Origin: a virus | Lineage: Duplodnaviria; Caudoviricetes | Reading direction: 5' to 3' (one strand) | Virus record (IMG/VR): IMGVR_UViG_2593339199_000002 | Coordinates: 35,905-99,904 of that record | DNA: 64,000 bases | Made by a program: the position numbers and the translations under genes | Notes under the pieces: generated by a model | Database searches by the model: none | What the model saw: only the letters and a program-made list of their open reading frames with translations | Told to the model about the DNA's origin: nothing | In this document: one piece after another, positions 1 through 64,000 of the stretch | How positions within the stretch are numbered: position 1 is the stretch's first letter | Layout of the letters: each line of letters starts with the position of its first letter

Positions 1-138
1 GTGCTGCTCGGCTATGTGTACCACAATTCGGCTATCTGGTTCAACGGCATGAACCTGGGACGCGTACACTTCACCACTGGCCGCAACCTGTCCGATAAAT
101 CGGTAGCCATTGCAGCAACTCACATTCAACTTGCTTAA
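1..138 (+). CDS. Small hypothetical protein, probably 5'-truncated by the window
   Basis: Frame 1 open to TAA at 136-138, followed by a GC hairpin at ~151-173. Confidence 0.5.
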   Translation: MLLGYVYHNSAIWFNGMNLGRVHFTTGRNLSDKSVAIAATHIQLA

Positions 139-563
139 TCATTGATGCATGGGGAGGGCACTGTCTCTCCCCCACCCTTCGGGTATGCATACAGCTGATA
201 AGTCATCGCTGCACCTGCGTCACGCATGAGCCTCGCCAAGAGCATACAACCTCACCTCTGCCCCATCGGCATCCCACATGCCCATGCCTGTCCCATGACC
301 ATACCCATGCGAACACGATGCGGCCACCTCCACCCTGTCAACTTGGGGTAACTCAGCAATCTTTGCCCAGCGACATGACACCATGCCCAGAGGGGGCCAC
401 AGCAGGTTCGTTCCCGCTTCATGTGTCCAGCTCACCGAGCATCCTGGGGTTGAAAATTGGAAATTCGCATCCCGCTTCTGCATCCGGATGATCGTGCTTC
501 TTTATGGCCATGATGCTGATATGATCATGCCTTCGGATAGGTGCGATGAGACACGCTAGAGGG

Positions 564-584
564 GCGCCTGACGGCGCTGTTCAT
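564..584 (+). promoter_or_regulatory. TGAC-loop hairpin motif copy 1
   Basis: GCGCC-TGAC-GGCGC-TG-TTCAT. Confidence 0.8.
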
Positions 585-640
585 CTCGATGTATCATTCG
601 TGCATCAAGAAGCTATTGACGCTATACGTGGCACAGGAGA

Positions 641-661
641 GCGGCTGACGCCGCATTTCAT
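641..661 (+). promoter_or_regulatory. TGAC-loop hairpin motif copy 2
   Basis: GCGGC-TGAC-GCCGC-AT-TTCAT. Confidence 0.8.
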
Positions 662-698
662 CTTGAGGCTAAACTACGTGCAAGGAGAGATGTTTATC

Positions 699-1079
699 AT
701 GCAAGCGACTGTTAATGCGACTATTACCGAGATCAATAAGCTCACCTGGAAGGTTGAAGGCGTGCATACGGTTTATGTGCGTGCAATCCGTGATGCTGTG
801 GATCCATGGTTCAACTACTATATCCTTGATTCCTTGGAATCTGAACGTGTCCTGCATTCTGTTGATGACCATGATTCCTTCCCTGATGATCAGGCGATGA
901 ATGAGGCACTTGCATGGGCAGTGCTCTATGCAGAAGGTGGTATCGAGGACGATAGCATCAATGAAAGTGCTACGTGCGAGGAAGGCGACATGGACGATTA
1001 CGATGCTCGTGAGGAAGGTCCCTTCGGTGGTGCCTTTGCTGACTGGGATGATTACTATCGTTACATTGGTGCTATCTAG
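699..1079 (+). CDS. Acidic hypothetical protein
   Basis: AAGGAG RBS at 682-687; start 690 or 699; D/E-rich C-terminus. Confidence 0.7.
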   Translation: MQATVNATITEINKLTWKVEGVHTVYVRAIRDAVDPWFNYYILDSLESERVLHSVDDHDSFPDDQAMNEALAWAVLYAEGGIEDDSINESATCEEGDMDDYDAREEGPFGGAFADWDDYYRYIGAI

Positions 1080-1102
1080 TATCTATGCTCTAGTATCTAT
1101 GC
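1075..1102 (+). repeat. 14-nt tandem duplication TCTAGTATCTATGC x2
   Basis: Seen directly, overlapping the stop codon. Confidence 0.8.
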
Positions 1103-1137
1103 TCTCTATATGCTTCATGCGTATAGGGAGCTTCTTT
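1101..1137 (+). terminator. Intrinsic terminator
   Basis: GCTCTCTATATGC/GCGTATAGGGAGC stem plus T-rich tail. Confidence 0.6.
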
Positions 1138-1173
1138 CCTTTCCCGCTCCCCCGCTTGCCCCTGCTGTGATGG

Positions 1174-1194
1174 GCGTCTGACGCCGCTCTTCAT
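1174..1194 (+). promoter_or_regulatory. TGAC-loop hairpin motif copy 3
   Basis: GCGTC-TGAC-GCCGC-TC-TTCAT (one stem mismatch). Confidence 0.7.
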
Positions 1195-1255
1195 CATGAT
1201 CGATCAAAATCGTCCATCCTTCCCCCTTCCTATTTCCTCTGAATGGAGGCTTGTT

Positions 1256-1552
1256 ATGAAACCGAATCAACCTGATGCGCTGGCTTTGTTCAGCAGCATC
1301 GTGCGTTTAATGCAGATGAGCGAAACGAATGAGGTGCCTATCGCTACATGCCATGCTATGCATTTGGAGTTTACGAATGACCGTATGTGCTATGACGAAG
1401 CAGTTGCTCTTATGGATATGCTTGTTGCTCGTAACTATCTATCTGTGCGTGTTGGGCAATGGGGAGTCAAGATGTTGTCTCCTACTTCTTATGGACATGA
1501 GCGATTAGCTTTGTATTCCTCTCCCGCTTCCCCGCCGCCCCTTCGGTCTTGA
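1256..1552 (+). CDS. Hypothetical protein, possible winged helix
   Basis: GGAGG RBS; ORF. Confidence 0.65.
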   Translation: MKPNQPDALALFSSIVRLMQMSETNEVPIATCHAMHLEFTNDRMCYDEAVALMDMLVARNYLSVRVGQWGVKMLSPTSYGHERLALYSSPASPPPLRS

Positions 1553-1553
1553 T

Positions 1554-1574
1554 ATGCCTGACGGCATGATGCAT
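1554..1574 (+). promoter_or_regulatory. TGAC-loop hairpin motif copy 4
   Basis: ATGCC-TGAC-GGCAT-GA-TGCAT, right after a stop codon. Confidence 0.75.
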
Positions 1575-1608
1575 TCCGATGAATAATCCCTACGTGGAGG
1601 TATGCTTG

Positions 1609-1818
1609 ATGAAACTTGAAAATATGCAGTCCCATGCGGATGCCCTTAATAATACGATTGCAAGCACATGCGACTATTGCGGTGCATGTGATACGTGTGC
1701 TGAATACATCTATCTTACGCAAGACATCGCTTTTGAGAAGCAGGTGCAGCGTGCTCCTTCTCATGTTCGCCTCGATCTCCGTCGGTCATATCATGAATCA
1801 GATTGGGTTCTTCTATAA
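1609..1818 (+). CDS. Small Cys-rich hypothetical protein
   Basis: GGAGG RBS; CDYCGACDTC. Confidence 0.6.
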   Translation: MKLENMQSHADALNNTIASTCDYCGACDTCAEYIYLTQDIAFEKQVQRAPSHVRLDLRRSYHESDWVLL

Positions 1819-1839
1819 GTGCCTGACGGCATGATTCAT
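1819..1839 (+). promoter_or_regulatory. TGAC-loop hairpin motif copy 5
   Basis: GTGCC-TGAC-GGCAT-GA-TTCAT, right after a stop codon. Confidence 0.8.
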
Positions 1840-1947
1840 TGTGATGTAATGTGCTACAATGTGCACATGGGCATATCTGATTATTAAGTTTCATCCGTAT
1901 TGCTTATTGCCTGATTATCATCCAGTACATAATGTGAGGTGATTGGC

Positions 1948-2133
1948 ATGGAGATTAATATGTATTCTGTTTCCGCCGATATGGATGCATCTGATTTGCA
2001 TACCGCTGCAATGCCGTATGGTCAAGCGAAGTTTATGTACGATCGCTGGAAGGCTGATCCGGAAGTGTTCAACGTTATTATGTATCGGCATGAAGGCGAC
2101 AAGAAGATCATGCTTGGACCAAGTGAGGTTTAA
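1948..2133 (+). CDS. Hypothetical protein
   Basis: GAGGTG RBS; ORF. Confidence 0.55.
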   Translation: MEINMYSVSADMDASDLHTAAMPYGQAKFMYDRWKADPEVFNVIMYRHEGDKKIMLGPSEV

Positions 2134-2135
2134 TT

Positions 2136-2384
2136 GTGGAGCTCGTTTCTGAATACTGTCATGTGCGTCAATCGTTTATGCTGCATGATATCGAGGTGCG
2201 TGTTGGTGACTATGTAGGTTTTACCTATACTTCTCCTACTTCCTCTACTCGGATATTAGGCTATGTTCATGGCTTTGATCTTTCCGCCGGCCTGATGTTT
2301 GTGATCATCTCTGGGAAGCATGCTGTGTATGGGTATTCCTTGGACCAGGTGAAGGATCTTTACTTTCCAGAGGAGGACGAATAG
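2136..2384 (+). CDS. Hypothetical protein
   Basis: GAGGT RBS; tightly coupled to neighbours. Confidence 0.6.
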   Translation: MELVSEYCHVRQSFMLHDIEVRVGDYVGFTYTSPTSSTRILGYVHGFDLSAGLMFVIISGKHAVYGYSLDQVKDLYFPEEDE

Positions 2385-2399
2385 TTGGGTAGGCATCAA

Positions 2400-2678
2400 A
2401 TGCGTAAGAAACTCCGTCATGGCGGAGAGTTATCCATTTTCTCATGGATCGGCCTGCTGGTTTTTGCATGCATCGCTTTATCGTTTCATGCAACGCGCCT
2501 CGTTTTTATCAGCTTATTCGGAAGCATATTGATTTGCACGCTACTAGAGAAGCTGTATAAACGTGCGTTTCGCAAGGATCCCCCTCAAGCTCTCTTCTAT
2601 ACGTTATTGGTTTTATGCGCGGTTGGACTTGCGATTGCGTATATGGTGATTACGGATATGGATTCCTTGTTTTTGTAG
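2400..2678 (+). CDS. Small membrane protein
   Basis: Three hydrophobic segments; start 2385 or 2400. Confidence 0.6.
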   Translation: MRKKLRHGGELSIFSWIGLLVFACIALSFHATRLVFISLFGSILICTLLEKLYKRAFRKDPPQALFYTLLVLCAVGLAIAYMVITDMDSLFL

Positions 2679-2681
2679 CTG

Positions 2682-2720
2682 AGTCACACTGCTCTTATCT
2701 AGGGCAGTGTGACTTTTTTT
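2682..2720 (+). terminator. Intrinsic terminator
   Basis: AGTCACACTGC/GCAGTGTGACT plus T run. Confidence 0.8.
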
Positions 2721-2763
2721 ATTCCCGCGCCCTCCCCCATTAATCGTGAAAGGTTGTGACCAC

Positions 2764-2973
2764 ATGAACATGAAACACCTGAAGGATCATGGCGTCTATA
2801 TCGGCTTCTACCGGGAGCATGGTTTCGTCTATGGTATCCCCAATGGCCAATTCGACCCTGTTACAAGAGAGAAACGTTTCAGCTTCTATGGGCTGCATAA
2901 TGGCAAGATCAATCATATCCGCAAGGATCAGCTTCATACGTTATTTACCGAAGAGGTTCTTACGGCCGGTTAG
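2764..2973 (+). CDS. Hypothetical protein
   Basis: ORF with AAGGTTG RBS. Confidence 0.5.
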   Translation: MNMKHLKDHGVYIGFYREHGFVYGIPNGQFDPVTREKRFSFYGLHNGKINHIRKDQLHTLFTEEVLTAG

Positions 2974-3050
2974 GACTATACGTTGCATTGATAGAGTGGT
3001 AAAATGTCCCTATGTCTTTTTGCCTATACTTTAATTGGGAGATGTTTAGT

Positions 3051-3404
3051 TTGAAATTCAAGATGATCGCGGCTGCTGCATTGGCGGCTGTATTGCTTGC
3101 GGGTTGTACGTCCAGAGAGGATAAAGCGGAGCAGTTCGCTATTGATGGCCTTATTGACTTCAATCACGGCGACGTGGAATCCTTCACCGTAGAAAGCTCC
3201 GGTATCGATCGGGATGATTACCTGATGACACGCTATCGATTCTATGGCACCGTCGTCTATAAGGGTAAGACGATACATAATGCATTTGCGATCGCCCAGT
3301 ACAATAAAACCACCGACGATCCCCGCTGGGCCTTTGGTGGATGTAACTGTGTCCAGCTCGAAGAAGCTTACGAGTCCGGAAACAGCACTGCAAGTAACCG
3401 TTAA
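3051..3404 (+). CDS. Lipoprotein
   Basis: Signal peptide with LLAGC lipobox. Confidence 0.75.
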   Translation: MKFKMIAAAALAAVLLAGCTSREDKAEQFAIDGLIDFNHGDVESFTVESSGIDRDDYLMTRYRFYGTVVYKGKTIHNAFAIAQYNKTTDDPRWAFGGCNCVQLEEAYESGNSTASNR

Positions 3405-3420
3405 GGCTGGGTGTATAATC

Positions 3421-3696
3421 ATGACGGAACAGCAACGCATTTCCCTCGATGTTTTCCGCGCCCTGGCTTTTCTTTGCCGTTCGCTATATCCCCTTTACGA
3501 TGGTGTGAACCGGTATGCATGGCGACAGCAGCATCTGCTTGATGGTACAGTAAGCATTAGCCATGATGACTTCGGTAAGATTGTTTATTCCCTCGTTACA
3601 CATGGCTATGTGGAATACCATGCAGGCAAAGGCTTGTATCGTCCTGCTACTACAGCCATTCAGCGTATGGAGGAGATCGATTCTGGAGCTCATTGA
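3421..3696 (+). CDS. Hypothetical protein, possible winged helix
   Basis: ORF; LVTHGYVEY pattern. Confidence 0.55.
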   Translation: MTEQQRISLDVFRALAFLCRSLYPLYDGVNRYAWRQQHLLDGTVSISHDDFGKIVYSLVTHGYVEYHAGKGLYRPATTAIQRMEEIDSGAH

Positions 3697-3979
3697 GTCA
3701 TACTTGGCCTTTATCCCCGGCGAGCTATACTACTTCGTTTGTGACAATATTGCCTATCGTGCTGTATACGTGAACTCGTTTGATGAGAATGATGGTGTGC
3801 CTTGCGGATTGCATCATCGCTTCTCCCCGTGCCTCCAGTTCGACGTGGGCCAGGACTATATGATCGGCAAGCAGTCGGTCATGTTCTTTCTCACGTTTCA
3901 GCTGCAGCAATGCTACATGGTTTCGCGGCCAAATGAATGGGAGCCCTATATCAAGCGACTATACGGAAGGTATGGCTAG
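3683..3979 (+). CDS. Hypothetical protein
   Basis: GGAGGAG RBS; start uncertain. Confidence 0.45.
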   Translation: MELIESYLAFIPGELYYFVCDNIAYRAVYVNSFDENDGVPCGLHHRFSPCLQFDVGQDYMIGKQSVMFFLTFQLQQCYMVSRPNEWEPYIKRLYGRYG

Positions 3980-4458
3980 GAGGAATCTGCTTGGAACTTG
4001 CGTCTGTCTATATAAGCATCAGCAGCTATGTCATTGGTGCGAATTATCATTTCCTCTTTTACGGCGCCCCTACTGCGGGCCGGCTGGAACGTGTCGATGG
4101 TCCATGCTTATATTTCAGCAATGTCTCCATGCATCATGAGGCTGAGGAATATGAGCTGATCCCTTCGGATTGCTTCCATCTTGATACGATTACGGAGCTG
4201 GAGATGATCGGCGATCTTCCTATCGATTACGGCCTGATCCGCGGAGATTTCTATCGTTTTGTGCATGCCGGCTACATCTACGAAGGCGTGTATACGCGCG
4301 AGCAGAATCGCAATGGCATGGTTATGTACGAGTTTCGGAAGCTGCTCTGCACGGATAAGGATGAGCGGACATCCAGCATGCAGACGTGTACCTTCTTCCC
4401 TCATGAGCTATTAAGTCTTACGCATCTTGGGGCGGCCCGTCCGAAGCCATATATCTGA
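3937..4458 (+). CDS. Hypothetical protein
   Basis: ORF; the true start is probably downstream of AGGAGG at ~3978. Confidence 0.55.
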   Translation: MGALYQATIRKVWLGGICLELASVYISISSYVIGANYHFLFYGAPTAGRLERVDGPCLYFSNVSMHHEAEEYELIPSDCFHLDTITELEMIGDLPIDYGLIRGDFYRFVHAGYIYEGVYTREQNRNGMVMYEFRKLLCTDKDERTSSMQTCTFFPHELLSLTHLGAARPKPYI

Positions 4459-4469
4459 ATACGAAAGGT

Positions 4470-4727
4470 TTGAATGATATGGAAGGCATTGGTCTCTTCC
4501 TAGCGATCGTAGCATGGATCGCCTTTATTTGTATTGTCGCTTCGGCCCGCCAGGGTCGTAACTTCGAAGTTATGAAGCCATGGATTCTGATGATCGGCAG
4601 CGCGACGTATTTCTTCTGCGGCCCGTTTCTGCTCGTGGTTAATGGCTGGTGGATCATAATGATCATCGGCGGAGGCATCTGGGGCTTGATCTATTTCATC
4701 AAATCTTCATCGAGAGGAAGTCGTTAA
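4470..4727 (+). CDS. Small membrane protein
   Basis: Hydrophobic segments. Confidence 0.6.
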   Translation: MNDMEGIGLFLAIVAWIAFICIVASARQGRNFEVMKPWILMIGSATYFFCGPFLLVVNGWWIIMIIGGGIWGLIYFIKSSSRGSR

Positions 4728-4728
4728 T

Positions 4729-4983
4729 ATGTGCGCATGTGGAACTCCGTTTCCTGTTGATTGCGATTGCCGTCCGGACTATGGGTATATCCCTGCTCAT
4801 CTGGATGCACGCGCAGATTTTGATTGGCATGCTCCTGAGCCTACGGATCACTTCTCCGAAGATGATGTAACGCCTGCCATCTTCCACGCCGCCTCATTGT
4901 TGGAGCAGCCGGCTGAAGATCCTTCGTTCTGCACATGCGGACTCGGCATTCAGCACCAGGACTGCTTCTGTCTCCCCTTCTAG
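4729..4983 (+). CDS. Small Cys-rich acidic protein
   Basis: Repeated CxC motifs; GAGG RBS. Confidence 0.55.
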   Translation: MCACGTPFPVDCDCRPDYGYIPAHLDARADFDWHAPEPTDHFSEDDVTPAIFHAASLLEQPAEDPSFCTCGLGIQHQDCFCLPF

Positions 4984-5021
4984 TAATAGATCGTGTATCA
5001 TGATGCTATGGGGGTTGAGAG

Positions 5022-5498
5022 ATGGCAGATTGGTATTTGGAAGATATTCATGGAGTACGACATAAAGCAGTCATCGCAGCTATGCAGCCTAATCAAGCCG
5101 CTAAAGCAAGATGGACGAAGGGCCTCAGCTGGCACAGGGAGCTCAAGGCAACGGACCGAGAAACATTCGTCCTTATTGACGATGCTACTGGCACCGCTCA
5201 AGGTGCCATTTCCCTGTCCGATGCTGGGGATCACGTCTACATACATTTGCTTGAGAATGCGCCACATAATCGCTCTGTTGCAAATCCAAGGCAATTTGTG
5301 AATGTATCACGGATCCTTATTGGTTTTGCCGGAGCAATCAGTAACTCCTTCGGATACGAGGGCTTCTTGGCTTTGACACCAAAGTCGTCGTTGGAGGATT
5401 ATTATGCCCGCCTGTTCAAGGCTTTCCCGCTTCCCGATCGTAAGATGGGCATACATGGTGTTGTCTCAAATCACTGGTACAGGGTATACTATACGTAG
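5022..5498 (+). CDS. GNAT-fold acetyltransferase-like protein
   Basis: VYIHLLENAPHN ... GFLALTPK ... LEDYY pattern. Confidence 0.55.
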   Translation: MADWYLEDIHGVRHKAVIAAMQPNQAAKARWTKGLSWHRELKATDRETFVLIDDATGTAQGAISLSDAGDHVYIHLLENAPHNRSVANPRQFVNVSRILIGFAGAISNSFGYEGFLALTPKSSLEDYYARLFKAFPLPDRKMGIHGVVSNHWYRVYYT

Positions 5499-5512
5499 AA
5501 GGGCGTGATCTT

Positions 5513-5758
5513 ATGGCGCGTAAAATATTGCACGGTGTCCAAAATGCGAAAGGACAACCTATTCGAGTAACGGTTGGAACTGCTCGTGTAAAAGAGACAA
5601 TCGTTGATCTTGAAAGGCTTGAGATGATTGACCCTCGTGGTATCCATACGGATCCAAGTGGTCGCGATGGCCATACGCCTGAATCTCGGGCAGCTATGAC
5701 CGAGTTCATCCGTAAATGTAAATCCGGCGAAATTGAAATGAAACCAATCGAACTATAG
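5513..5758 (+). CDS. Small protein paired with the GNAT gene
   Basis: ORF followed by a terminator. Confidence 0.65.
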   Translation: MARKILHGVQNAKGQPIRVTVGTARVKETIVDLERLEMIDPRGIHTDPSGRDGHTPESRAAMTEFIRKCKSGEIEMKPIEL

Positions 5759-5768
5759 TATTTCCTTG

Positions 5769-5798
5769 AAGCACTCACATTATGTGGGTGCTTTTTTT
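5769..5798 (+). terminator. Intrinsic terminator
   Basis: AAGCACTCACAT/ATGTGGGTGCTT plus T run. Confidence 0.8.
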
Positions 5799-5857
5799 GT
5801 TGTCCAAAATGCCTCCATCGGGCAGGCAGCTGAGACTTAATACCACTGGAGGTATTG

Positions 5858-6130
5858 ATGATGATTACGAAACATAAAATGCCCATCGCCGTTATTGGCC
5901 TGCTTATCCTATTCTCCGCGGTCATCTGGCGCAACGTGCAGTCTGATTTCAACAATGTCACCTGGAAGCAATACATAGTCGGATCCGGCGACACCATGTG
6001 GAGCATTGCGCAAACGTCAACGGTGGATACAAATACGCGCGACATTGTTGCGGTCATGCAGGACTATAACGAGATGCATAACGTTAATCTTCATCCCGGT
6101 GATGTAATCTTGGTCCCGATGTCCAAATAA
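5858..6130 (+). CDS. Membrane-anchored LysM protein (YneA-like architecture)
   Basis: N-terminal TM, then YIVGSGDTMWSIA...N...LHPGDVILVP. Confidence 0.8.
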   Translation: MMITKHKMPIAVIGLLILFSAVIWRNVQSDFNNVTWKQYIVGSGDTMWSIAQTSTVDTNTRDIVAVMQDYNEMHNVNLHPGDVILVPMSK

Positions 6131-6148
6131 CCTGACGGCTCGATTATT
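6128..6148 (+). promoter_or_regulatory. TGAC-loop hairpin motif copy 6 (degenerate)
   Basis: TAACC-TGAC-GGCTC-GA-TTATT; weak stem. Confidence 0.5.
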
Positions 6149-6177
6149 TACGATATTAATTTCGGAGGTTGATATTC

Positions 6178-6615
6178 ATGCATATTAAATTGACATGTTG
6201 TTTCGAATGCGGCCCGACCAGGCTGATCCCGCCCCATCTTACTAATAACGAGATCAATTGGATTCGGTGTGCCGGCTGCCGCGAGAAAAATCGGGCGTTC
6301 TATCGCGACTTCTGGAGCGAATATGTTGATGCCATGAATAATGGAGATCGTTTAGTTGATGACGGTCGTATTGTTGCTCGCATCAATGGTGAGCATTACG
6401 TGATCGGATTCGAAGATGAAAAAGGCTATTTCCGCGGTCACGGCGGTAACACTTTCGTCCTTCGGTTTACGAGCGGTCCGCACGCCGGACAGACCTATCG
6501 CACGACGAATCTCTGGGCTCAAGGCAAGATCAGCCATGGGTTCGAGAAGATCCTCACAGATAATGCTGTCTTCGTGCCGCAGGTCTTTGCCTCACTTCTT
6601 GAGGCGCTGGCCTGA
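6178..6615 (+). CDS. Hypothetical phage-type protein with two CxxC motifs
   Basis: GGAGG RBS; its TGA stop is the loop of motif copy 7. Confidence 0.7.
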   Translation: MHIKLTCCFECGPTRLIPPHLTNNEINWIRCAGCREKNRAFYRDFWSEYVDAMNNGDRLVDDGRIVARINGEHYVIGFEDEKGYFRGHGGNTFVLRFTSGPHAGQTYRTTNLWAQGKISHGFEKILTDNAVFVPQVFASLLEALA

Positions 6616-6628
6616 CGGCCTATTTCAT
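6608..6628 (+). promoter_or_regulatory. TGAC-loop hairpin motif copy 7
   Basis: TGGCC-TGAC-GGCCT-AT-TTCAT. Confidence 0.75.
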
Positions 6629-6725
6629 TTTAACATGCGGGCCCCTTCCCGCACTGTAGCATGGTAGTGCCATGCCTGATGATGGCTTCTCTAAGCCGAA
6701 ACAGTAATGCAAGGGGCTGGTCAAT

Positions 6726-6953
6726 ATAGATAAAAAGATCAAAAAGACAAAGCTGTCCCTGGACGATCGCCTGTACATTCTTCAGACGAATCTCCTCCCG
6801 CCTGAGTTACGAATCAAGCTACACCAGGCTGATACCTTGTATTTTCAAAATCAGGACGAACGTGCTGCCGCTCTCATAGCAGAGATCGAGGAATCCTGTC
6901 GTGAGAAGGGCATCACTTTGCATCGCCCCCCATTCTTTCCACTTGGAGACTAA
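6726..6953 (+). CDS. Hypothetical 75-aa protein with probable ATA start (absent from ORF track)
   Basis: AAGGGG RBS, in-frame TAA at 6705 upstream, open frame IDKKIKKTKLSLDDR... fills the gap. Confidence 0.45.
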   Translation: MDKKIKKTKLSLDDRLYILQTNLLPPELRIKLHQADTLYFQNQDERAAALIAEIEESCREKGITLHRPPFFPLGD

Positions 6954-7137
6954 TACATATGCGTGAAATTATTTTGGTTCGTGTAGTTAATGAGGGTAAA
7001 CCTCGTCCGCGTTTAGCTTTGCCTGCTCTCCCTCCTATTCAACCGTTGAAGCTTCTTCCCCGCAATCCGCAGTCTAAACTGTTTGCGTACCAACCAAGCG
7101 ACAACTCTCATATTGGCCAACTAATCGATCTGAAAGG

Positions 7138-7323
7138 ATGATTCTCATGATACAACGATTCTTTATTCGTCCGGCCGGCGCCGACTTCGCGATCATTGTG
7201 GTCGTGGACGGCGCGGAGCAGGAAGTCGAGCGCGGCGGCAAACCTCTGATCAGAGGCAAGTTCCTCCACTATGTGAAGGATCGGAATGCCCTTATTGAGA
7301 AAGTGGGGGCTGTTGCATCATGA
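7138..7323 (+). CDS. Hypothetical protein
   Basis: AAAGGA RBS; ORF. Confidence 0.5.
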   Translation: MILMIQRFFIRPAGADFAIIVVVDGAEQEVERGGKPLIRGKFLHYVKDRNALIEKVGAVAS

Positions 7324-7875
7324 AGTGGAAATGGCGCATTGGGATCGGGCTTCTACTCCTGTTCACGATGCGCTTCTGGTTGCATTGGATACTCTTGCTG
7401 GGCCTGATCTTCATGATCGGCTGCATTGTCATCAAAGTTCTTGGCGATGCCCACGAACTGCTCGGTTTTATCAGGCGCAAGCGATGACGCTTCTCCCTTG
7501 CCCCCTCCAATGACCATACTATGAGTCCCCCCGAAGGGGGCAATGCCGTCCGCTAAATGGACAGACTCCGTGCAACCTATGTAAGTATGTATCATGGAAA
7601 TGATCGACCAATCAGTGTTACTTGATTGACTGTCATGCGGCTTTATTCCATAGTGGAACATGCATCTTGTCATGGATCATGTTTCTTTGGGCTCCTGCCC
7701 TTTTTCCAATTCTGGAATCTTGTTGCATGATTCCTTGATTCTTGGTGGTCTGACATGATGCTTGATTAAAAGTGCCACTATATATATTACATAGTGGCAA
7801 ACTTGGGGTATTTGAACCCCAGTTTTCTTCCAATTGATGATTTCACATAATTGTCACATGTTGTTCGTATTTGTT

Positions 7876-7896
7876 CTGGCTGACGCCAAGGTTCAT
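7876..7896 (+). promoter_or_regulatory. TGAC-loop hairpin motif copy 8
   Basis: CTGGC-TGAC-GCCAA-GG-TTCAT. Confidence 0.75.
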
Positions 7897-7914
7897 TTTG
7901 GAGGTGGTTATCCC

Positions 7915-8448
7915 ATGTTCGTCGTACAATATCGCGATCATACGTCCTTCGATGAACTCCGTGTGGATCTGGCGCAGACTGAATCAGATTTGAACAGCTT
8001 TTGGCACCATGACGCATCGGTAATCTCAATTCAGCATGTCTGGGAGATTCCAGATGATGCGCAGTTATTTCGCCTGATTGTTGCAGGCAGCCGTGACTTC
8101 AACGACTATCCCCTACTCCGCTCCAAGCTGGACTTCTTTCTCCAGCATCAGCCGTATACGATCATTGTGTCCGGCGCGGCCCGCGGTGCTGATTCGCTCG
8201 GTGAAGATTATGCTAAAGAACGCGGCTTGCCGATCGACCAGTTCCCTGCTGACTGGAATCCCCTCCACTTAAAAGGCAAGTTGGATCGCAGTGCAGGGTA
8301 TCGTCGGAACGAACAGATGGCGAAAGTTTCACAAGGGTGCGTTTGCTTCTGGGACGGAACTTCACGCGGCACCGAGCATATGATTAATCTCGCCAACAAA
8401 TACAAACTGCAGACCCGCGTGGTCAAATATGAGGAGGAGCTTGTTTGA
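7915..8448 (+). CDS. SLOG/YspA-like (DUF2493) nucleotide-binding protein
   Basis: LIVAGSRDF, IVSGAARGAD, AGYRRNEQM, FWDGTSRGT. Confidence 0.85.
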   Translation: MFVVQYRDHTSFDELRVDLAQTESDLNSFWHHDASVISIQHVWEIPDDAQLFRLIVAGSRDFNDYPLLRSKLDFFLQHQPYTIIVSGAARGADSLGEDYAKERGLPIDQFPADWNPLHLKGKLDRSAGYRRNEQMAKVSQGCVCFWDGTSRGTEHMINLANKYKLQTRVVKYEEELV

Positions 8449-8894
8449 AAGAGGTAGCGATCTATACTGATGGTGCGTGCAGCGGCAATCCCGGTCCTGG
8501 TGGCTGGGGTGCCGTTTTAATTTATGGCGATATTATCGGTAAATTTAACGGCTGCGAGGCATATTCCACGAATAATCGCATGGAGCTGATCGCCGTGATC
8601 CAAGCCCTTCGGTTACTGAATGAGCCCTGCCGCGTCCGGATTTACAGCGACTCTGCCTTCATCGTAAATTGTTTCAAGCACAAATGGCACGAGCATTGGG
8701 TGGCCCACAACTGGCGGAACACGCAAAAGCGCAAGGTTGAGCACCGCGAGCTATGGGAGCAGTTGCTCAACCTGAACAAGCTGCATCAAGTCACCTATCA
8801 TAAAGTCGACCGGGATGCCGGCGTGCAGCATAATGTAACCGCTGATCAGCTTGCACGAGAAGCCATCATTATGTATCGCAAGACAATTGCTTAA
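8445..8894 (+). CDS. rnhA: Ribonuclease HI
   Basis: YTDGACSGNPGPGGWG, TNNRMEL, YSDS, NxxADxLA. Confidence 0.92.
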   Translation: MKEVAIYTDGACSGNPGPGGWGAVLIYGDIIGKFNGCEAYSTNNRMELIAVIQALRLLNEPCRVRIYSDSAFIVNCFKHKWHEHWVAHNWRNTQKRKVEHRELWEQLLNLNKLHQVTYHKVDRDAGVQHNVTADQLAREAIIMYRKTIA

Positions 8895-8943
8895 TCCATT
8901 TTGTATCCGAATGTATACATATTGTAACTAATTAATGCAAAAG

Positions 8944-8973
8944 AAAACCGCTGGCGTATGCCAACGGTTGTTT
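8944..8973. terminator. Terminator between convergent rnhA and flagellin
   Basis: AACCGCTGGC/GCCAACGGTT stem with A and T flanks. Confidence 0.6.
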
Positions 8974-8988
8974 GTATATCCGAGCTTA

Positions 8989-9762
8989 TTAACGAAGCAG
9001 GGACAGAACGCCTTGTGGTGCAGAGTTTGCTTGAGCCAGCATCGATTGGGAAGCTTGAAGAAGAATGTTGTTCTTCGTCAGGTTGACCATCTCGCTCGCC
9101 ATGTCCGTATCGCGGATGCGGGACTCGGAAGCCGTCAGGTTCTCGGTCGTCGTGCCCAAGTTGTTGGACGTGTACTCGAGACGGTTTTGAACCGCACCCA
9201 GCTTGCCACGCTCCGTAGCAACGGCTTTGATCCCATCATTTACTTCAGCCAGCGTAGTCGTGTCATCAAGGCCAATAAAACTAGCCGTGACAATTTGACC
9301 AATATTGATGAGAGTTCCTTTATCGTCAGTAGCGATAGCGACACCGGTTGTGTTGTTGATGTTGATTCCGTTGAACGTGGTGTTAGACATGATGTTGTCG
9401 ATTTGACCACCCAGCGCTTTCATCTCTTCGCCGATGTTGGCTTTGTCTTCAGTCGAATACGTGCCGTTAGCATCTTGAACTTTCAGTTCTTTCATTCGGC
9501 TCAGCATTGCGGATACTTCGTTCAGCGCACCCTCAGCCGTTTGAACATAGGAGATGCCGTCTTGCGTATTGCGTTGAGCTTGCTGAAGTCCACGGATTTG
9601 TCCGCGCATGTTTTCGGAGATCGAAAGACCTGCAGCGTCGTCGGCAGCGCGGTTAATGCGGAGACCCGAAGAAAGCTTCTCCATATTCTTGCCAGCAGCC
9701 GTGTTATTCAGGGCCATGTTGCGGTGCGTGTTGAGCGCGCTAATATTGTGGTTGATAATCAT
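8989..9762 (-). CDS. hag: Flagellin, short (257 aa, essentially D0/D1 only)
   Basis: MIINHNISA...EKLSSGLRINRAADDAAGL...SRIRDTDMA...QANSAPQGVLSLLR; GGAGG RBS. Confidence 0.96.
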   Translation of the reverse strand: MIINHNISALNTHRNMALNNTAAGKNMEKLSSGLRINRAADDAAGLSISENMRGQIRGLQQAQRNTQDGISYVQTAEGALNEVSAMLSRMKELKVQDANGTYSTEDKANIGEEMKALGGQIDNIMSNTTFNGININNTTGVAIATDDKGTLINIGQIVTASFIGLDDTTTLAEVNDGIKAVATERGKLGAVQNRLEYTSNNLGTTTENLTASESRIRDTDMASEMVNLTKNNILLQASQSMLAQANSAPQGVLSLLR

Positions 9763-9770
9763 TTGTATTA

Positions 9771-9811
9771 CCTCCGTGTGTGTTAGGTAGTAGATGATTC
9801 CTTTCATCTAC
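9771..9811 (-). promoter_or_regulatory. Two CsrA binding sites in the flagellin leader
   Basis: Hairpin GTAGATGA-AAGGAA-TCATCTAC (ANGGA in the loop) and ACGGAGG overlapping the SD. Confidence 0.75.
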
Positions 9812-9821
9812 TTGGATTGAT

Positions 9822-9977
9822 TTACTTATCAGCGATTTCCGCCCTTACAATGGAAATCTCTTTTGGTGCCTCGATCTTTAACCGAAGCATATCGTCTTCG
9901 GTTTTAATAACTGTCACAACGATGTTGCCATTGATAATGATGCTTTCATTGGGTTTTCTACCAAGCACTAGTGCCAT
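9822..9977 (-). CDS. csrA: Carbon storage regulator CsrA (51 aa, below the ORF-track cutoff)
   Basis: MALVLGRKPNESIIINGNIVVTVIKTEDDMLRLKIEAPKEISIVRAEIADK; AAGGAGG RBS. Confidence 0.9.
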   Translation of the reverse strand: MALVLGRKPNESIIINGNIVVTVIKTEDDMLRLKIEAPKEISIVRAEIADK

Positions 9978-10008
9978 AGTACACATCCTCCTTGATGTTC
10001 TAATAGCT

Positions 10009-10036
10009 ATATCGACCGTACAGATGGCATTGTTTA
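10009..10036 (-). promoter_or_regulatory. SigD (sigma28) promoter for csrA-hag
   Basis: TAAA-N16-GTCGATAT versus consensus TAAA-N15/16-GCCGATAT. Confidence 0.8.
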
Positions 10037-10222
10037 TACCTAAATGACATGAAAATTAAAAAAATCCATGGGTCTACTGAATTATTCGTTTTGACGATGC
10101 AAATCGCTGCAGAATGCAGCATATTAGATCAGATCAGATTTCATTAGATTCTTTTTTAGGAGGAAAATGCCGATGAACGCCTAAGGCAGTACATCCAGAC
10201 AAGGAAAGGAGGGAATCAGCCA

Positions 10223-10333
10223 ATGATATACGCCGTCATTATTTTGCAGGTCATCACCATCGTGATCTTATTCGTTACATACACCCTAAACCGAAAAACC
10301 ATTAAGATCTACAAGGAAATGAACAAGCGATGA
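10223..10333 (+). CDS. 36-aa single-TM peptide with basic tail
   Basis: AAGGAGG RBS; MIYAVIILQVITIVILFVTYTLNRKTIKIYKEMNKR. Confidence 0.6.
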   Translation: MIYAVIILQVITIVILFVTYTLNRKTIKIYKEMNKR

Positions 10334-10509
10334 ACCCGTCACGCTTCAGGTAGCGTCAAAGTTAATTAACCGTTCATATTTTCCATAGGAAAATGTTAAA
10401 TATTTTCGTATATCCTAATAGTTATATGATTATATTTCTATATTTTCCATGGTTACATGATTCTATTTTCAAAATACCTCATGAAAAAGGAGGCCTCATC
10501 AAGGCCTCC

Positions 10510-11364
10510 TCATTTGTCTTTCTTCACAAACATCCTCACAAACCACGGGAGAGATTTGACGATCTCCTGCTTCATCTCCTGCTGCATCTCCAGCTTGGCC
10601 TGTTTATCATCCTTCAATTCCTTCAATTGCTCTAGGATTACTTTATCCCGCGTATCGACATCCTGACGCATTGTTGAGACGGCCTGCTCGATGAGCTCTC
10701 GTTGCTTATCATCTGTCACGTTTTCTTGAAGGGCAGTAAGCGCACCGGCGATACTCTCGATCTTCTCGTTAATCTCCTCGATCCGATCCTCACCAGGCAG
10801 AAGCAGCTGCATCTTTTCATCCATTCGCTTATCTACAACTTGCGCAATGAACTCGGAGAGCATGCGCATCTGATCTTCCGATGCATTGGAAAACGGATCG
10901 ACCAGCCCTCCCTCCCTGCTGGGGCGTCGGTCATCATCAATTTCATCTCGCTCGAATACGCGAATTTGATCCGACGACACGATGCCTACCAGCTCGGCAC
11001 ATCGTGAGAGCTTAATGTTCTGCGACTTACGAAGTAGCAGCGCCATTTTGAGGCGGAAGACGGCCTGGTAGTCCATGAGGACGGTCCGGCCACTCATACG
11101 TGCCTCGATGTAGTGGTTGAGCTGCTTCTGCCAGCTCCGCATGGTCGAAGGCTTGCACAAGAAGTTCGGAGCCTGCTCCTGCGTGCAGTACCACTCCTCA
11201 AACTCGGATGTGGTGTAGTCAACGGCCTCTTTCATGGCCTCTATGTAGTCATCAAAGAGCTCGTCGGTCAAATCTGTCTTCAATATCAGCTTAAATAGCG
11301 GGTCCTGCCTAAATTCCTGGCTCAGGCGGGCACTCATTACGCCGCCGGTCCCCTGCTCGCTCAT
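10510..11364 (-). CDS. MerR-type HTH / coiled-coil protein with amphipathic C-terminus (RacA/DUF3967-like)
   Basis: KPSTMRSWQKQL HTH-like segment, long coiled coil, LPWFVRMFVKK tail. Confidence 0.55.
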   Translation of the reverse strand: MSEQGTGGVMSARLSQEFRQDPLFKLILKTDLTDELFDDYIEAMKEAVDYTTSEFEEWYCTQEQAPNFLCKPSTMRSWQKQLNHYIEARMSGRTVLMDYQAVFRLKMALLLRKSQNIKLSRCAELVGIVSSDQIRVFERDEIDDDRRPSREGGLVDPFSNASEDQMRMLSEFIAQVVDKRMDEKMQLLLPGEDRIEEINEKIESIAGALTALQENVTDDKQRELIEQAVSTMRQDVDTRDKVILEQLKELKDDKQAKLEMQQEMKQEIVKSLPWFVRMFVKKDK

Positions 11365-11616
11365 CAGATCACCTCAGGTTATATTTTAACCTAATCTGGT
11401 CTGATCTGTCACGATTTAAGCTGGATCAGCCTCCATTATTATCGATCAGGCTCCATCAAACTCTATTAGTATTGATTATATTTCATCAGATTCTATCAGA
11501 TTAAGCTTTCTTATTCTATTCTGTTTATTTCTGATTAAATCTGAATCAATTTAAAACGGTATACATCCGAACACATTAGATCAGATTCTATCAGCTAATT
11601 TTCTGATGTAATCTGA
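11362..11616. repeat. AT-rich array of ATCAG/CTGAT short repeats
   Basis: ATCAGATTCTATCAG at 11485 and 11580 plus many half copies. Confidence 0.65.
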
Positions 11617-11639
11617 GGTGAAAGGGGAGGGCGGTTTCC

Positions 11640-12248
11640 ATGCGGAAGCAGATTTTCGGTGTTTTTTGGGCGGCGGCCATGATGGCGCCTGGTATCACCA
11701 TGAATTTCGTACCAAAACTAGCGGCGGCCGGCATCTTCGCCGCGGCCATCGCGCTTAACGCCTACATTTTAGGGAACATGACGTGGCAAAAGCATGCCAT
11801 GACCGATAAATTGACGGGTCTGCGTAACAGGGCAGCACTCGATCAACAGCTGAAGGTATATCGGAAGCGCCAGGTGTCGGTGCTCATGATCGACATCGAT
11901 AATTTCAAGTCCATCAACGATTCCTTCGGACACGCGATAGGGGATGGGGTCCTTTATGATGTGGCCAATACGATGATGAGCCAAATTCGAGGTGCTGACA
12001 TCTACCGCTATGGGGGAGAGGAGTTCACGATCATCTTGCCTGGATTGCAGATACGAGAGAGCTATGCGATCGCAGAGCGCCTTCGGAAAGCCGTAGAGCA
12101 ACACGTTCACGTTTATGGAAGGCCCGTGACGATTTCAATCGGCGTAGCCAGCTGCTCAGATATCAAGCTGGCGATGAAGCAGGCGGATGAATGCCTGTAC
12201 GAATCCAAGCAACGAGGGAGGAATGCCACAACTGCTTGTGCATGTTGA
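11640..12248 (+). CDS. Membrane-anchored diguanylate cyclase (GGDEF)
   Basis: DKLTGLRNR, DIDNFKSINDSFGHAIGD, YRYGGEEF, KQRGRN; hydrophobic N-terminus. Confidence 0.92.
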   Translation: MRKQIFGVFWAAAMMAPGITMNFVPKLAAAGIFAAAIALNAYILGNMTWQKHAMTDKLTGLRNRAALDQQLKVYRKRQVSVLMIDIDNFKSINDSFGHAIGDGVLYDVANTMMSQIRGADIYRYGGEEFTIILPGLQIRESYAIAERLRKAVEQHVHVYGRPVTISIGVASCSDIKLAMKQADECLYESKQRGRNATTACAC

Positions 12249-12267
12249 GCCTGACGGCTCGTTTCAT
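12247..12267 (+). promoter_or_regulatory. TGAC-loop hairpin motif copy 9
   Basis: GAGCC-TGAC-GGCTC-GT-TTCAT. Confidence 0.85.
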
Positions 12268-12326
12268 ATTAGAATCTGACCGCCATCGTGCGGTCTTTTT
12301 TTATTCCATTGAAGGGAGGAAGCCGC

Positions 12327-12836
12327 GTGGCCATGCCTGAAGGCAAATTAGGGTTCGATAAGCTCCGGGTAGAAATGTGGGTGTCTGGAACAGCAGGGGA
12401 GGATGGTGCAGGTGGATACTGTGCTCATTTGCACAGCGTGCTTGATGGGCAGAAGTACACCAAGACTATCGCAGGCTTTGGGAACGGCGTGACGCCGACC
12501 CGTATGACATTGAAAGCCGTACTGGAAGGACTCAAGCAAATTAAGAACAAGTGCTTCATTCACATCTATACAGGTATCCCGCAGGTGAGCGCCGGCATGA
12601 ACAAGCACATTCATCGCTGGGCGAAAAAAGATTTCAAAGGAGCCAGCGGCCAGGATCTCCAGCACGAAGATCTCTGGCGCCAGATCCATTTCCTCTTGGA
12701 GGAAAGGGTGATGTCCTACAAGGTGCATTATCTAGGTGACAGCCCGAAGCCGGACAACAATATTATGGTGATCCATACGGCCAGCCAGTATGCACAGAAG
12801 GCACGCAAAAACTTCATGGAGGTGTCGATCGGATGA
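12327..12836 (+). CDS. RNase HI-like protein with degenerate active site
   Basis: Aligns by eye to 8445-8894 (GG, TxxRMxL, IY, HxxLW) but catalytic D/E/D become S/T/G. Confidence 0.7.
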   Translation: MAMPEGKLGFDKLRVEMWVSGTAGEDGAGGYCAHLHSVLDGQKYTKTIAGFGNGVTPTRMTLKAVLEGLKQIKNKCFIHIYTGIPQVSAGMNKHIHRWAKKDFKGASGQDLQHEDLWRQIHFLLEERVMSYKVHYLGDSPKPDNNIMVIHTASQYAQKARKNFMEVSIG

Positions 12837-13081
12837 ATCGCATAGGCCCGATCATGGATCGGATTATCGATAGCACGCTGCTGCTGGTCCTTAGCCTTGT
12901 TATCTTGACCGTAGCTTCTTTCGCACTCAGCATATACGCACTCATTCTGTTCATCGCGCTGATCGTGCTTTTTGCATGCTATGTGCGATGGTCTGTACAA
13001 ACCGAACCAGTTGAGGAGGATCACCAACATGACGATGGTCACAACAACATGCAGCCTTTGTCGCACCGACGTCACGCTTGA
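12833..13081 (+). CDS. Small membrane protein
   Basis: Two TM segments; 4-nt overlap with the upstream gene. Confidence 0.55.
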   Translation: MNRIGPIMDRIIDSTLLLVLSLVILTVASFALSIYALILFIALIVLFACYVRWSVQTEPVEEDHQHDDGHNNMQPLSHRRHA

Positions 13082-13250
13082 TTTTGAAAACCTGTCGCAT
13101 GACGAGGCCGTCGAAAGACTTCGCAAGCTCGATAAAAAGGCGATGGAATGCCCAGGCATGCATGTCGAGATGGGCGGCTGGTACAAGCGCTGGAAGTTGG
13201 ATGAGGCGCTTCGCGCAGCCTATCCGGATCATTACACCAATGGAGCCTGA
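13029..13250 (+). CDS. Small Zn-binding hypothetical protein
   Basis: GAGGAGG RBS; CxxC; TGA stop is the loop of motif copy 10. Confidence 0.55.
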   Translation: MTMVTTTCSLCRTDVTLDFENLSHDEAVERLRKLDKKAMECPGMHVEMGGWYKRWKLDEALRAAYPDHYTNGA

Positions 13251-13263
13251 CGGCTCGTTTCAT
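13243..13263 (+). promoter_or_regulatory. TGAC-loop hairpin motif copy 10
   Basis: GAGCC-TGAC-GGCTC-GT-TTCAT, identical to copy 9. Confidence 0.85.
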
Positions 13264-13296
13264 GCTGATCTACATATTAGAGAGGAGATCTCCATC

Positions 13297-13575
13297 ATGC
13301 ATATAGCTTCTGTCGTTGCAAACCACCTCATCAATGCCGGCTCTAAAGCCGAGATTCAAAGCACACTTCAATCTTGCCGTTCGCATACCGAGCAGCACGA
13401 TGCATTGAAAATGGCTGCGGATCATATTCTGCTGGCCGTTGAATCGAATATCGCACAAAAGAATCATCAAGTCGCAATCTGGGAGCTCTCGAAGCTGGCG
13501 ATCGTGGAAGACGAACTGCTGAAGGCGGAGCGTCGCATGAATCACGTATTATCGCTCACAGGAGCACGCCTCTAA
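13297..13575 (+). CDS. Hypothetical helical protein
   Basis: GAGGAG RBS. Confidence 0.65.
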   Translation: MHIASVVANHLINAGSKAEIQSTLQSCRSHTEQHDALKMAADHILLAVESNIAQKNHQVAIWELSKLAIVEDELLKAERRMNHVLSLTGARL

Positions 13576-13685
13576 TGCTTTGGCTTGGTGCATTCATGAT
13601 CATCGTTCTATCAGGGCAGGTGTGGTGCCTGCCCCTATTGTTCATTTTCTTTTTTATTGTAATGGCTAACAAGAAGATCAATTAG

Positions 13686-13706
13686 GCGCCTGACGGCGCG
13701 ATTCAT
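13686..13706 (+). promoter_or_regulatory. TGAC-loop hairpin motif copy 11
   Basis: GCGCC-TGAC-GGCGC-GA-TTCAT. Confidence 0.85.
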
Positions 13707-13744
13707 CTTAGCTAATATCCAATTTCCCGAGGAGGAAACTAACC

Positions 13745-14821
13745 ATGTTAAATCAAGTCAAATCGCTCGTAGCAGGCAATGTCAAGGTTGAGATCCGTGA
13801 CCGCAATCAGTACAACCAGTATCCGGTTATCGTGACGGACATGGCGCAAGATTCGATCACGTTCGGATGGGCGCTGACGTACTATGCGCGTCACATGACC
13901 AAGGGCAATGAGCGCATGTACGACGGCAAAGAAGCATTCACCACGTTAACGATCACGAACTTTCAACGTCTCTATGATCGGCTCATGTCGGTGGATGCTC
14001 GCTTTGCAGCCGGCGACGGTGTGACGGTCGGCAACAACAATGCTCGTACCGCGGTCTACGAAATGAGCGAGAAGGCTCGCTTCCATGTGCGTCAATTCAA
14101 TGACAGCATCACGATCAGCCTGTCGATTACGGATCCGGCATCGCCGTTCTATCTGCTGGCGATCAATTTCCGCGTGGTCAATAGCAAGAAAGAGCAGGGC
14201 AAGCGCCACCTGATCGGCTCCGAATCCCAATGGGATCTGAATACGGACACGTTCACGGAGAACAACGCCGTCATGTCGCCGAAGAAGAAGAAATACCTGC
14301 AGGTGTTCCAGGAAGATCAGAACACGATTCCGTATGTAAAGGCGCCGAGCCGTCCAGGCATGAATAACACCACGCAAGTGGATCCGAATAACAGCGAGTT
14401 CCTGTACATCATGGACATCGATAACGAGTTTCGTGCACTGGCATTCATCTATGAGCGTGCGATTCTCGAGCATGCGATGACCGCAGCCCTGCCGCTGGTT
14501 CAAGCGAAGCAGCAGCCTACGCAAAATGCATTCGGCGCGAGTGCCCCGGGCAGCTTCAGCGATTACAGCGGATTCGGACAGCCGCAGCAAGGCTTCGGTG
14601 CGCCAGCTCAACAACAAGCACCATTCAACGTGCCGGCACAGCAGCAAACTCTATTCGGAAGCGCGCCTGCGCAACAAGGATTTGGAGCAGCGTCACAACA
14701 GAGCTTCGGCTCGCAGCCAGCCGATCAAGCACCATTCAGCCAGGGGCAACCTGCAGGTGCTGGACTCGGCAATGCATTTATGCAGAAACCGAATTGGAGC
14801 GAAAACGACCGGGCATTCTAA
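13745..14821 (+). CDS. Hypothetical protein with Q/G/F-rich disordered tail (possible ssDNA-binding protein)
   Basis: GAGGAGG RBS; QQGFG repeats; ends WSENDRAF. Confidence 0.75.
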   Translation: MLNQVKSLVAGNVKVEIRDRNQYNQYPVIVTDMAQDSITFGWALTYYARHMTKGNERMYDGKEAFTTLTITNFQRLYDRLMSVDARFAAGDGVTVGNNNARTAVYEMSEKARFHVRQFNDSITISLSITDPASPFYLLAINFRVVNSKKEQGKRHLIGSESQWDLNTDTFTENNAVMSPKKKKYLQVFQEDQNTIPYVKAPSRPGMNNTTQVDPNNSEFLYIMDIDNEFRALAFIYERAILEHAMTAALPLVQAKQQPTQNAFGASAPGSFSDYSGFGQPQQGFGAPAQQQAPFNVPAQQQTLFGSAPAQQGFGAASQQSFGSQPADQAPFSQGQPAGAGLGNAFMQKPNWSENDRAF

Positions 14822-15014
14822 TGCTTGGTTGATCCTCCTATAAGAGAAGAGGGAGTGCTTTTACAGGCTCCCTTGGATCTTTAAAAAATCCGGTTCCCCC
14901 GGGGCCAGGGAGTCCCCTCAAATGCGGCGATTACCTGCGATAAGCTTTTATGAGCTGGTTTTATTAACGAAGCGAAAATGGTATACTATTATGAAGTGGA
15001 AAGGAGGGAATCGG

Positions 15015-16910
15015 ATGATACAGGTACGTATGCAGTACAACAATGTTTACTTGAAGATACTTGATGGACCGGAGACATTTGACCATACGCTTGAAAAAGT
15101 GCGTTACATCCGGAACCGTGGGTTTAACATGGAAACAGGTGAATGGATGTTTGATCGTGAATATATCGGGGATTTACTTGCTTTATTCGATAATCAAATT
15201 ACCTGGATGACACCGCTTCATGAAATTGTCGCAGGCGTCAATTTGAATCATGAGATCGTCAACCAACACATTCAATGGGAATCCGAAGGCGAGTTCAAGA
15301 ACTTCTTGTTGCCGCTGTATGCGTATCAAAAAGTCGGGGCCAATTTCCTCATTGACCGTGGATGTGCAGCTGTGTTCGATGGCTGCGGGTTGGGCAAAAC
15401 TCCTCAGCTGATTGGAGCATGTGAAAAGCTTCATGAGCAGGGAAGGGCCCAAAAGATGCTTATTGTCACACTCAGTTCCCTCAAACGACAGTGGGCAAAG
15501 GAAATCGAGAAATTCTCCGGGAAGACGGCGATCGCCGTTTCAGGTACGCCGGCTAAGCGCGCATCTCTTATCAAAGGATTCGCTCAGCGCAAGGACATTC
15601 AATACATGGTGATCAATTATGAGATCCTTCGGAATGATACCCTCCGAGAATTGATTAAGAATATACCGTTCGATGTGGTAGCGCTCGATGAAGCACAGAA
15701 GATAAAGAATGGCGTGCGCGACACCTCTTTGAATATGGAGCCGAGCCAGATTGCTGCGGCGGCCTATGAGCTTAAACACATCAAATATCGTTTTGTCGCG
15801 ACGGCGACCCCGCTTCAAGGCAAGGCTGAAGAGATCTTTAGCATCTTTTACTTTCTGAATGAAGAAATTCTTGGGCCATGGAATTATTTCCGTGAGCGCT
15901 ACTGTAAATACAGCACGCGATATGGCATCACGGGGTACATTAATTTGGGCGAGCTGTATTACCGAATCGCACCATTCTTCATCAGGCGGACAAAGGATAT
16001 GCCAGAGATTCAACAGCAGCTTCCGCAAGTCCAGCATTCCCATGTCTTCCTTGAAATGACGGATGCACAAGAAAAGCTGCATGATTATCTGATCGAAAAG
16101 CTTACGGACATTAAAGAGCAGGCCAGGAGTATCACGGATTACAAGTTCATCAATGGGCAATCCATGTCCCCTCAAGAGGCAAAGGAATACTACGATGCCT
16201 TGGCGCAAGGCTATCAGAGCTTTCTACTCAGCACCTGCGACAGTCCGGAGCTGCTGCTGATGTCCAAGACCCCGATGGCCGAGAAGATACTGAAAGAAGT
16301 CCAGCTCAGCGAGAAGGATCTGAAATCACCGAAGATCGATCAGTTCAAGGAGTTCTTCAGCAGCATGCTATATGATGAGCCAAACTCCAAGGTCGTTATC
16401 TTTTCCCGCTTCGAACGGATGGTGGAGCTGTTGTACCGTGAGCTCAACAAGGATTCCCGCGGCCGACCACTCGATAATCCGATCGCAGTCGCTTATCATG
16501 GACAATTGACCGAAGGCGCCAAGGAATACGCTAAGGAACAATTCCTTCACAATCCAAATATTAAGGCCATTATCTGTACCGATGCAGGATCAACGGGACT
16601 AAACCTTCAGGTGGCGAACTACATGGTCCACATCGATCTGCCTTGGGATCCGACACTGTTGGAACAGCGCAATGGCCGCATTGACCGGACAGGTAACGCC
16701 TTCGCCAATGTGACCATCTACTATTACGCCATGGAGAACAGCTTCGACGAGCATCTGCTGGAGATTCTGGACCGCAAGTCCGATCTCGCGAACCAGGTTC
16801 TCACCGGTGGTGCTGACAACCGCAGCCGTGAGAGGGATGTCAACAAGCTGGCGATGGATCGCCTCCTTCGGAAACGAAACAAGCAAACGAATAATGAGAA
16901 TGTGGGGTAG
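15015..16910 (+). CDS. SNF2-family helicase/ATPase
   Basis: GCGLGKT, DEAQKIKN, TATPLQ, GLNLQ, QRNGRIDR. Confidence 0.92.
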   Translation: MIQVRMQYNNVYLKILDGPETFDHTLEKVRYIRNRGFNMETGEWMFDREYIGDLLALFDNQITWMTPLHEIVAGVNLNHEIVNQHIQWESEGEFKNFLLPLYAYQKVGANFLIDRGCAAVFDGCGLGKTPQLIGACEKLHEQGRAQKMLIVTLSSLKRQWAKEIEKFSGKTAIAVSGTPAKRASLIKGFAQRKDIQYMVINYEILRNDTLRELIKNIPFDVVALDEAQKIKNGVRDTSLNMEPSQIAAAAYELKHIKYRFVATATPLQGKAEEIFSIFYFLNEEILGPWNYFRERYCKYSTRYGITGYINLGELYYRIAPFFIRRTKDMPEIQQQLPQVQHSHVFLEMTDAQEKLHDYLIEKLTDIKEQARSITDYKFINGQSMSPQEAKEYYDALAQGYQSFLLSTCDSPELLLMSKTPMAEKILKEVQLSEKDLKSPKIDQFKEFFSSMLYDEPNSKVVIFSRFERMVELLYRELNKDSRGRPLDNPIAVAYHGQLTEGAKEYAKEQFLHNPNIKAIICTDAGSTGLNLQVANYMVHIDLPWDPTLLEQRNGRIDRTGNAFANVTIYYYAMENSFDEHLLEILDRKSDLANQVLTGGADNRSRERDVNKLAMDRLLRKRNKQTNNENVG

Positions 16911-16929
16911 GCCTGACGGCCTGCCTCTT
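16909..16929 (+). promoter_or_regulatory. TGAC-loop hairpin motif copy 12
   Basis: AGGCC-TGAC-GGCCT-GC-CTCTT. Confidence 0.75.
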
Positions 16930-16956
16930 TTTACTTTATGGGAAAGGGCGGGAGAA

Positions 16957-17319
16957 ATGAGCGAAGAAACGGTTATTAAGGAGCTTAACTTTGATCTAAT
17001 CGCTGCCGGCATCCGAAACATGAGCGTTATCCCTGATTCGGAGTATGAGCATATGCATAAGGCAATGCCGGTCTTCAATGTCCTCTTGAATGAAACTGAA
17101 ACTGATGTTGAGTTTTTGAAAGGCACTACAATTGAGCAGTTTGAAATCACGTTCGATTACATAAATAATGCCATTACCTATGAGGATGGATTGGAAGAAC
17201 ACGAGCTGCAGTTCGCACAAGAGATGCGAAATGCGCTGTTCCAATACTGCGCCGTGCGCGATTGGATTCGAGATGCATCTGCGCTGCAGACATTTCCCCG
17301 TAAGGTTACATTCATTTAG
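16957..17319 (+). CDS. Hypothetical acidic protein
   Basis: ORF after motif copy 12, heads the PRTRC-like operon. Confidence 0.65.
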   Translation: MSEETVIKELNFDLIAAGIRNMSVIPDSEYEHMHKAMPVFNVLLNETETDVEFLKGTTIEQFEITFDYINNAITYEDGLEEHELQFAQEMRNALFQYCAVRDWIRDASALQTFPRKVTFI

Positions 17320-17334
17320 CGAGGTGAATCATTC

Positions 17335-18033
17335 ATGGTTGAGCCGTTGTACGGCTATTACGAGAAGGAATACTGGCTGGCGCAGCTGGACCGCTTGGTT
17401 ACATTTAAGATCATGGTGGACCGCGGCCACGAGCCGGAGGATCTGGAGTTCTTCAAGGGGCATGAAGCGTTTGCCTACAATGCTCCCGAGTTTTTCATGC
17501 AGACGTTTAAGCTGCTGACCAGCGATTTGCTGATCGATTATCCTGAAATCACGGAGGAGGATCAGAAGATAGGCATCGGCTATCGGATTAAGTTTCACTT
17601 CCGGCCAGACCTGACGCCAGAGGAACTGGAGCGAAAGGGGGCGCTGAAAAAGCACCTGCATGTCGCCTTTGATCATGTCGATGTCGAAGGCGTCAATACA
17701 AAGTGGGACCTGGATAAAGATGAAGACGAGCTAACGATCGAGGTGCAGCTCTGGACCGGTTTTGGATTTATTTTGCATCACGTCATGCGGGCCATGGATA
17801 ACATGAAACCATTCTTGATAATGAAGGAGGTTCTGATCGATGTCGGACAAAGTAGTAATCACGCTGGAGAGGAACAAGATGCCGCATGTGGCATTCGAGC
17901 AAAAGGGTGGGGCGAAGACCGGGGGCCATTGCTACCACGATCAAGTGATCAGCTTGATCATGTCTGCGCAGAACGAGCAGCTTGTAGTGGAACAGAAAGA
18001 GACGGTGCTCAGCTCGCCGGCGCTGCCGAGTAA
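17335..18033 (+). CDS. Hypothetical protein; 3' end overlaps the next gene
   Basis: GAGGTG RBS. Confidence 0.6.
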   Translation: MVEPLYGYYEKEYWLAQLDRLVTFKIMVDRGHEPEDLEFFKGHEAFAYNAPEFFMQTFKLLTSDLLIDYPEITEEDQKIGIGYRIKFHFRPDLTPEELERKGALKKHLHVAFDHVDVEGVNTKWDLDKDEDELTIEVQLWTGFGFILHHVMRAMDNMKPFLIMKEVLIDVGQSSNHAGEEQDAACGIRAKGWGEDRGPLLPRSSDQLDHVCAERAACSGTERDGAQLAGAAE

Positions 18034-18514
18034 TACGGTTAAATACGCCCAGCATTCAGATGGCACACATGTGCTGTTTGTGCTGGAAGATGAGGCGTAT
18101 TCGGACATTTCCTATTACACGTCCACGTTTCAAAATGTGGCCTTCCCAAAGATGGTATTCGGTTATATCGTGAAAGGCACATCGTTGGCCAAAGCCTACG
18201 TGGCCTGTTACAAGGACAAATATTTGCGGGACACGACGCCATTATTCAAGTTCCCGTACTCCAACGTGCATGCGAACGGCGCGCTTTGTTATTTCTCCAC
18301 GGAGGTCATCAAAGACCTCGTGCAGTTGCAGACGTTTGCTTATCGTTGGCGCCAGGTGCCGAACAACGATCACCTAACGGGCCAGCGGACGGAGCTCGAT
18401 GCGTCGCTGCGCGAGTTGTTCGAAATGCACCAAGACGCGGATTTCAATTACGACATTTTGGCACCGATGAACACGACGTTCGGCGAGTGGGGCCAAACAA
18501 TCACCAGGCCATAG
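17840..18514 (+). CDS. Prokaryotic E2 family D-like (PRTRC protein B-like)
   Basis: FPKMVF, TPLFKFPYSNVHANGALC. Confidence 0.7.
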   Translation: MSDKVVITLERNKMPHVAFEQKGGAKTGGHCYHDQVISLIMSAQNEQLVVEQKETVLSSPALPSNTVKYAQHSDGTHVLFVLEDEAYSDISYYTSTFQNVAFPKMVFGYIVKGTSLAKAYVACYKDKYLRDTTPLFKFPYSNVHANGALCYFSTEVIKDLVQLQTFAYRWRQVPNNDHLTGQRTELDASLRELFEMHQDADFNYDILAPMNTTFGEWGQTITRP

Positions 18515-18526
18515 GAGGGCTGCTTG

Positions 18527-19009
18527 ATGTCCATGCAATTTGAAAGTGAACAAGATCTGATGCAAGAGCAGGGGCAGGTCGTACATAAAATCGTTATTCC
18601 CGCTCCGGCCGATGACAATAAGGAAGACGCCGATCTCGAAAGGGAGGTATGGCAGGCTGAAGCGCAGGAGTCTGCCACTGAAGAGGAGGATCTCACGGCC
18701 GAGAACTTCTTCGATTTCAGCGGCGGCACTTCCCGGGCACCGAAGAACAAAACAAAGCCAGCAGTAAAGGCAAACACGAGTAAGGCGGTCAAGCCAAAAG
18801 ATCCGGAGAAGAAATACGGATCGGATTTCGTGATCTGCTATGCCCGTGAGCGCATCGAGATGCCGGCCGGCGAAGATCTAACGCTCGAGCAAGTTCGGCA
18901 ATGGTTGGAGACGGATTTCCCCGAGTTCGGCAAGGAACGAACAGAGATGCTCGTGGATGAGGATCAAAAGTTCATCGTGCCGATCCTCAAGTCGCCGAAG
19001 AAAGGATGA
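18527..19009 (+). CDS. Prokaryotic ubiquitin-like protein (PRTRC protein C-like) with acidic N-terminus
   Basis: LTLEQVRQWLETDFPEF; C-terminal KKG. Confidence 0.6.
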   Translation: MSMQFESEQDLMQEQGQVVHKIVIPAPADDNKEDADLEREVWQAEAQESATEEEDLTAENFFDFSGGTSRAPKNKTKPAVKANTSKAVKPKDPEKKYGSDFVICYARERIEMPAGEDLTLEQVRQWLETDFPEFGKERTEMLVDEDQKFIVPILKSPKKG

Positions 19010-19013
19010 TCTC

Positions 19014-19802
19014 ATGAACGTACCAACGCTCAACCTGCCCTCCAACTTCTTTACGATCGTGCAGATCGGCGTCGGCGGCAACGGCGGCTATTTGACACAG
19101 CGGCTAACCAAAATGATGTATGCCTTCGGCCGGACGACCGAGCAAGCATTCAGCTACTGCTTAGTAGATGGCGACCGCTTCGAAGCCAAGAATCTGCTGC
19201 GGCAGCCATGTATCGCCGAGGATCTCTTGGAACTCAAATCCAAGGTGCTCGCCGAGCGATATGGCACCGTCTATGACCTGAAGATCAGCTATCGGGACCG
19301 TTATGTGGAATCCGTACAGGATCTGCATGACCTCATGATCGGCGTCGAAGCCCGGGGGACCGTAATCCTGCTTGGCTGCGTAGATAACCATGCAACGCGC
19401 AAACTCATGCATCGGTTTTTCCATGAAACAAAGCACGACATCATCTATCTCGATAGCGGGATCGAAGCTGTGCTGCCCGACGAGCCAAACAGCGGCTATG
19501 CTGGCCACGTCGTCTGCGGCGTAAAGCTGCAGGGGAAGGTCCTGCTGGAGCCTGTCGGCGATCTTTACCCGGATATCCTAGAGGATGATGAATCCAAGCT
19601 GCCTACGGAATCCTGCGGCGACACGATCGTCAATCATCCCCAGCGCATGATGACCAATGAAATGGCCGCACTCGTTATGGCTGGCTATTTGAATACAATC
19701 CTTGGCGAGGAACAAATTGTTGCGCATTACACAAACTTTAATGCAAAAACCATGCTTTCTAAGCCCGCCTATATTCACAAAGAGGCGCTTCAGGGTGTAT
19801 AA
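19014..19802 (+). CDS. ThiF/E1-like adenylyltransferase (PRTRC type)
   Basis: IGVGGNGG, DGDRFEAKNLLRQ, GCVDN, LDSG, ESC. Confidence 0.88.
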   Translation: MNVPTLNLPSNFFTIVQIGVGGNGGYLTQRLTKMMYAFGRTTEQAFSYCLVDGDRFEAKNLLRQPCIAEDLLELKSKVLAERYGTVYDLKISYRDRYVESVQDLHDLMIGVEARGTVILLGCVDNHATRKLMHRFFHETKHDIIYLDSGIEAVLPDEPNSGYAGHVVCGVKLQGKVLLEPVGDLYPDILEDDESKLPTESCGDTIVNHPQRMMTNEMAALVMAGYLNTILGEEQIVAHYTNFNAKTMLSKPAYIHKEALQGV

Positions 19803-19837
19803 TCCCCTGGAGCGCTATTTTCCAGGGAGATGATGCA

Positions 19838-20692
19838 ATGGGCGCGAAAAAGCTCAAAGAATATCCATCTATTACGAAAAAATGCTCGTGGGAAAGGAAG
19901 GACGTTACATACGAGCAGCATGAACTAGTTCATCTTGAAGCCACCGGCGGTTCTCCTTATCCGGACGGGGAATGGGAGTGGAGTGGCAGCTACAATATCC
20001 GCGTCAATGTAGGTGATATCGGCAACTGCTACCCCTATGAAGGCGGGCTTTCAGGCAGTCCGAAGTATTACTTCGATAAACGCAAAGGACGCCGTGTAAA
20101 GCGTTACAAATTCGATCTTTGCTTGAAAGTCGTAGGGGGCGATCGGCTCTCGCTGGACGTTGGACGTGCCAAGAATCTGAGCAAGCTGGACTGTAAGCGG
20201 CTCATCGTACACATGATCCATGAGTTCGAGAAGACGGACCGCTACAAGGAAGAATTGTGGCCAAAGATCCTAGATCCCGACAATCGGGAACCGATCATCA
20301 AAGATATCGACGGGAAGCTCGTTTGGATTGCAACGACGTGGAAAGGCCTCTGGTCTGCAGTACAGCAGAAGCATGCATATAAGAGTACCGGCTTGGGAAG
20401 ATCCTATGTCCTGCCATCGGGCCAGTATTTCACACGGCAGGTCAATGTCAAAATGGAGTATCCGCATAAGAAGGAAGATGGCTCGACCGATTATTACCGC
20501 GGCGTGAAAATCTACAAGGATCCGTGGTACAAGCAGGTTGATCATAGCTGCGGCACCAGCAGCGGTGGCGGCCTCGACATGAATAAGCGGGGGACATATG
20601 AGGCATTGATCGATGCAGCCATTTGGAATACCGACGATACGCTGCTCGAATACATCATGCAAGATGAATACCGTAATTTGTCCGGGTGGTGA
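19838..20692 (+). CDS. Hypothetical protein
   Basis: 284-aa ORF; GGGAG RBS. Confidence 0.7.
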   Translation: MGAKKLKEYPSITKKCSWERKDVTYEQHELVHLEATGGSPYPDGEWEWSGSYNIRVNVGDIGNCYPYEGGLSGSPKYYFDKRKGRRVKRYKFDLCLKVVGGDRLSLDVGRAKNLSKLDCKRLIVHMIHEFEKTDRYKEELWPKILDPDNREPIIKDIDGKLVWIATTWKGLWSAVQQKHAYKSTGLGRSYVLPSGQYFTRQVNVKMEYPHKKEDGSTDYYRGVKIYKDPWYKQVDHSCGTSSGGGLDMNKRGTYEALIDAAIWNTDDTLLEYIMQDEYRNLSGW

Positions 20693-20696
20693 AAAT

Positions 20697-21050
20697 GTGT
20701 TTGAAGTAACGAAACCCTGCAAGGATTGTCCATTCCTCAAGGAATCCACGATGCGGCATTCGCTTAACCCGAGCCGGCTGCCCGGCATTGTAGAGACATT
20801 GATGGATGATCATAATCATTTCACCTGCCACAAAACGATCGATTATTCGAAGGATACGAATGACGACGGCACAAGGCCTTTCCAAGAAGGCAATCAGATG
20901 TGTTTCGGTGCCATGACTTACCTGGACAAGGTGGGGCGGCCGAACATTGCGATGCGCCTTGGCATGCTTACTGGCAAGCTCAGTAGAGAGCAACTTGAGC
21001 GTTGCCATAGCATCATCGTCAATCCGGACGAAATAGGTGAGGATCATTGA
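20697..21050 (+). CDS. Cys/His metal-binding protein (DUF6283-like)
   Basis: PCKDCPF, FTCHKT, CFGA. Confidence 0.6.
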   Translation: MFEVTKPCKDCPFLKESTMRHSLNPSRLPGIVETLMDDHNHFTCHKTIDYSKDTNDDGTRPFQEGNQMCFGAMTYLDKVGRPNIAMRLGMLTGKLSREQLERCHSIIVNPDEIGEDH

Positions 21051-21336
21051 ATTAATCGATGCTTACAATTACCGGCACCCGGGCGAGTTCCAAGCCGCAA
21101 TCAACCGGCAGGAGGCCATGCGAGGCGCGCTGCAGACATGGTGGGTGACCAAAGAAGGCGTGAAGCTCAAGCCGTTTCAGATGACTGATCGCCATCTCCT
21201 GTCGATTATCAAGATGATGGAGGATCAAGCAGAGAAACGAGCCGTCCTCCATTCAGCCAAGCGAATATTGAAAAGCCATGCGACCTACAAGGCTGCTAAA
21301 CGTGAAGCAATCAAAAGGGGGCTTATACAGGAATGA
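21037..21336 (+). CDS. Hypothetical phage-type protein
   Basis: WVTKEG...MTDRHL. Confidence 0.6.
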   Translation: MRIIELIDAYNYRHPGEFQAAINRQEAMRGALQTWWVTKEGVKLKPFQMTDRHLLSIIKMMEDQAEKRAVLHSAKRILKSHATYKAAKREAIKRGLIQE

Positions 21337-21755
21337 GCGATACGTGGCGGTTGTATGATCGTGATCATCGCGATTTTATGTACGAATTGATGGATACCAA
21401 GGTGGAGTCAATCCCCTTGCCTTTGCTCGGTGAAATCCAGCTGCGGCCAGACATTCATGATCATATCAAAATCAACGGAGAAATCTATTCGGTATGCATT
21501 TTGAATTTAGCTAACAATGCTGCCTTTGTTCGCCGGCTCGATTTGAGCGGTAATCATGATACTGAATACAAGCCCAATGCGAGATGTCCGCACTGCGGAT
21601 ATGAGGACATTGATTGCTTCGAGTGGAGTGGCGATGAGGGCGACAGGGAGTGCGGGCACTGTAGCTTGCCATTCAGCTATACGCGAGAGATCATCATCGA
21701 GTATTCAACAGAGAAGAAAGGGCCGAGCAATAAGCCGGTGCGGGTGGAGCTATGA
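21333..21755 (+). CDS. Zn-ribbon protein
   Basis: CPHCG ... CGHC. Confidence 0.7.
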   Translation: MSDTWRLYDRDHRDFMYELMDTKVESIPLPLLGEIQLRPDIHDHIKINGEIYSVCILNLANNAAFVRRLDLSGNHDTEYKPNARCPHCGYEDIDCFEWSGDEGDRECGHCSLPFSYTREIIIEYSTEKKGPSNKPVRVEL

Positions 21756-22444
21756 CCGACGAAAAAGATGAAATCAAATATTCGAGCCACAAGGAAGTTT
21801 CCGAAACCTATCACATCTCCTTGGATAGCCACCGGTGCCAATGGGCTCGGATTACGATCAATGAAACCGGCGATTTTAACGCGATCACTGATTGCGGCAA
21901 TTTCAATTATGCATGGCATGGCTATGGCGGCGGTTCATTTAAGGAGTTCTTGGTCAAGATCTTCAGCAGAAACGCAAGTGGCAAAGGCAGTTACGTGTAC
22001 GATAAGATCTCCGACGACAGCCGAAGCCGCGTGAACTGCAAGGAAACCATTGCTCCGATGTGGAAGGATTTCATTGAAAAGTACCGGGAGCTTTACAAGG
22101 ATAAGCGATCCGACGCAAGGATTGCCGAACGCTTGAAATATTCCAATGCCTATAAGGCAAAGTGGGCGTTCGATGAATTAAGAGAGAAGGCGAGATCAAC
22201 CAGGGATGTGCTGAAGTCTATCGAAGAGGAAGGCGAGCTCAGCTCGGATCGCTTCTACTCCTTGATGTGGGACAATGCTCAAATATCGGACTTATTCTTC
22301 GATGGTGACTATATTGCCCACTGCCTTGATGTGGAGATGACCGGCGACCGACATGCCATTGCTTTTTGTGAAGTGGTAGCACCTGTCTTTGCTGAAATTC
22401 TGCGTCAAGAACTGAAAGAAGAACCTGTCACAGCCGCCTCTTGA
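21752..22444 (+). CDS. Hypothetical phage-type protein
   Basis: ITDCGNFNYAW; ATGA overlap. Confidence 0.7.
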   Translation: MTDEKDEIKYSSHKEVSETYHISLDSHRCQWARITINETGDFNAITDCGNFNYAWHGYGGGSFKEFLVKIFSRNASGKGSYVYDKISDDSRSRVNCKETIAPMWKDFIEKYRELYKDKRSDARIAERLKYSNAYKAKWAFDELREKARSTRDVLKSIEEEGELSSDRFYSLMWDNAQISDLFFDGDYIAHCLDVEMTGDRHAIAFCEVVAPVFAEILRQELKEEPVTAAS

Positions 22445-22455
22445 GCGGCTTTTTT
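22432..22455 (+). terminator. Intrinsic terminator
   Basis: AGCCGC/GCGGCT plus T run. Confidence 0.65.
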
Positions 22456-22482
22456 CTTTATCCAAAATGTCGAGCATTACAT

Positions 22483-22503
22483 ACGCCTGACGGCGTGTTT
22501 CTT
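22483..22503 (+). promoter_or_regulatory. TGAC-loop hairpin motif copy 13
   Basis: ACGCC-TGAC-GGCGT-GT-TTCTT. Confidence 0.8.
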
Positions 22504-22617
22504 GTAGATTCACTCATAAAATTGAGGTGATGCCAGTTAATACGAGCATTTAACCACAAGATATTGGGGTTAGTATCGGATATGACACTAGATCATTCTA
22601 GTCTGTCTTATTCGTAT

Positions 22618-22631
22618 TGTAATGCCTTGCA
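22618..22631. promoter_or_regulatory. TGTAATGCATTACA-type palindrome (12/14)
   Basis: TGTAATGCCTTGCA overlapping a TTGCAA -35-like box. Confidence 0.5.
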
Positions 22632-22688
22632 AAACGTGGGGTGAGTGTGTTAGTATAGGCCTACGACGACAACCGAATATAAAGCGGG

Positions 22689-23366
22689 GTGAATGCCATG
22701 AACATGCGCAGGAGGATAGCGTCATGCTTCGGAATTTCACTACTTGCTGCCGTACTTGTCATTGAGGCCAAGGGCAACTATGACTTGAGTAAGGAACGAA
22801 ACGCGGTACATGACGCCAATCTGACGCTCAAACAGCAAATTGAGCAGCATCTGACTGATCTGGAGCAGAGTCAATCTGATCTGGGCGAAGTGCAAAAGCA
22901 GAAAGACGATCTGCAAAACGAGAATCGTTCGCTTCTTCAAGAAGTGGATAAGCTGCAAGACCAATTGAAACAAGCAAGGACCGCGCCGCCGGCACCGACG
23001 CACCTGTTATATTCAGGCGACTCGATGCAGGAATCGCAAACAAAATGGTTGTCGTTCAAAGCAACGTATTACGATTTAGGCTATGCATCTTGTGGTAAAT
23101 GGCCTGGCGACCCAGGCTACGGCATCACTGCATCTGGCCGGCACGTTAAGACGGGCCTGACGATTGCAGTCGATCCGGATGTGATCCCGCTCGGATCAAT
23201 GGTCGAAGTCATGTATCCTGACGGCAGGGTAGAGAAACGGCGTGCCGATGACACTGGTGGAGCCATCAATGGCCGGCACATCGATATCTACGTACCCAAA
23301 GTGACGTCAACTCTGGGTGTAGATAAAGTTAAAGTGCGGATCATCTCGTCGCCAAGCGAGTTGTAA
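22689..23366 (+). CDS. 3D-domain (MltA-like/Sps) cell-wall lytic protein with coiled coil
   Basis: Signal/TM; GITASG, IAVDPDVIPLGS, DDTGGAINGRHIDIY. Confidence 0.9.
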   Translation: MNAMNMRRRIASCFGISLLAAVLVIEAKGNYDLSKERNAVHDANLTLKQQIEQHLTDLEQSQSDLGEVQKQKDDLQNENRSLLQEVDKLQDQLKQARTAPPAPTHLLYSGDSMQESQTKWLSFKATYYDLGYASCGKWPGDPGYGITASGRHVKTGLTIAVDPDVIPLGSMVEVMYPDGRVEKRRADDTGGAINGRHIDIYVPKVTSTLGVDKVKVRIISSPSEL

Positions 23367-23409
23367 TCCGCACGAGGAGAGGCACATGAAATAGTCGGGA
23401 GGAAGCAGC

Positions 23410-23634
23410 ATGTCTAAAGAGCAACCTGGACAAGGTGATTTATTCGATGAATTGATTCCCAAACGCAACGAGCAGAAAGGCCTGACCATGGAAGATGAAT
23501 TGCGTACTTCGTATCTGTTGGTCAATGTCCTGCTGGGGCTGTTGGTTCAAAAAGGCGTCATTACGCAGGCAGAGGTTGATACGCTACTCGCGGAGCTGTA
23601 TGCCGAATATAAAGCAAGACGGAAGGTGGGTTAA
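23410..23634 (+). CDS. Hypothetical protein
   Basis: GGAGG RBS; QGDLF near the N-terminus. Confidence 0.65.
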   Translation: MSKEQPGQGDLFDELIPKRNEQKGLTMEDELRTSYLLVNVLLGLLVQKGVITQAEVDTLLAELYAEYKARRKVG

Positions 23635-23639
23635 TCGCC

Positions 23640-23975
23640 ATGCCTACCGTCACCCAGCTGCGTCCGCATGTGACGCATTTCTCTGAAGAAATCAAGCTGA
23701 AGGCACAGGTGAGTCAAGAGGTCACCGTTGCCGGACGAATTGATAGTGTCAGCCAAATCGACGACAGTACGATCGTCATCATGTTGGACGATTACATCGG
23801 ACAGCTGCGCGTTGTCATGTCCAGCATTATGTACAGCCATTTCAAGTCGATCATCGACGTAGGAAACTTCGTTTCCGTTGTTGGATACGTGAACGTGGTG
23901 TCCCATAAAGTCGCTGGCGAATTGAAAAGCGAGTATTCGATCATCGGCTTTGACATGAATATTTTATCCTTTTAG
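23640..23975 (+). CDS. Stand-alone OB-fold nucleic-acid-binding protein
   Basis: VTVAGRI...LDDYIGQLRVV...GNFVSVVGYV. Confidence 0.65.
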   Translation: MPTVTQLRPHVTHFSEEIKLKAQVSQEVTVAGRIDSVSQIDDSTIVIMLDDYIGQLRVVMSSIMYSHFKSIIDVGNFVSVVGYVNVVSHKVAGELKSEYSIIGFDMNILSF

Positions 23976-23978
23976 GGG

Positions 23979-24167
23979 GTGGTGAGCATTCGTAACGTGC
24001 TTGTTTTCCCAAGCGGTGAGGAGCAGGACTTCATGTACCCGACCGACCGCGAGATTGTCGATGGAACAGAGCTCGAGTTGGTAATGATGGATGAGTCCAT
24101 ACATAGGCTCAATGTTACGTCCGTCGTGCGTGAAGAAAAGCGCATCTTGTACCATCTGTCGTACTAA
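23979..24167 (+). CDS. Hypothetical protein
   Basis: ORF with AGGGG RBS. Confidence 0.5.
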   Translation: MVSIRNVLVFPSGEEQDFMYPTDREIVDGTELELVMMDESIHRLNVTSVVREEKRILYHLSY

Positions 24168-24170
24168 CCA

Positions 24171-24191
24171 GTCGCTGACGCTCCTATTCAT
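24171..24191 (+). promoter_or_regulatory. TGAC-loop hairpin motif copy 14
   Basis: GTCGC-TGAC-GCTCC-TA-TTCAT; partial stem, same variant as copy 17. Confidence 0.7.
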
Positions 24192-24232
24192 TTTACATGA
24201 TTCAAAACCCAAAACCAGAAAGGTGATGCACA

Positions 24233-25078
24233 ATGAACGGTCAACAAGGATACCAAAACGGCGGTCAACAAGGATGGGGCGCTCAAGGCGGCCAACAGCA
24301 AGGATGGGGCGGCCAGCAACAAGGCGGATACCAGGGCACGCCGAACGGCGGAGGCTATCAAGGCGGCGGCCAAGATAATGGAAACGGCGGCGGCAACAAG
24401 AACAGCTATGATTCGTTCTGCGAAATCACGCTGATCGGCAACATCGCCGGCATCACGGATCCAGAATCCAAGCAGCGCGTTCACGCGTACTCCAAGCCGA
24501 TGAACAACGGCGCGAAAGTAGCCAACACGAACATCGCGGTTAATCTGCAGGGTAAGGATGCCGGCGAGTTCTGGAAGCTGGAAGTCTGGGCGAACTCGCC
24601 GGAGCGCAGCCGTCTTCACAACTTCCTGATGGACCACTGCTCGACCGGCCGTAAAGTCTTCATCAAAGGCATCCCGATGCTGAACCGTGACGGCGACAAG
24701 TATTTCCCGACGATCCGCGTAACCGAGCTGATCGGATTGGGCAGCGGTCAACAACAAGCTAATGGCGGCAACGGTGGCGGCCAGCAACAGCAAGGCGGCT
24801 TCCAACAGCAGGGCGGAGGGCAGCAACAGCAAGGTGGTCAGCAACCAGGCGGTTGGGGCAACCAACAAGGTTACCAGCAGCAGCAAAACGGCTTCGGCGG
24901 CCCAAACCCGAACATGGGTGGAGCACAGCCACAGCAGCAAGGCGGTAATTTCCAACAAAACGGCCCGCAAGGCGGCTTCGGTGGCCCGCAAGCCGGTCCT
25001 CAAGGCGGTTTCGGTGGTCCACAGGGCGGTTTTGGAGCACCACAAGGAGCGCCTGGTCAATTCCAAGGCCAGCGCTAA
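24233..25078 (+). CDS. ssb: Single-stranded DNA-binding protein with Q/G-rich N- and C-terminal tails
   Basis: ITLIGNI...VANTNIAVN...EFWKLEVW...GRKVFIKG OB fold. Confidence 0.8.
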   Translation: MNGQQGYQNGGQQGWGAQGGQQQGWGGQQQGGYQGTPNGGGYQGGGQDNGNGGGNKNSYDSFCEITLIGNIAGITDPESKQRVHAYSKPMNNGAKVANTNIAVNLQGKDAGEFWKLEVWANSPERSRLHNFLMDHCSTGRKVFIKGIPMLNRDGDKYFPTIRVTELIGLGSGQQQANGGNGGGQQQQGGFQQQGGGQQQQGGQQPGGWGNQQGYQQQQNGFGGPNPNMGGAQPQQQGGNFQQNGPQGGFGGPQAGPQGGFGGPQGGFGAPQGAPGQFQGQR

Positions 25079-25150
25079 TCATGATGTAGCGGGGAAGCGG
25101 ATGCTGGTATTCACTTCCCCCTTTCATCAGATCTATAGGAGGTCATCGCC

Positions 25151-25396
25151 ATGCACATATTGAACCATGTCGGCTTGATCTTTCTCGGCTACCTGTTGAT
25201 CGGTCTGATTATGATGGGCCTTTCATGGCTGTATTATAAGCTTACGAACCGTTACACAGGAGGCGGACTTATTGATTTTGGCTGGCAAGTTGAGCTGCTG
25301 ATGGGTATGACGCTTTGGCCAATCTGGGTGCTAAACCTGATTGGCGACATTCGCTCCAGACGCAGACTGCGCAGAGAGAGGATGCGAAAAGCATGA
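25151..25396 (+). CDS. Small membrane protein
   Basis: Two TM segments; AGGAGG RBS. Confidence 0.65.
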   Translation: MHILNHVGLIFLGYLLIGLIMMGLSWLYYKLTNRYTGGGLIDFGWQVELLMGMTLWPIWVLNLIGDIRSRRRLRRERMRKA

Positions 25397-25752
25397 GTCA
25401 AGCCGTTAAGCCGGCAGACGCCCTCGGACGATTCATGTTTGGAATCTTCAACCACTATCGGGATAATGGGTTGTCCATTCCCATGGCGAAAGGCCGCATG
25501 TTTGACGAGGCGCTTCAGACCTGCGCCAAGATGATTAAGGATGAGACGGACATTCCGGATCACGGCTTGGTCATCGCGGCGCAAATGGTATCGCAGCTTT
25601 TGAATCATCGCGGCTACGAGCTGTCACAGGCGGTCGAGAAATCGCAGGATCCGAATGATCCGCGCCTCGAGCCCATGCGGCAGATCAAGGCGGCAAAAGA
25701 TGCGATTGATCTTTTCATTTCCACTTACAAGGGGGAACAGCAGCATGGCTAA
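25393..25752 (+). CDS. Hypothetical protein
   Basis: ATGA coupling. Confidence 0.65.
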   Translation: MSQAVKPADALGRFMFGIFNHYRDNGLSIPMAKGRMFDEALQTCAKMIKDETDIPDHGLVIAAQMVSQLLNHRGYELSQAVEKSQDPNDPRLEPMRQIKAAKDAIDLFISTYKGEQQHG

Positions 25753-26896
25753 AGAAAAATCGCATACCGACAAGCTGGAGGAATCGTTTGCGGGATCGAA
25801 AGATATTCGTAAAACGTTCGACCAGCGTTTCGGTCCGGGCACGTTCTTTACATTCGGGGATACCACCAAAGCGGAGGTCTATCCGATTTCGACCGGCATT
25901 CCAACCGTGGATTATGCCTCGGGTATCGGCGGCGTGCCGCTTGGCCGGATCATCGAAGTCTTTGGACCTGAATCTTCAGGTAAGACGAGCCTCTGCCTGA
26001 TGACGGTTGCTCAGTTCCAAGAGCAAGCAAAAGTCCCAGGGACGATGATTTTCGGCAAGCGGGCTGCCATTATCGACGCCGAGCACGCGCTGGATCCGAT
26101 TCACGTTCGTAATCTTGGTGTCGACGTTTCGCCTGAAACCGGCATGCTGGTGAACCAGCCGGACAGCGGCGAGCAGGCCTTCGACATCATGGAAGCAATG
26201 TGCTATTCCAATCAATTTGGACTCGTGATCGTCGATTCGGCGGCAGCTCTCGTCCCATTGGCGGAAGTGGAGAATGGCATGGATTACAATCCGATCGGCC
26301 TGCAAGCACGGATGCTTTCCAAGGGCCTGCGCAAATTGAAAGGTCTTGCGTATAAGCATAACGTGACATTCATTTTCATCAACCAGCTGCGGGAAAAGCC
26401 CGGGGCACAAGGCACCGTTATCGAAGTAACGCCGGGAGGGCGCGCGCTTCGATTCTACTCCTCGATCCGGATTGACGTCCGGGCGAAGAAGATCGAAAAG
26501 AGCGGTACGTTCATCGGGAACGCGACGACAGCCAAGTTCGTTAAGAACAAGGTGGCGCCGCCGTTTACCAATGCGGAATATGATTACTACTGGCATGGCG
26601 GCGTCGATCGCATCAAGAACATCATGGATGTAGCGATTGAAACGGAAGTCATCACCCGTGCCGGCGCGTATTACTTCTACGGCGAGGACAGCAAGAACCC
26701 GTACATGGACGGAGCGGGCAATCAGCTGAAATGGCAAGGTAAGGAGAGCCTGCTTGAGGCGCTCCGTAATTCGCCGGCGCTTTATGAGTACACGAACGGC
26801 ATCGTGCAAGGCAAGATTCCGAAAGACACGCAATTCATATCCGAGTCCGCCGACGATCCTTCCGAGGAAAATGAGCTTGAGCTGGAACTCGCGTAA
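25745..26896 (+). CDS. recA: Recombinase RecA (divergent)
   Basis: GRIIEVFGPESSGKT, IDAEHALD, QPDSGEQA, FINQLR, PGGRALRFYSS, KNKVAPPF. Confidence 0.96.
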   Translation: MAKEKSHTDKLEESFAGSKDIRKTFDQRFGPGTFFTFGDTTKAEVYPISTGIPTVDYASGIGGVPLGRIIEVFGPESSGKTSLCLMTVAQFQEQAKVPGTMIFGKRAAIIDAEHALDPIHVRNLGVDVSPETGMLVNQPDSGEQAFDIMEAMCYSNQFGLVIVDSAAALVPLAEVENGMDYNPIGLQARMLSKGLRKLKGLAYKHNVTFIFINQLREKPGAQGTVIEVTPGGRALRFYSSIRIDVRAKKIEKSGTFIGNATTAKFVKNKVAPPFTNAEYDYYWHGGVDRIKNIMDVAIETEVITRAGAYYFYGEDSKNPYMDGAGNQLKWQGKESLLEALRNSPALYEYTNGIVQGKIPKDTQFISESADDPSEENELELELA

Positions 26897-26908
26897 GGAG
26901 AAACGCTC

Positions 26909-27481
26909 ATGGAAGAAGATCAAATTTTCATCAATGAGCTCCAGGTCCCGGAGATTTGCCTCCAGGGCCTGGCTCATGAACGCTTGAAGGAAAGCATATT
27001 GCACTGTCAGGCATGCTCCAGCGCCAAGCTGACGAAGCCGCTGACGCTGCACAATAACGAAGCCAGCTTGATGATTGTGGGCGAGCGCGCAGACGATGTA
27101 CTGTTCGATTCTCCACAAGGCAAACAGCTGGCTAATCTTATGGCCGCCGCGAACCTTGACATGAAGGACGTGTATTTCTCGTCGCTCCTGAAATGCCGGG
27201 AGTCCAGTGAAGCAGCCAACTGCCAGCATCATTTAATTGGAGAAGTCATGCTTGTGAGACCGAAGCTCGTCATTTGCCTTGGCTACAACGTTTGCCAAGT
27301 ATTCGATCTGCAGCCTGATCTGGGTTCATACTGCATGATTTATCCGAATGTTCACGCTCTGTTTACGTACTCGGTGTCTGACGCAAGCGGCAATCAGGAA
27401 TTAATCGTACTACGCACGATCCAGGAGCAGTTCTCCTATGTTGCGCAGACAATCCGACACATGAAGCAGCAGAGCGCATAA
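26909..27481 (+). CDS. Family-4 uracil-DNA glycosylase-like protein, degenerate
   Basis: CQAC, LMIVGE, LLKCR, RPKLVICLG; lacks GEAPG and HPA. Confidence 0.65.
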   Translation: MEEDQIFINELQVPEICLQGLAHERLKESILHCQACSSAKLTKPLTLHNNEASLMIVGERADDVLFDSPQGKQLANLMAAANLDMKDVYFSSLLKCRESSEAANCQHHLIGEVMLVRPKLVICLGYNVCQVFDLQPDLGSYCMIYPNVHALFTYSVSDASGNQELIVLRTIQEQFSYVAQTIRHMKQQSA

Positions 27482-27501
27482 CTTTCTAGGGGGTTTGTGC
27501 C

Positions 27502-27744
27502 ATGTCCGAAAGAACCGTCACTGAAGGGGTGTTTACCGTCCGTCAGGTTGCTTCCATTCTCGGGATTCATCGCGACACGATGAAATACTGGGAAGAGAAC
27601 AACTTGATCCCGAAGGCACGCCGAAACCCGAAGAATGGATACCGCATCTACAATGAAGCTGAGATCAAGGAAATCGCTAGATCCAGGGGCCTTCTGGCCG
27701 TTGAAATAGAAGCTGCGCTGGTGAAAGAGCGACTCCAAATTTAG
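27502..27744 (+). CDS. MerR-family HTH protein
   Basis: VRQVASILGIHRDTMKYWEENNLIP...NGYRIY. Confidence 0.85.
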   Translation: MSERTVTEGVFTVRQVASILGIHRDTMKYWEENNLIPKARRNPKNGYRIYNEAEIKEIARSRGLLAVEIEAALVKERLQI

Positions 27745-27757
27745 GTAGTGCTGTTAG

Positions 27758-27786
27758 TTGACAGCTTCCAGTTGTACCCTTATAAT
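27758..27786 (+). promoter_or_regulatory. Consensus SigA promoter
   Basis: TTGACA-N17-TATAAT. Confidence 0.85.
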
Positions 27787-27980
27787 TACCTCTTGTGACA
27801 CTATGGTATACCGATAAGGGATGCACTTGGAGTACAAAATGCGAGCGTAAAGGAGACGGATGAAACTCAGTACATATTTCCACGTATCCACTAGCTTTTT
27901 CTCGTATTTTTACGCTATCCGGAGGAAAATCGACTGATGCGGCACAATGCACCCTGAGATCACGCCATATGGCTCCAAAT

Positions 27981-27994
27981 TGTAATGCATTATT
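27981..27994. promoter_or_regulatory. TGTAATGCATTACA-type palindrome (12/14)
   Basis: TGTAATGCATTATT upstream of TGTTATAAT. Confidence 0.5.
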
Positions 27995-28081
27995 TCCATC
28001 CGTCTTTCTCTATGTTATAATATTTGTATCAATGGAACGTGTTACAATTTGGTAAACTGCCGCGAAGGGTGGATTTGGAAA

Positions 28082-28717
28082 ATGTCTGAAATGAGACAGC
28101 TGGAGGAAATGGGACTGAGTAAAGGAGAACAGCTCGTCTACACATTTCTCAAAGAAGAATCGCAACAACACGAAGGCGCGATCGTGCAGATTTCGATGGA
28201 CCAGATGCGTCACATGATTCTGGAAAGGTACGGCGAGCTCATTGTGCCAAGGAAGCGCGCGAACGGCCCAGCCGAGCGCACGTTTAGTGAGGCCACTGTG
28301 CATCGTGCGATTACCAAATTGCAACAAGCCGGTGTAATCGGCATACGCCCATCCGTGGATAAGGCTGAGGCCAACGCTATTAAGTTCTTTGGGATTCCGG
28401 ATCCATGGGAACAGGTTGAGCAATTCATCGAACTGTCAAGCAACCTTCAAATGGCTGCGCAGCAATTCAAATCGATTCTTGAGAGCAAAGATCGTGAGAT
28501 TCAACAGCTGCAGCGTGAAAGAGCCCAACTGTTCCGTGAACTAGACGAACTGTCCGATGCGACTCGAAGGGCCAACGAGCTGAACGATCAACTCCAGCAA
28601 ACAATGCGCCAAATGCATGAGGGGAAATCAAGTCCTTTCGATGAGAGCATGATCATAGCTGTAGCAGACTTGGAGGATGGGACCACCGCTTACATCACGA
28701 AGAAGTTAGAAAGTTAA
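28082..28717 (+). CDS. Winged-HTH plus coiled-coil protein
   Basis: SEATVHRAITKLQQAGVI. Confidence 0.7.
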   Translation: MSEMRQLEEMGLSKGEQLVYTFLKEESQQHEGAIVQISMDQMRHMILERYGELIVPRKRANGPAERTFSEATVHRAITKLQQAGVIGIRPSVDKAEANAIKFFGIPDPWEQVEQFIELSSNLQMAAQQFKSILESKDREIQQLQRERAQLFRELDELSDATRRANELNDQLQQTMRQMHEGKSSPFDESMIIAVADLEDGTTAYITKKLES

Positions 28718-28738
28718 GCGAGGAAGGGGCCCCGCGGC

Positions 28739-29413
28739 ATGTTCAGTGGAAATCGAGTCAAAAAGAAAGAGTGTTATACCAGGTGGCTGGCCAGCGTTGT
28801 GACCAACAACGTTGGCCTACATGATCCCATCTTCCGAGATCGAGCGATTAAAGCATTACAGTCCAGTCCGCTGGCTTATGCTGAAGTCAAAGCAGAGATT
28901 GGGGATGACATCGCGGACAACTGGAAGCGAGACATGGCGCCATTCGATAAGCCTATGGATGACGGATTATGCTTCCGCTTAAAGCTGGATCGAAATCAGT
29001 TCATCGTGACGTACTGCGACGCAGAAGTGGCTTATCGGTCAGGTTTTACGACGAGACAAGCATTGGGAAAGCCTGTAGCAAGCATTTTTCAAGATAAGGA
29101 GGTTGTGGACGCACTCTCAGAACTGCACATCAAAGCCTGGTGCGGCATGGATGTCATTTTCTTCGGCAGCGGAAACAAGCCAAATAGCGATTATCGGGTT
29201 CACCTAAAGCGAGTAGGCGAAGAACTTGTTGGGTATCTCGAATTTATTGATCGCTATAAGCTTGACGACGACATCGTGAAAGCCAAAACCGTCGATCTGC
29301 AGTCATTAAAAAAGAAAAAGCCACCGATCTCCGAACTTCTTCGACCGCACATGTATCGGTCGTTAACGGAGGATCAGGTGGCAATTATTCTCGATCAGCT
29401 GCGAGAGATGTAA
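28739..29413 (+). CDS. Hypothetical protein, possible PAS-like domain
   Basis: IVTYCDAEVAYRSGFTTRQALGKPVASIF. Confidence 0.55.
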   Translation: MFSGNRVKKKECYTRWLASVVTNNVGLHDPIFRDRAIKALQSSPLAYAEVKAEIGDDIADNWKRDMAPFDKPMDDGLCFRLKLDRNQFIVTYCDAEVAYRSGFTTRQALGKPVASIFQDKEVVDALSELHIKAWCGMDVIFFGSGNKPNSDYRVHLKRVGEELVGYLEFIDRYKLDDDIVKAKTVDLQSLKKKKPPISELLRPHMYRSLTEDQVAIILDQLREM

Positions 29414-29428
29414 GGGGGCAATAAAGTC

Positions 29429-29896
29429 ATGAGTTACGTCTTGGAACGCCTTCTTAGCGAGGATCTTGTCGCTTGGGAGCAGCTCGTATCCGACTACGAG
29501 ATGCATACCGTCGCGCTTAAGGTTCCGCGGGAAAACTCAATCGAGTCATTACATGACTTCAACATTCGGGCTAACGAGCTGTACACTCGGGCCTCTTTTG
29601 ATTTCGCTCGTGCGCGTCGAAATAAGGACGCCATCGAACGATTTGTCGAAAACGTGCTCAAGGACTATTACAACGGTCCGAATGAGCTTGCGCGTAAGGC
29701 CGGCGGGATTCAATATGCCCGGGCCTTTCCGGCACCAGATGCATGGCGTGAGCCGCACGTCAACCTGTTTGACCTGGAAGACCGCTTTCGCCATTATTAC
29801 TACATGATGGATTCGGTTATCAGTTCGTTGGAGGCGAAAGCTGAAAGCCGGATCACAAATAATTCACTGCTCAAGCTTGAACAGAATTTAACTTGA
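29429..29896 (+). CDS. Hypothetical helical protein
   Basis: ORF; AAGGGGG RBS. Confidence 0.7.
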   Translation: MSYVLERLLSEDLVAWEQLVSDYEMHTVALKVPRENSIESLHDFNIRANELYTRASFDFARARRNKDAIERFVENVLKDYYNGPNELARKAGGIQYARAFPAPDAWREPHVNLFDLEDRFRHYYYMMDSVISSLEAKAESRITNNSLLKLEQNLT

Positions 29897-29926
29897 CAGT
29901 AGTAGTATAACCCGCGGCACCAAACT

Positions 29927-29988
29927 GATACAATTGCTTTAGTTGTACGGATATTTATCTTGACAACGGGCAATTGTATCTTTATAAT
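29927..29988 (+). promoter_or_regulatory. Consensus SigA promoter with an 11-bp inverted repeat
   Basis: TTGACA(29960)-N17-TATAAT; GATACAATTGC...GCAATTGTATC. Confidence 0.8.
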
Positions 29989-30020
29989 ATCCATTTCTGA
30001 GCCTAAGAGGAGTAGGTTAC

Positions 30021-30377
30021 GTGAAGCTGCCAATGACGGTCATGAGGCTTGATGAAGAAGATAATCCATCTCTGGCCATCATTGATCTGCATGATTGTGA
30101 CTTTATCGAAAACGAAGGAAGGCGCATCGTATATCATATTAGGGATGAGAAATATTATCATATCGGAACCAAGTCCGAAATGGAAATGCTTCTTGAGAAG
30201 GAAGGGTTTGAAATATTGGACCGTCCATACCTGGTGAATATGAAGCACATCGACCGGTTCGACGAAAAGTTTTGCAAAGTTTTTTTCAAATCGACAACCA
30301 ACAAAAGCGTTACAGTTGCGCGAGGATCGGTTAAACTGGTTAAAGAATATCTAGCGCGCGAGAAAAATAAGGGTTGA
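30021..30377 (+). CDS. Stand-alone LytTR DNA-binding protein
   Basis: FEILDRPYLVNMKHI...VTVAR. Confidence 0.85.
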   Translation: MKLPMTVMRLDEEDNPSLAIIDLHDCDFIENEGRRIVYHIRDEKYYHIGTKSEMEMLLEKEGFEILDRPYLVNMKHIDRFDEKFCKVFFKSTTNKSVTVARGSVKLVKEYLAREKNKG

Positions 30378-30426
30378 GGGTAATACTTTCGGCGGTATTC
30401 CGAACACGGTTTTGGAGGAAATTAGC

Positions 30427-31116
30427 ATGCATAATTTGTTAATGGAATATTACCGTCATTTTTTTCAAGCTTCCGCTTACATGATGATGATCATCGTATC
30501 CCTTCGGATATTTCGCTTCCACGTTTCCGTTCAGGATATCAATGCGCTTTTTATCGTAGGCATCGGTGGCACGTACATAAATCATCTCATTAAAGGGGAT
30601 GAGGCTGGATACCTGCCACTTAATGTATTAGTCATTCTTTGTATCTTTATAATTTTGATTATTGCCATGACTCAAATTTCATGGCAGTATGCCTATGTTA
30701 TTGCCACGACAGGCTTTGCAGCGTTGGGCCTGTCCAGCATACCTGCTTATTTCCTGATTCATTTTTTTGATGAGCAGAATTTTACGTTTGAACCTAAAGG
30801 CGATGGAATTGCCGGTACCTTCTTCCTGATTAGTACCATCGTATTAAGTATTATGAGTATCATTATTAAAGGATCTAACTTTGGATTTGTTATTAAGGAA
30901 TACTGCCATTTGAGCATTCGAACTCGTCGAGGCCTAATGACGTATGCAGTTTCAACGACTTTCTTGTTGCTTCTTATGCTGGTAAGCGCAAACAAGCATA
31001 CATATGGGATGACGAATGCCTACGAGCTGGCGGCGAAAACACTGCTTCTCGCCTTGTTGATGTATGTCCCATTCGTGATTTTCTGGTTGTTTTATCATAA
31101 ATTTCATCGAAAATGA
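30427..31116 (+). CDS. Polytopic membrane protein
   Basis: About 7 TM segments, AT-rich, follows the LytTR gene. Confidence 0.75.
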   Translation: MHNLLMEYYRHFFQASAYMMMIIVSLRIFRFHVSVQDINALFIVGIGGTYINHLIKGDEAGYLPLNVLVILCIFIILIIAMTQISWQYAYVIATTGFAALGLSSIPAYFLIHFFDEQNFTFEPKGDGIAGTFFLISTIVLSIMSIIIKGSNFGFVIKEYCHLSIRTRRGLMTYAVSTTFLLLLMLVSANKHTYGMTNAYELAAKTLLLALLMYVPFVIFWLFYHKFHRK

Positions 31117-31124
31117 GGGATATC

Positions 31125-31679
31125 ATGAGTGACTGTGTGTATGAGCAGGAGTGCGCTAATGCAGGCAGCTCCTGCTTTAAATGTTTTGACTTCGGCATGT
31201 ATAAGCCGAAGAAAGGGCCGTCTCGGCTTGGTGGGTCAACAAAGCGAAGTAAGGAGAAGAAGGCCGGCATGGACTTCGAGAACCGCGGCACACGGGCTTA
31301 TAACCACGCTGTCACTGCTGCAAAGGATGTGGCACGCCGCCAGATCGCTTCTGGGGCCAAACATTGGGCACTCGGAGACATGATCACTGAAGAGGCCCTT
31401 ACAGCCGCCCTGGCCGAGTTTAAAGAGCGAGGCTCGCTCTCCGCGAAGGGAGAAAAGCAGATCACGATCAAGCGCGAGTGGCTGGAGAAGCTGGCCGATG
31501 AAGCACGTCAGATGAAACGCGAGTTCCACTTCTTACCGTTTGCGTTCTCCGGCGATACGAAGGACTACGTAGTAATGGAATACGATCGGCTGCTCGCGTA
31601 TATTCAGATCATTCAATCGCTGGTAGAGGAAATGCGGCTGCTGCGCATGCAAATGGAGGTTGAAGCTAGTGGGAGATGA
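31125..31679 (+). CDS. PD-(D/E)xK nuclease, Holliday-junction resolvase-like
   Basis: GMDFE, RRQIASGA, GD...AEFK, ITIKREWLEK. Confidence 0.65.
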   Translation: MSDCVYEQECANAGSSCFKCFDFGMYKPKKGPSRLGGSTKRSKEKKAGMDFENRGTRAYNHAVTAAKDVARRQIASGAKHWALGDMITEEALTAALAEFKERGSLSAKGEKQITIKREWLEKLADEARQMKREFHFLPFAFSGDTKDYVVMEYDRLLAYIQIIQSLVEEMRLLRMQMEVEASGR

Positions 31680-31992
31680 CTCAATCCTGGATGAACTGAA
31701 TGCGCTGGATTCCACGCCGGAGGCTAGCTCCATCCAAACAGGCAATGTGTTTGACTTTGATCAGGATATTGCGGCATACTTTATTATGAACGTCAAAAAG
31801 ATGCACATTACAAAAGATCATCTTGAAGTTATGCTTGGCGTCTTGATGACACATGTGCATCAGTTCCATTTTATGGCGCAGCATGTGAAGCCTGAGCTTG
31901 TCTGGAGGATGTATGATGAGATTATCCGGGGATCCGGCATTCAGACGGTTCAACAGACAACGCCCGCGGGCTGGGATGTTGAATTTGACTGA
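31660..31992 (+). CDS. Hypothetical protein
   Basis: ORF; GGAGG RBS. Confidence 0.6.
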   Translation: MKLVGDDSILDELNALDSTPEASSIQTGNVFDFDQDIAAYFIMNVKKMHITKDHLEVMLGVLMTHVHQFHFMAQHVKPELVWRMYDEIIRGSGIQTVQQTTPAGWDVEFD

Positions 31993-32035
31993 TGGAGACC
32001 TGTTGTTCGACTTGGTTCAGTTATCGCGGTTTTTC

Positions 32036-32056
32036 GCCGCTGACGCGGCATCTCAT
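32036..32056 (+). promoter_or_regulatory. TGAC-loop hairpin motif copy 15
   Basis: GCCGC-TGAC-GCGGC-AT-CTCAT. Confidence 0.85.
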
Positions 32057-32084
32057 ATCGAATTATAAATGAGGAGGAATCATC

Positions 32085-32822
32085 ATGTCTGCATATGCCA
32101 CCCCGTTTGAACTTGCCCTATCCGAAGAAGATCTTTCGATGCTCGACAGCCTGGATCAGCTTATTGCGAACGTCCAGGAGGCCGGCGGCACCGTTTCCCG
32201 CGAGCTCGATGAGCTGACGATCCGCAAGATGGTTATTCGCCGAAAGTTCATGCTTCGGGAACAGGAGCGCCTGAAAATGCTGCGCGACGCGATTAAGGCT
32301 GAATGGGATCAAAAGATCAAGAAGATTGACGATGAAATCGCAAACATGGATAAGCTGATGCTGCAGTTCGTGGTTGAGAAAGGCGATAAGCTGCAGCTCG
32401 ACGTCGCAACGGTCTCGCAACGTAAAGTGGGGCATAAGGTGACGATCAGCAACGAGGATGACTTTAAGGCGCAGCTGTCGGCAGCCGGCTTGCTGGAACA
32501 GTTCCTGGGCGATCGCCCAGTCAATCTGGCGGCGGCCAAGTCGCATTACATTGCGGAGCTCGACAAAGAGATCGATACGATCGAGGAGTCGGCGAAGCAA
32601 ATGATTAAGGCGAAGGAGGAAGCGCTCAAGTTCGCCATGAAGGAAATGAAGCCGGCCGACAAGAAAGAAGCACAGGCACAAATGGCGCGTGAGAAGAAGG
32701 AGATCCTGCAGGGTGCCGAGCTGGCAATCCGCGAAGCGATCGAATCGTTCAAAATGCGCCTGCCGGCGGCACTGGCGTATGAGCCGGAATCCAAGGGATT
32801 AAGCATCCGCATGAACTATTAA
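32085..32822 (+). CDS. Mu Gam/Gp157-like coiled-coil protein (possible DNA-end protection)
   Basis: Coiled coil followed by KLQLDVATVSQRK. Confidence 0.55.
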   Translation: MSAYATPFELALSEEDLSMLDSLDQLIANVQEAGGTVSRELDELTIRKMVIRRKFMLREQERLKMLRDAIKAEWDQKIKKIDDEIANMDKLMLQFVVEKGDKLQLDVATVSQRKVGHKVTISNEDDFKAQLSAAGLLEQFLGDRPVNLAAAKSHYIAELDKEIDTIEESAKQMIKAKEEALKFAMKEMKPADKKEAQAQMAREKKEILQGAELAIREAIESFKMRLPAALAYEPESKGLSIRMNY

Positions 32823-32836
32823 GAGCCGAACCTTAG

Positions 32837-32873
32837 TGGCGTTCTCTGTTTATCTACAGAGAGCGCCATTTTT
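32837..32873 (+). terminator. Intrinsic terminator
   Basis: TGGCGTTCTCTGT/ACAGAGAGCGCCA plus T run. Confidence 0.8.
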
Positions 32874-32876
32874 CTG

Positions 32877-32922
32877 TTGTTTTTTCAAGAATATTAGCAT
32901 ATACTAATTGTAATGCATTACA
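32877..32922 (+). promoter_or_regulatory. SigA-like promoter with perfect TGTAATGCATTACA palindrome near +1
   Basis: TTGTTT-N17-TATACT, palindrome at 32909-32922. Confidence 0.7.
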
Positions 32923-32938
32923 TAATGGTGGTGAGCAC

Positions 32939-33775
32939 ATGAATAGCACGGCAAGAATACCCGAGAAGCATAATCAACTTCGCTTTATCGGCGTGACGAA
33001 AGACGCTGTGACAGCAGGGCCCGGAAAGCGTTTGGAATTGTTCCTGAAAGGCTGTATCCGCGGCATTATCAATCCGTGCGAAGGATGCTTCAATCCGACG
33101 ACATGGGAATTTGGCGGGCTGCGACGCGACATGTATGTTCAAGAGGTCGTAGATCTCATCGTCCGTGATGCGTGGAACTGGCAGGTGACGTTCTGCGGTG
33201 GCGAGCCGCTGTTGCAAACGCGAAACCTAATCAAAGTCTGCCGCGCGCTCAAGGAGCGTGATCCCCGGTTTCACATCGTCGTCTATACGGCCTATACGTT
33301 GGAGAACTTGCTAAATCAAGGCATTGTATTCCACTACAAATCCGTCAAAGATGAAGAGGAGCGGGCACAGGTAAAAGAAGCTCTCGATGCCTATTCCCGC
33401 TGGGATAACAAACAACCGGAAATGAAAATCATCGTTAAGGAACACGAGATTCGCGAGCTCATGAAGCATATTGATCTTCTAGTGGACGGCGATTATCAAT
33501 CTGATAAGCGGATCCCGACCGAGCAGTTTATGAACGAGGGCATGTTCGTCGGCTCCAGCAATCAGCGTGTTATCGATACGAAGGAGACGCTGCAGCGCGA
33601 TCCAAAGTTCGTCTTCGAGTATGCCGATCACTGGATGCGCAAGCATCTGACGTTTAAGCACTGCAAATGCTGCGGCCACCCACTCCGAAATCGGGCCTTC
33701 ACATACTGTGACAGGCGATGCCGCAAAGCATGGCATAAGCGCAACAAGGACATGGCCGTCTTCGGCGGCGCTTAA
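32939..33775 (+). CDS. NrdG-like radical SAM activase with C-terminal Zn finger
   Basis: GPGKR...GC-x7-CEGCFN, GGEPL, DLLVDGDY, GSSNQR. Confidence 0.8.
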   Translation: MNSTARIPEKHNQLRFIGVTKDAVTAGPGKRLELFLKGCIRGIINPCEGCFNPTTWEFGGLRRDMYVQEVVDLIVRDAWNWQVTFCGGEPLLQTRNLIKVCRALKERDPRFHIVVYTAYTLENLLNQGIVFHYKSVKDEEERAQVKEALDAYSRWDNKQPEMKIIVKEHEIRELMKHIDLLVDGDYQSDKRIPTEQFMNEGMFVGSSNQRVIDTKETLQRDPKFVFEYADHWMRKHLTFKHCKCCGHPLRNRAFTYCDRRCRKAWHKRNKDMAVFGGA

Positions 33776-34824
33776 TGTCTAATCTCGACTTCGAGCCGTT
33801 TTATGATTTTCTGCATCAGGAGCTGGATGCCTTGTCTGTCGATAAACCAACCCTCACGATCAATCCTGCCTATGAGCAGGCCCAAAGCAAGAAGCAGCGT
33901 CGATCGCTGCGTAAATTCCTGGAGGTGCTAAAGATGCCTGTTCCAAGTCCAAAGCCGACGTTCGCCGGTGAGACGGATTACATTAATACCGACCTTCTGC
34001 CGCGCGTCATTATCGAGCCGGAGTTCCTGTTCGACTTCGATGATAAGCAGAAGAAGAAAATCGCATTCAATCTGGACGTTGATCCTGAGGACAAGCAAAA
34101 CATCCTGCTCAACGCCACTTTTCATAACGGCTACGTCGGTCAGGCCAATCTGAGCTTGGTGCATTTGGAAAAAGAGCTATCCAACATCATGCATGGCGAC
34201 CGCTCGAAGCGCCTGGAGCACAGTCCGCTGTTCAAGGATGCCATCGGTAACATGCTCCGCGAGTTCACGTACAACTACCGGGCCCGCGGCGAAATGTTTA
34301 TCCAGCTCGGCGTCCAGTATGAAATGAGCGCCGGTCTTGGTATCATCCGCGACACCAAGACCGATCAGGATGTCGGCACATTCGAGAGCTTCTTTTATCG
34401 GACTGATGCCAAAGACAAGTCTGAATACATCATCGGCGATGTTATCTTGTCGGGCCGGACGGAGAAGGATCTGGAGGATGTAAGACGATTCGTGTATTAT
34501 TTCTTCGATCTGAATGAAGGGCGCATCTATTCAATCGAGCCGGTCAAATGGGGCACGACTCAGCACGGTGAAGTGACCGACTTCTCCATCAAGCTGCATG
34601 ACGTGAACATCCACATCGAGAATATGGAGGACGATCATCCGAAACTGGAGCTTGTGCGTCAAGCTCAGGAGACCAAATCCGTCATCCGCTCGTTCAAGGC
34701 GGATCCGCTGTTCGACGAGGAGTTCCAACGCTTCAAGGAGCCGCGCATGGCGCTTATTAAGTCCAGCCAAGAGTCGGCCAAGAAGCAGAAAATGGTCAAC
34801 ATGTTTGCGGATATCGATCTATAG
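33775..34824 (+). CDS. Hypothetical protein
   Basis: 349-aa ORF; TAATG coupling. Confidence 0.8.
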   Translation: MSNLDFEPFYDFLHQELDALSVDKPTLTINPAYEQAQSKKQRRSLRKFLEVLKMPVPSPKPTFAGETDYINTDLLPRVIIEPEFLFDFDDKQKKKIAFNLDVDPEDKQNILLNATFHNGYVGQANLSLVHLEKELSNIMHGDRSKRLEHSPLFKDAIGNMLREFTYNYRARGEMFIQLGVQYEMSAGLGIIRDTKTDQDVGTFESFFYRTDAKDKSEYIIGDVILSGRTEKDLEDVRRFVYYFFDLNEGRIYSIEPVKWGTTQHGEVTDFSIKLHDVNIHIENMEDDHPKLELVRQAQETKSVIRSFKADPLFDEEFQRFKEPRMALIKSSQESAKKQKMVNMFADIDL

Positions 34825-34844
34825 TCGCTGACGCGACAATTCTT
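34824..34844 (+). promoter_or_regulatory. TGAC-loop hairpin motif copy 16
   Basis: GTCGC-TGAC-GCGAC-AA-TTCTT. Confidence 0.8.
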
Positions 34845-34869
34845 TTAAACAAAACCGAGGAGGCTTATC

Positions 34870-36501
34870 ATGACAACAAAATTGATGACCGGTCTGGAAG
34901 AAATCAATACACTGATGAACTCGCGCCGCCGCGCGATCTTGGTGACCACTTATGAGGAGGAGAGGTTCCAGGAAGACATGAAATCGCTCGTGGAGCAGAA
35001 GGGCTACCACGGCTACGCATGGTCGATTACGGCAGGCGTGTCGGATATCATCACCGGCGAAGTGAAGCAGAAAATCTACGATCCGATTAAGATCATGGAT
35101 CATATTGCCCAATACGACGAGCAGGCCGTTTTCATCATCAAGGACTTCCATGACATCTGGACCAACTACCAGGCTAAGCGTAAGCTGCGCGATATTCTGG
35201 AGTCCGCCGATCAAATCTACAAGCCACTCGTGCTGGTATCGCCAACGGCGAGCATCCCGGCCGAACTGGAGAAGATCATCACGGTCGTGCCATTCGAGCT
35301 TCCAAACCGTGATCAAGTCGTTGCGATGCTGGAGTCGATGGAAGAATACCTTCGCCTGAAGGATCTGGAAGTGCCATCGGGCCGTGAGCGCGAAGCCATC
35401 ATTCACGCCCTGACCGGTATGACGCAATCCGAAGTTGTGAACGTGCTGAAGAAATCCGTGGCAAAGAACCGCAAGATCGAGCTCGCAGAGATCGTGGCCG
35501 AGAAGGAACAGGTCATCCGAAAGACCGGTCTGCTCGAGTATATCACCAAGCTGGGCGACATGAGCAATGTCGGAGGCATGGATATGCTCAAAGCATGGGC
35601 AGCTGATGCCTACTTCGCTTTCGATCCGGAAGCCCGCAATTATAACGTCGATGCAGTGCGCGGTATGGTACTGACGGGTCCTCCGGGAACCGGTAAGTCG
35701 TTGTCGGCAAAAGCGATCGCCTTCGACTGGAACCTGCCGCTGCTCAAAATGAACATGGGCGACATCATGGATTCTCGCGTCGGCCAGTCCGAGAAGAACA
35801 TCGCACGCGCTCTCAAGTTGGCTGAAGCCGTCAGCCCATGTGTTCTCTGGATGGACGAGTTCGAGAAAGGTTTGTCTGGCCTTGGCAGCTCGGATAAATC
35901 CGATGCTGGTACGATGAGCCGCGTAATCCAAGAGATCTTGACTTGGCTCTCCGAGAAGACAGCTGCAGTGTTCGTCGTGGCTACGGCGAATGATGTAACC
36001 AAGCTGCCGCCGGAGCTCACTCGTGCCGGTCGTTTCGATGCCGTCATGTTCGTATCGCTTCCGCATGAAGCTGAACGCTTCGATATCCTTAGCATTCACC
36101 TGAAGAAGCGCGGGTATGAGGTCGATCCTGTTGAAACGGCGACTGACGCGACGAACTGGTTTGGATCTTCTGACCTGAAACGTCTGGCAGAAACGATGAA
36201 AGATTTCTCTGGCGCCGAAATCGAACAAGTTGTGGCTGAAGCCGGCCGCCGGTCCTACGCTGCTTACCGCAAGAATGATCGTGCGCATCACCACATCACG
36301 CTTGCCGATCTGCAGGAGCAAGTCAAGAATGTTGTGCCGCTCGCGAAGCGGGATCCGCTCTTGATGGCCGAACTGCGCCGCTGGGCGAAACAATCGGCAA
36401 AGTGCGCGTCGAGCAGCGAGCATGCGTTCCTGCATAACGAGTACAAGGAAGAAAACAAGCCGATGCTTCGCACGATTCCGGATCTCGAATTTAACGATTA
36501 A
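34870..36501 (+). CDS. Ycf46-like AAA+ ATPase
   Basis: TYEEER, KDFH, VGGMDMLK, GPPGTGKS, WMDEFEK, TRAGRFD. Confidence 0.9.
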   Translation: MTTKLMTGLEEINTLMNSRRRAILVTTYEEERFQEDMKSLVEQKGYHGYAWSITAGVSDIITGEVKQKIYDPIKIMDHIAQYDEQAVFIIKDFHDIWTNYQAKRKLRDILESADQIYKPLVLVSPTASIPAELEKIITVVPFELPNRDQVVAMLESMEEYLRLKDLEVPSGREREAIIHALTGMTQSEVVNVLKKSVAKNRKIELAEIVAEKEQVIRKTGLLEYITKLGDMSNVGGMDMLKAWAADAYFAFDPEARNYNVDAVRGMVLTGPPGTGKSLSAKAIAFDWNLPLLKMNMGDIMDSRVGQSEKNIARALKLAEAVSPCVLWMDEFEKGLSGLGSSDKSDAGTMSRVIQEILTWLSEKTAAVFVVATANDVTKLPPELTRAGRFDAVMFVSLPHEAERFDILSIHLKKRGYEVDPVETATDATNWFGSSDLKRLAETMKDFSGAEIEQVVAEAGRRSYAAYRKNDRAHHHITLADLQEQVKNVVPLAKRDPLLMAELRRWAKQSAKCASSSEHAFLHNEYKEENKPMLRTIPDLEFND

Positions 36502-36512
36502 GGAGATTGCCG

Positions 36513-36896
36513 ATGAGCTATTACCGTGAAAGCGAAAGGCAGAGAGCCTACGAGCTCGTGGGGCAATCCATTGGCATGGAATCGGATATCTCCAAGCAGG
36601 AGAAGGTCCAGCGCGCCATTGAATTTGCCAAGGACGAGCTCGTGGAGCTGGACCAGGAGCTGCAAAAGTTTATGGAGAAGGTTCGCCATCTGCATGTCTT
36701 CGACGCACTGATCCGGCATCCGTTTGAAGCCCATGTCGATTCGTTGAAGCAGCAGGCGATTTATCTACTGGAGAAGGATTACACGCAGGAAGAACTGGAT
36801 CAAATGCCGGAGCATGTCTTTGATACGGTCGTCGTTGTCCAGAAGAAGCGGGTCGAGGTGCTGAAGGCAATCGCCCGTACGTATTTGAATCAATAA
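36513..36896 (+). CDS. Hypothetical helical protein
   Basis: AAGGAG RBS. Confidence 0.7.
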   Translation: MSYYRESERQRAYELVGQSIGMESDISKQEKVQRAIEFAKDELVELDQELQKFMEKVRHLHVFDALIRHPFEAHVDSLKQQAIYLLEKDYTQEELDQMPEHVFDTVVVVQKKRVEVLKAIARTYLNQ

Positions 36897-36900
36897 ATTG

Positions 36901-37066
36901 TATGTGGTGGCGGAATAGGTAGACGCAGGAGAGCCCAAAACATGGAAGGGTTCGATAGACGAGTGCTTCGGTGGTCTGTGGTAAGCGCCCCGCGCCGTGC
37001 GGGGAGAGTCGGAAGCAGTTAAATGAGTCAGTACACCTTGCAGGGTGCAAATCTCTGCCCACATAT
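36901..37066 (+). ncRNA. tRNA-like RNA with a ~113-nt structured insert in place of the anticodon/variable arms
   Basis: Acceptor TATGTGG/CCACATA; D arm GCG-GAATAGGTAGA-CGC; T arm GCAGGG-TGCAAAT-CTCTGC. Confidence 0.7.
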
Positions 37067-37102
37067 TGCTTTACAATTATCATTCCCAAGGAGGAACACA
37101 TC

Positions 37103-37501
37103 ATGTCTCACTTTGCTGGTTACGAAATGAAGGTAGACAATCTGGAGTACCTGAAGAAGGCGCTGACGGAGATGGGCTACAGCTACAAGGAAAACACGAC
37201 GATCACGGATTGGGCTCATCAAACGCGCCAAGTGAAGCTGGCCGTAGTCGACAAGAACGGCAAGCTGATGGCGCTGGGCTTCAACGAGAAGCAAACGGCC
37301 AAAGGCGTATCCTACGAAGCCGTTGCAGACTGGTTCATGGTCCCTGGCGGCCAGCGCCAGTTCTCCGACACGGTTGCCCAGCTGCATGACAAGTACCGCG
37401 TCCTCGACATCTGCGAGGAGAATCGCTGGAATGTCAATGCAGAGGATATCGTCGTCAACGACAAAGGCGAAATCGAGATCATGGCCACGCAGTGGAGCTG
37501 A
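37103..37501 (+). CDS. DUF1257 (Ycf35-like) protein
   Basis: MSHF...YLKKALTEMGY...LGF...YEAVADW. Confidence 0.8.
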   Translation: MSHFAGYEMKVDNLEYLKKALTEMGYSYKENTTITDWAHQTRQVKLAVVDKNGKLMALGFNEKQTAKGVSYEAVADWFMVPGGQRQFSDTVAQLHDKYRVLDICEENRWNVNAEDIVVNDKGEIEIMATQWS

Positions 37502-37544
37502 CCCGGCAGCGTTAATCTGCCATGGGAAAGTACAAACGAATTAA

Positions 37545-37574
37545 ATCTGATCTAATCTGATCTGAGCTGATCTG
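37545..37574. repeat. Tandem ATCTG-type pentamer repeats
   Basis: ATCTGATCTAATCTGATCTGAGCTGATCTG. Confidence 0.65.
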
Positions 37575-37625
37575 GCCCGCTCCGGCGGGCTTATTCTTAC
37601 CCAAAATCGAGAGGAGCTATTCATC

Positions 37626-37835
37626 ATGCAACAGCATACAGTCAAGTTTACGGTACCAAAAGGTGGCGGCGTTAAATTCGAGGTTGTAGGCGGCACGGGG
37701 GAATCCTGCACGCTGGTGACCAAGGACATCGAGCTGCATCTGAATAAAGCCGGCACGCAGATCGACGAAGGCAAGAAACCGGAGTTCTACGAGAACGGTC
37801 CGGATATCAACGTCTTCAACTCGCTCGGCGAATAA
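37626..37835 (+). CDS. DUF2997 protein
   Basis: GGVKFEVVGGTGESC...KPEFY. Confidence 0.8.
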   Translation: MQQHTVKFTVPKGGGVKFEVVGGTGESCTLVTKDIELHLNKAGTQIDEGKKPEFYENGPDINVFNSLGE

Positions 37836-37865
37836 CCTAAAATCTTGTAACAGGAGAGATGCACA

Positions 37866-39548
37866 GTGGCAAACAATCGCAGTGGACGGAAAAGTGGCAG
37901 CTTGGCGAAGGGAGGTGAAATCAATGACCATCAAGCATTATCCTTCGATCAAGCCGGCACCGATGCCGAAGAATCTCGGGACATCCTCGCAGCTAGCGCT
38001 CCAGCAACTAGCGCGGCAGGACAGGATGGCAACGCAGATGGGCTTCCGACCACCGCGGTGGATCAAGATGAAGTAATGACGCTTTTGGCGCCATTCATCT
38101 CGAATCCTGAAGGCAGTGTGTACGCCGTTACCAACTTGCCGGAAGAGTTTGTCGCTGTGCTCTTTGCTTGGGTGTCGCGCTCGTCGAAATCCTTCAAAGA
38201 GCATTTGCTTCAAGCCATCAAAGATGGCCATATCGACATGAACAAGTACAAGGATGCCAATGCATTCGAGCAGTTGACCGAGAAGGCGTCGGCCTTCCAC
38301 GAGAAGTGGACCGTTGGTTACGGACACAGCTCCGTCGCCGAGCATGCCATCACGCATGTCGGCATCGAGAAGGTCAGTCGTCTGGCATCGGCTGAACTGG
38401 AGCTCTCCAACGAGTTCTATTCGATTACCGAGTATTCGCAGCGCTACCAGAAGCCGGTCCTCGGCGGATGGTACAATCCGTATGGCACGGAGGCGGAAGC
38501 GGGCGACACGGATGATTGGATGATCTATGAAACCTTTATGCACCGCAGCTACATCGTGTTCGAGCAATTGATTGAAGGCGTGAAGCGTCATTTCATGGCC
38601 CAGGAAGATAAGCAGCTACAGGCGATGTCTCCGAAGCAATACGAACGCCGCATGGCTGCCATCGAGAAGCTGGCCTTTGAAGACGCGCGTTATGCACTCC
38701 CACTCGCCATGCATACGCAGCTCGGCATGACGGCAAACGGTCGCGCTTGGCGGGATGGACTCGTCAATCTGTACAGTTCCGATTATCGCGAAACACGGCA
38801 ACTGGCAGATGACTTGAAAAACGAAATCACCAAGGTCTTGCCGACCTTATTGAAATATGCAAATCCTTCGCAGTACCAGATCAACAGTAAGAAACGTAAT
38901 AAGGCGTTCTTCAATGGAGCCAAGGGGCAGGGAGAAGGGCAAGCGGCTCGCCTGATCAGCTTCCCGGATGAGCGCGCTGGCCTCAATACGCTTCTTGCAC
39001 TGGTGTATGTCGAACAGTATGGCATCCCGTTCAATGAAGCCCTTGCTCGAGCTGGCACGATGTCAGATGAGAACATGAAAAAGTTCATGGACGGCATGAT
39101 GTTCGAGTTCGGCAAGTTCGACAACCCGCCGGAGGCATTCAAGCAGCTCGATTACCGCGCTGAGCTGCTGATCTCGGAGGCAAACTGGCACCAGCTGCTG
39201 CGACACAACCGTAAGACAAATTTCATCTTTAACGAACCGACTCCTTACCAGGGCATCACAATCCCGCCGCGGATTCGCGAAGCCGGCTTGGAGGACCTAC
39301 TGATCTTGCATGCTAACCTTGCTGAGTCGATGTTCAAAGGCATGGAAGCGGACATTGCGCCGTATGTCGTGCTGAATGCACATCGGCGACGCATCGTCGC
39401 TCACTTCGATCTGTGGGAGGCTTACCATCTGATCAATCTTCGTACCAGCGAAGAAGCACAATGGGACATCCGTCAAACCTTTACCGACCTGTATAATCAG
39501 CTCATGTTCGTAAATCCGAACCTGATCCAGTATGCAAAAAGAAGGTAA
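37866..39548 (+). CDS. thyX: FAD-dependent thymidylate synthase, two-domain type
   Basis: GYGHSSVAEHA, EYSQRY, EDARYALP, QLLRH, INLRT...AQWDIR. Confidence 0.85.
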   Translation: MANNRSGRKSGSLAKGGEINDHQALSFDQAGTDAEESRDILAASAPATSAAGQDGNADGLPTTAVDQDEVMTLLAPFISNPEGSVYAVTNLPEEFVAVLFAWVSRSSKSFKEHLLQAIKDGHIDMNKYKDANAFEQLTEKASAFHEKWTVGYGHSSVAEHAITHVGIEKVSRLASAELELSNEFYSITEYSQRYQKPVLGGWYNPYGTEAEAGDTDDWMIYETFMHRSYIVFEQLIEGVKRHFMAQEDKQLQAMSPKQYERRMAAIEKLAFEDARYALPLAMHTQLGMTANGRAWRDGLVNLYSSDYRETRQLADDLKNEITKVLPTLLKYANPSQYQINSKKRNKAFFNGAKGQGEGQAARLISFPDERAGLNTLLALVYVEQYGIPFNEALARAGTMSDENMKKFMDGMMFEFGKFDNPPEAFKQLDYRAELLISEANWHQLLRHNRKTNFIFNEPTPYQGITIPPRIREAGLEDLLILHANLAESMFKGMEADIAPYVVLNAHRRRIVAHFDLWEAYHLINLRTSEEAQWDIRQTFTDLYNQLMFVNPNLIQYAKRR

Positions 39549-39583
39549 CATGATAAAATAGTAATGCATTACATTTTATCATG
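39549..39583. promoter_or_regulatory. Long inverted repeat centred on GTAATGCATTAC
   Basis: CATGATAAAAT-A-GTAATGCATTAC-ATTTTATCATG. Confidence 0.65.
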
Positions 39584-39600
39584 ATCGGAGGATGACGGAC

Positions 39601-39939
39601 GTGGCTAATCTTGTACAAGCACAAGCGATTTTCACAGAATTGCTGGGAAAATACGAAGGCGCTGAACAAATGCGCAATGCACAGTTCGGCGGCATGTATC
39701 GCGAAAATAATGCAGCTGCTCATCAAACGAAACTGTCTTTCGACAAGCAGTTTAAAGATGCGGTGGCCGCAAATAAACCGGCCGATATGCAATCGACTTT
39801 TGACGCTTTGCTCAAAAAGTTCGAAGGTGCAGATCACATGCGCAACTTCGCGGCTTCCACTCGATACATCGAAGATGAGAAGATCACGAAGGAAACAGTG
39901 AAGGCGTTCAAAGCCCGCTTCGCGGCGGCTATGGCCTAA
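39601..39939 (+). CDS. Small protein with an internal duplication
   Basis: FTELLGKYEGAEQMRN / FDALLKKFEGADHMRN; start 39592 or 39601. Confidence 0.7.
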   Translation: MANLVQAQAIFTELLGKYEGAEQMRNAQFGGMYRENNAAAHQTKLSFDKQFKDAVAANKPADMQSTFDALLKKFEGADHMRNFAASTRYIEDEKITKETVKAFKARFAAAMA

Positions 39940-39944
39940 ACACC

Positions 39945-39973
39945 AAGGGGGCCACTTTATAGTGGCCCCTTTT
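39945..39973 (+). terminator. Intrinsic terminator
   Basis: GGGGCCACT/AGTGGCCCC plus T run. Confidence 0.8.
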
Positions 39974-40006
39974 CTTTTTCAGTTATTAAAGAGTGGAGGG
40001 GAAGAC

Positions 40007-40165
40007 ATGAAGGGCAAGTACATCTCTGAGGTTGGGCATTTTGATGGCTTAATCAAAAATAAAGTGTATGAAATCATTGATGAAAACATCGAGCAATACA
40101 AGGTAGAAAACGAACTTGGAGGATTTTCTTGGTGTCAGAAGGGGAAATTCGAGATTCAAGACTGA
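40007..40165 (+). CDS. Small hypothetical protein
   Basis: GGAGG RBS. Confidence 0.5.
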   Translation: MKGKYISEVGHFDGLIKNKVYEIIDENIEQYKVENELGGFSWCQKGKFEIQD

Positions 40166-40191
40166 ATAAAATATGACTTCCATCTACATAA

Positions 40192-40212
40192 GTCGCTGAC
40201 GCTCCGTTTCAT
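40192..40212 (+). promoter_or_regulatory. TGAC-loop hairpin motif copy 17
   Basis: GTCGC-TGAC-GCTCC-GT-TTCAT. Confidence 0.7.
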
Positions 40213-40239
40213 GTCAGTTAAGAAAAAAGGGGGACCATC

Positions 40240-42216
40240 ATGGCCATCGAACAACAAAATGTCATTTCCATGCATCAAGTTCAGGCACTGCTGAATGAGC
40301 TCAATCCCATGCAGCGCCAGGCTGCAGAAGCGTTATATGGGCCGGTTCTGGTACTGGCCGGAGCGGGAAGCGGCAAGACCAAGACCCTGACCTACCGGAT
40401 CGCCAATATGTTAGCACACGGCATTCCTTCCAGCGACATGTTTGTCGCCACCTTTACGAACAAAGCCGCTCGCGAGATGAAAGAGCGGATCGCGAAGGCA
40501 GTTGGTGAAGAAAACGTAAAGGGGCTCTGGATGGGCACCTTCCATAGCCTGTGCGTCCGAATCCTGCGTCGTCATGGTCATTACCTGGGATATGACTCCA
40601 GCTTCTCGATCTATGACACCAGTGATTCGTTAAACATGATCGAGCGGATCTATAAAATCATGAAGATTGACGAGAAATATAAGCCGGGCCTCGCGCTGTA
40701 TTACATGGACAACGCGAAGAATAACCTGGCGCTGCCGGACTGGTGCATGCTGCACATGGCGCAAACGCCGCAGGATGAAGTCATGGCGATCGTGTACGAC
40801 AATTATCAGCGCATGATGAAAGAAGCCAACGCCATGGACTTCGGCGATCTGATCATGAACGTCGTATATCTGATGGAGACGAACCAGACGGTCCGGGATT
40901 ACTGGCAGAACAAGTTCAAGTTCGTGTATTCAGATGAATACCAGGACTCGAACCACGCCCAGTTCAGATTGCTTCTGAATCTGGCCTTCCCGCACAACAA
41001 TCTGTTCGTGGTCGGCGATCATCGGCAGTCCATTTACAAGTTCCGCGGAGCTGATGTCCGCAACATTCTGCAATTCGAGATCCAGTATCCGGGCGCACAG
41101 CTGATCAATCTGAATCAGAATTACCGCTCCACGCAGGTCATCGTGCATGCCGGCAACGTCATTCACCGCAACAATTCGGTCCAGAAGGGCGAGGAGCTCT
41201 TTACGGAAGCCGAGACGGGGCAGAAGATCGTAATCGCAAAGAACGAGAACGAGACGAAGGAAGCGGCGTTCATCGCCTACATGATTCAGAAGAAGGTCAA
41301 GGAGGGCCGCAAATATTCGGACTTTGCGATCCTATACCGCGCGAACAGTCAGTCGGCGCCGTTTGAGCAGCTGTTCATGCATAACATGATTCCGTATAAG
41401 GTCGTCGGCGGTACCGGATTCTTCCAGCGCGAAGAAATCAAGGACGTCGTGGCTTACCTGCGCGTCATGCATAACCGCAAGGATGATTCCGCGCTACTTC
41501 GGATCCTGAACAAGCCGGCGCGCGGCATCGGCGACACCAGCCAGAATCATATCACAGCCTATGCTGACACGCAGAAGGTGAGCGTTTATCGCGCACTGAA
41601 AGCCGTGGACAGCATTCCGGAGATCAAGAAGGCCGCGGCAACCAAAATCAAGGACTTCCTCGATCTGATCGAGAAGCTGCATGAGCGGCAGACCGGCGAT
41701 ATCTTGAAGTTCGTGCGTACGGTGGTAGAGATGAGTGGCTACTGGAACATGTGGGCCTCGAAGCCGAATAAAGAGCATGAGGAGCGCCTGCAGAATATCG
41801 AGGAGTTCTTCCGGCTCGTCGAGCGTTACAAGACCGAAAATGAAGGCAAGACGCTCGCCGACTTCTTGCAAGAGATCAGCTTGCTGATGGACTTTGAGGA
41901 CGGCAAAGCCGACAATGCGGTACGTCTCATGAGCATGCATGCTTCCAAGGGCTTGGAGTTCCCAGTCGTCTTTATTTCTGGATGTGTTGAAGGTGTCTTC
42001 CCATCCTGGCGAAGTCAAGAACAAGAGGACTTAGAGGAAGAACGCCGACTTGCATACGTGGGCATTACAAGAGCCGAAAAGGAACTGTTTATGACGCATA
42101 CAGAGAAGCGTACTCACTTCCGTGGCGGCATGCAGGCCTGTGAACCATCTCGTTTCTTAAACGAGCTTCCTCAAGAAATCGTGCAGAATATCGATCTTTC
42201 CGCTAAAAAATCATAG
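40240..42216 (+). CDS. pcrA: PcrA/UvrD-family SF1 helicase
   Basis: AGAGSGKT, TFTNKAA, DEYQD, NYRST, HASKGLEF, EERRLAYVGITRA. Confidence 0.93.
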   Translation: MAIEQQNVISMHQVQALLNELNPMQRQAAEALYGPVLVLAGAGSGKTKTLTYRIANMLAHGIPSSDMFVATFTNKAAREMKERIAKAVGEENVKGLWMGTFHSLCVRILRRHGHYLGYDSSFSIYDTSDSLNMIERIYKIMKIDEKYKPGLALYYMDNAKNNLALPDWCMLHMAQTPQDEVMAIVYDNYQRMMKEANAMDFGDLIMNVVYLMETNQTVRDYWQNKFKFVYSDEYQDSNHAQFRLLLNLAFPHNNLFVVGDHRQSIYKFRGADVRNILQFEIQYPGAQLINLNQNYRSTQVIVHAGNVIHRNNSVQKGEELFTEAETGQKIVIAKNENETKEAAFIAYMIQKKVKEGRKYSDFAILYRANSQSAPFEQLFMHNMIPYKVVGGTGFFQREEIKDVVAYLRVMHNRKDDSALLRILNKPARGIGDTSQNHITAYADTQKVSVYRALKAVDSIPEIKKAAATKIKDFLDLIEKLHERQTGDILKFVRTVVEMSGYWNMWASKPNKEHEERLQNIEEFFRLVERYKTENEGKTLADFLQEISLLMDFEDGKADNAVRLMSMHASKGLEFPVVFISGCVEGVFPSWRSQEQEDLEEERRLAYVGITRAEKELFMTHTEKRTHFRGGMQACEPSRFLNELPQEIVQNIDLSAKKS

Positions 42217-42307
42217 ATTTCGACGAGCTTCTTGATTATAATAACTTGTAGCGGGTTATATTATGCTCAAGAAGCTTTTTTTTGAGGAGAGAAGGTGTGG
42301 TCTTATA

Positions 42308-43339
42308 ATGTCTATGACCCAGCGAAAGGTTGCTAGGGAAGATATTTTTAAGTACATGGAAGCGTTAATTAAGAAGTCTCGGAACGGTGAAGCCGAGGTT
42401 TCGACATCTCATCTTGCAGAGCACTTTGGTGTTAAAGGACCATCTATGGAATATCATCTGAAGAACCTCGTTGAAGAGGGTTCATTATTACTTTCAGATA
42501 GACGCGGTGCCTATAATCGTAAAATATATAAACTGCCTGGTGGGCGCGCCATGAACGTTCAGACTCCACTTTCAGGTGACGCTTTGAAGGAACAGCTTAT
42601 AAAAATCAAGGATCAAGCTCTCGGGATCGGGTCAGCAGCCAAGACATCCGAGCAGGAGAAACCATCCAGCGATCTTCCACCCGTTCGGCGCTTGCATGTA
42701 GTGACGCCGCTTCATCCGGAAAAGCAAGGTGAGCAGCCAGCTGCACAAGAACAAATTTGGGATGAAGAACAAGAGAAACGCCTGCAAAAGGCGCGCGAGC
42801 AACTAGATAAAGAAGATCGGGAAAAAGAGCAGCTTTTGCGCGATCTTGAGCGTCGCGAGAAGACGCTGGAGGAGAAGATCGACGACTTTACGGAGCGCAC
42901 GCGGGCCGTGCCGCAGCCGCAGGAAATGCTCACGAAGGATGATCGTGAGATCCTGGCGGTGATGAACGAATCCATTCAGCAGAATATCCTGTACATGAAG
43001 GATCTTGCGCAGCAGCTCTCCACGGTGGAAACCAAGGCGATGGTGCAGCATCTAATCGAGGATCGCAACCAGAACCTGGAGAAGATCGCCAAGATGGAGC
43101 AGGAGCTAAAGGATACGTATCGCCGGCTGAACGAAGCACAACAGGCGCAGAGTAACAAGGAAAGCAACGCGCCGGATCCCGGCCGCATTCGTATGATGCA
43201 GCAGCTCATCGCGGCGACCGTGGACCAGTTTGTGGATTCACCAAATCATACGATGGCTCTGAACAAAGGCGAGTTCCGCAAGAACTTGAACAAGGATATT
43301 ACGAGTCTGATTCAATACGTGCTTGGCATTCAGAATTAG
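42308..43339 (+). CDS. Winged-HTH plus coiled-coil protein
   Basis: HLAEHFGVKGPSMEYHLKNLVEEG. Confidence 0.7.
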   Translation: MSMTQRKVAREDIFKYMEALIKKSRNGEAEVSTSHLAEHFGVKGPSMEYHLKNLVEEGSLLLSDRRGAYNRKIYKLPGGRAMNVQTPLSGDALKEQLIKIKDQALGIGSAAKTSEQEKPSSDLPPVRRLHVVTPLHPEKQGEQPAAQEQIWDEEQEKRLQKAREQLDKEDREKEQLLRDLERREKTLEEKIDDFTERTRAVPQPQEMLTKDDREILAVMNESIQQNILYMKDLAQQLSTVETKAMVQHLIEDRNQNLEKIAKMEQELKDTYRRLNEAQQAQSNKESNAPDPGRIRMMQQLIAATVDQFVDSPNHTMALNKGEFRKNLNKDITSLIQYVLGIQN

Positions 43340-43381
43340 GCGGCCGCGTGCCGCTTTTTTCATGTCTGGAAAGGGGCTTTA

Positions 43382-43546
43382 ATGAATATCGTACAGGACC
43401 AGAGTGATCTGATCATCAAAGAATATGATGACTTCCTGGAATATCGGACTGATCGAGATACGATGGAGCTTGAAGGATATGAGTATCTGCTCATCTCAAC
43501 ATGCAATTCCCGCGGTAAGTATGTTGTGAACTACATGCGCCGCTGA
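43382..43546 (+). CDS. Small hypothetical protein
   Basis: AAGGGG RBS; TGA stop is the loop of motif copy 18. Confidence 0.45.
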   Translation: MNIVQDQSDLIIKEYDDFLEYRTDRDTMELEGYEYLLISTCNSRGKYVVNYMRR

Positions 43547-43559
43547 CGCGGCAGTTCAT
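43539..43559 (+). promoter_or_regulatory. TGAC-loop hairpin motif copy 18
   Basis: GCCGC-TGAC-GCGGC-AG-TTCAT. Confidence 0.85.
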
Positions 43560-43585
43560 CAAAGTTAATTACATGGAGGTGTCTC

Positions 43586-44953
43586 ATGTCGCGTTATTAT
43601 CCTGACTGGTTCAAGGAGCAGTTGAAAGATAAGGCTGATCTGGCGCAGGTAATCAGCCAATTCGTACAGCTCTCTCCGCTTGGAACCAATTTGTTTGGCG
43701 TATGTCCGTTTCATGACGATCATAGCCCAAGCATGCAGGTCAAACCGGAGACGAATACGTTCTTCTGCCATTCCTGCGCAGCCGGCAGTAAGCATCATAG
43801 CCGGGTGCAATCCTCGGACGTATACGGTTTCCTGAAGGGCGCATTGAGCGGCAATATGGCTGATGCCATCGAATGGCTGGCCAATTTTCTGGGCGAGCAG
43901 TTGCCGATCATGGATGCCGAGGAACAGAAGAAGGCGACGCTTCGCGGCAGGTGGTATGATTTCTGCAATGCGGCGGCCGATCGCTTTACGAACAATCTAC
44001 TGAACAACAAGGAAGCAGTCAACTACTTGTATCACCGTGGCTTCACGATGCAGGATATCCTGAATTGGAAGCTCGGCTTCGGTGATAAGGTGGACTATGA
44101 CTTCCGAAATACCGATGAACGGATCGTATTCTCGTTATTCGACTACAGCGGCAACGTGGTCAGTTTTACCGGCCGAGTCCTGATGCCTGATCATGTTCTC
44201 AAGGAGACGAATGAGAAGCTCGGCACGGAAGGAAAGGGGAGAATCCTCAAATACCTGGATCGCTATCCGGTAAAGAAGGATGATCCGTATTACCATGACC
44301 ATCCGTATCCGGAGTTCGACAAACGCAATCATTTGTACGGCATGCATGCGGCTAAGGATTATATCCGACAGTGGGGCACTGTGGCGCTCGCTGAGGGCTG
44401 GACGGATGTAATTAAGCTGCACAAGTATGGCGTGAAGCACGCGGTCAGCACGATGGGTGTGGCGCTCACAGAGGCGCAGGTAATGCTCATGAAGCGCTCG
44501 GGCGCTAAACGGTGCATGATTCTCCGTGACGGGGACAAGGCCGGTTATGATGCGGCGCAGCGCGACGGCGCGATCCTGGAGAAGCATGGTATCCTGCCGA
44601 TGATCGTGCCGCTCGAGATGGGCATTGACCCGTGCGAGCTCTGCGACCAGTTCTATGGCGAGCACGACCGGCTGGCCAAGTACCTGACAGACAATGCCAT
44701 GACGTTGCCTCAGTTCAAGATCATGCGTGTGCTGGACGAGACGACTGGCCAGATTCATTATCATCAAAAGCAGCTCGCCTTCCTGCAAAACGAGCGGATG
44801 CAGCGCGTCATCCAGGTGCTCAGTACGATTGAGGATCCGGTGGAGCAGGACATTTACATCCGGCAGGTGTCGGAGCTGTTCAGCATTTCTTATGCCGCCA
44901 TTCAGGAAAATGTAATGCATTACAGCAAAAATCAGACGTTTATGATACAATAA
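43586..44953 (+). CDS. dnaG: DNA primase (CHC2 Zn finger plus TOPRIM)
   Basis: CPFHDD...CHSC, FTGR, AEGWTD, DGDKAG. Confidence 0.93.
   Translation: MSRYYPDWFKEQLKDKADLAQVISQFVQLSPLGTNLFGVCPFHDDHSPSMQVKPETNTFFCHSCAAGSKHHSRVQSSDVYGFLKGALSGNMADAIEWLANFLGEQLPIMDAEEQKKATLRGRWYDFCNAAADRFTNNLLNNKEAVNYLYHRGFTMQDILNWKLGFGDKVDYDFRNTDERIVFSLFDYSGNVVSFTGRVLMPDHVLKETNEKLGTEGKGRILKYLDRYPVKKDDPYYHDHPYPEFDKRNHLYGMHAAKDYIRQWGTVALAEGWTDVIKLHKYGVKHAVSTMGVALTEAQVMLMKRSGAKRCMILRDGDKAGYDAAQRDGAILEKHGILPMIVPLEMGIDPCELCDQFYGEHDRLAKYLTDNAMTLPQFKIMRVLDETTGQIHYHQKQLAFLQNERMQRVIQVLSTIEDPVEQDIYIRQVSELFSISYAAIQENVMHYSKNQTFMIQ
44911..44924. promoter_or_regulatory. Perfect TGTAATGCATTACA palindrome
   Basis: Inside the dnaG 3' end, upstream of TATGAT before the next gene. 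Confidence 0.6.
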
Positions 44954-44979
44954 GCTCATAATGAAGGAGGTATTGCTGC

Positions 44980-45657
44980 ATGAGCAACTATAATAACGGC
45001 GGAAAGCGTAATTTCGGCGATGGCGGGAGCTTTGATCTATCCAAATATGAAACGGTTAAATCGCGGAAGACGCGCCTGCGGACGGATCATCCGAATGCAC
45101 TCATTTATCCGATGCAAATTTCAGGTGTCCAATACGCAAATCACTTTGTTGTACATCTGGCTCTCGTCTGGAAGGACAAGGCGACGAAGAACAACACGGC
45201 CGAGGCGATTCTTGCAATCACCGAGCTTTGCAAAACGATCACCATGGACAATGCAAGCATCGTTGCTTCAGCGATCGGCTTGGTTCTGAACGCCGATTCG
45301 GTTGGCCATAGCTTGTCGATCGCCGGCGGTGCCAAGGCGGACAAGAACGCCTGGATGGAAAACTGCGAGGAGTCCGCGGTTGGCCGCGCGCTCGACAACA
45401 TGGGCTACCATAGCGGCAGCGCAAGTCAAGAAGAAATGCTCAAGGTGCAGCATACCGAAGCGGCCCAGCAAGAGCGCGTCCAGCTCGAAAACGAGATTAA
45501 TGGCATGCTGATGGATTATGCTTCTCGCGGAGCCAATCTGCAACAGCTGCAGCAAGCTTGCATCATGAGCACAAAGCAATTCACATTCCTGCACGAGCTG
45601 ACAATTGACGAGCTGCGCACCGTGATCGGCGTGCTTCGCGGCACTCCGGCAGCGTAA
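44980..45657 (+). CDS. Hypothetical protein, possible single-strand annealing protein
   Basis: ENCEESAVGRALDNMGY motif. Confidence 0.55.
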   Translation: MSNYNNGGKRNFGDGGSFDLSKYETVKSRKTRLRTDHPNALIYPMQISGVQYANHFVVHLALVWKDKATKNNTAEAILAITELCKTITMDNASIVASAIGLVLNADSVGHSLSIAGGAKADKNAWMENCEESAVGRALDNMGYHSGSASQEEMLKVQHTEAAQQERVQLENEINGMLMDYASRGANLQQLQQACIMSTKQFTFLHELTIDELRTVIGVLRGTPAA

Positions 45658-45731
45658 TTCTATTTTTCTATTTTCCTATGGAAAACTTCTCCTCACTTGT
45701 GCTATGATAGGCGCGAGAGGGAGATGATTGA

Positions 45732-46289
45732 ATGTCGAATCATTTAAACATGCTACGAAATGCTCCAACAGCAGCCGACTTGCTCAAGCAAGCTACCAAT
45801 ATCGACGATAAGCCAAAGCCAGCTGCCGGGATCGGCATCAGGCGAAATGCGGGACAACCCCCTGTTCCTGCTCCGATTGAGCATCAGGAGGCGTCAGCAG
45901 GCATCCAGGAAAGTGCAGCGGCCATCGAGGCGCCGCCGGCAAGACGATCAGTTTCACGAACTGTCGATGCCGAACCAAGGAGCTCGGCAAGAAAGAAAAA
46001 CGAAGGCGAGTCCGAACTGGGCTTGCAGCGCGCATGGCGCACAGGGCTGACCGAAGCCGATTACGGTAAGCGGTCAAAACCGCACCAAGTTTACATTTAC
46101 AATAAGCATGTGAATCGCTGGCTCAAGAACTTCTCCGACGAGAACAAGGACGAGGGTGGCGAGCCGATCATCAAGAATGCACTGTTTGAGGCGATTCTTG
46201 ATGTGGTCATCTACGACATGGGCTTAGAGCCATCGGGCTTTAAGAATGTCGAGGAGATCCGCAACTATTTACGCAGCAAATTGAAGTAA
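45732..46289 (+). CDS. Hypothetical protein with disordered N-terminus
   Basis: ORF; GAGGGAG RBS. Confidence 0.65.
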   Translation: MSNHLNMLRNAPTAADLLKQATNIDDKPKPAAGIGIRRNAGQPPVPAPIEHQEASAGIQESAAAIEAPPARRSVSRTVDAEPRSSARKKNEGESELGLQRAWRTGLTEADYGKRSKPHQVYIYNKHVNRWLKNFSDENKDEGGEPIIKNALFEAILDVVIYDMGLEPSGFKNVEEIRNYLRSKLK

Positions 46290-46383
46290 TTTCGAGGGCA
46301 TTGCATCTTATAAGATGTAATGCCTTTCATTTTGTTTAAGATATGGTATAATCATACGAGAGGAACACGGAAGGGGAAATATC

Positions 46384-47061
46384 ATGGAGCTCCTGAGTGC
46401 TTACATATACAGCAACGCTCCGATGCAACTGACTTTAATCAGCTACGAATCGCTGGAAAAGTTGAAAGACATCGAATGGTTTGAAGATGCACGCACGCCG
46501 GACCGGTTTAAGATTCTCAATAAGCGGTTCAAGATTGAGGGCATTTGGTACCGCGTCGTCTTGCGTTTCAAGAAGGTTGGCGAAGTTTTGGACCTGGATA
46601 CGCCCATTCCGTTTGCAGTTATTCAAACAGAAATTGCCGGCATGAAAGGATCCGTGCAGGACATTGCCGTTCAATTCAAGGATGTGCGCGCCTGGCACGG
46701 CAATACGATCAAACAGACGCATAATTATATCCGCGAAGGCGTCCCCGCAGAGTTGATCGATACGATCATGCAGGAATTGCGGGAAAATCTGATTTACCAA
46801 GGCGATAAGCGGAGGCCAAAGACGCGCGCCGAAATCGACCGAAATCAAGGTGAGCTCGACATTACGCATGCGGATTTCATGGAGCGTCGGGAAACTCAAG
46901 CCCGTCCGATCCGGATGCTGCAATTAGGCCGGTCAGTGGCGGAAATGATTGGCATAGAGTCAGTCATGGTTGATGAAATCATCAATCGCGCACAATCCAT
47001 TTATCGAAATGGTGGGCCTGATCTTGATATTGATTTTCCAGCCATTAACGAGGAGGAATAG
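46384..47061 (+). CDS. Hypothetical protein
   Basis: ORF preceded by TGGTATAAT. Confidence 0.75.
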   Translation: MELLSAYIYSNAPMQLTLISYESLEKLKDIEWFEDARTPDRFKILNKRFKIEGIWYRVVLRFKKVGEVLDLDTPIPFAVIQTEIAGMKGSVQDIAVQFKDVRAWHGNTIKQTHNYIREGVPAELIDTIMQELRENLIYQGDKRRPKTRAEIDRNQGELDITHADFMERRETQARPIRMLQLGRSVAEMIGIESVMVDEIINRAQSIYRNGGPDLDIDFPAINEEE

Positions 47062-47063
47062 GC

Positions 47064-48314
47064 ATGTACGCAAGGGACGTGAACAGTCCATTATCCAAGT
47101 TCACCGCAAGGCTTTTGAGCACGTATTTAAAATTCCCGGATACCAAACCGGTCACGGCGATCGACGTCAAATGTGGCAACGGTGAAGCGCTGAATGAGCT
47201 GACGCGCACCGCGGCCATTCCGTTCAAATACGGCATTGAGCCGAACGATTACCTCGCGCGTGTCGCCGGCGAGAAATTCCATCGCGTTTGCAAGGCGGAT
47301 TATAAGAGCCAATCGAAGATCACGAACGATGCGTTCTCGCTGGCTATCGTCAATCCGGTCATCGACCGCCGCGTGCAAGACGAGATGCTGAGCAACTTCG
47401 ACTATTTCAAGGATCCGGACTTCGAGGCCGAAGAGCGCACACGCATCCTGGCACTGGAGGCCACGAAAGACCAGCTCGATCTGAACATGGATGACCTCTC
47501 CGAGGAGGATAAAGCCAAGCAGGAGGAAAGCGTCGAGAAGAAGATCCAGAAGGCCGTCCAGGATCGCAAGATCGCGTACCTGCGGGCGCTGCGGGAGCAG
47601 GAGAAGCGGACTGAGCTTTACCGTGACGATAAGTTCCTGCTGGCCATGATCACGCGCTATTTGGCGCCGCGCGGCATCCTCGTCTTCATCACACCGAAAG
47701 AGCTGATTGACGGTCAGATCTGCTTCAAACTGGCGAACAATTATGAGAACATCAGGATCATGCGCCAGGAGGACGATGAGTATGATGCGCAGCGCAAATG
47801 CATCATCATTGCTCGCAAGCGCGCGCGTGTCGTGCGCGACGAAGAAACAGCCGCCCAGTTGATGAAGTATAAGCGAAAGTCATACAAGGACATCCCGACG
47901 GTCGCGCCGCAGGTGGAAGCTCTTTATGAAGTGCCCACCAAAGCAGTTGAAGAGATCTTGAACTTCCGTGTCGGCCCGATTACGGGTGAGGAAGCAATGC
48001 ATCTGCTGACTCGCGCAACCGCTGTCTCCACGTATATCAAGACGTATGGTATGGCATTCGAGAACAAAATGCCCAAACCGCCGACGCAGCTGCATAAGGG
48101 GCACGTTTCCTTGCTGCTCGCAAGCGGACTCTTGAATGGCTACATCGGCACCGGCCCAAATCAGCACTTGGTTAAAGGCAGCGTCATCAAGATGAGCCAG
48201 GATCGGGAAGAAGAAGATCCGGAAACTGAAGAAACCAAGACCGTCGAGCGTGAATACTTCCATATCGGCATCAAGTATCTGGACCGCCACGGGCAGTTCC
48301 ACACACTTCTGTAG
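47064..48314 (+). CDS. DUF6094-like SAM-dependent methyltransferase-fold protein
   Basis: DVKCGNGEAL, YGIE, NPV in place of NPP, LAPRGILVFITP, HLVKG. Confidence 0.65.
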   Translation: MYARDVNSPLSKFTARLLSTYLKFPDTKPVTAIDVKCGNGEALNELTRTAAIPFKYGIEPNDYLARVAGEKFHRVCKADYKSQSKITNDAFSLAIVNPVIDRRVQDEMLSNFDYFKDPDFEAEERTRILALEATKDQLDLNMDDLSEEDKAKQEESVEKKIQKAVQDRKIAYLRALREQEKRTELYRDDKFLLAMITRYLAPRGILVFITPKELIDGQICFKLANNYENIRIMRQEDDEYDAQRKCIIIARKRARVVRDEETAAQLMKYKRKSYKDIPTVAPQVEALYEVPTKAVEEILNFRVGPITGEEAMHLLTRATAVSTYIKTYGMAFENKMPKPPTQLHKGHVSLLLASGLLNGYIGTGPNQHLVKGSVIKMSQDREEEDPETEETKTVEREYFHIGIKYLDRHGQFHTLL

Positions 48315-48516
48315 GAGGAGGGACGGACATGAAACTCTGGTTTAGCTTAAACGAATTTCGTCATTTCTTGGCCGGTGAAAAGGCCGTTGGATATACCGAG
48401 AAGAACGATGCAGCTGGCGCCATTCATCCTCAAAACGTCATGAGCGTTGAACGAGAGGTGGAGATGGGGGCGGGCCGCATCATGGCGCAGAAAAAGATCT
48501 AGGAGGGCGACACCAC

Positions 48517-51500
48517 ATGGCTGAACTGATTGCCAATGAGATATACAAGGTCGAGCTGTTCGGACGGGGCGTCAACTCGTCCGCATACTGCGACCTTATG
48601 GTCTATGATGCAGATCCGAGGAAACGGGAAGTATACCTGCTGAATGCCATCAACACCGATATTAAAATGAAAATGCTGGCCGCCGACATGGATCAAGTCA
48701 AGACTGGCAGCGTTAAACGTGCGGAAGGCAATGTCTACGACAAGCCGCATGTTCAGCTGACGATATACACGCGCAACAAAAATATGTTTGACATGCACGA
48801 GAGCAAAATTGACGACATGACAAACATGCTATTCGTAGCCAAAAGCGCGAAGCCGAATATCAAGGAGCGCCAGGAATGGCGCGCTCGCCGCGATAATGGC
48901 GAGCAGGTCGGTCTGCCGCCGGAGGAGCTTGTCCTCGCTTGGGACGGTAACCTGCGCGACCAGCTGTATCGCGTGCTCGACGATCGGTATAACACACCGA
49001 TGTTGGAGGAATGGAAGGATTATATCGTGGACATGTGCTTGGAGTATGGCTACTTCCGGCAGCTCAGAACCATGAGCTTTGGTCGCCATTATGATCTGGA
49101 GGCCGGCGTACTTCAAGTTACCGAAGAACAGCTGGAAGAAATCATCTCCGAAGGCATCAAATCCTATGAATTGAACTTTGCAATCATGGAGGACAGCACC
49201 GTCGAGCCGGTCTTAGATCAATGCGAGACGCTTGATGCGTACCTGGAGCACTTTGCCGGTGCGCTTGGCCAGCGGATTCAAGAAAACTCGACGCTGCGCT
49301 TCGATCCGCGCAATGAGGATCATCACCGTGCGCTCTATGAGTGCAACCTGCACGCGAATAAGAACGGCATCACAGGCCTGTTCCCACCGCAAGCGGATGT
49401 GGTCATGGGTGTCGCGAAAACACTGCAGGAAGAGAAATACTGCTTCATCATCGGCGAGCCGGGCTCCGGCAAGACGGTCATGGGCAGCACCTCGGCGCAT
49501 GTCGCTGAAGCCATCCAAGGGGGCAAGGATACGCCAGCCCCGTACCGTGCTCTTGTACTCTCCCCCGGCATCATGGTGGAGAAATGGATGCGTGAGATTC
49601 AGGAGCGGATCCCAGGGGCAAAGGTGTATCAGATTTCGCGCTGGACGGACGTGAAGAAGCTGGAGAAAGCGCCGTATCGTCCGAAGGAGATCGAGTATTA
49701 TGTCATGAGCTCCGATGCATCAAAGCAGACGTATCCGATGGAAGCCATCGCGGATTACCGTCTCGGCATCAATCGCGAAGTGACGCAAAATGTCGGCAAT
49801 AATGATGTGCGGGATGCACTGGAGCGCGGCGAGCACCCGCGTATTCGATTCCAGAAAGATACGGTTTATGTGAATGGCTCACCCGTGCATCGTGTCGATC
49901 TTGGCCCGACTGCGATGGTCTGCCCGCGCTGCGGCGGCCCGCTCCAGGAGTCCAAGCAGTATTATGCCGGTGAGCATTTCTTCGAGCAGAAACGTGACGG
50001 CAAGTGGGGCATGGCCATGAAGGCCGAGAACTACCACTGCAACAATGTCGTCGAAACCAAGTTCCTCCCGAAAGAGGACATCAAGGATCCGAAAGAAGAC
50101 ATGCAGAAGTGCGGATTCGTGCTCTGGCAGCCGAAACGCCTGTCTCCGGCTTCGCTGGAGCGGAAGGTATCGCCGGCGTGGTATATCAACAAGCGCCTGC
50201 GCCGCGGCTTCTTCAAGTATCTGATCGCTGACGAAGTGCATGAATACAAGTCCGGCGAGTCTGATCGCGCAACGGCGTTTGGTCAGCTGGTCAACCACAC
50301 CGAAAAGCAGATTCTGTTGACCGGTACGCTGCTTGGCGGCATGGCACGGGACATTTTCTACCTGATCGCGCGCCTTGATCCGCGGAAGCTGCAGAAGGAA
50401 AGCATCAACTTCAATGACGAGAGTGTCTTTGTCGAGCGTTATGGCGTGTTCGAGCATACGATCACCCTCCGCAACGAGCGCCGCAACCGCAAGAAGAAGC
50501 AGCAGCCAGGTGTCAGCCCGCAGGTATTCCCGCGCTTCCTCATGAGCAACTGCGCCTTCATTGAGCTGTCCGACCTCGGTTATGCGCTGCCGCCGTACCG
50601 AGAGCAGCCAATCTTCGTGGATATGGATGATGACCTGCATCAGGCCTATCACGAGCTGGAAACGGCCGTTGGCGACCGGATGCGCGAGAACGTCTTCCAC
50701 GGCGGCATGAAGCACGTCGCCACGTACATCACGAAGATGTATCAGTACGTGGATCTGCCGTTTGGCCATGGTCCGATGATGTACGACGATCGCGGCACGG
50801 AGCGTCTGCTGCATCAGCCGCGCAACCTGCCGGATGATTACACGCCGCCGAAGTACAACGCACTGCTCAGCTACCTGGATGAGCGTATCGATGAGCGGGG
50901 CAAGAAGGTGCTCTTGTATGTGCGCTTCACCGGCAGCAAGAACCGCTATGCGGCGGATACGTGGCTGTACGACAAGTTGAAGGCGGATGGCTACAATGTC
51001 GGCATCCTGCGCTCCTCGGGGCAGTATGACGGTCACAAGTTCCCGAAACAAGAGGATCGGGAAGCATGGCTCCGTCAGAAGATGGAGAAGCACAACTGGG
51101 ACGTTCTCATCTGTAATAGCCGCTTGGTGTCCGTGGGTCTCGATTTGCTCATGTTCCCGTGCATCAACTTCTATCAGATGGACTACTCGGCGTACAACTA
51201 CATGCAGGCTTCCCGCCGCTCCTGGCGGATTAAACAGACCGAGGATGTCGAGGTATCCGCGATGGTCTATCGCGAGACAATTCAATCGGATGTTCTTGAG
51301 AACATTGCCAAGAAGATCGACGCGGCTATGGCGCTGCAGGGCAAGTTTTCGGAGGAAGGCCTCCGAGCAATGGCCGACAGCGGCGACGGCATCAACGCAC
51401 TGGCGAAGAAGCTCATGAGCGAAGGCCGACTCGACGACATCAGTTCGATCGAGGATCGCTGGAAGCGAATCAATGCGTCTTACGAACAAATGCAGAACTC

Positions 51501-51756
51501 GTCTTACGAGGGCTACGACAGCTACGAGATGAATCCACTCGGCATCGAGGAGGTTCGCCGAATCTCTGCCGGCCTGGTGTCGAAGATGCGCGACGACGTG
51601 GCATCCGGCAAGATCTCGGTCGAGAAGCTTGACAGCTATCTGGCACATATCGAAGACATGTTCGTCGAATTTGCCAATGCGAAAGAAACGAACAAAGGCC
51701 TCAAGAAGGCAGATCGTATCGTAGAGGGACAAGGGATGCTGGTCTTGGAGTTCTAA
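48517..51756 (+). CDS. Large SF2 (SNF2-like) helicase of ICE/plasmid type
   Basis: GEPGSGKT, DEVHEYK, LTGTLLGG, VGLDL, QASRRSWRI. Confidence 0.88.
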   Translation: MAELIANEIYKVELFGRGVNSSAYCDLMVYDADPRKREVYLLNAINTDIKMKMLAADMDQVKTGSVKRAEGNVYDKPHVQLTIYTRNKNMFDMHESKIDDMTNMLFVAKSAKPNIKERQEWRARRDNGEQVGLPPEELVLAWDGNLRDQLYRVLDDRYNTPMLEEWKDYIVDMCLEYGYFRQLRTMSFGRHYDLEAGVLQVTEEQLEEIISEGIKSYELNFAIMEDSTVEPVLDQCETLDAYLEHFAGALGQRIQENSTLRFDPRNEDHHRALYECNLHANKNGITGLFPPQADVVMGVAKTLQEEKYCFIIGEPGSGKTVMGSTSAHVAEAIQGGKDTPAPYRALVLSPGIMVEKWMREIQERIPGAKVYQISRWTDVKKLEKAPYRPKEIEYYVMSSDASKQTYPMEAIADYRLGINREVTQNVGNNDVRDALERGEHPRIRFQKDTVYVNGSPVHRVDLGPTAMVCPRCGGPLQESKQYYAGEHFFEQKRDGKWGMAMKAENYHCNNVVETKFLPKEDIKDPKEDMQKCGFVLWQPKRLSPASLERKVSPAWYINKRLRRGFFKYLIADEVHEYKSGESDRATAFGQLVNHTEKQILLTGTLLGGMARDIFYLIARLDPRKLQKESINFNDESVFVERYGVFEHTITLRNERRNRKKKQQPGVSPQVFPRFLMSNCAFIELSDLGYALPPYREQPIFVDMDDDLHQAYHELETAVGDRMRENVFHGGMKHVATYITKMYQYVDLPFGHGPMMYDDRGTERLLHQPRNLPDDYTPPKYNALLSYLDERIDERGKKVLLYVRFTGSKNRYAADTWLYDKLKADGYNVGILRSSGQYDGHKFPKQEDREAWLRQKMEKHNWDVLICNSRLVSVGLDLLMFPCINFYQMDYSAYNYMQASRRSWRIKQTEDVEVSAMVYRETIQSDVLENIAKKIDAAMALQGKFSEEGLRAMADSGDGINALAKKLMSEGRLDDISSIEDRWKRINASYEQMQNSSYEGYDSYEMNPLGIEEVRRISAGLVSKMRDDVASGKISVEKLDSYLAHIEDMFVEFANAKETNKGLKKADRIVEGQGMLVLEF

Positions 51757-51951
51757 GACTGGCTTCCTGAAAGGGGGTGATAAGCGTGCAAGAGGAAAAC
51801 GCAAAACCTAAGCGCAAGCGCGGACCCGCCCCCGTTATTGTTCCAAAACAAGTATCCGATTGGATTAAGCAAACCAATACCTGTGGCAAGGTCAACAGCT
51901 GGAAAGTTGGCGGCGGATTGTCTCAGCACCGGTGAGAGGGGAGAGGCTATT

Positions 51952-52224
51952 ATGCATTTCGTAAGCATTATTACTGACGGTGGCATCATCAGCTCGGTTG
52001 ATCTCTATGATGGCGACGAGCTGAACCAGGCCATCGGAGATATGGAGCTTCATTTCTATGGACATAGCTTTGATGGCGAGACAGATGATGCCCGCATTTT
52101 CTTTGTGCCTGCTACAGTGCCTGCTACAGGCCAAACTGGCGTGGAGATCTACTCGTTCGATCCCAATAACCCGGCTAAAGCCCGAGCTCGTGCCATAGAG
52201 CGCTTTAGCCAGTTACGGCCTTGA
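51952..52224 (+). CDS. Hypothetical protein
   Basis: GAGG RBS. Confidence 0.55.
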   Translation: MHFVSIITDGGIISSVDLYDGDELNQAIGDMELHFYGHSFDGETDDARIFFVPATVPATGQTGVEIYSFDPNNPAKARARAIERFSQLRP

Positions 52225-52466
52225 TAATGTTCAGGAAGCTGCGTCCGCGGTTCATTCGCGCAAAAACGGTGCTGTTCTTGTGGTGGACCTGGTTCAACGG
52301 TGAGCAATGCTTCATCGCGTTTGAATGCAGTCCGCCGATCTGGTGGCTGCCGGCTTATCAGAAGGGAAGCAACATGCGTCGGGTTGGCTTCCTATGGTTC
52401 GCCATTTGGTTCGGCAAGGCGCCCGTTGCTGGCTTGTACAAAATCAAGGAGGTGCTCGATGGCTAA
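52221..52466 (+). CDS. Small Trp-rich hypothetical protein
   Basis: Overlap-coupled ORF. Confidence 0.45.
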   Translation: MIMFRKLRPRFIRAKTVLFLWWTWFNGEQCFIAFECSPPIWWLPAYQKGSNMRRVGFLWFAIWFGKAPVAGLYKIKEVLDG

Positions 52467-53346
52467 GAAGAAGCTCGATAAGGATGCGCTGTATCGGATG
52501 GAGCGTTTCACGCCAGAGCAGATGATCATCGTTCAGCGTAGCATCTATGACTACGGTCAAGCGATCGGCGGCATGCCGATGCATCATTCCGAGGTTTACG
52601 AGAAGCGGGGCTGGCTGCTGCCTTTCTTGTTCGCCTACGACGATCTGCTGCACGGCCGCTGGTCGTACTGGCAAGACATTCTGCAGAAGGGCACGATCGT
52701 CGGCAGCGGGCCGATTCCGCGGCTTGATTTCATCCAATCGGCAGACGAGCGGCTCAATCCAGCGATGAAGATGCTCAATGACTGTTTATCACAGCATTGG
52801 ACCCACGGTGCGCTGGATGATTTTGCGGATTGGCTCCTGTGGGGCTTTGCGGCTACGAATGAGCCTCCAAAGATCGATCCCCAGGTGAATGAGCATTTCT
52901 ATCGCACTTTTGATCTGTTCCTGGTTCTGGATCGCCCTTACGACTACCTGTCGATGGTGCTATCAGAGCAAACCAGCCGCGGCTACAAGTCAGGGCTCGG
53001 CTACTTCCCGACACCAATGAGCATCACAATGCTGATGGCCGAGATGACGATGGCCGGATCGGATCCAGAGAAGGCGAAGAAGCAGTCGTTCATGGAACCG
53101 TGCGTCGGCTGCGGTGCGATCATGCTGCCGATGTCGAACTATGTGCTCCGTGGCTTCGCGTCGGACATCAGCATGATTGCCGTGAAGCTGTGCAAGATTC
53201 AAATGTACTGGTACGCGCCTTGGTTCGCGTTTCATCCAGAAAGCCTGCAGGGCTTCAGCGATGAGGAAGCGATTAAGCTGGTTCCATCGTTCGGCGGCCG
53301 CGGCATCGTCGAGGGTCAGCTCGCACTCGACCTTGTGGGGGTGTGA
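52459..53346 (+). CDS. N6-adenine methylase-like protein
   Basis: GYFPTPMSI, EPCVGCGAIML, ASDIS; no NPP motif seen. Confidence 0.7.
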   Translation: MAKKKLDKDALYRMERFTPEQMIIVQRSIYDYGQAIGGMPMHHSEVYEKRGWLLPFLFAYDDLLHGRWSYWQDILQKGTIVGSGPIPRLDFIQSADERLNPAMKMLNDCLSQHWTHGALDDFADWLLWGFAATNEPPKIDPQVNEHFYRTFDLFLVLDRPYDYLSMVLSEQTSRGYKSGLGYFPTPMSITMLMAEMTMAGSDPEKAKKQSFMEPCVGCGAIMLPMSNYVLRGFASDISMIAVKLCKIQMYWYAPWFAFHPESLQGFSDEEAIKLVPSFGGRGIVEGQLALDLVGV

Positions 53347-53393
53347 CATGATCTTTATCTACTATCAAGAACGATAACAAGGAGGATTCACAC

Positions 53394-53699
53394 ATGAATG
53401 CAGTTGTACAAAAATTAATTGGCACGATGTCGGTAACCAAGGATCAGATTCTGGAGATGGTGGAGCTGCTGCCGGACGGCGAGACGCTGGTACCTTTTGC
53501 CGTGAATGGCGTCGCAAATGACGGCACACCGCTCAATCTCGTCGGTTACTTCTCCGAGGAAGCCGCGAAGCAGAATCTTACGGAAGACAAGGTAGATGCG
53601 TTCAGCGTGGCCTTGCTCCGCGAAGTCGAGAAACCGATCCCGGCCGGAGCCGTCAAGACGGTATCTATGTACGGTATCCGTATCGCTGTCAAAGGTTAG
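53394..53699 (+). CDS. Hypothetical protein
   Basis: AAGGAGG RBS. Confidence 0.7.
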   Translation: MNAVVQKLIGTMSVTKDQILEMVELLPDGETLVPFAVNGVANDGTPLNLVGYFSEEAAKQNLTEDKVDAFSVALLREVEKPIPAGAVKTVSMYGIRIAVKG

Positions 53700-53717
53700 T
53701 TCATCCGAGGGCGTACT

Positions 53718-53739
53718 CCGCCTGACGGCGGGTTTCCAT
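53718..53739 (+). promoter_or_regulatory. TGAC-loop hairpin motif copy 19
   Basis: CCGCC-TGAC-GGCGG-GT-TTCCAT. Confidence 0.8.
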
Positions 53740-53764
53740 TTAGAATAATCGAGGAGGTTCACTC

Positions 53765-55075
53765 ATGATGACCCAGGAATTGATGTCTGAAAGTGAAATG
53801 ATCAAGGCTGCAGAAACGACCGTATTCACGTCCACGCAGAAAGCGAAACTGACCGTCAAGACGGATGCGTTGAAGAAAGCACTGAGCGAAGTGGCAGGAT
53901 CTGTCGATGCGAAATCGGCAATTCCGATTTTAACCGGCGTCTTCATGCTGGCCACGAAATCGTCCATCGTGCTTAAGGGCTCGAACAGCAACTTCTACGC
54001 GGAGGCATCCATCACGGATACCGAGCAATTCATGCTGGAAGAAGGCTTTACCGCGGGCATTGTACTGCCCGGCAAGCAGTTCAATGAGATCGTGAATAAG
54101 GTGTCTGGCAAGATCATCACGTTCATCTTCGACGGCCTGAAAGTGGAGATCAAGTCCAAGGGCTCCAAGTTCCAGTTGACTGGCCAGCATCACGATCAGT
54201 ATCCGGCATTCCCGGCCGTAAGCGAGCAAAACACGTTCGAGATGCCGTCTGCAGCGCTCCTGCACATGTATCAAAAGACGGTTTACTGCGCATCGAAGGC
54301 GCAGGATCAGCCGGTCCTGACAGGCGTGAACCATGAGGTGCGCGATCAGATGTTCCGTACGATCGCAACCGACCGTCATCGTCTCAGCCGTTTGGTTTAT
54401 GAAATGAAGGTCGAAACTGGCGATTTCTCGCACACGGTGCCGGCTTCTACGCTGGTCGAGGTGATGCGCCGGCTGAAGAATACTACGATGGTAAAGGTCA
54501 GCTTCGATGAGGCCCATGTCGTTTACGAGATGGACAATGTTACGCTTTACGCGCGCGTTCTGGAGGGCAAGTATCCGGTCACCGACAAGCTCGTGCCGCC
54601 AGGCTTCAAGAGCAGCGCACAGATCCCGTCGCGCGATCTGAAGGCCATCTTCAAGCGGACGTCGCTGTATAATGATGCGTCCACCAATGGCTGCGTCGTG
54701 GTCCTTGTCTTCCGCCCGAAAGAGAACCAGCTCCGCGTCTTGACGAACAGTGATCTCGGCAAGTTCCAGGAAGACGTCAGCACGCTGAAAGGCGACGGCG
54801 ATCCGGTCGTGATGACCTGCAACTCGAAGTATATGGTGCAGCTCCTCGGCACGATTCCGGATCACGAGACGGTCCAGTTCTGTATGAATGATCCGCAGGC
54901 GCCGTTCGTGCTGCATCAAAACGGCGTGCCGGATGCGAACGTGGATCTGATTGTCCCGGTTCGCCAATCGGTGCCTGATGCGGAGATCAAGGACTTCAAT
55001 CCAGCTCCGACCGAGGAAGATCCGTTTGAGGAACGCGGAAGCGCGTATGCTGCTCAATCCGAAGAAGTAGCATAA
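53765..55075 (+). CDS. dnaN: DNA polymerase III beta sliding clamp
   Basis: IPILTGV, PVLTGV, ATDRHRL, RVLEGKYP, NSKY, LIVPVR. Confidence 0.92.
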   Translation: MMTQELMSESEMIKAAETTVFTSTQKAKLTVKTDALKKALSEVAGSVDAKSAIPILTGVFMLATKSSIVLKGSNSNFYAEASITDTEQFMLEEGFTAGIVLPGKQFNEIVNKVSGKIITFIFDGLKVEIKSKGSKFQLTGQHHDQYPAFPAVSEQNTFEMPSAALLHMYQKTVYCASKAQDQPVLTGVNHEVRDQMFRTIATDRHRLSRLVYEMKVETGDFSHTVPASTLVEVMRRLKNTTMVKVSFDEAHVVYEMDNVTLYARVLEGKYPVTDKLVPPGFKSSAQIPSRDLKAIFKRTSLYNDASTNGCVVVLVFRPKENQLRVLTNSDLGKFQEDVSTLKGDGDPVVMTCNSKYMVQLLGTIPDHETVQFCMNDPQAPFVLHQNGVPDANVDLIVPVRQSVPDAEIKDFNPAPTEEDPFEERGSAYAAQSEEVA

Positions 55076-55084
55076 TCGATCAAT

Positions 55085-55118
55085 GGGCGCTGCTGTTCAC
55101 AGCTTGCGCCCTTTTTTG
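55085..55118 (+). terminator. Intrinsic terminator
   Basis: GGGCGC...GCGCCC plus T run. Confidence 0.7.
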
Positions 55119-55140
55119 TTCCAAAATCTCGCAATTGCTA

Positions 55141-55188
55141 TTGAAATCTTATCTTTAGCTTGCTATACTGTTTTTGTAACGCATTACA
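55141..55188 (+). promoter_or_regulatory. SigA promoter with TGTAACGCATTACA palindrome near +1
   Basis: TTGAAA-N17-TATACT with extended TG; palindrome 55175-55188 (13/14). Confidence 0.75.
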
Positions 55189-55211
55189 TTATATAAAAGG
55201 GAGCGATCGTA

Positions 55212-55424
55212 ATGGCGGTTACGATGGAAGAAGTATTACGCGGGGTGCCCGCAAAACATATGATTAATGAGTTGCCGTTCCGTCTGGTAAAGGGGCAAGC
55301 AGTTGCTCTGGAGAATGGAGACTACAGCCATCAGGACGAGGTGTATATCGTTGAAGATGGCGTCGTGTCCGACATCTACAAGAACGTCGAAGGGCAGCTG
55401 GAATTTCAACTCGAAGGGATTTGA
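55212..55424 (+). CDS. Hypothetical protein
   Basis: AAGGGAG RBS. Confidence 0.6.
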   Translation: MAVTMEEVLRGVPAKHMINELPFRLVKGQAVALENGDYSHQDEVYIVEDGVVSDIYKNVEGQLEFQLEGI

Positions 55425-55430
55425 ACCCGC

Positions 55431-55664
55431 ATGAACATCGCCATCCAGCGCGCAATCTTTGCCACGAATGCCTTCGCGGACGCCTTCCCGGAGAAGCATG
55501 TGGAGCTTTGGAAACGGTTCGTCAACGAAGTTCCACCGAATAAGCGTGGCGGCGTTTATGGAGCCGAGAACAAGGCTTATATCAAATGGCTGACGGAGAT
55601 TCGCGAACCGCATTTCGTGATGTTCGCCCAGGAGCACATCGGTACGATGGAGAAGGGGCAATGA
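55431..55664 (+). CDS. Hypothetical protein
   Basis: Operonic ORF. Confidence 0.6.
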   Translation: MNIAIQRAIFATNAFADAFPEKHVELWKRFVNEVPPNKRGGVYGAENKAYIKWLTEIREPHFVMFAQEHIGTMEKGQ

Positions 55665-55903
55665 GTGCAGCAGCTGAGGATCTGAAACAGGTTTTGCCTG
55701 ATGAGATCATAAGGCGCGCGACGCGAATTGTTATGAACCAGGCGGGCGAGAAGACAGTTATCCAAGACCGTTCTGAACATGATGATCTGGCTGATGCGCC
55801 GGACAGCGTGACCATCTCGTTTACGATGCCACTTGAAACTGCCTTAAAGTATTTTGGAACGCTCAACGAAATCAAAAGATTTTCTGAGAAAGCAAGATTA
55901 TAG
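55661..55903 (+). CDS. Hypothetical protein
   Basis: ATGA coupling. Confidence 0.6.
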   Translation: MSAAAEDLKQVLPDEIIRRATRIVMNQAGEKTVIQDRSEHDDLADAPDSVTISFTMPLETALKYFGTLNEIKRFSEKARL

Positions 55904-55914
55904 GAGGGGCATGT

Positions 55915-56178
55915 ATGAACATCGGAGATAAAGTGACGTGGAAGCACCATGCAAAAGGCAAACACAAGGATCTGACCGGCAAGGTGATCGCAGAGATCGC
56001 GCCGGACGAAGATGGGTTCACTAAGCTCTTTCTGGTTGATAAGCTCTCGTTGAGCCGCATTCAATTTGAAAAAGGAGTGAAGACCTATCGTAGGTTGCTT
56101 GTGGAAGTCGAGCGCGGCGGCAAAAGCACACTCTCCGATTTCTACGCTCCGAATGCGGACTCGGTAAAGCTTGCGTAA
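55915..56178 (+). CDS. Hypothetical phage-type protein
   Basis: AGGAGG RBS; IGDKVTW. Confidence 0.65.
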   Translation: MNIGDKVTWKHHAKGKHKDLTGKVIAEIAPDEDGFTKLFLVDKLSLSRIQFEKGVKTYRRLLVEVERGGKSTLSDFYAPNADSVKLA

Positions 56179-56217
56179 GAAGGCAGCAGGATTTCGATCC
56201 TGCCTCCCAATCAGTAC

Positions 56218-56320
56218 GGGATCTGTGGCGGAATCGGTAAAGACGCAGAGCAGACTTCCGGTGAGTCCCGCAGGGTGCAAATCTCACCGTGCATGGGTGG
56301 ACGCCCCATGCCAGATCCCG
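56218..56320 (+). ncRNA. Second tRNA-like RNA, related to 36901-37066
   Basis: GGGATCTG/CAGATCCC closing stem; TGGCGGAATCGGTAAAGACGCAG D arm; shares GCAGGGTGCAAATCTC. Confidence 0.55.
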
Positions 56321-56339
56321 TTTTGATTGGGGGTTTGTT

Positions 56340-57060
56340 TTCTTCCCGTTATGTTCCCCCTGCAAAATACGAAGAATGGGATGGGTTTTATCGTGGCAAG
56401 CCCGGGATATACGCTGGCGAGCACGAGATCGAGGCACAAGTAGGCAGGTATGCCGAACGTGCAGTAGGTGAAGAGCCGAAGATGCTTCGATTCCGACTCA
56501 ATGCTGGCTGATGGTCCTTAAAGCGATACGCAGTGAGGCGCAATGCGATAATTAGCGCATGCAGGCTTGTCCTGTGGGGTTTTGCCAGTCCCCTCGTGAA
56601 TTGACTGGAAGTCGCCACAAGCGCCAGCAGAGGATAAGCTGTAAACCTACAGAGAAGGCGAGCAGGGTGTGGGCTCCCCATGATGACCAAGCGGCGGGTG
56701 AGGGTTATCGAAAGCTGTGACGATCGAGAGTAGGTTAATATCAAGTGCTCGGGCGCTTTGCGTAGTAGAGCAGCCGACGCGACCTGAAATCGCGCATAGT
56801 AACGACGTCATTGGCATGTTCGTCCGATCTTCGGATCGGACGCTGCATTCAGCACATAGGTAAAGGCCGTCAGTTCCCCGTTTGCAATGTTTCAGGAAAA
56901 GCTTGTTAGATGCTCCACTTGCTTCGGCGGGTAGGAGGGAGGCGTGAAGGCGCGGGTTCAATTCCCAATCTATCAAAGCTGACCACAACAAACGTGAGCG
57001 CGTTTATATAAGCGCTGTAGGTTACCGGCATTATGCTACTGCGCAGGCTTTATGGTTGAA
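56340..57060 (+). ncRNA. Candidate large structured ncRNA
   Basis: No RBS-supported ORF in a gene-dense region; many hairpins, including cUUCGg loops. Confidence 0.4.
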
Positions 57061-57090
57061 GCGGCTGCCACATTCTCCGCAAGGTAGGAT

Positions 57091-57375
57091 ATGATGGAGA
57101 TTCGTTTTTGTGTTATGGACGAGCATACCGGGAGCCCCTCTATAAGCAAGATCGATCTTATCCGAAAAACGGCTCATGTCCATATGAATGTTGGCCCTGC
57201 AGCCTGTGTGTTGAATGGAGTAATCCAGGTTCGTCCCCTTGAAAGGGGGCCATTCGAGGTAGTGGACCATAGCGCTCCCCGGCGCCGCGGCCGGTGGTTT
57301 GAGCAGTTAGTCCAGATTCTGAAGCAACTCGTCCGAGACGGCTATGGTCTGGTGCCGTATGGCGTCTCGGACTGA
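57091..57375 (+). CDS. Hypothetical protein
   Basis: ORF; AGGA RBS. Confidence 0.45.
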   Translation: MMEIRFCVMDEHTGSPSISKIDLIRKTAHVHMNVGPAACVLNGVIQVRPLERGPFEVVDHSAPRRRGRWFEQLVQILKQLVRDGYGLVPYGVSD

Positions 57376-57565
57376 TCACTGCTTGTCCGATCTGGCAGTC
57401 AGCCTCTTAATCCCAATGGAAAGAGCAGCGCAATGGCCCTCTCTCAAGGGGACGAACTTTGTAATGGGCCCGTGATAAGCGGTCTCATGATCTTGACCAA
57501 CAGCACTACATACGGCGGATAGTGAAATCTGCCCTGAATAAAATTGAATATCGGGTGGTGGATTT

Positions 57566-58447
57566 ATGAAAATAAACGTCCAGTTCAAACTGCAGCACGT
57601 CTATTTTGCCATGTCGCCCCGGGCTGACGAGATCGAGGTGATCCGCCGGAAGCGGCCAGAGAACCTACTGATGTCGTATGCGCTCTGGCGGCATCAGGAT
57701 TTGTCCGATTTTGTCGCGCAGATCGGGTATCGGCCGCACATCATGATTGACTGCGGCGCCTACACGTTCAACAACCAGGGGCGAAGTCTCGGGATCTATG
57801 ACGTCTTCGAGATGTACGGCAACCAGCATGGGACGCCGGAGGCGGCCGCATCGGCGATCCGATATGACCTGTACGCCTTGGATCCGTTTGTCGCTGAATA
57901 CGACGAGCGAGGCGAGGTAGAGGAGAGGGAGGACCTGGACCTCTGGCTGCTGCATCATTACGTCGAATGGGTCGATGCACATTCTGAATACATCGATCAG
58001 ATCGTCGTGCTTGACGATCGGCATGATCCAGATATGACGCTGTTCTCGTATTACACGATGCGCGCGCTTGGCCACAACGTGCTGCCGGTCTTTCATTATG
58101 GCCACGACTTCCGATATCTCGATGAGTACGTGGTGGCCGGCGCCGATTACATTGCGCTTGGCGGCAGCGTCGGCATCAAGCCAAGTCTGCGGGCTGCTTG
58201 GGCCAATCAGATCGCCATCCGTTACCCGGCCATCAAGTTCCATCTCCTCGGTACGCTGGACAAGAAGCGGTTGATCGATAAGCTGCGAGGCATCTTCAGC
58301 GTCGATGGTACCGCTTGGAACACGAGCGCGAGCTTCGTGCGGGACCGTGGTGGCCGATCTAAGGTCGAGCAAGCCATGGCGAACGTAGAACGAATGGCCG
58401 ACTTCGCGCAAAAGGGCCAGCTCGACATCTATTACACGCTATTTTAG
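57566..58447 (+). CDS. tRNA-guanine transglycosylase (TGT/DpdA)-like TIM-barrel protein
   Basis: MIDCGAYT, LPVFH, YIALGG, FHLLG, FSVDGTAW. Confidence 0.7.
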   Translation: MKINVQFKLQHVYFAMSPRADEIEVIRRKRPENLLMSYALWRHQDLSDFVAQIGYRPHIMIDCGAYTFNNQGRSLGIYDVFEMYGNQHGTPEAAASAIRYDLYALDPFVAEYDERGEVEEREDLDLWLLHHYVEWVDAHSEYIDQIVVLDDRHDPDMTLFSYYTMRALGHNVLPVFHYGHDFRYLDEYVVAGADYIALGGSVGIKPSLRAAWANQIAIRYPAIKFHLLGTLDKKRLIDKLRGIFSVDGTAWNTSASFVRDRGGRSKVEQAMANVERMADFAQKGQLDIYYTLF

Positions 58448-58550
58448 GGGGGCAGCATGGATTACCTATACGCATTTCTGTTCGTTGCCGTGTACATCGG
58501 CAAGGAGATCATAATACGCAAGTATTATCGCAAACCGGCGGTGAGTCGCA

Positions 58551-58745
58551 ATGGACGACAAGATCAAGGCATTCCTGAAGGATTTAAGTAAGCTGTCTAA
58601 AAAGCATGGCTTGTACGTGGCTGGCATGATCGACATCGTGGACTGCCGAGACATCATTCTGGCGGAAGACCTGGAATGTAATGCGGATCAATATGAAGTA
58701 AGGATACTACCGTCTCAAAATAATGAGGAAGAGGCTGAAGCGTGA
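58551..58745 (+). CDS. Hypothetical protein
   Basis: Operonic ORF. Confidence 0.5.
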   Translation: MDDKIKAFLKDLSKLSKKHGLYVAGMIDIVDCRDIILAEDLECNADQYEVRILPSQNNEEEAEA

Positions 58746-58999
58746 ACATCATCGATAATCTATTCGTCAAACCGAATCTTCAACATTCGAGCTTCGTGAA
58801 ATTCAAGGAACACGATTCCGTCTTCTATGGAAAGGTCACGCATAATTCGGGCATGGACTGGGATATCGTTGACCTGCAGTCTGGTGATCGACTGACCTTA
58901 AATTGCAGCTCCCTGGCGTCGCTGCAAGCGAAGCTGGAGAATAAATACGCCGATCTGGAGATCATTCCGCACAATAAAGTGACCATAACATTTGAATAA
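58742..58999 (+). CDS. Hypothetical protein
   Basis: GTGA coupling. Confidence 0.6.
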   Translation: MNIIDNLFVKPNLQHSSFVKFKEHDSVFYGKVTHNSGMDWDIVDLQSGDRLTLNCSSLASLQAKLENKYADLEIIPHNKVTITFE

Positions 59000-59011
59000 G
59001 GAGGCATCATT

Positions 59012-59284
59012 ATGCCAAAAGAACACGCATGGCCAGGATTATTTTTCTGCATTCTCTACCTTAACGATCCGGAGCAAGCCGACATCTGGGACGCGGACGC
59101 TGAGCAGTTCATCTGCTGCACAAACCCAAACCCACAATGCCTGCTCCCATCTGAGAAGGCTGCACAGCAAGTTCTGGATGCCGAAAACTTTGATGACCGC
59201 GCTGTCGTCGCGCAGTTCCAACTTCATGCGATCGATCTAACAACCGGCAAGATGGATTACTCGATCAATCGACTGGAGGACTGA
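59012..59284 (+). CDS. Hypothetical protein
   Basis: AAGGAGG RBS. Confidence 0.65.
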   Translation: MPKEHAWPGLFFCILYLNDPEQADIWDADAEQFICCTNPNPQCLLPSEKAAQQVLDAENFDDRAVVAQFQLHAIDLTTGKMDYSINRLED

Positions 59285-59286
59285 AC

Positions 59287-59529
59287 ATGCCAAGCGAAAA
59301 ATGTCTCAAGGCTGCTTCTGTTGTGACCGGGATCCCGGAGGATTCTCTGCACGTACAGGAGGATTACGGCAAGTACGGCTGCGTTATTCAGGATCGCAGC
59401 AGCATCGAATATTACGTCGAGCCGACGTATAAGGTCAAGGCTTTCGAGCCGGAGCTCGCGGGCATCGTGATCCTCGGCGAGCATGACGGTTGGACCGTCT
59501 ATAAAGAACAGGAAGAAGACAAATCATGA
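59287..59529 (+). CDS. Hypothetical protein
   Basis: GGAGG RBS. Confidence 0.65.
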   Translation: MPSEKCLKAASVVTGIPEDSLHVQEDYGKYGCVIQDRSSIEYYVEPTYKVKAFEPELAGIVILGEHDGWTVYKEQEEDKS

Positions 59530-59852
59530 GCCTCGCGATTTACCACCGAACGACGCAACGGACCAAAAAACTGTACATCGGCAACCTGATCGATAATGGC
59601 GCGAAGAATGCGAAGATCACGGTCTTGCGGGACGTCTTCGGCAAAGAGCTAAAGGGCGCAAGAATTAAAGCGCCGCTCGACCACCATGCCATGTATATCA
59701 AGATTGACCGGAAATTTAAAAACAAGATGCTCGAGGCGCCTGCCGAGGAGATCGAAGAAATGATGCGCAAAGCGCAGAGCCGACGCATACAAAGGATCGT
59801 CGATCGACTCGCCAAGATGCTCGAAGCAGGTGCAGCATGTCCGAAAGCCTGA
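59526..59852 (+). CDS. Basic hypothetical protein
   Basis: ATGA coupling. Confidence 0.6.
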   Translation: MSLAIYHRTTQRTKKLYIGNLIDNGAKNAKITVLRDVFGKELKGARIKAPLDHHAMYIKIDRKFKNKMLEAPAEEIEEMMRKAQSRRIQRIVDRLAKMLEAGAACPKA

Positions 59853-60103
59853 TCGTCATCGTCTATTGCGGTCATTACCGGCGAGCGCTGCTGCATCCGA
59901 CAGATCATGAGAGCCCGAGTAATGAATGCTGCTTTGAATCACGTGTAAAGGTGGATCCAATCGAATGGGAGGAAGAGTGCGTCAGCATGACGTGCCCGTC
60001 CTGCGGCAACACACTATATCAAGGCGACGATCACTTCATTGAAGATGACGGACGCAAATATCGCGATGATGCCATCATTGATTTGACGATCACGGAGGGC
60101 TGA
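59837..60103 (+). CDS. Zn-ribbon protein
   Basis: CPSCG. Confidence 0.6.
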   Translation: MSESLIVIVYCGHYRRALLHPTDHESPSNECCFESRVKVDPIEWEEECVSMTCPSCGNTLYQGDDHFIEDDGRKYRDDAIIDLTITEG

Positions 60104-60213
60104 ATGTAGCCCGTGAACGCTTATCTGCACAGAATGTATGGCATTACAGATGTCTTCTGCCCTGACGTGGGCGACTGCTACATAAACAACGAACGAGGGG
60201 GTAATAACTCGAT

Positions 60214-60492
60214 ATGAGCATGCAAAAGAAATTGGAAGCAGCAAGGCGCGAAGGATTCGAGGCTGGCCTGAAGGCTGGTGTTGCCCAGAAGGATATTCAA
60301 GCAGCCTTCCTGGATGGAATTAAGGTCGGCGCGGATGCAGCGAACGGGGTTTGGATTTCTGCCATCCAGAATACCCGCGGCGTAGGAGAAAAAACAATCC
60401 AGAAGATCCATGCCCAGGCCGAGAAGGAACACCAAGAGCGCAAAATTGAGCGTGAAATGCTCGCAAAATCTAACGTGGCAAAAGGAGCCTAA
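60214..60492 (+). CDS. Hypothetical protein
   Basis: GAGGGGG RBS; HhH-like TRGVGEKT. Confidence 0.65.
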   Translation: MSMQKKLEAARREGFEAGLKAGVAQKDIQAAFLDGIKVGADAANGVWISAIQNTRGVGEKTIQKIHAQAEKEHQERKIEREMLAKSNVAKGA

Positions 60493-60516
60493 AGCACACT
60501 CACAGGGAGGTTGTTC

Positions 60517-60771
60517 ATGAAGCCAAATTCAAAGCTGTACGCGCTCACAGATAAAGAAGTGAACCAGGTTATCGCGGGACTTACGCATGTTGTGAATGCG
60601 ACCGACCTGATCGCTTATCTTAGAGAGCTGCGCGATACGCAGGATATTGCAATGTCCGATAAGGATAAAGTGCAATTCGTTCATGATCATTTTGTTGCGC
60701 GTGAAGAGGCTGCAGCAACTCGGTTAGGCATGATGTCCATTAACGCGAAGGCCATCGAGCCGGCCGAATAA
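60517..60771 (+). CDS. Hypothetical protein
   Basis: GGAGG RBS. Confidence 0.65.
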   Translation: MKPNSKLYALTDKEVNQVIAGLTHVVNATDLIAYLRELRDTQDIAMSDKDKVQFVHDHFVAREEAAATRLGMMSINAKAIEPAE

Positions 60772-60813
60772 GCAACGCGGGGGCTGTAGAGCCCCCAGAG
60801 GAGGTTATAAGAG

Positions 60814-61152
60814 ATGGGTAGAGACATGGAGCCGTGGCTGAAACTGCGCGATGATTACGAAAAACTGCAAGCCGAGAACGCCGCGCTCAAACAGGAAAAC
60901 GAGCGTCTCCAAGCGTGGTCTATGTGCAAGGTATCACCGCAAGAGGCGTTTGAAATTCAGCGGCGACAATCGTTAGAAATCGAACAGCTGATAGCCGACA
61001 AGGCGGCGCTGCTGGAATGTGTGAAGTGGTACGCGGATGAATTTAATTATGGGCCGCTCCATGCCGGTTATGGACCGAATATAAAAAACGATCAAGGATG
61101 GAATGCCCGCGAATGCCTCAACCGGATCGGAGCTGACCAAAAAACGCAGTAA
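60814..61152 (+). CDS. Coiled-coil phage-type protein
   Basis: GGAGG RBS. Confidence 0.65.
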   Translation: MGRDMEPWLKLRDDYEKLQAENAALKQENERLQAWSMCKVSPQEAFEIQRRQSLEIEQLIADKAALLECVKWYADEFNYGPLHAGYGPNIKNDQGWNARECLNRIGADQKTQ

Positions 61153-61227
61153 CGGCGCATGGTTAGACATATGTACAAAATGCCGCTTTTATGAAGTAGT
61201 GCGTTAAAGTAATAAAGTATAGAAGGA

Positions 61228-61503
61228 TTGTGTAAACGAATGAATCTTCTCTTTCGCTATCTCGTTGAGCACAACATGCTTCGAGGCTTTCGTGCGGGTG
61301 AAAATTGTCCAGTCTGTGGAGAGGTATGTGATGATCAATCCGAATACGTTGATGTTGGCGTAGGTATGGTACAGGTCACATATGACATGTACTGCGTCTG
61401 CTGCGGTGTCGAAGGGCACAACAGCGGCACAGACGTGAACTGGTACGCCCCAGATGATAACTCCCCCACAGGGATGGCCGCACTACATGGTCCAGCAATT
61501 TAG
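61228..61503 (+). CDS. Zn-ribbon protein
   Basis: CPVCG...VDVGVG...CVCCG. Confidence 0.6.
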   Translation: MCKRMNLLFRYLVEHNMLRGFRAGENCPVCGEVCDDQSEYVDVGVGMVQVTYDMYCVCCGVEGHNSGTDVNWYAPDDNSPTGMAALHGPAI

Positions 61504-61514
61504 GAGGTATTTTT

Positions 61515-62066
61515 ATGAGCAATCTCATCGAAGATTTACAGTTCCTCAAGGAGCTGCAGGATGAATTGAACACCCAAGACCGTGACAGCCAGGCTGCTCC
61601 CCGCTTTTGGACTGTCGGTGATTATAGATGGATTGGCACTCCTGACGGTAATGCCGAGCGCTATTCCGTGTATCTCCCCATTGATGGCGAAGCTTCCACG
61701 ATTGACGATTACATCAAAAATCTGGACCTCGACGATCTGGAAGATGACGCTCGTGAAGCTTGGAATGAACTCGATCTCGGCGATCATAGCGCCGTTTTCG
61801 ATTGGATCCAGGAGCACATCGATGAAGATGCCTATATGTTCGGCGAGAGAAAGGAACATTTCATCAGAGAAAATACGATGTTCCTGACGAAGGCTGAAGC
61901 TAAACAGCATATCGAATCCAATCACTATCATTACACCAAAGAAGCTCACACTTATGCCATGACGGCATGGAGAGCCCCAAAGGTTGAAAAGCTGCTTAAG
62001 CTGCTAAGTGATTGTGACTTCAACAAGATCTTGTCTTCCCTGCCCGATTCCACCGTTGCATTGTAA
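61515..62066 (+). CDS. Conserved phage-type hypothetical protein
   Basis: TQD...QAAPRFW; FLTKAEAKQHIESNHYHY; TYAMTAWRAP. Confidence 0.75.
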   Translation: MSNLIEDLQFLKELQDELNTQDRDSQAAPRFWTVGDYRWIGTPDGNAERYSVYLPIDGEASTIDDYIKNLDLDDLEDDAREAWNELDLGDHSAVFDWIQEHIDEDAYMFGERKEHFIRENTMFLTKAEAKQHIESNHYHYTKEAHTYAMTAWRAPKVEKLLKLLSDCDFNKILSSLPDSTVAL

Positions 62067-62067
62067 T

Positions 62068-62442
62068 TTATTCAGCAATGTGGCGTTCGCAAAAATTCTG
62101 AATCATTTTCAATGTTCTTTTCAATTCGTTATTCTCAGCCTCAGCAATTAAGGCTCTCTCTTTCCAATTAATATCTTGGCTATCGTTATTCTGAAGTTCA
62201 TTGATTTCAGCTTCGCTTAAGTGCCCTGCTGCTTGCATCAGGTCAGTGTATGTAATGTCTCCTACGGAAACATCAGCGATTTTCTTGAGAAATTGAGCAG
62301 ATGGCGGCGAATCAATCTTACCTCGCAAAAGACGCGAAATATACGATACGGCGACATCTGCTTCACGGGCTAAAGCATTCATTGAACGACTACCTTGCGC
62401 ACTTGAGATGAGCAAGGCAAGCTTCCTTGGATCAAAGACCAT
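62068..62442 (-). CDS. XRE/Cro-CI family HTH regulator
   Basis: SMNALAREADVAVSYISRLLRG...PSAQFLKKIA...DLMQAAGHL; AGGAGG RBS. Confidence 0.85.
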   Translation of the reverse strand: MVFDPRKLALLISSAQGSRSMNALAREADVAVSYISRLLRGKIDSPPSAQFLKKIADVSVGDITYTDLMQAAGHLSEAEINELQNNDSQDINWKERALIAEAENNELKRTLKMIQNFCERHIAE

Positions 62443-62656
62443 TGACCAAAACCTCCTAAATATTTGAATTGGCTCTAGTGTATCATCGCTGTTCTCTGTA
62501 TGCAATATTTGTTTATAGAGAATGATTGCGACGGATTTGTTCTCTATAGGCAAAACCAACAGGTATTTAGGAGCTAGTGATCTTGTGTCAAATCCCTTAT
62601 AGGGCCAAAATTTCAAAAAAAATTTTCTTCGATATTGGAACGAGCAAGGAGGATTT

Positions 62657-63178
62657 ATGGACAAGTCAATTGTGATCCATGTAAACGGCGGCGTCGCTGA
62701 GGTTGCATCCAATCCGTTTGAAGTACCTGTCGTCATCATCGACTTCGACAATAGCCGAGAGCTTCCTGATCTCGGAACGAGCGATGCGAATATCATCTGC
62801 CCCAAATGCAAACATGCCGGCAGCCAGCTTGAATGGAATGCTGCAACGCACGACGACTTCTCCGGCGGCGATCCGGATGCTGTGTTTGTTCGGATCCAGC
62901 ATGCTACAGCTGGTACGGAGTTTACCTGCGCTTACTGCTATCAGACATCGACCACCGAAGAAATCGGGTTGACGCCTATAGAGCCTTTGGAATCTGAATC
63001 GTCTGCCGTGGAGAATCCGGACGATCTGAAGTGTCCGAAATGCTTATCTGATGCTGAGAATGTCAGTGGTGCCTTTGTGGAAGCTGGCGAATGGGACGGT
63101 AAAAGCTACGAGCTGGAGGTCAATGTCCATCGGTACCGCTGCCGCAATGCGGAATGTGCGAAGGAGTTCTTCTTCTAA
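62657..63178 (+). CDS. Double Zn-ribbon protein
   Basis: CPKC, CAYC, CPKC, CRNAEC. Confidence 0.7.
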   Translation: MDKSIVIHVNGGVAEVASNPFEVPVVIIDFDNSRELPDLGTSDANIICPKCKHAGSQLEWNAATHDDFSGGDPDAVFVRIQHATAGTEFTCAYCYQTSTTEEIGLTPIEPLESESSAVENPDDLKCPKCLSDAENVSGAFVEAGEWDGKSYELEVNVHRYRCRNAECAKEFFF

Positions 63179-63435
63179 TGGAACTGGTCGAGGCCTATAC
63201 GCTATGGAATGCGCAGTGGCCTCCGATCATGGCCGAGGGATGGTCGCGGCAGTGGCTCAAATGTCATGTTTGCAATCGGCTGCAATATTACGATTACATC
63301 CCCTACTCCCTGCAGAATCCAATCATGTGGAGCGCCTGCGGGCACGAACTCAAACGAATGCATTACCTGAAAGAGACACCATTAACCCTCAAGGAGAGTG
63401 ATGACAATGAGCATGACCCTGATGACGTTCGGTGA
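63178..63435 (+). CDS. Small Zn-binding hypothetical protein
   Basis: TAATG coupling; CHVC. Confidence 0.55.
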   Translation: MELVEAYTLWNAQWPPIMAEGWSRQWLKCHVCNRLQYYDYIPYSLQNPIMWSACGHELKRMHYLKETPLTLKESDDNEHDPDDVR

Positions 63436-64000
63436 ATTTATCGAGAAATGGAACACGAACCATCGCCTGATTGGACCACATGACTACGAAACGCGGGACC
63501 ACTGCGAAATCGGTATCATCGGTGGCCGCCACTGGTGCCCGGTTTCCTTCTCCCCCGCCCTAGAGCATCTGACCGGTGCCTTCGTTCGTGCGCAGATCGT
63601 GGAGCGCGCGCGGGCGCGAAGTATTCAGCTAACCGAAGATCAGATCCGCCTGTCACGTAAGGGCGTCGAAAACTGGATCTGTTCCAGGATCAATGAGTCC
63701 ATCGACACCGCGCTGGACGAGCTGGAACTTGACCGCGAGATTGTCGTCCTGGATGCATGGGCGGTGCCCGGAACGGACATCGAATACGGAGACGTCTATA
63801 CGGATCCCGAAACCGCCGTCAAAGAAAGTGGACTGCCAATCGATCAGCTGATTCACGGCTATACACTGAGCGGCGGCGATGACATTCGGGAGTTCGTCGA
63901 GGACAAGTTCGATGACTTCTACACGGACAAGGAAGAAATCAGCCAAATCCTCGTCGAGAATAACGTGGTCCACCTGGTCAATGACCTGAGCAATTTCTAA
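63407..64000 (+). CDS. Acidic hypothetical protein
   Basis: AAGGAG RBS; TAA at the window end. Confidence 0.65.
   Translation: MSMTLMTFGEFIEKWNTNHRLIGPHDYETRDHCEIGIIGGRHWCPVSFSPALEHLTGAFVRAQIVERARARSIQLTEDQIRLSRKGVENWICSRINESIDTALDELELDREIVVLDAWAVPGTDIEYGDVYTDPETAVKESGLPIDQLIHGYTLSGGDDIREFVEDKFDDFYTDKEEISQILVENNVVHLVNDLSNF

What the first reader, a model, noticed from the sequence alone, without database searches (positions are those of the whole stretch)
564..53739. Dispersed covarying C-TGAC-G mini-hairpin at gene boundaries: candidate element-specific hairpin/ssDNA promoter system
Seen: 19 copies starting at 564, 641, 1174, 1554, 1819, 6128, 6608, 7876, 12247, 13243, 13686, 16909, 22483, 24171, 32036, 34824, 40192, 43539 and 53718. 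All are on the + strand and intergenic or on a stop codon, with consensus N3-S-C-TGAC-G-S-N3-NN-YTC(A/T)T. Stem sequence varies but pairing is mostly kept (GCGCC/GGCGC, GCGGC/GCCGC, ATGCC/GGCAT, GAGCC/GGCTC, AGGCC/GGCCT, ACGCC/GGCGT, GCCGC/GCGGC, GTCGC/GCGAC, CCGCC/GGCGG), so structure as well as sequence appears selected; copies 6, 14 and 17 pair poorly. Most lie 25-50 nt before a start codon, including ssb, Gam-like, AAA, pcrA, dnaG, dnaN and the PRTRC-like operon. Established: the template strand reads c(GTCA)g, a member of the extra-stable d(cGNNAg) tetraloop class; coliphage N4 virion RNA polymerase uses template-strand hairpins with the loop near -11; conjugative leading regions use ssDNA promoters (Frpo/ssi). 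Inference: if the A of TTCAT is +1, the loop ends at -11, pointing to a hairpin-promoter regulon read by an element-encoded polymerase or factor, or active on incoming ssDNA. Alternatives are an RNA antitermination/processing signal (nut/ops-like) or a cassette recombination site.
Basis: partly seen in the sequence, partly recalled or inferred. Interest (0 to 1): 0.93.

Follow-up and report, generated by a model that had tools for sequence, protein, structure and literature searches.

The report
Mini-hairpin promoters of phage polymerase
Nineteen tiny one-way DNA hairpins sit in front of the early and replication genes of a large Paenibacillus-type phage-plasmid, just downstream of its own unusual RNA polymerase gene, and are most likely that enzyme's still-undefined start signals.

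Summary
All 19 copies exist at the stated places, all on the + strand. A covariance model finds these 19 and nothing else in the whole 99.9-kb record, both strands. Stems covary strongly: 89% of cells paired against 62±3% in shuffles, 0 of 500.

The element is a phage-plasmid provirus, not a conjugative element. Directly upstream, ending at window base 138, lies a 1141-aa YonO/QDE-1-type two-barrel RNA polymerase gene. No sigma factor or T7-type polymerase was detected.

Seven syntenic relatives and phage 0305phi8-36 carry the same design on the polymerase strand: a short hairpin, a T-rich spacer, then a purine. Loops differ between genomes. Read on the template strand they are GTCA, GACA, GATA, GTTA, GTAA, GGA, GGAT and GCGA, which are stable DNA mini-hairpin loops as in coliphage N4 promoters.

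Best reading (about 0.6): promoters of the phage polymerase, recognised as template-strand hairpins. No transcript data exist.

Hardies et al. 2007 proposed 21-bp promoter candidates for the 0305phi8-36 polymerase, and the passages I read never call the motif a hairpin. This scan has noted the same design before in at least 17 other genomes.

The parts
1..138 (+). 3' end of the 1141-aa YonO/QDE-1-type RNA polymerase gene (whole gene = record 32617-36042 = L002:14617-18042)
   Evidence: Pfam RdRP PF05183, E 1.2e-7, 31.3 bits against a cut-off of 23.8. phrog_8308, E 2e-14, a family that rings only in B. subtilis among 14 control genomes. GGADxDGD is invariant in 7 homologues. Foldseek top 17 hits are all QDE-1/RDR2, E 1e-9 to 5e-7, on a mediocre model with pLDDT 61.
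564..590 (+). copy 1: hairpin GCGCC-TGAC-GGCGC, TTCAT box, purine pair
   Evidence: 36.7 bits
641..667 (+). copy 2, 77 nt after copy 1, 23 nt before the start at 678
   Evidence: (36.3 bits)
1174..1200 (+). copy 3 (one T.C mismatch), 43 nt after a 13-bp terminator-like hairpin at 1101-1131
   Evidence: 30.1 bits
1554..1580 (+). copy 4, directly after the stop at 1552, before the ORF at 1606
1819..1845 (+). copy 5
   Evidence: 36.9 bits
6128..6154 (+). copy 6 (weak on the + strand; its A.C becomes G.T on the template strand), before the ORF at 6178
   Evidence: (25.5 bits)
6608..6634 (+). copy 7, followed by 650 nt without a called + strand ORF (hammerhead-like core at 6676-6705)
7876..7902 (+). 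copy 8; the GGAGG ribosome-binding site starts at motif position 25; orthologous copy in G001 at 114260
12247..12273 (+). copy 9, followed by the terminator-like hairpin 12278-12295, then an ORF with a PHROG RNase H match at 12327
13243..13269 (+). copy 10, before the ORF at 13297
13686..13712 (+). copy 11, before the ORF at 13745; orthologous copies in G001 (120493) and G003 (56586)
   Evidence: (37.6 bits)
16904..16932 (+). copy 12: tip of a 10-bp stem plus T run at the end of the SNF2 gene, no TTCAT; probably a terminator
   Evidence: 24 bits
22483..22509 (+). copy 13, about 190-nt leader before the 3D-domain gene; orthologous copy in G001 at 125213
24171..24197 (+). copy 14, variant GTCGC-TGAC-GCTCC, before the real + gene 24233-25078; the same variant sits at the same place in G001 and P. 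urinalis
32036..32062 (+). copy 15, before the ORF at 32085; orthologous copies in G001 (135466) and G002 (54618)
34824..34850 (+). copy 16, before the AAA ATPase gene at 34870; orthologous copies in G001 (139313) and the Bt plasmid (L310:36529)
40192..40218 (+). copy 17 (variant stem), before the UvrD/PcrA helicase gene at 40240; orthologous copy in G001 at 146348
43539..43565 (+). copy 18, before the DnaG primase gene at 43586; orthologous copies in G001, G002, the Bt plasmid and P. urinalis
53718..53744 (+). copy 19, before the DnaN clamp gene at 53765; orthologous copy in G001 at 158957 with the same stem and loop TATC

Best explanation
The motif is the promoter of the element's own single-chain two-barrel RNA polymerase, which is YonO/QDE-1-like, 1141 aa, and encoded immediately upstream.

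Proposed mechanism:
- Host RNA polymerase first expresses the phage polymerase (inferred).
- The inverted repeat then leaves the duplex. This could happen by supercoil-driven extrusion, perhaps helped by a single-strand-binding protein, or on DNA opened by replication.
- The template strand folds into a 5-bp mini-hairpin capped by c(GTCA)g.
- The polymerase binds this hairpin and the following A-rich template stretch, which reads T-rich (TTCAT-N-TT) on the coding strand.
- It starts at the conserved purine about 11 nt after the stem, at motif positions 25-26.

Eighteen such starts would drive the small early genes and the replication and nucleotide-metabolism genes over 53 kb. Copy 12 is more likely a terminator.

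Shown: the motif, its strand and placement, stem covariation, the polymerase gene, and conservation of the design in relatives.
Inferred: that it is a promoter, that this polymerase reads it, that the template-strand hairpin is the recognised form, and the start point.
For: (1) The motif is real, one-way and placed in front of genes.

(2) Stems vary while pairing is kept. A dimeric duplex-binding protein would not impose that.

(4) No Sigma70_r2, Sigma70_r4_2 above cut-off, or T7-type RNAP was found in this record or in the 100%-complete relative G001. No sigma, HTH or antiterminator family appeared among the 50 proteins scanned with Pfam.

(5) Sigma-70-like sites are not enriched in window 1-20000: 32 against 27.3 +/- 5.0.

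(6) All eight genomes examined that carry a full-length homologue of this polymerase show a one-way mini-hairpin design on the polymerase strand, downstream of its gene:
- G001 = P. rhizovicinus plasmid: 15 copies, 0 on the other strand.
- G002: 7 copies; pattern count 17 against 3.
- G003 and B. licheniformis pSCDB14: 5 against 0.
- B. thuringiensis plasmid: 14 against 1, of which 11 carry the box.
- P. urinalis plasmid: 7 copies.
- Alicyclobacillus locus: 3 triloop hairpins within 1.7 kb after the gene.
- The more distant phage 0305phi8-36: 15 against 0.

(7) Copies sit in front of orthologous genes (AAA, PcrA, DnaG, DnaN and others) while stems and loops differ.

(8) Template-strand loops are GTCA 19, GACA 11, GATA 10, GTTA 7, GTAA 1, GGA 11, GGAT 5 and GCGA 15. 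These are GNA, GNNA or GNAB, closed by C:G in all except 0305phi8-36 (T:A). That is the rule for extra-stable DNA mini-hairpins, and for N4 promoter extrusion: closing G:C, loop 5'G and 3'A, loops GGA/GAA (passages in PMC4496689, and PMC13037366).

(9) Non-Watson-Crick cells are 26 pyrimidine-pyrimidine on the coding strand (purine-purine on the template strand) against 2 of the opposite kind, out of 320 cells. This includes the recurrent GTCGC...GCTCC variant, which gives tandem G.A/A.G on the template strand.

(10) Relatives of this enzyme class prefer single-stranded templates. crAss-like gp66 transcribes ssDNA but not dsDNA, and QDE-1 transcribes ssDNA (passages of bioRxiv 2020.03.07.982082).

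(11) The YonO promoter sequence is stated to be undetermined (PMC5467207). Hardies et al. 2007 proposed the 0305phi8-36 motif as the target of its Pfam05183 polymerase (PMC2147016).
Against: - No transcript 5' ends exist, and no RNA run was listed.
- All genomes carrying the motif are syntenic relatives.
- SPbeta, the only YonO with a mapped start, has no such hairpin in the yonN-yonK gap. Its YonO is too distant to match by tblastn.
- In SPbeta the polymerase transcribes late structural genes. Here the structural arm has no copy.
- G.T wobbles do not favour the template strand: 7 on the coding strand against 4 on the template strand, mostly at the outermost pair.
- Nearest-neighbour DNA folding favours the template strand only slightly, a sum of -144.0 against -130.8 kcal/mol over 34 copies.
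- In G002 and G003 the stem is nearly constant, so those sets give no covariation of their own.
- Copy 9 is followed within 20 nt by a terminator-like hairpin. That arrangement also suits an antitermination signal.
- Stems of 3-5 bp extrude with difficulty. This was shown possible only for N4.
- The polymerase model is poor around the catalytic segment, with pLDDT below 50 at residues 572-668.
Confidence: 0.6

Rival explanations
1. It is a phage-specific promoter, but the hairpin is not the recognised form. Either the phage polymerase reads it as ordinary duplex DNA, or host RNA polymerase is redirected to it by an unidentified phage factor.
For: Placement and orientation fit any promoter. Hardies et al. 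state that redirection of host polymerase could not be excluded for 0305phi8-36. Many conserved proteins of unknown function are available as factors. [quoted passage not shown] Two copies score 9 of 12 as CTGACG-18-TATCAT-type sigma-70 sites.
Against: Stem covariation with free sequence is not expected for duplex recognition. The loop, which would be the -35 equivalent, changes to TGTC, TATC, TAAC, TCC or ATCC in relatives. Only 2 of the 12 copies in window 1-20000 pass the sigma-70 scan, and such sites are not enriched. No sigma domain was detected.
Confidence: 0.15
2. It is an RNA-level signal in long + strand transcripts: a nut/put-like antitermination site, a processing site, or a 5' stabiliser and translation element in front of each cistron.
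For: It has the same strand as the genes and lies 23-50 nt before start codons. Covariation fits an RNA hairpin equally well. Copy 9 sits just before a terminator-like hairpin, and terminator-like sites are enriched, 30 against 15.9 +/- 4.8. G.U-compatible pairs are slightly more frequent on the + strand, 7 against 4.
Against: As RNA the loops (UGAC, UGUC, UAUC, UAAC, UCC, AUCC, UCGC) belong to no stable or known class that I can name (recalled), whereas their complements all follow the DNA mini-hairpin rule. The recurrent variant gives tandem U.C/C.U as RNA. Conservation runs on through a T-rich spacer to a purine, as in promoters. Tandem copies 77 nt apart open the region. The structural-gene arm has no copy. 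Rfam finds nothing at gathering score.
Confidence: 0.12
3. It is a single-strand DNA signal for replication or recombination, such as a primase or primosome loading site of the G4/ssiA kind.
For: Mini-hairpins of this class occur at priming sites of phage G4 and ssiA (passage in PMC13037366). The element encodes DnaG, DnaN, RecA and helicases. All copies lie on one strand.
Against: Priming sites need not lie at a fixed short distance in front of ribosome-binding sites and start codons, nor be kept in front of orthologous genes. The conserved T-rich spacer and purine are shared across relatives.
Confidence: 0.05
4. They are weak intrinsic terminators or insulators at gene ends.
For: Six copies overlap a stop codon region. 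Copy 12 is a 10-bp stem with a T run. Several copies were picked up by the terminator scan.
Against: The 5-bp stems are too short and most copies have no T run. The conserved tail is TTCAT-N3-RR rather than oligo-T. Twelve copies lie well after the upstream stop and just before a start. Separate long-stem terminators exist nearby.
Confidence: 0.03

Closest known systems
Early promoters P1-P3 of coliphage N4, read by the virion RNA polymerase (review PMC4496689 and PMC13037366, passages read; PMC13434306)
   Same: Both have a short 5-7-bp stem capped by a G...A loop closed by C:G on the template strand, followed by a short A-rich template spacer acting as a ruler to the start. The B. thuringiensis relative even has the same c(GGA)g tip as N4's GCGGAGC. 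Both belong to a phage-encoded polymerase that lacks a sigma factor.
   Different: The N4 enzyme is a T7-like single-subunit polymerase that is packaged in the virion and reads 3 promoters. Here the adjacent polymerase is of the unrelated two-barrel YonO/QDE-1 class. There are 18-19 sites, the loop is mostly 4 nt, and the distance from loop to the presumed start is about 17 nt rather than 11. Extrusion, SSB dependence and binding are untested here.
The 21-bp phage-specific promoter candidates of Bacillus thuringiensis phage 0305phi8-36 (Hardies, Thomas, Serwer 2007, PMC2147016; passages read, figures not seen)
   Same: Both are computationally found phage-specific motifs in non-coding gaps before middle genes. 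Both were proposed as targets of a Pfam05183-family polymerase because no sigma factor is encoded. In that genome I find 15 one-way hairpins NNCGT-TCGC-ACGNN, then a T-rich spacer, then GTA, on the polymerase strand. This is probably the same motif; the paper reports 14.
   Different: The passages I read never describe the motif as a hairpin: 'hairpin' occurs once, for a terminator, and 'palindrom' does not occur. The sequence, loop and closing pair differ (T:A there). That polymerase was not matched by tblastn with the window's protein. The proposal was never tested experimentally as far as my searches show.
YonO of B. subtilis prophage SPbeta (Forrest et al. 2017, PMC5467207; passages read)
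   Same: Both are single-chain two-barrel DNA-dependent RNA polymerases of a temperate Bacillales phage. The window protein matches the same PHROG family.
   Different: YonO has one mapped start, upstream of yonK, which drives the late structural operon, and its promoter sequence is stated to be undetermined. No comparable hairpin lies in that gap. The window protein is 1141 aa and too diverged for tblastn. Here the motif serves early and replication genes.
Other phage two-barrel single-chain polymerases: crAss-like phi14:2 gp66 (bioRxiv 2020.03.07.982082) and Thermus phage P23-45 gp96/gp64 (PMC10770324)
   Same: Same polymerase superfamily. gp66 transcribes single-stranded or denatured DNA but not duplex DNA, which fits a structured-DNA promoter.
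   Different: No common motif was found for gp66 early transcripts. [quoted passage not shown]

Membership tests
N4-type DNA-hairpin promoter | Inverted repeat forming a 5-7-bp stem whose sequence may vary as long as pairing is kept | tested here: met
   5-bp stem, 15 distinct stems in 19 copies. 89.2% of cells paired against 62.4 +/- 3.2 in shuffles.
N4-type DNA-hairpin promoter | Template-strand loop with 5' G and 3' A closed by a C:G pair (mini-hairpin class) | tested here: met
   The template-strand tip is c(GTCA)g in 19 of 19 copies. Relatives have GACA, GATA, GTTA, GTAA and GGA. The exception is GGAT in G003 and pSCDB14. The loop is 4 nt here against 3 nt in N4.
N4-type DNA-hairpin promoter | Read by a T7-like virion RNA polymerase | tested here: not met
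   No PF00940 match in G000 or G001, although that search rang in no control genome either. The adjacent polymerase is of the RdRP/YonO class. So it may work like N4 but is not a member of that system.
N4-type DNA-hairpin promoter | Supercoil- and SSB-dependent extrusion; transcription start at a fixed distance from the hairpin | not testable with these tools
   No RNA run was listed. This needs chemical probing and 5'-end mapping.
YonO / QDE-1-type two-barrel RNA polymerase (the 1141-aa protein) | Match to the RdRP family profile above its curated cut-off | tested here: met
   PF05183, 31.3 bits against a cut-off of 23.8, E 1.2e-7. phrog_8308, E 2.3e-14.
YonO / QDE-1-type two-barrel RNA polymerase (the 1141-aa protein) | Catalytic aspartate triad DxDGD | tested here: met
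   G642 G643 A644 D645 D647 G648 D649 are invariant in 7 homologues.
YonO / QDE-1-type two-barrel RNA polymerase (the 1141-aa protein) | Fold similarity to solved members | tested here: met
   Foldseek top 17 hits are all QDE-1 or RDR2, E 1.3e-9 to 5.3e-7, and the next hit has E 0.2. The support is weak: model pLDDT 61, TM 0.23-0.44. There is no sequence match to PDB chains.
YonO / QDE-1-type two-barrel RNA polymerase (the 1141-aa protein) | DNA-dependent RNA synthesis | not testable with these tools
   Needs purified protein.
0305phi8-36-type phage-specific promoter candidates | Repeated motif in non-coding gaps before non-structural genes, on the gene strand | tested here: met
   for the window; for 0305phi8-36.
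0305phi8-36-type phage-specific promoter candidates | Genome encodes a Pfam05183 polymerase and no sigma factor | tested here: met
   The window's record is only about 51% complete, so absence of a sigma factor is firm only for G001.
0305phi8-36-type phage-specific promoter candidates | Sequence likeness to the published 21-bp logo | tested here: not met
   The covariance model of the window motif finds nothing outside G000 and G001, though the 0305phi8-36 loci were not among the sources searched. The loop and box differ by eye. The published logo itself was not seen.
Sigma-70-type promoter | -35 and -10 hexamers at 16-18 nt spacing | tested here: not met
   Only 2 of the 12 copies in window 1-20000 pass a 9-of-12 scan, and such sites are not enriched. 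The would-be -35 changes in relatives.
Intrinsic terminator | G+C-rich stem followed by a T run | tested here: not met
   Met only by copy 12. The tail consensus is TTCAT-N3-RR.
nut/boxB-type antitermination signal | RNA hairpin downstream of a promoter and upstream of terminators, bound by an N-like protein | tested here: inconclusive
   Copy 9 precedes a terminator-like hairpin, but most copies do not. No N, Q or NusG-like family appeared among the 50 proteins scanned with Pfam. The RNA level cannot be tested here.

The most novel reading that the evidence does not exclude
Two-barrel single-chain RNA polymerases of the YonO/QDE-1 class find their promoters as extruded template-strand DNA mini-hairpins. 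On this reading they arrived independently at the solution so far known only for the unrelated T7-like polymerase of phage N4. Loop identity would co-evolve with the polymerase from genome to genome (GTCA, GACA/GATA, GTTA, GGA, GGAT, GCGA). That would give the first promoter rule for this enzyme class. It would also hint that recognising structured single-stranded DNA is an ancestral trait shared with the RNAi polymerases.
Probability: 0.45. Interest if true: 0.9.

Novelty: new variant of a known kind. Interest (0 to 1): 0.8.

Why it matters
How sigma-less two-barrel phage polymerases of the YonO class choose their start sites is an open question. The 2017 YonO paper states that the promoter is undetermined, and my four searches found no later answer.

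This window and its relatives supply a concrete rule that can be tested at once. The rule is a 5-bp covarying stem, a template-strand G...A loop, a T-rich spacer and a purine start, with natural loop variants that pair with diverged polymerases.

If confirmed, it would be the second known case of DNA-hairpin promoters, and in an unrelated enzyme family. It would also give a set of short orthogonal polymerase-promoter pairs. Finally, it would explain the gene-expression plan of a widespread family of about 200-260-kb phage-plasmids of Paenibacillus and Bacillus.

Tried and rejected
Sigma-70 reading. CTGACG as the -35 with a -10 element 18 nt on fits only 2 copies. The hexamer is not kept in relatives. 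Rejected.

Conjugative ssDNA promoter (Frpo/ssi). The element has portal, terminase, tailspike-like and actin-like partition genes. Its relatives are plasmids, 18 of 19 typed non-mobilizable. Rejected.

Same motif elsewhere.
- An IMG/VR scan with GCCTGACGGCNNNTTCAT gave 88 contigs; each row shown had a single hit, which is chance level.

SPbeta. No comparable hairpin lies in the yonN-yonK gap or elsewhere in 50 kb. I could not place the published start (168 coordinate 2225998) on the phage record, so this is a weak negative.

Expression data. No RNA holder was listed for window 400-8400; only one DNA run, which is possibly the source of the record.

Rfam. Nothing at gathering score in the window.

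PDB sequence searches with the polymerase and with its profile found nothing relevant.

tblastn of the polymerase against the phage collection found no match.

Wobble-pair asymmetry as a strand test was inconclusive, 7 against 4.

DNA nearest-neighbour folding gave only a slight template-strand advantage.

A sigma-70 scan upstream of the polymerase gene found no + strand site. What transcribes the polymerase gene is therefore unknown.

Supplementary files of papers were closed. The YonO start-site figure and supplement and the 0305phi8-36 logo (Figure 6) could bear on the comparison and were not seen.

Full report
WHAT THE RECORD IS. The window is bases 35905-99904 of a single 99,904-bp virus record, classed as a provirus and about 51% complete. 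The left 31 kb runs on the minus strand and encodes a Mu-like portal, a large terminase, a beta-helix tailspike-like protein and an Alp7A/ParM-like actin. From 31.6 kb onward almost everything runs on the + strand. Full-length relatives of its polymerase lie on 200-260-kb plasmids of Paenibacillus and Bacillus: 19 records matched, 8 of them full-length, and 18 of the 19 are typed non-mobilizable. The element is therefore a large phage-plasmid, not a conjugative element.

THE OBSERVATION. All 19 copies are present as listed.
- The conserved block is about 30 nt: a 5-bp stem, loop TGAC closed by C-G (invariant in 19/19), 2 nt, TTCAT (17-18/19 at four positions, A 14/19), a T-rich triplet, a purine at position 25 (19/19) and at position 26 (17/19), and A at position 30 (14/19). 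Nothing is conserved upstream.
- The core octamer is threefold over-represented.
- In an alignment of 18 window copies and 8 copies from a relative, 89.2% of 130 cells pair against 62.4 +/- 3.2% in shuffles (0/500). Thirty-three cells change on both sides against 11.1, and sliding the partner destroys the signal.
- A covariance model built on that alignment finds, in the whole record on both strands, only the training copies and copy 12. A gap from 24 to 14.2 bits follows.
- About 88.5% of this stretch is coding by crude calls. Even so, 12 hairpins touch no called ORF and 6 overlap only the last 1-10 bases of the upstream ORF. Twelve of 19 end 23-50 nt before a start codon.
- Copy 12 is different. 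It is the tip of a 10-bp stem followed by a T run and has no TTCAT, so it is most likely a terminator.

THE CANDIDATE READER. The ORF at record 32617-36042 ends at window base 138, 425 nt before copy 1, and encodes 1141 aa.
- It matches Pfam RdRP above the curated cut-off.
- It matches PHROG 8308, a family that among 14 control genomes rings only in B. subtilis, the host of SPbeta YonO.
- Seven homologues share an invariant GGADxDGD.
- An AlphaFold model is mediocre (pLDDT 61, catalytic segment below 50). Even so, its 17 best Foldseek hits are all QDE-1 or plant RDR2, and the next hit has E 0.2.
- No Sigma70_r2 was found, no Sigma70_r4_2 above cut-off and no T7-type polymerase, either here or in the complete relative G001.
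- Fifty proteins scanned with Pfam gave no sigma, HTH or antiterminator family.
- Sigma-70-like sites are not enriched in the first 20 kb of the window.

RELATIVES. The polymerase led to syntenic genomes with protein identities of 30-75%. Each one I examined carries its own one-way mini-hairpin motif on the polymerase strand, downstream of the polymerase gene.
- G001 (P. rhizovicinus plasmid, 228,841 bp, complete): 15 copies with stem, TGTC or TATC loop, then CATTC-N-N, N3, GA. None lies on the other strand.
- G002 (194,705 bp): 7 copies of GCC-T[GA][TA]C-GGC with a T-rich spacer and GAAG. The pattern count is 17 against 3, with controls at 7 and 7.
- G003 and B. licheniformis pSCDB14: GCCCC-ATCC-GGGGC, then N-TTT-N3-4, then GA; 5 against 0.
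- A B. thuringiensis plasmid: 5-bp covarying stems with triloop TCC, then N-TGT-N-T-N-TGA. There are 14 against 1, and 11 carry the box.
- P. urinalis plasmid: 7 copies with TAAC or TTAC and CTTTWTGA.
- The Alicyclobacillus locus: three CCC-TNC-GGG-AT triloop hairpins within 1.7 kb after the gene.
- The more distant phage 0305phi8-36, whose Pfam05183 ORF I located: 15 hairpins NNCGT-TCGC-ACGNN plus a T-rich spacer plus GTA on that strand, and none on the other.

The window's own model hits nothing in 1.31 Mb around 74 other loci except in G001.

Copies stand in front of orthologous genes in several genomes while stems and loops differ. These genes include the AAA ATPase, PcrA, DnaG, DnaN and the ORFs at 7915, 13745, 22689, 24233 and 32085.

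WHICH STRAND IS STRUCTURED. Over 64 copies in six genomes, 281 of 320 stem cells are Watson-Crick.
- Read on the template strand the loops are GTCA, GACA, GATA, GTTA, GTAA, GGA, GGAT and, in 0305phi8-36, GCGA.
- These are G-N-A, G-N-N-A or G-N-A-B loops. All are closed by C:G except in 0305phi8-36.
- The review passages I read state that GCGNAGC and GCGNNAGC form extraordinarily stable DNA mini-hairpins through a sheared G-A pair, that GAAB loops still fold, and that N4 promoters carry GGA or GAA loops (PMC13037366).
- They also state that in N4 the closing G:C pair and the loop's 5' G and 3' A are required for extrusion, that the template-strand hairpin resists probes and SSB, and that As between hairpin and start act as a ruler (PMC4496689).
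- That d(cGNABg) is a named stable class is my recollection and comes from no call.
- On the coding strand or as RNA the same loops belong to no stable class I know (recalled).
- The non-Watson-Crick cells are mostly pyrimidine-pyrimidine on the coding strand, that is purine-purine on the template strand (26 against 2). This includes the recurrent variant GTCGC-loop-GCTCC, found at the same gene front in three genomes, which gives tandem G.A/A.G on the template strand.
- Against this, G.T wobbles do not favour the template strand (7 against 4), and nearest-neighbour energies differ only slightly.

MECHANISM PROPOSED. The motif is the promoter of the phage polymerase. The repeat extrudes or is exposed, the template strand folds into the mini-hairpin, the enzyme binds it, and synthesis starts at the conserved purine after the T-rich spacer. 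The spacer-plus-purine is the only tail feature shared by all genomes. TTCAT is specific to this genome and G001, which is why I place the start at position 25 rather than at the A of TTCAT. In copy 8 and its G001 orthologue the ribosome-binding site begins at that purine, so a start further downstream is excluded if these are promoters. [quoted passage not shown]

CAVEATS AND RIVALS.
- There are no transcript data.
- All motif-bearing genomes are relatives, so the link to the polymerase is by adjacency, by the absence of other transcription proteins, and by the parallel divergence of motif and polymerase. The polymerase is 31-40% identical between genomes, against 45-67% for the other large proteins. 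This is not independent co-occurrence.
- SPbeta shows no such hairpin, and there YonO drives late genes.
- An RNA-level signal (antitermination or processing) remains possible, mainly because of copy 9 and the enriched terminators.
- A duplex promoter read with an unknown factor also remains possible.
- A priming signal is unlikely given the fixed placement before start codons.

WHAT IS KNOWN.
- The YonO promoter is stated as undetermined.
- Hardies et al. 2007 described 14 candidates of a 21-bp phage-specific promoter motif in 0305phi8-36 and proposed the Pfam05183 polymerase as reader. They did not call the motif a hairpin in the text I read. My scan of that genome shows it is one.
- Searches for later work on YonO-type promoters or hairpins found none.
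- Earlier notes of this scan report the same design in at least 17 other genomes and in an overlapping window of this one. I used them as leads only; the 0305phi8-36 lead I checked myself.

VERDICT. I class it as a new variant of a known kind: a hairpin promoter attached to an unrelated polymerase class, and a structured version of the 2007 promoter candidates. Interest is high because it makes a long-open question directly testable.

Noticed in passing
window 6676-6705: A hammerhead-like core (CTGATGA, a 5-bp stem GGCTT/AAGCC, then GAAA) lies about 45 nt after copy 7, in a 650-nt stretch without a called + strand ORF. Rfam finds nothing at gathering score, nor at E<=1 in 6500-7300.
   Followed up: partly
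L002:7654-8059 (record 25654-26059), minus strand: A small tRNA array sits in the structural arm: tRNA-Cys, an odd tRNA called with a 4-letter anticodon (cgca), and tRNA-Asn (ARAGORN).
   Followed up: no
window 24171 and 40192; G001 127118, 135466, 139313, 149878; L309 about 28717: A poorly pairing stem variant, GTCGC-loop-GCTC[CT], recurs in three genomes. It stands in front of the same gene (window ORF 24233-25078 and its counterparts). On the template strand it would give tandem G.A/A.G mismatches. It may be a distinct promoter subclass.
   Followed up: partly
window 12278-12295: A terminator-like hairpin (6-bp stem plus T7) starts only 18 nt after the stem of copy 9 and before the ORF with a PHROG RNase H match. 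A transcript starting at the motif would have to read through it.
   Followed up: no
window 11640-12248: A GGDEF diguanylate cyclase gene (Pfam E 5e-38) lies inside the phage-plasmid's early and replication region.
   Followed up: no
window 8989-11364: An island of minus-strand ORFs (257 aa, 51 aa, 284 aa) interrupts the otherwise + strand region.
   Followed up: no
window 22497-22690: About 190 nt without an ORF lie between copy 13 and the 3D-domain gene. This may be a leader or a small RNA.
   Followed up: no
L003:13159, 13550, 14682 (Alicyclobacillus shizuokensis contig): Three CCC-TNC-GGG-AT triloop hairpins (template-strand loops GGA, GTA, GAA) lie just after the closest polymerase homologue (40% identity). 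Only 10 kb downstream was examined.
   Followed up: partly
window 37866-39548: A 560-aa ThyX-family thymidylate synthase has two matched stretches, which is long for the family.
   Followed up: no
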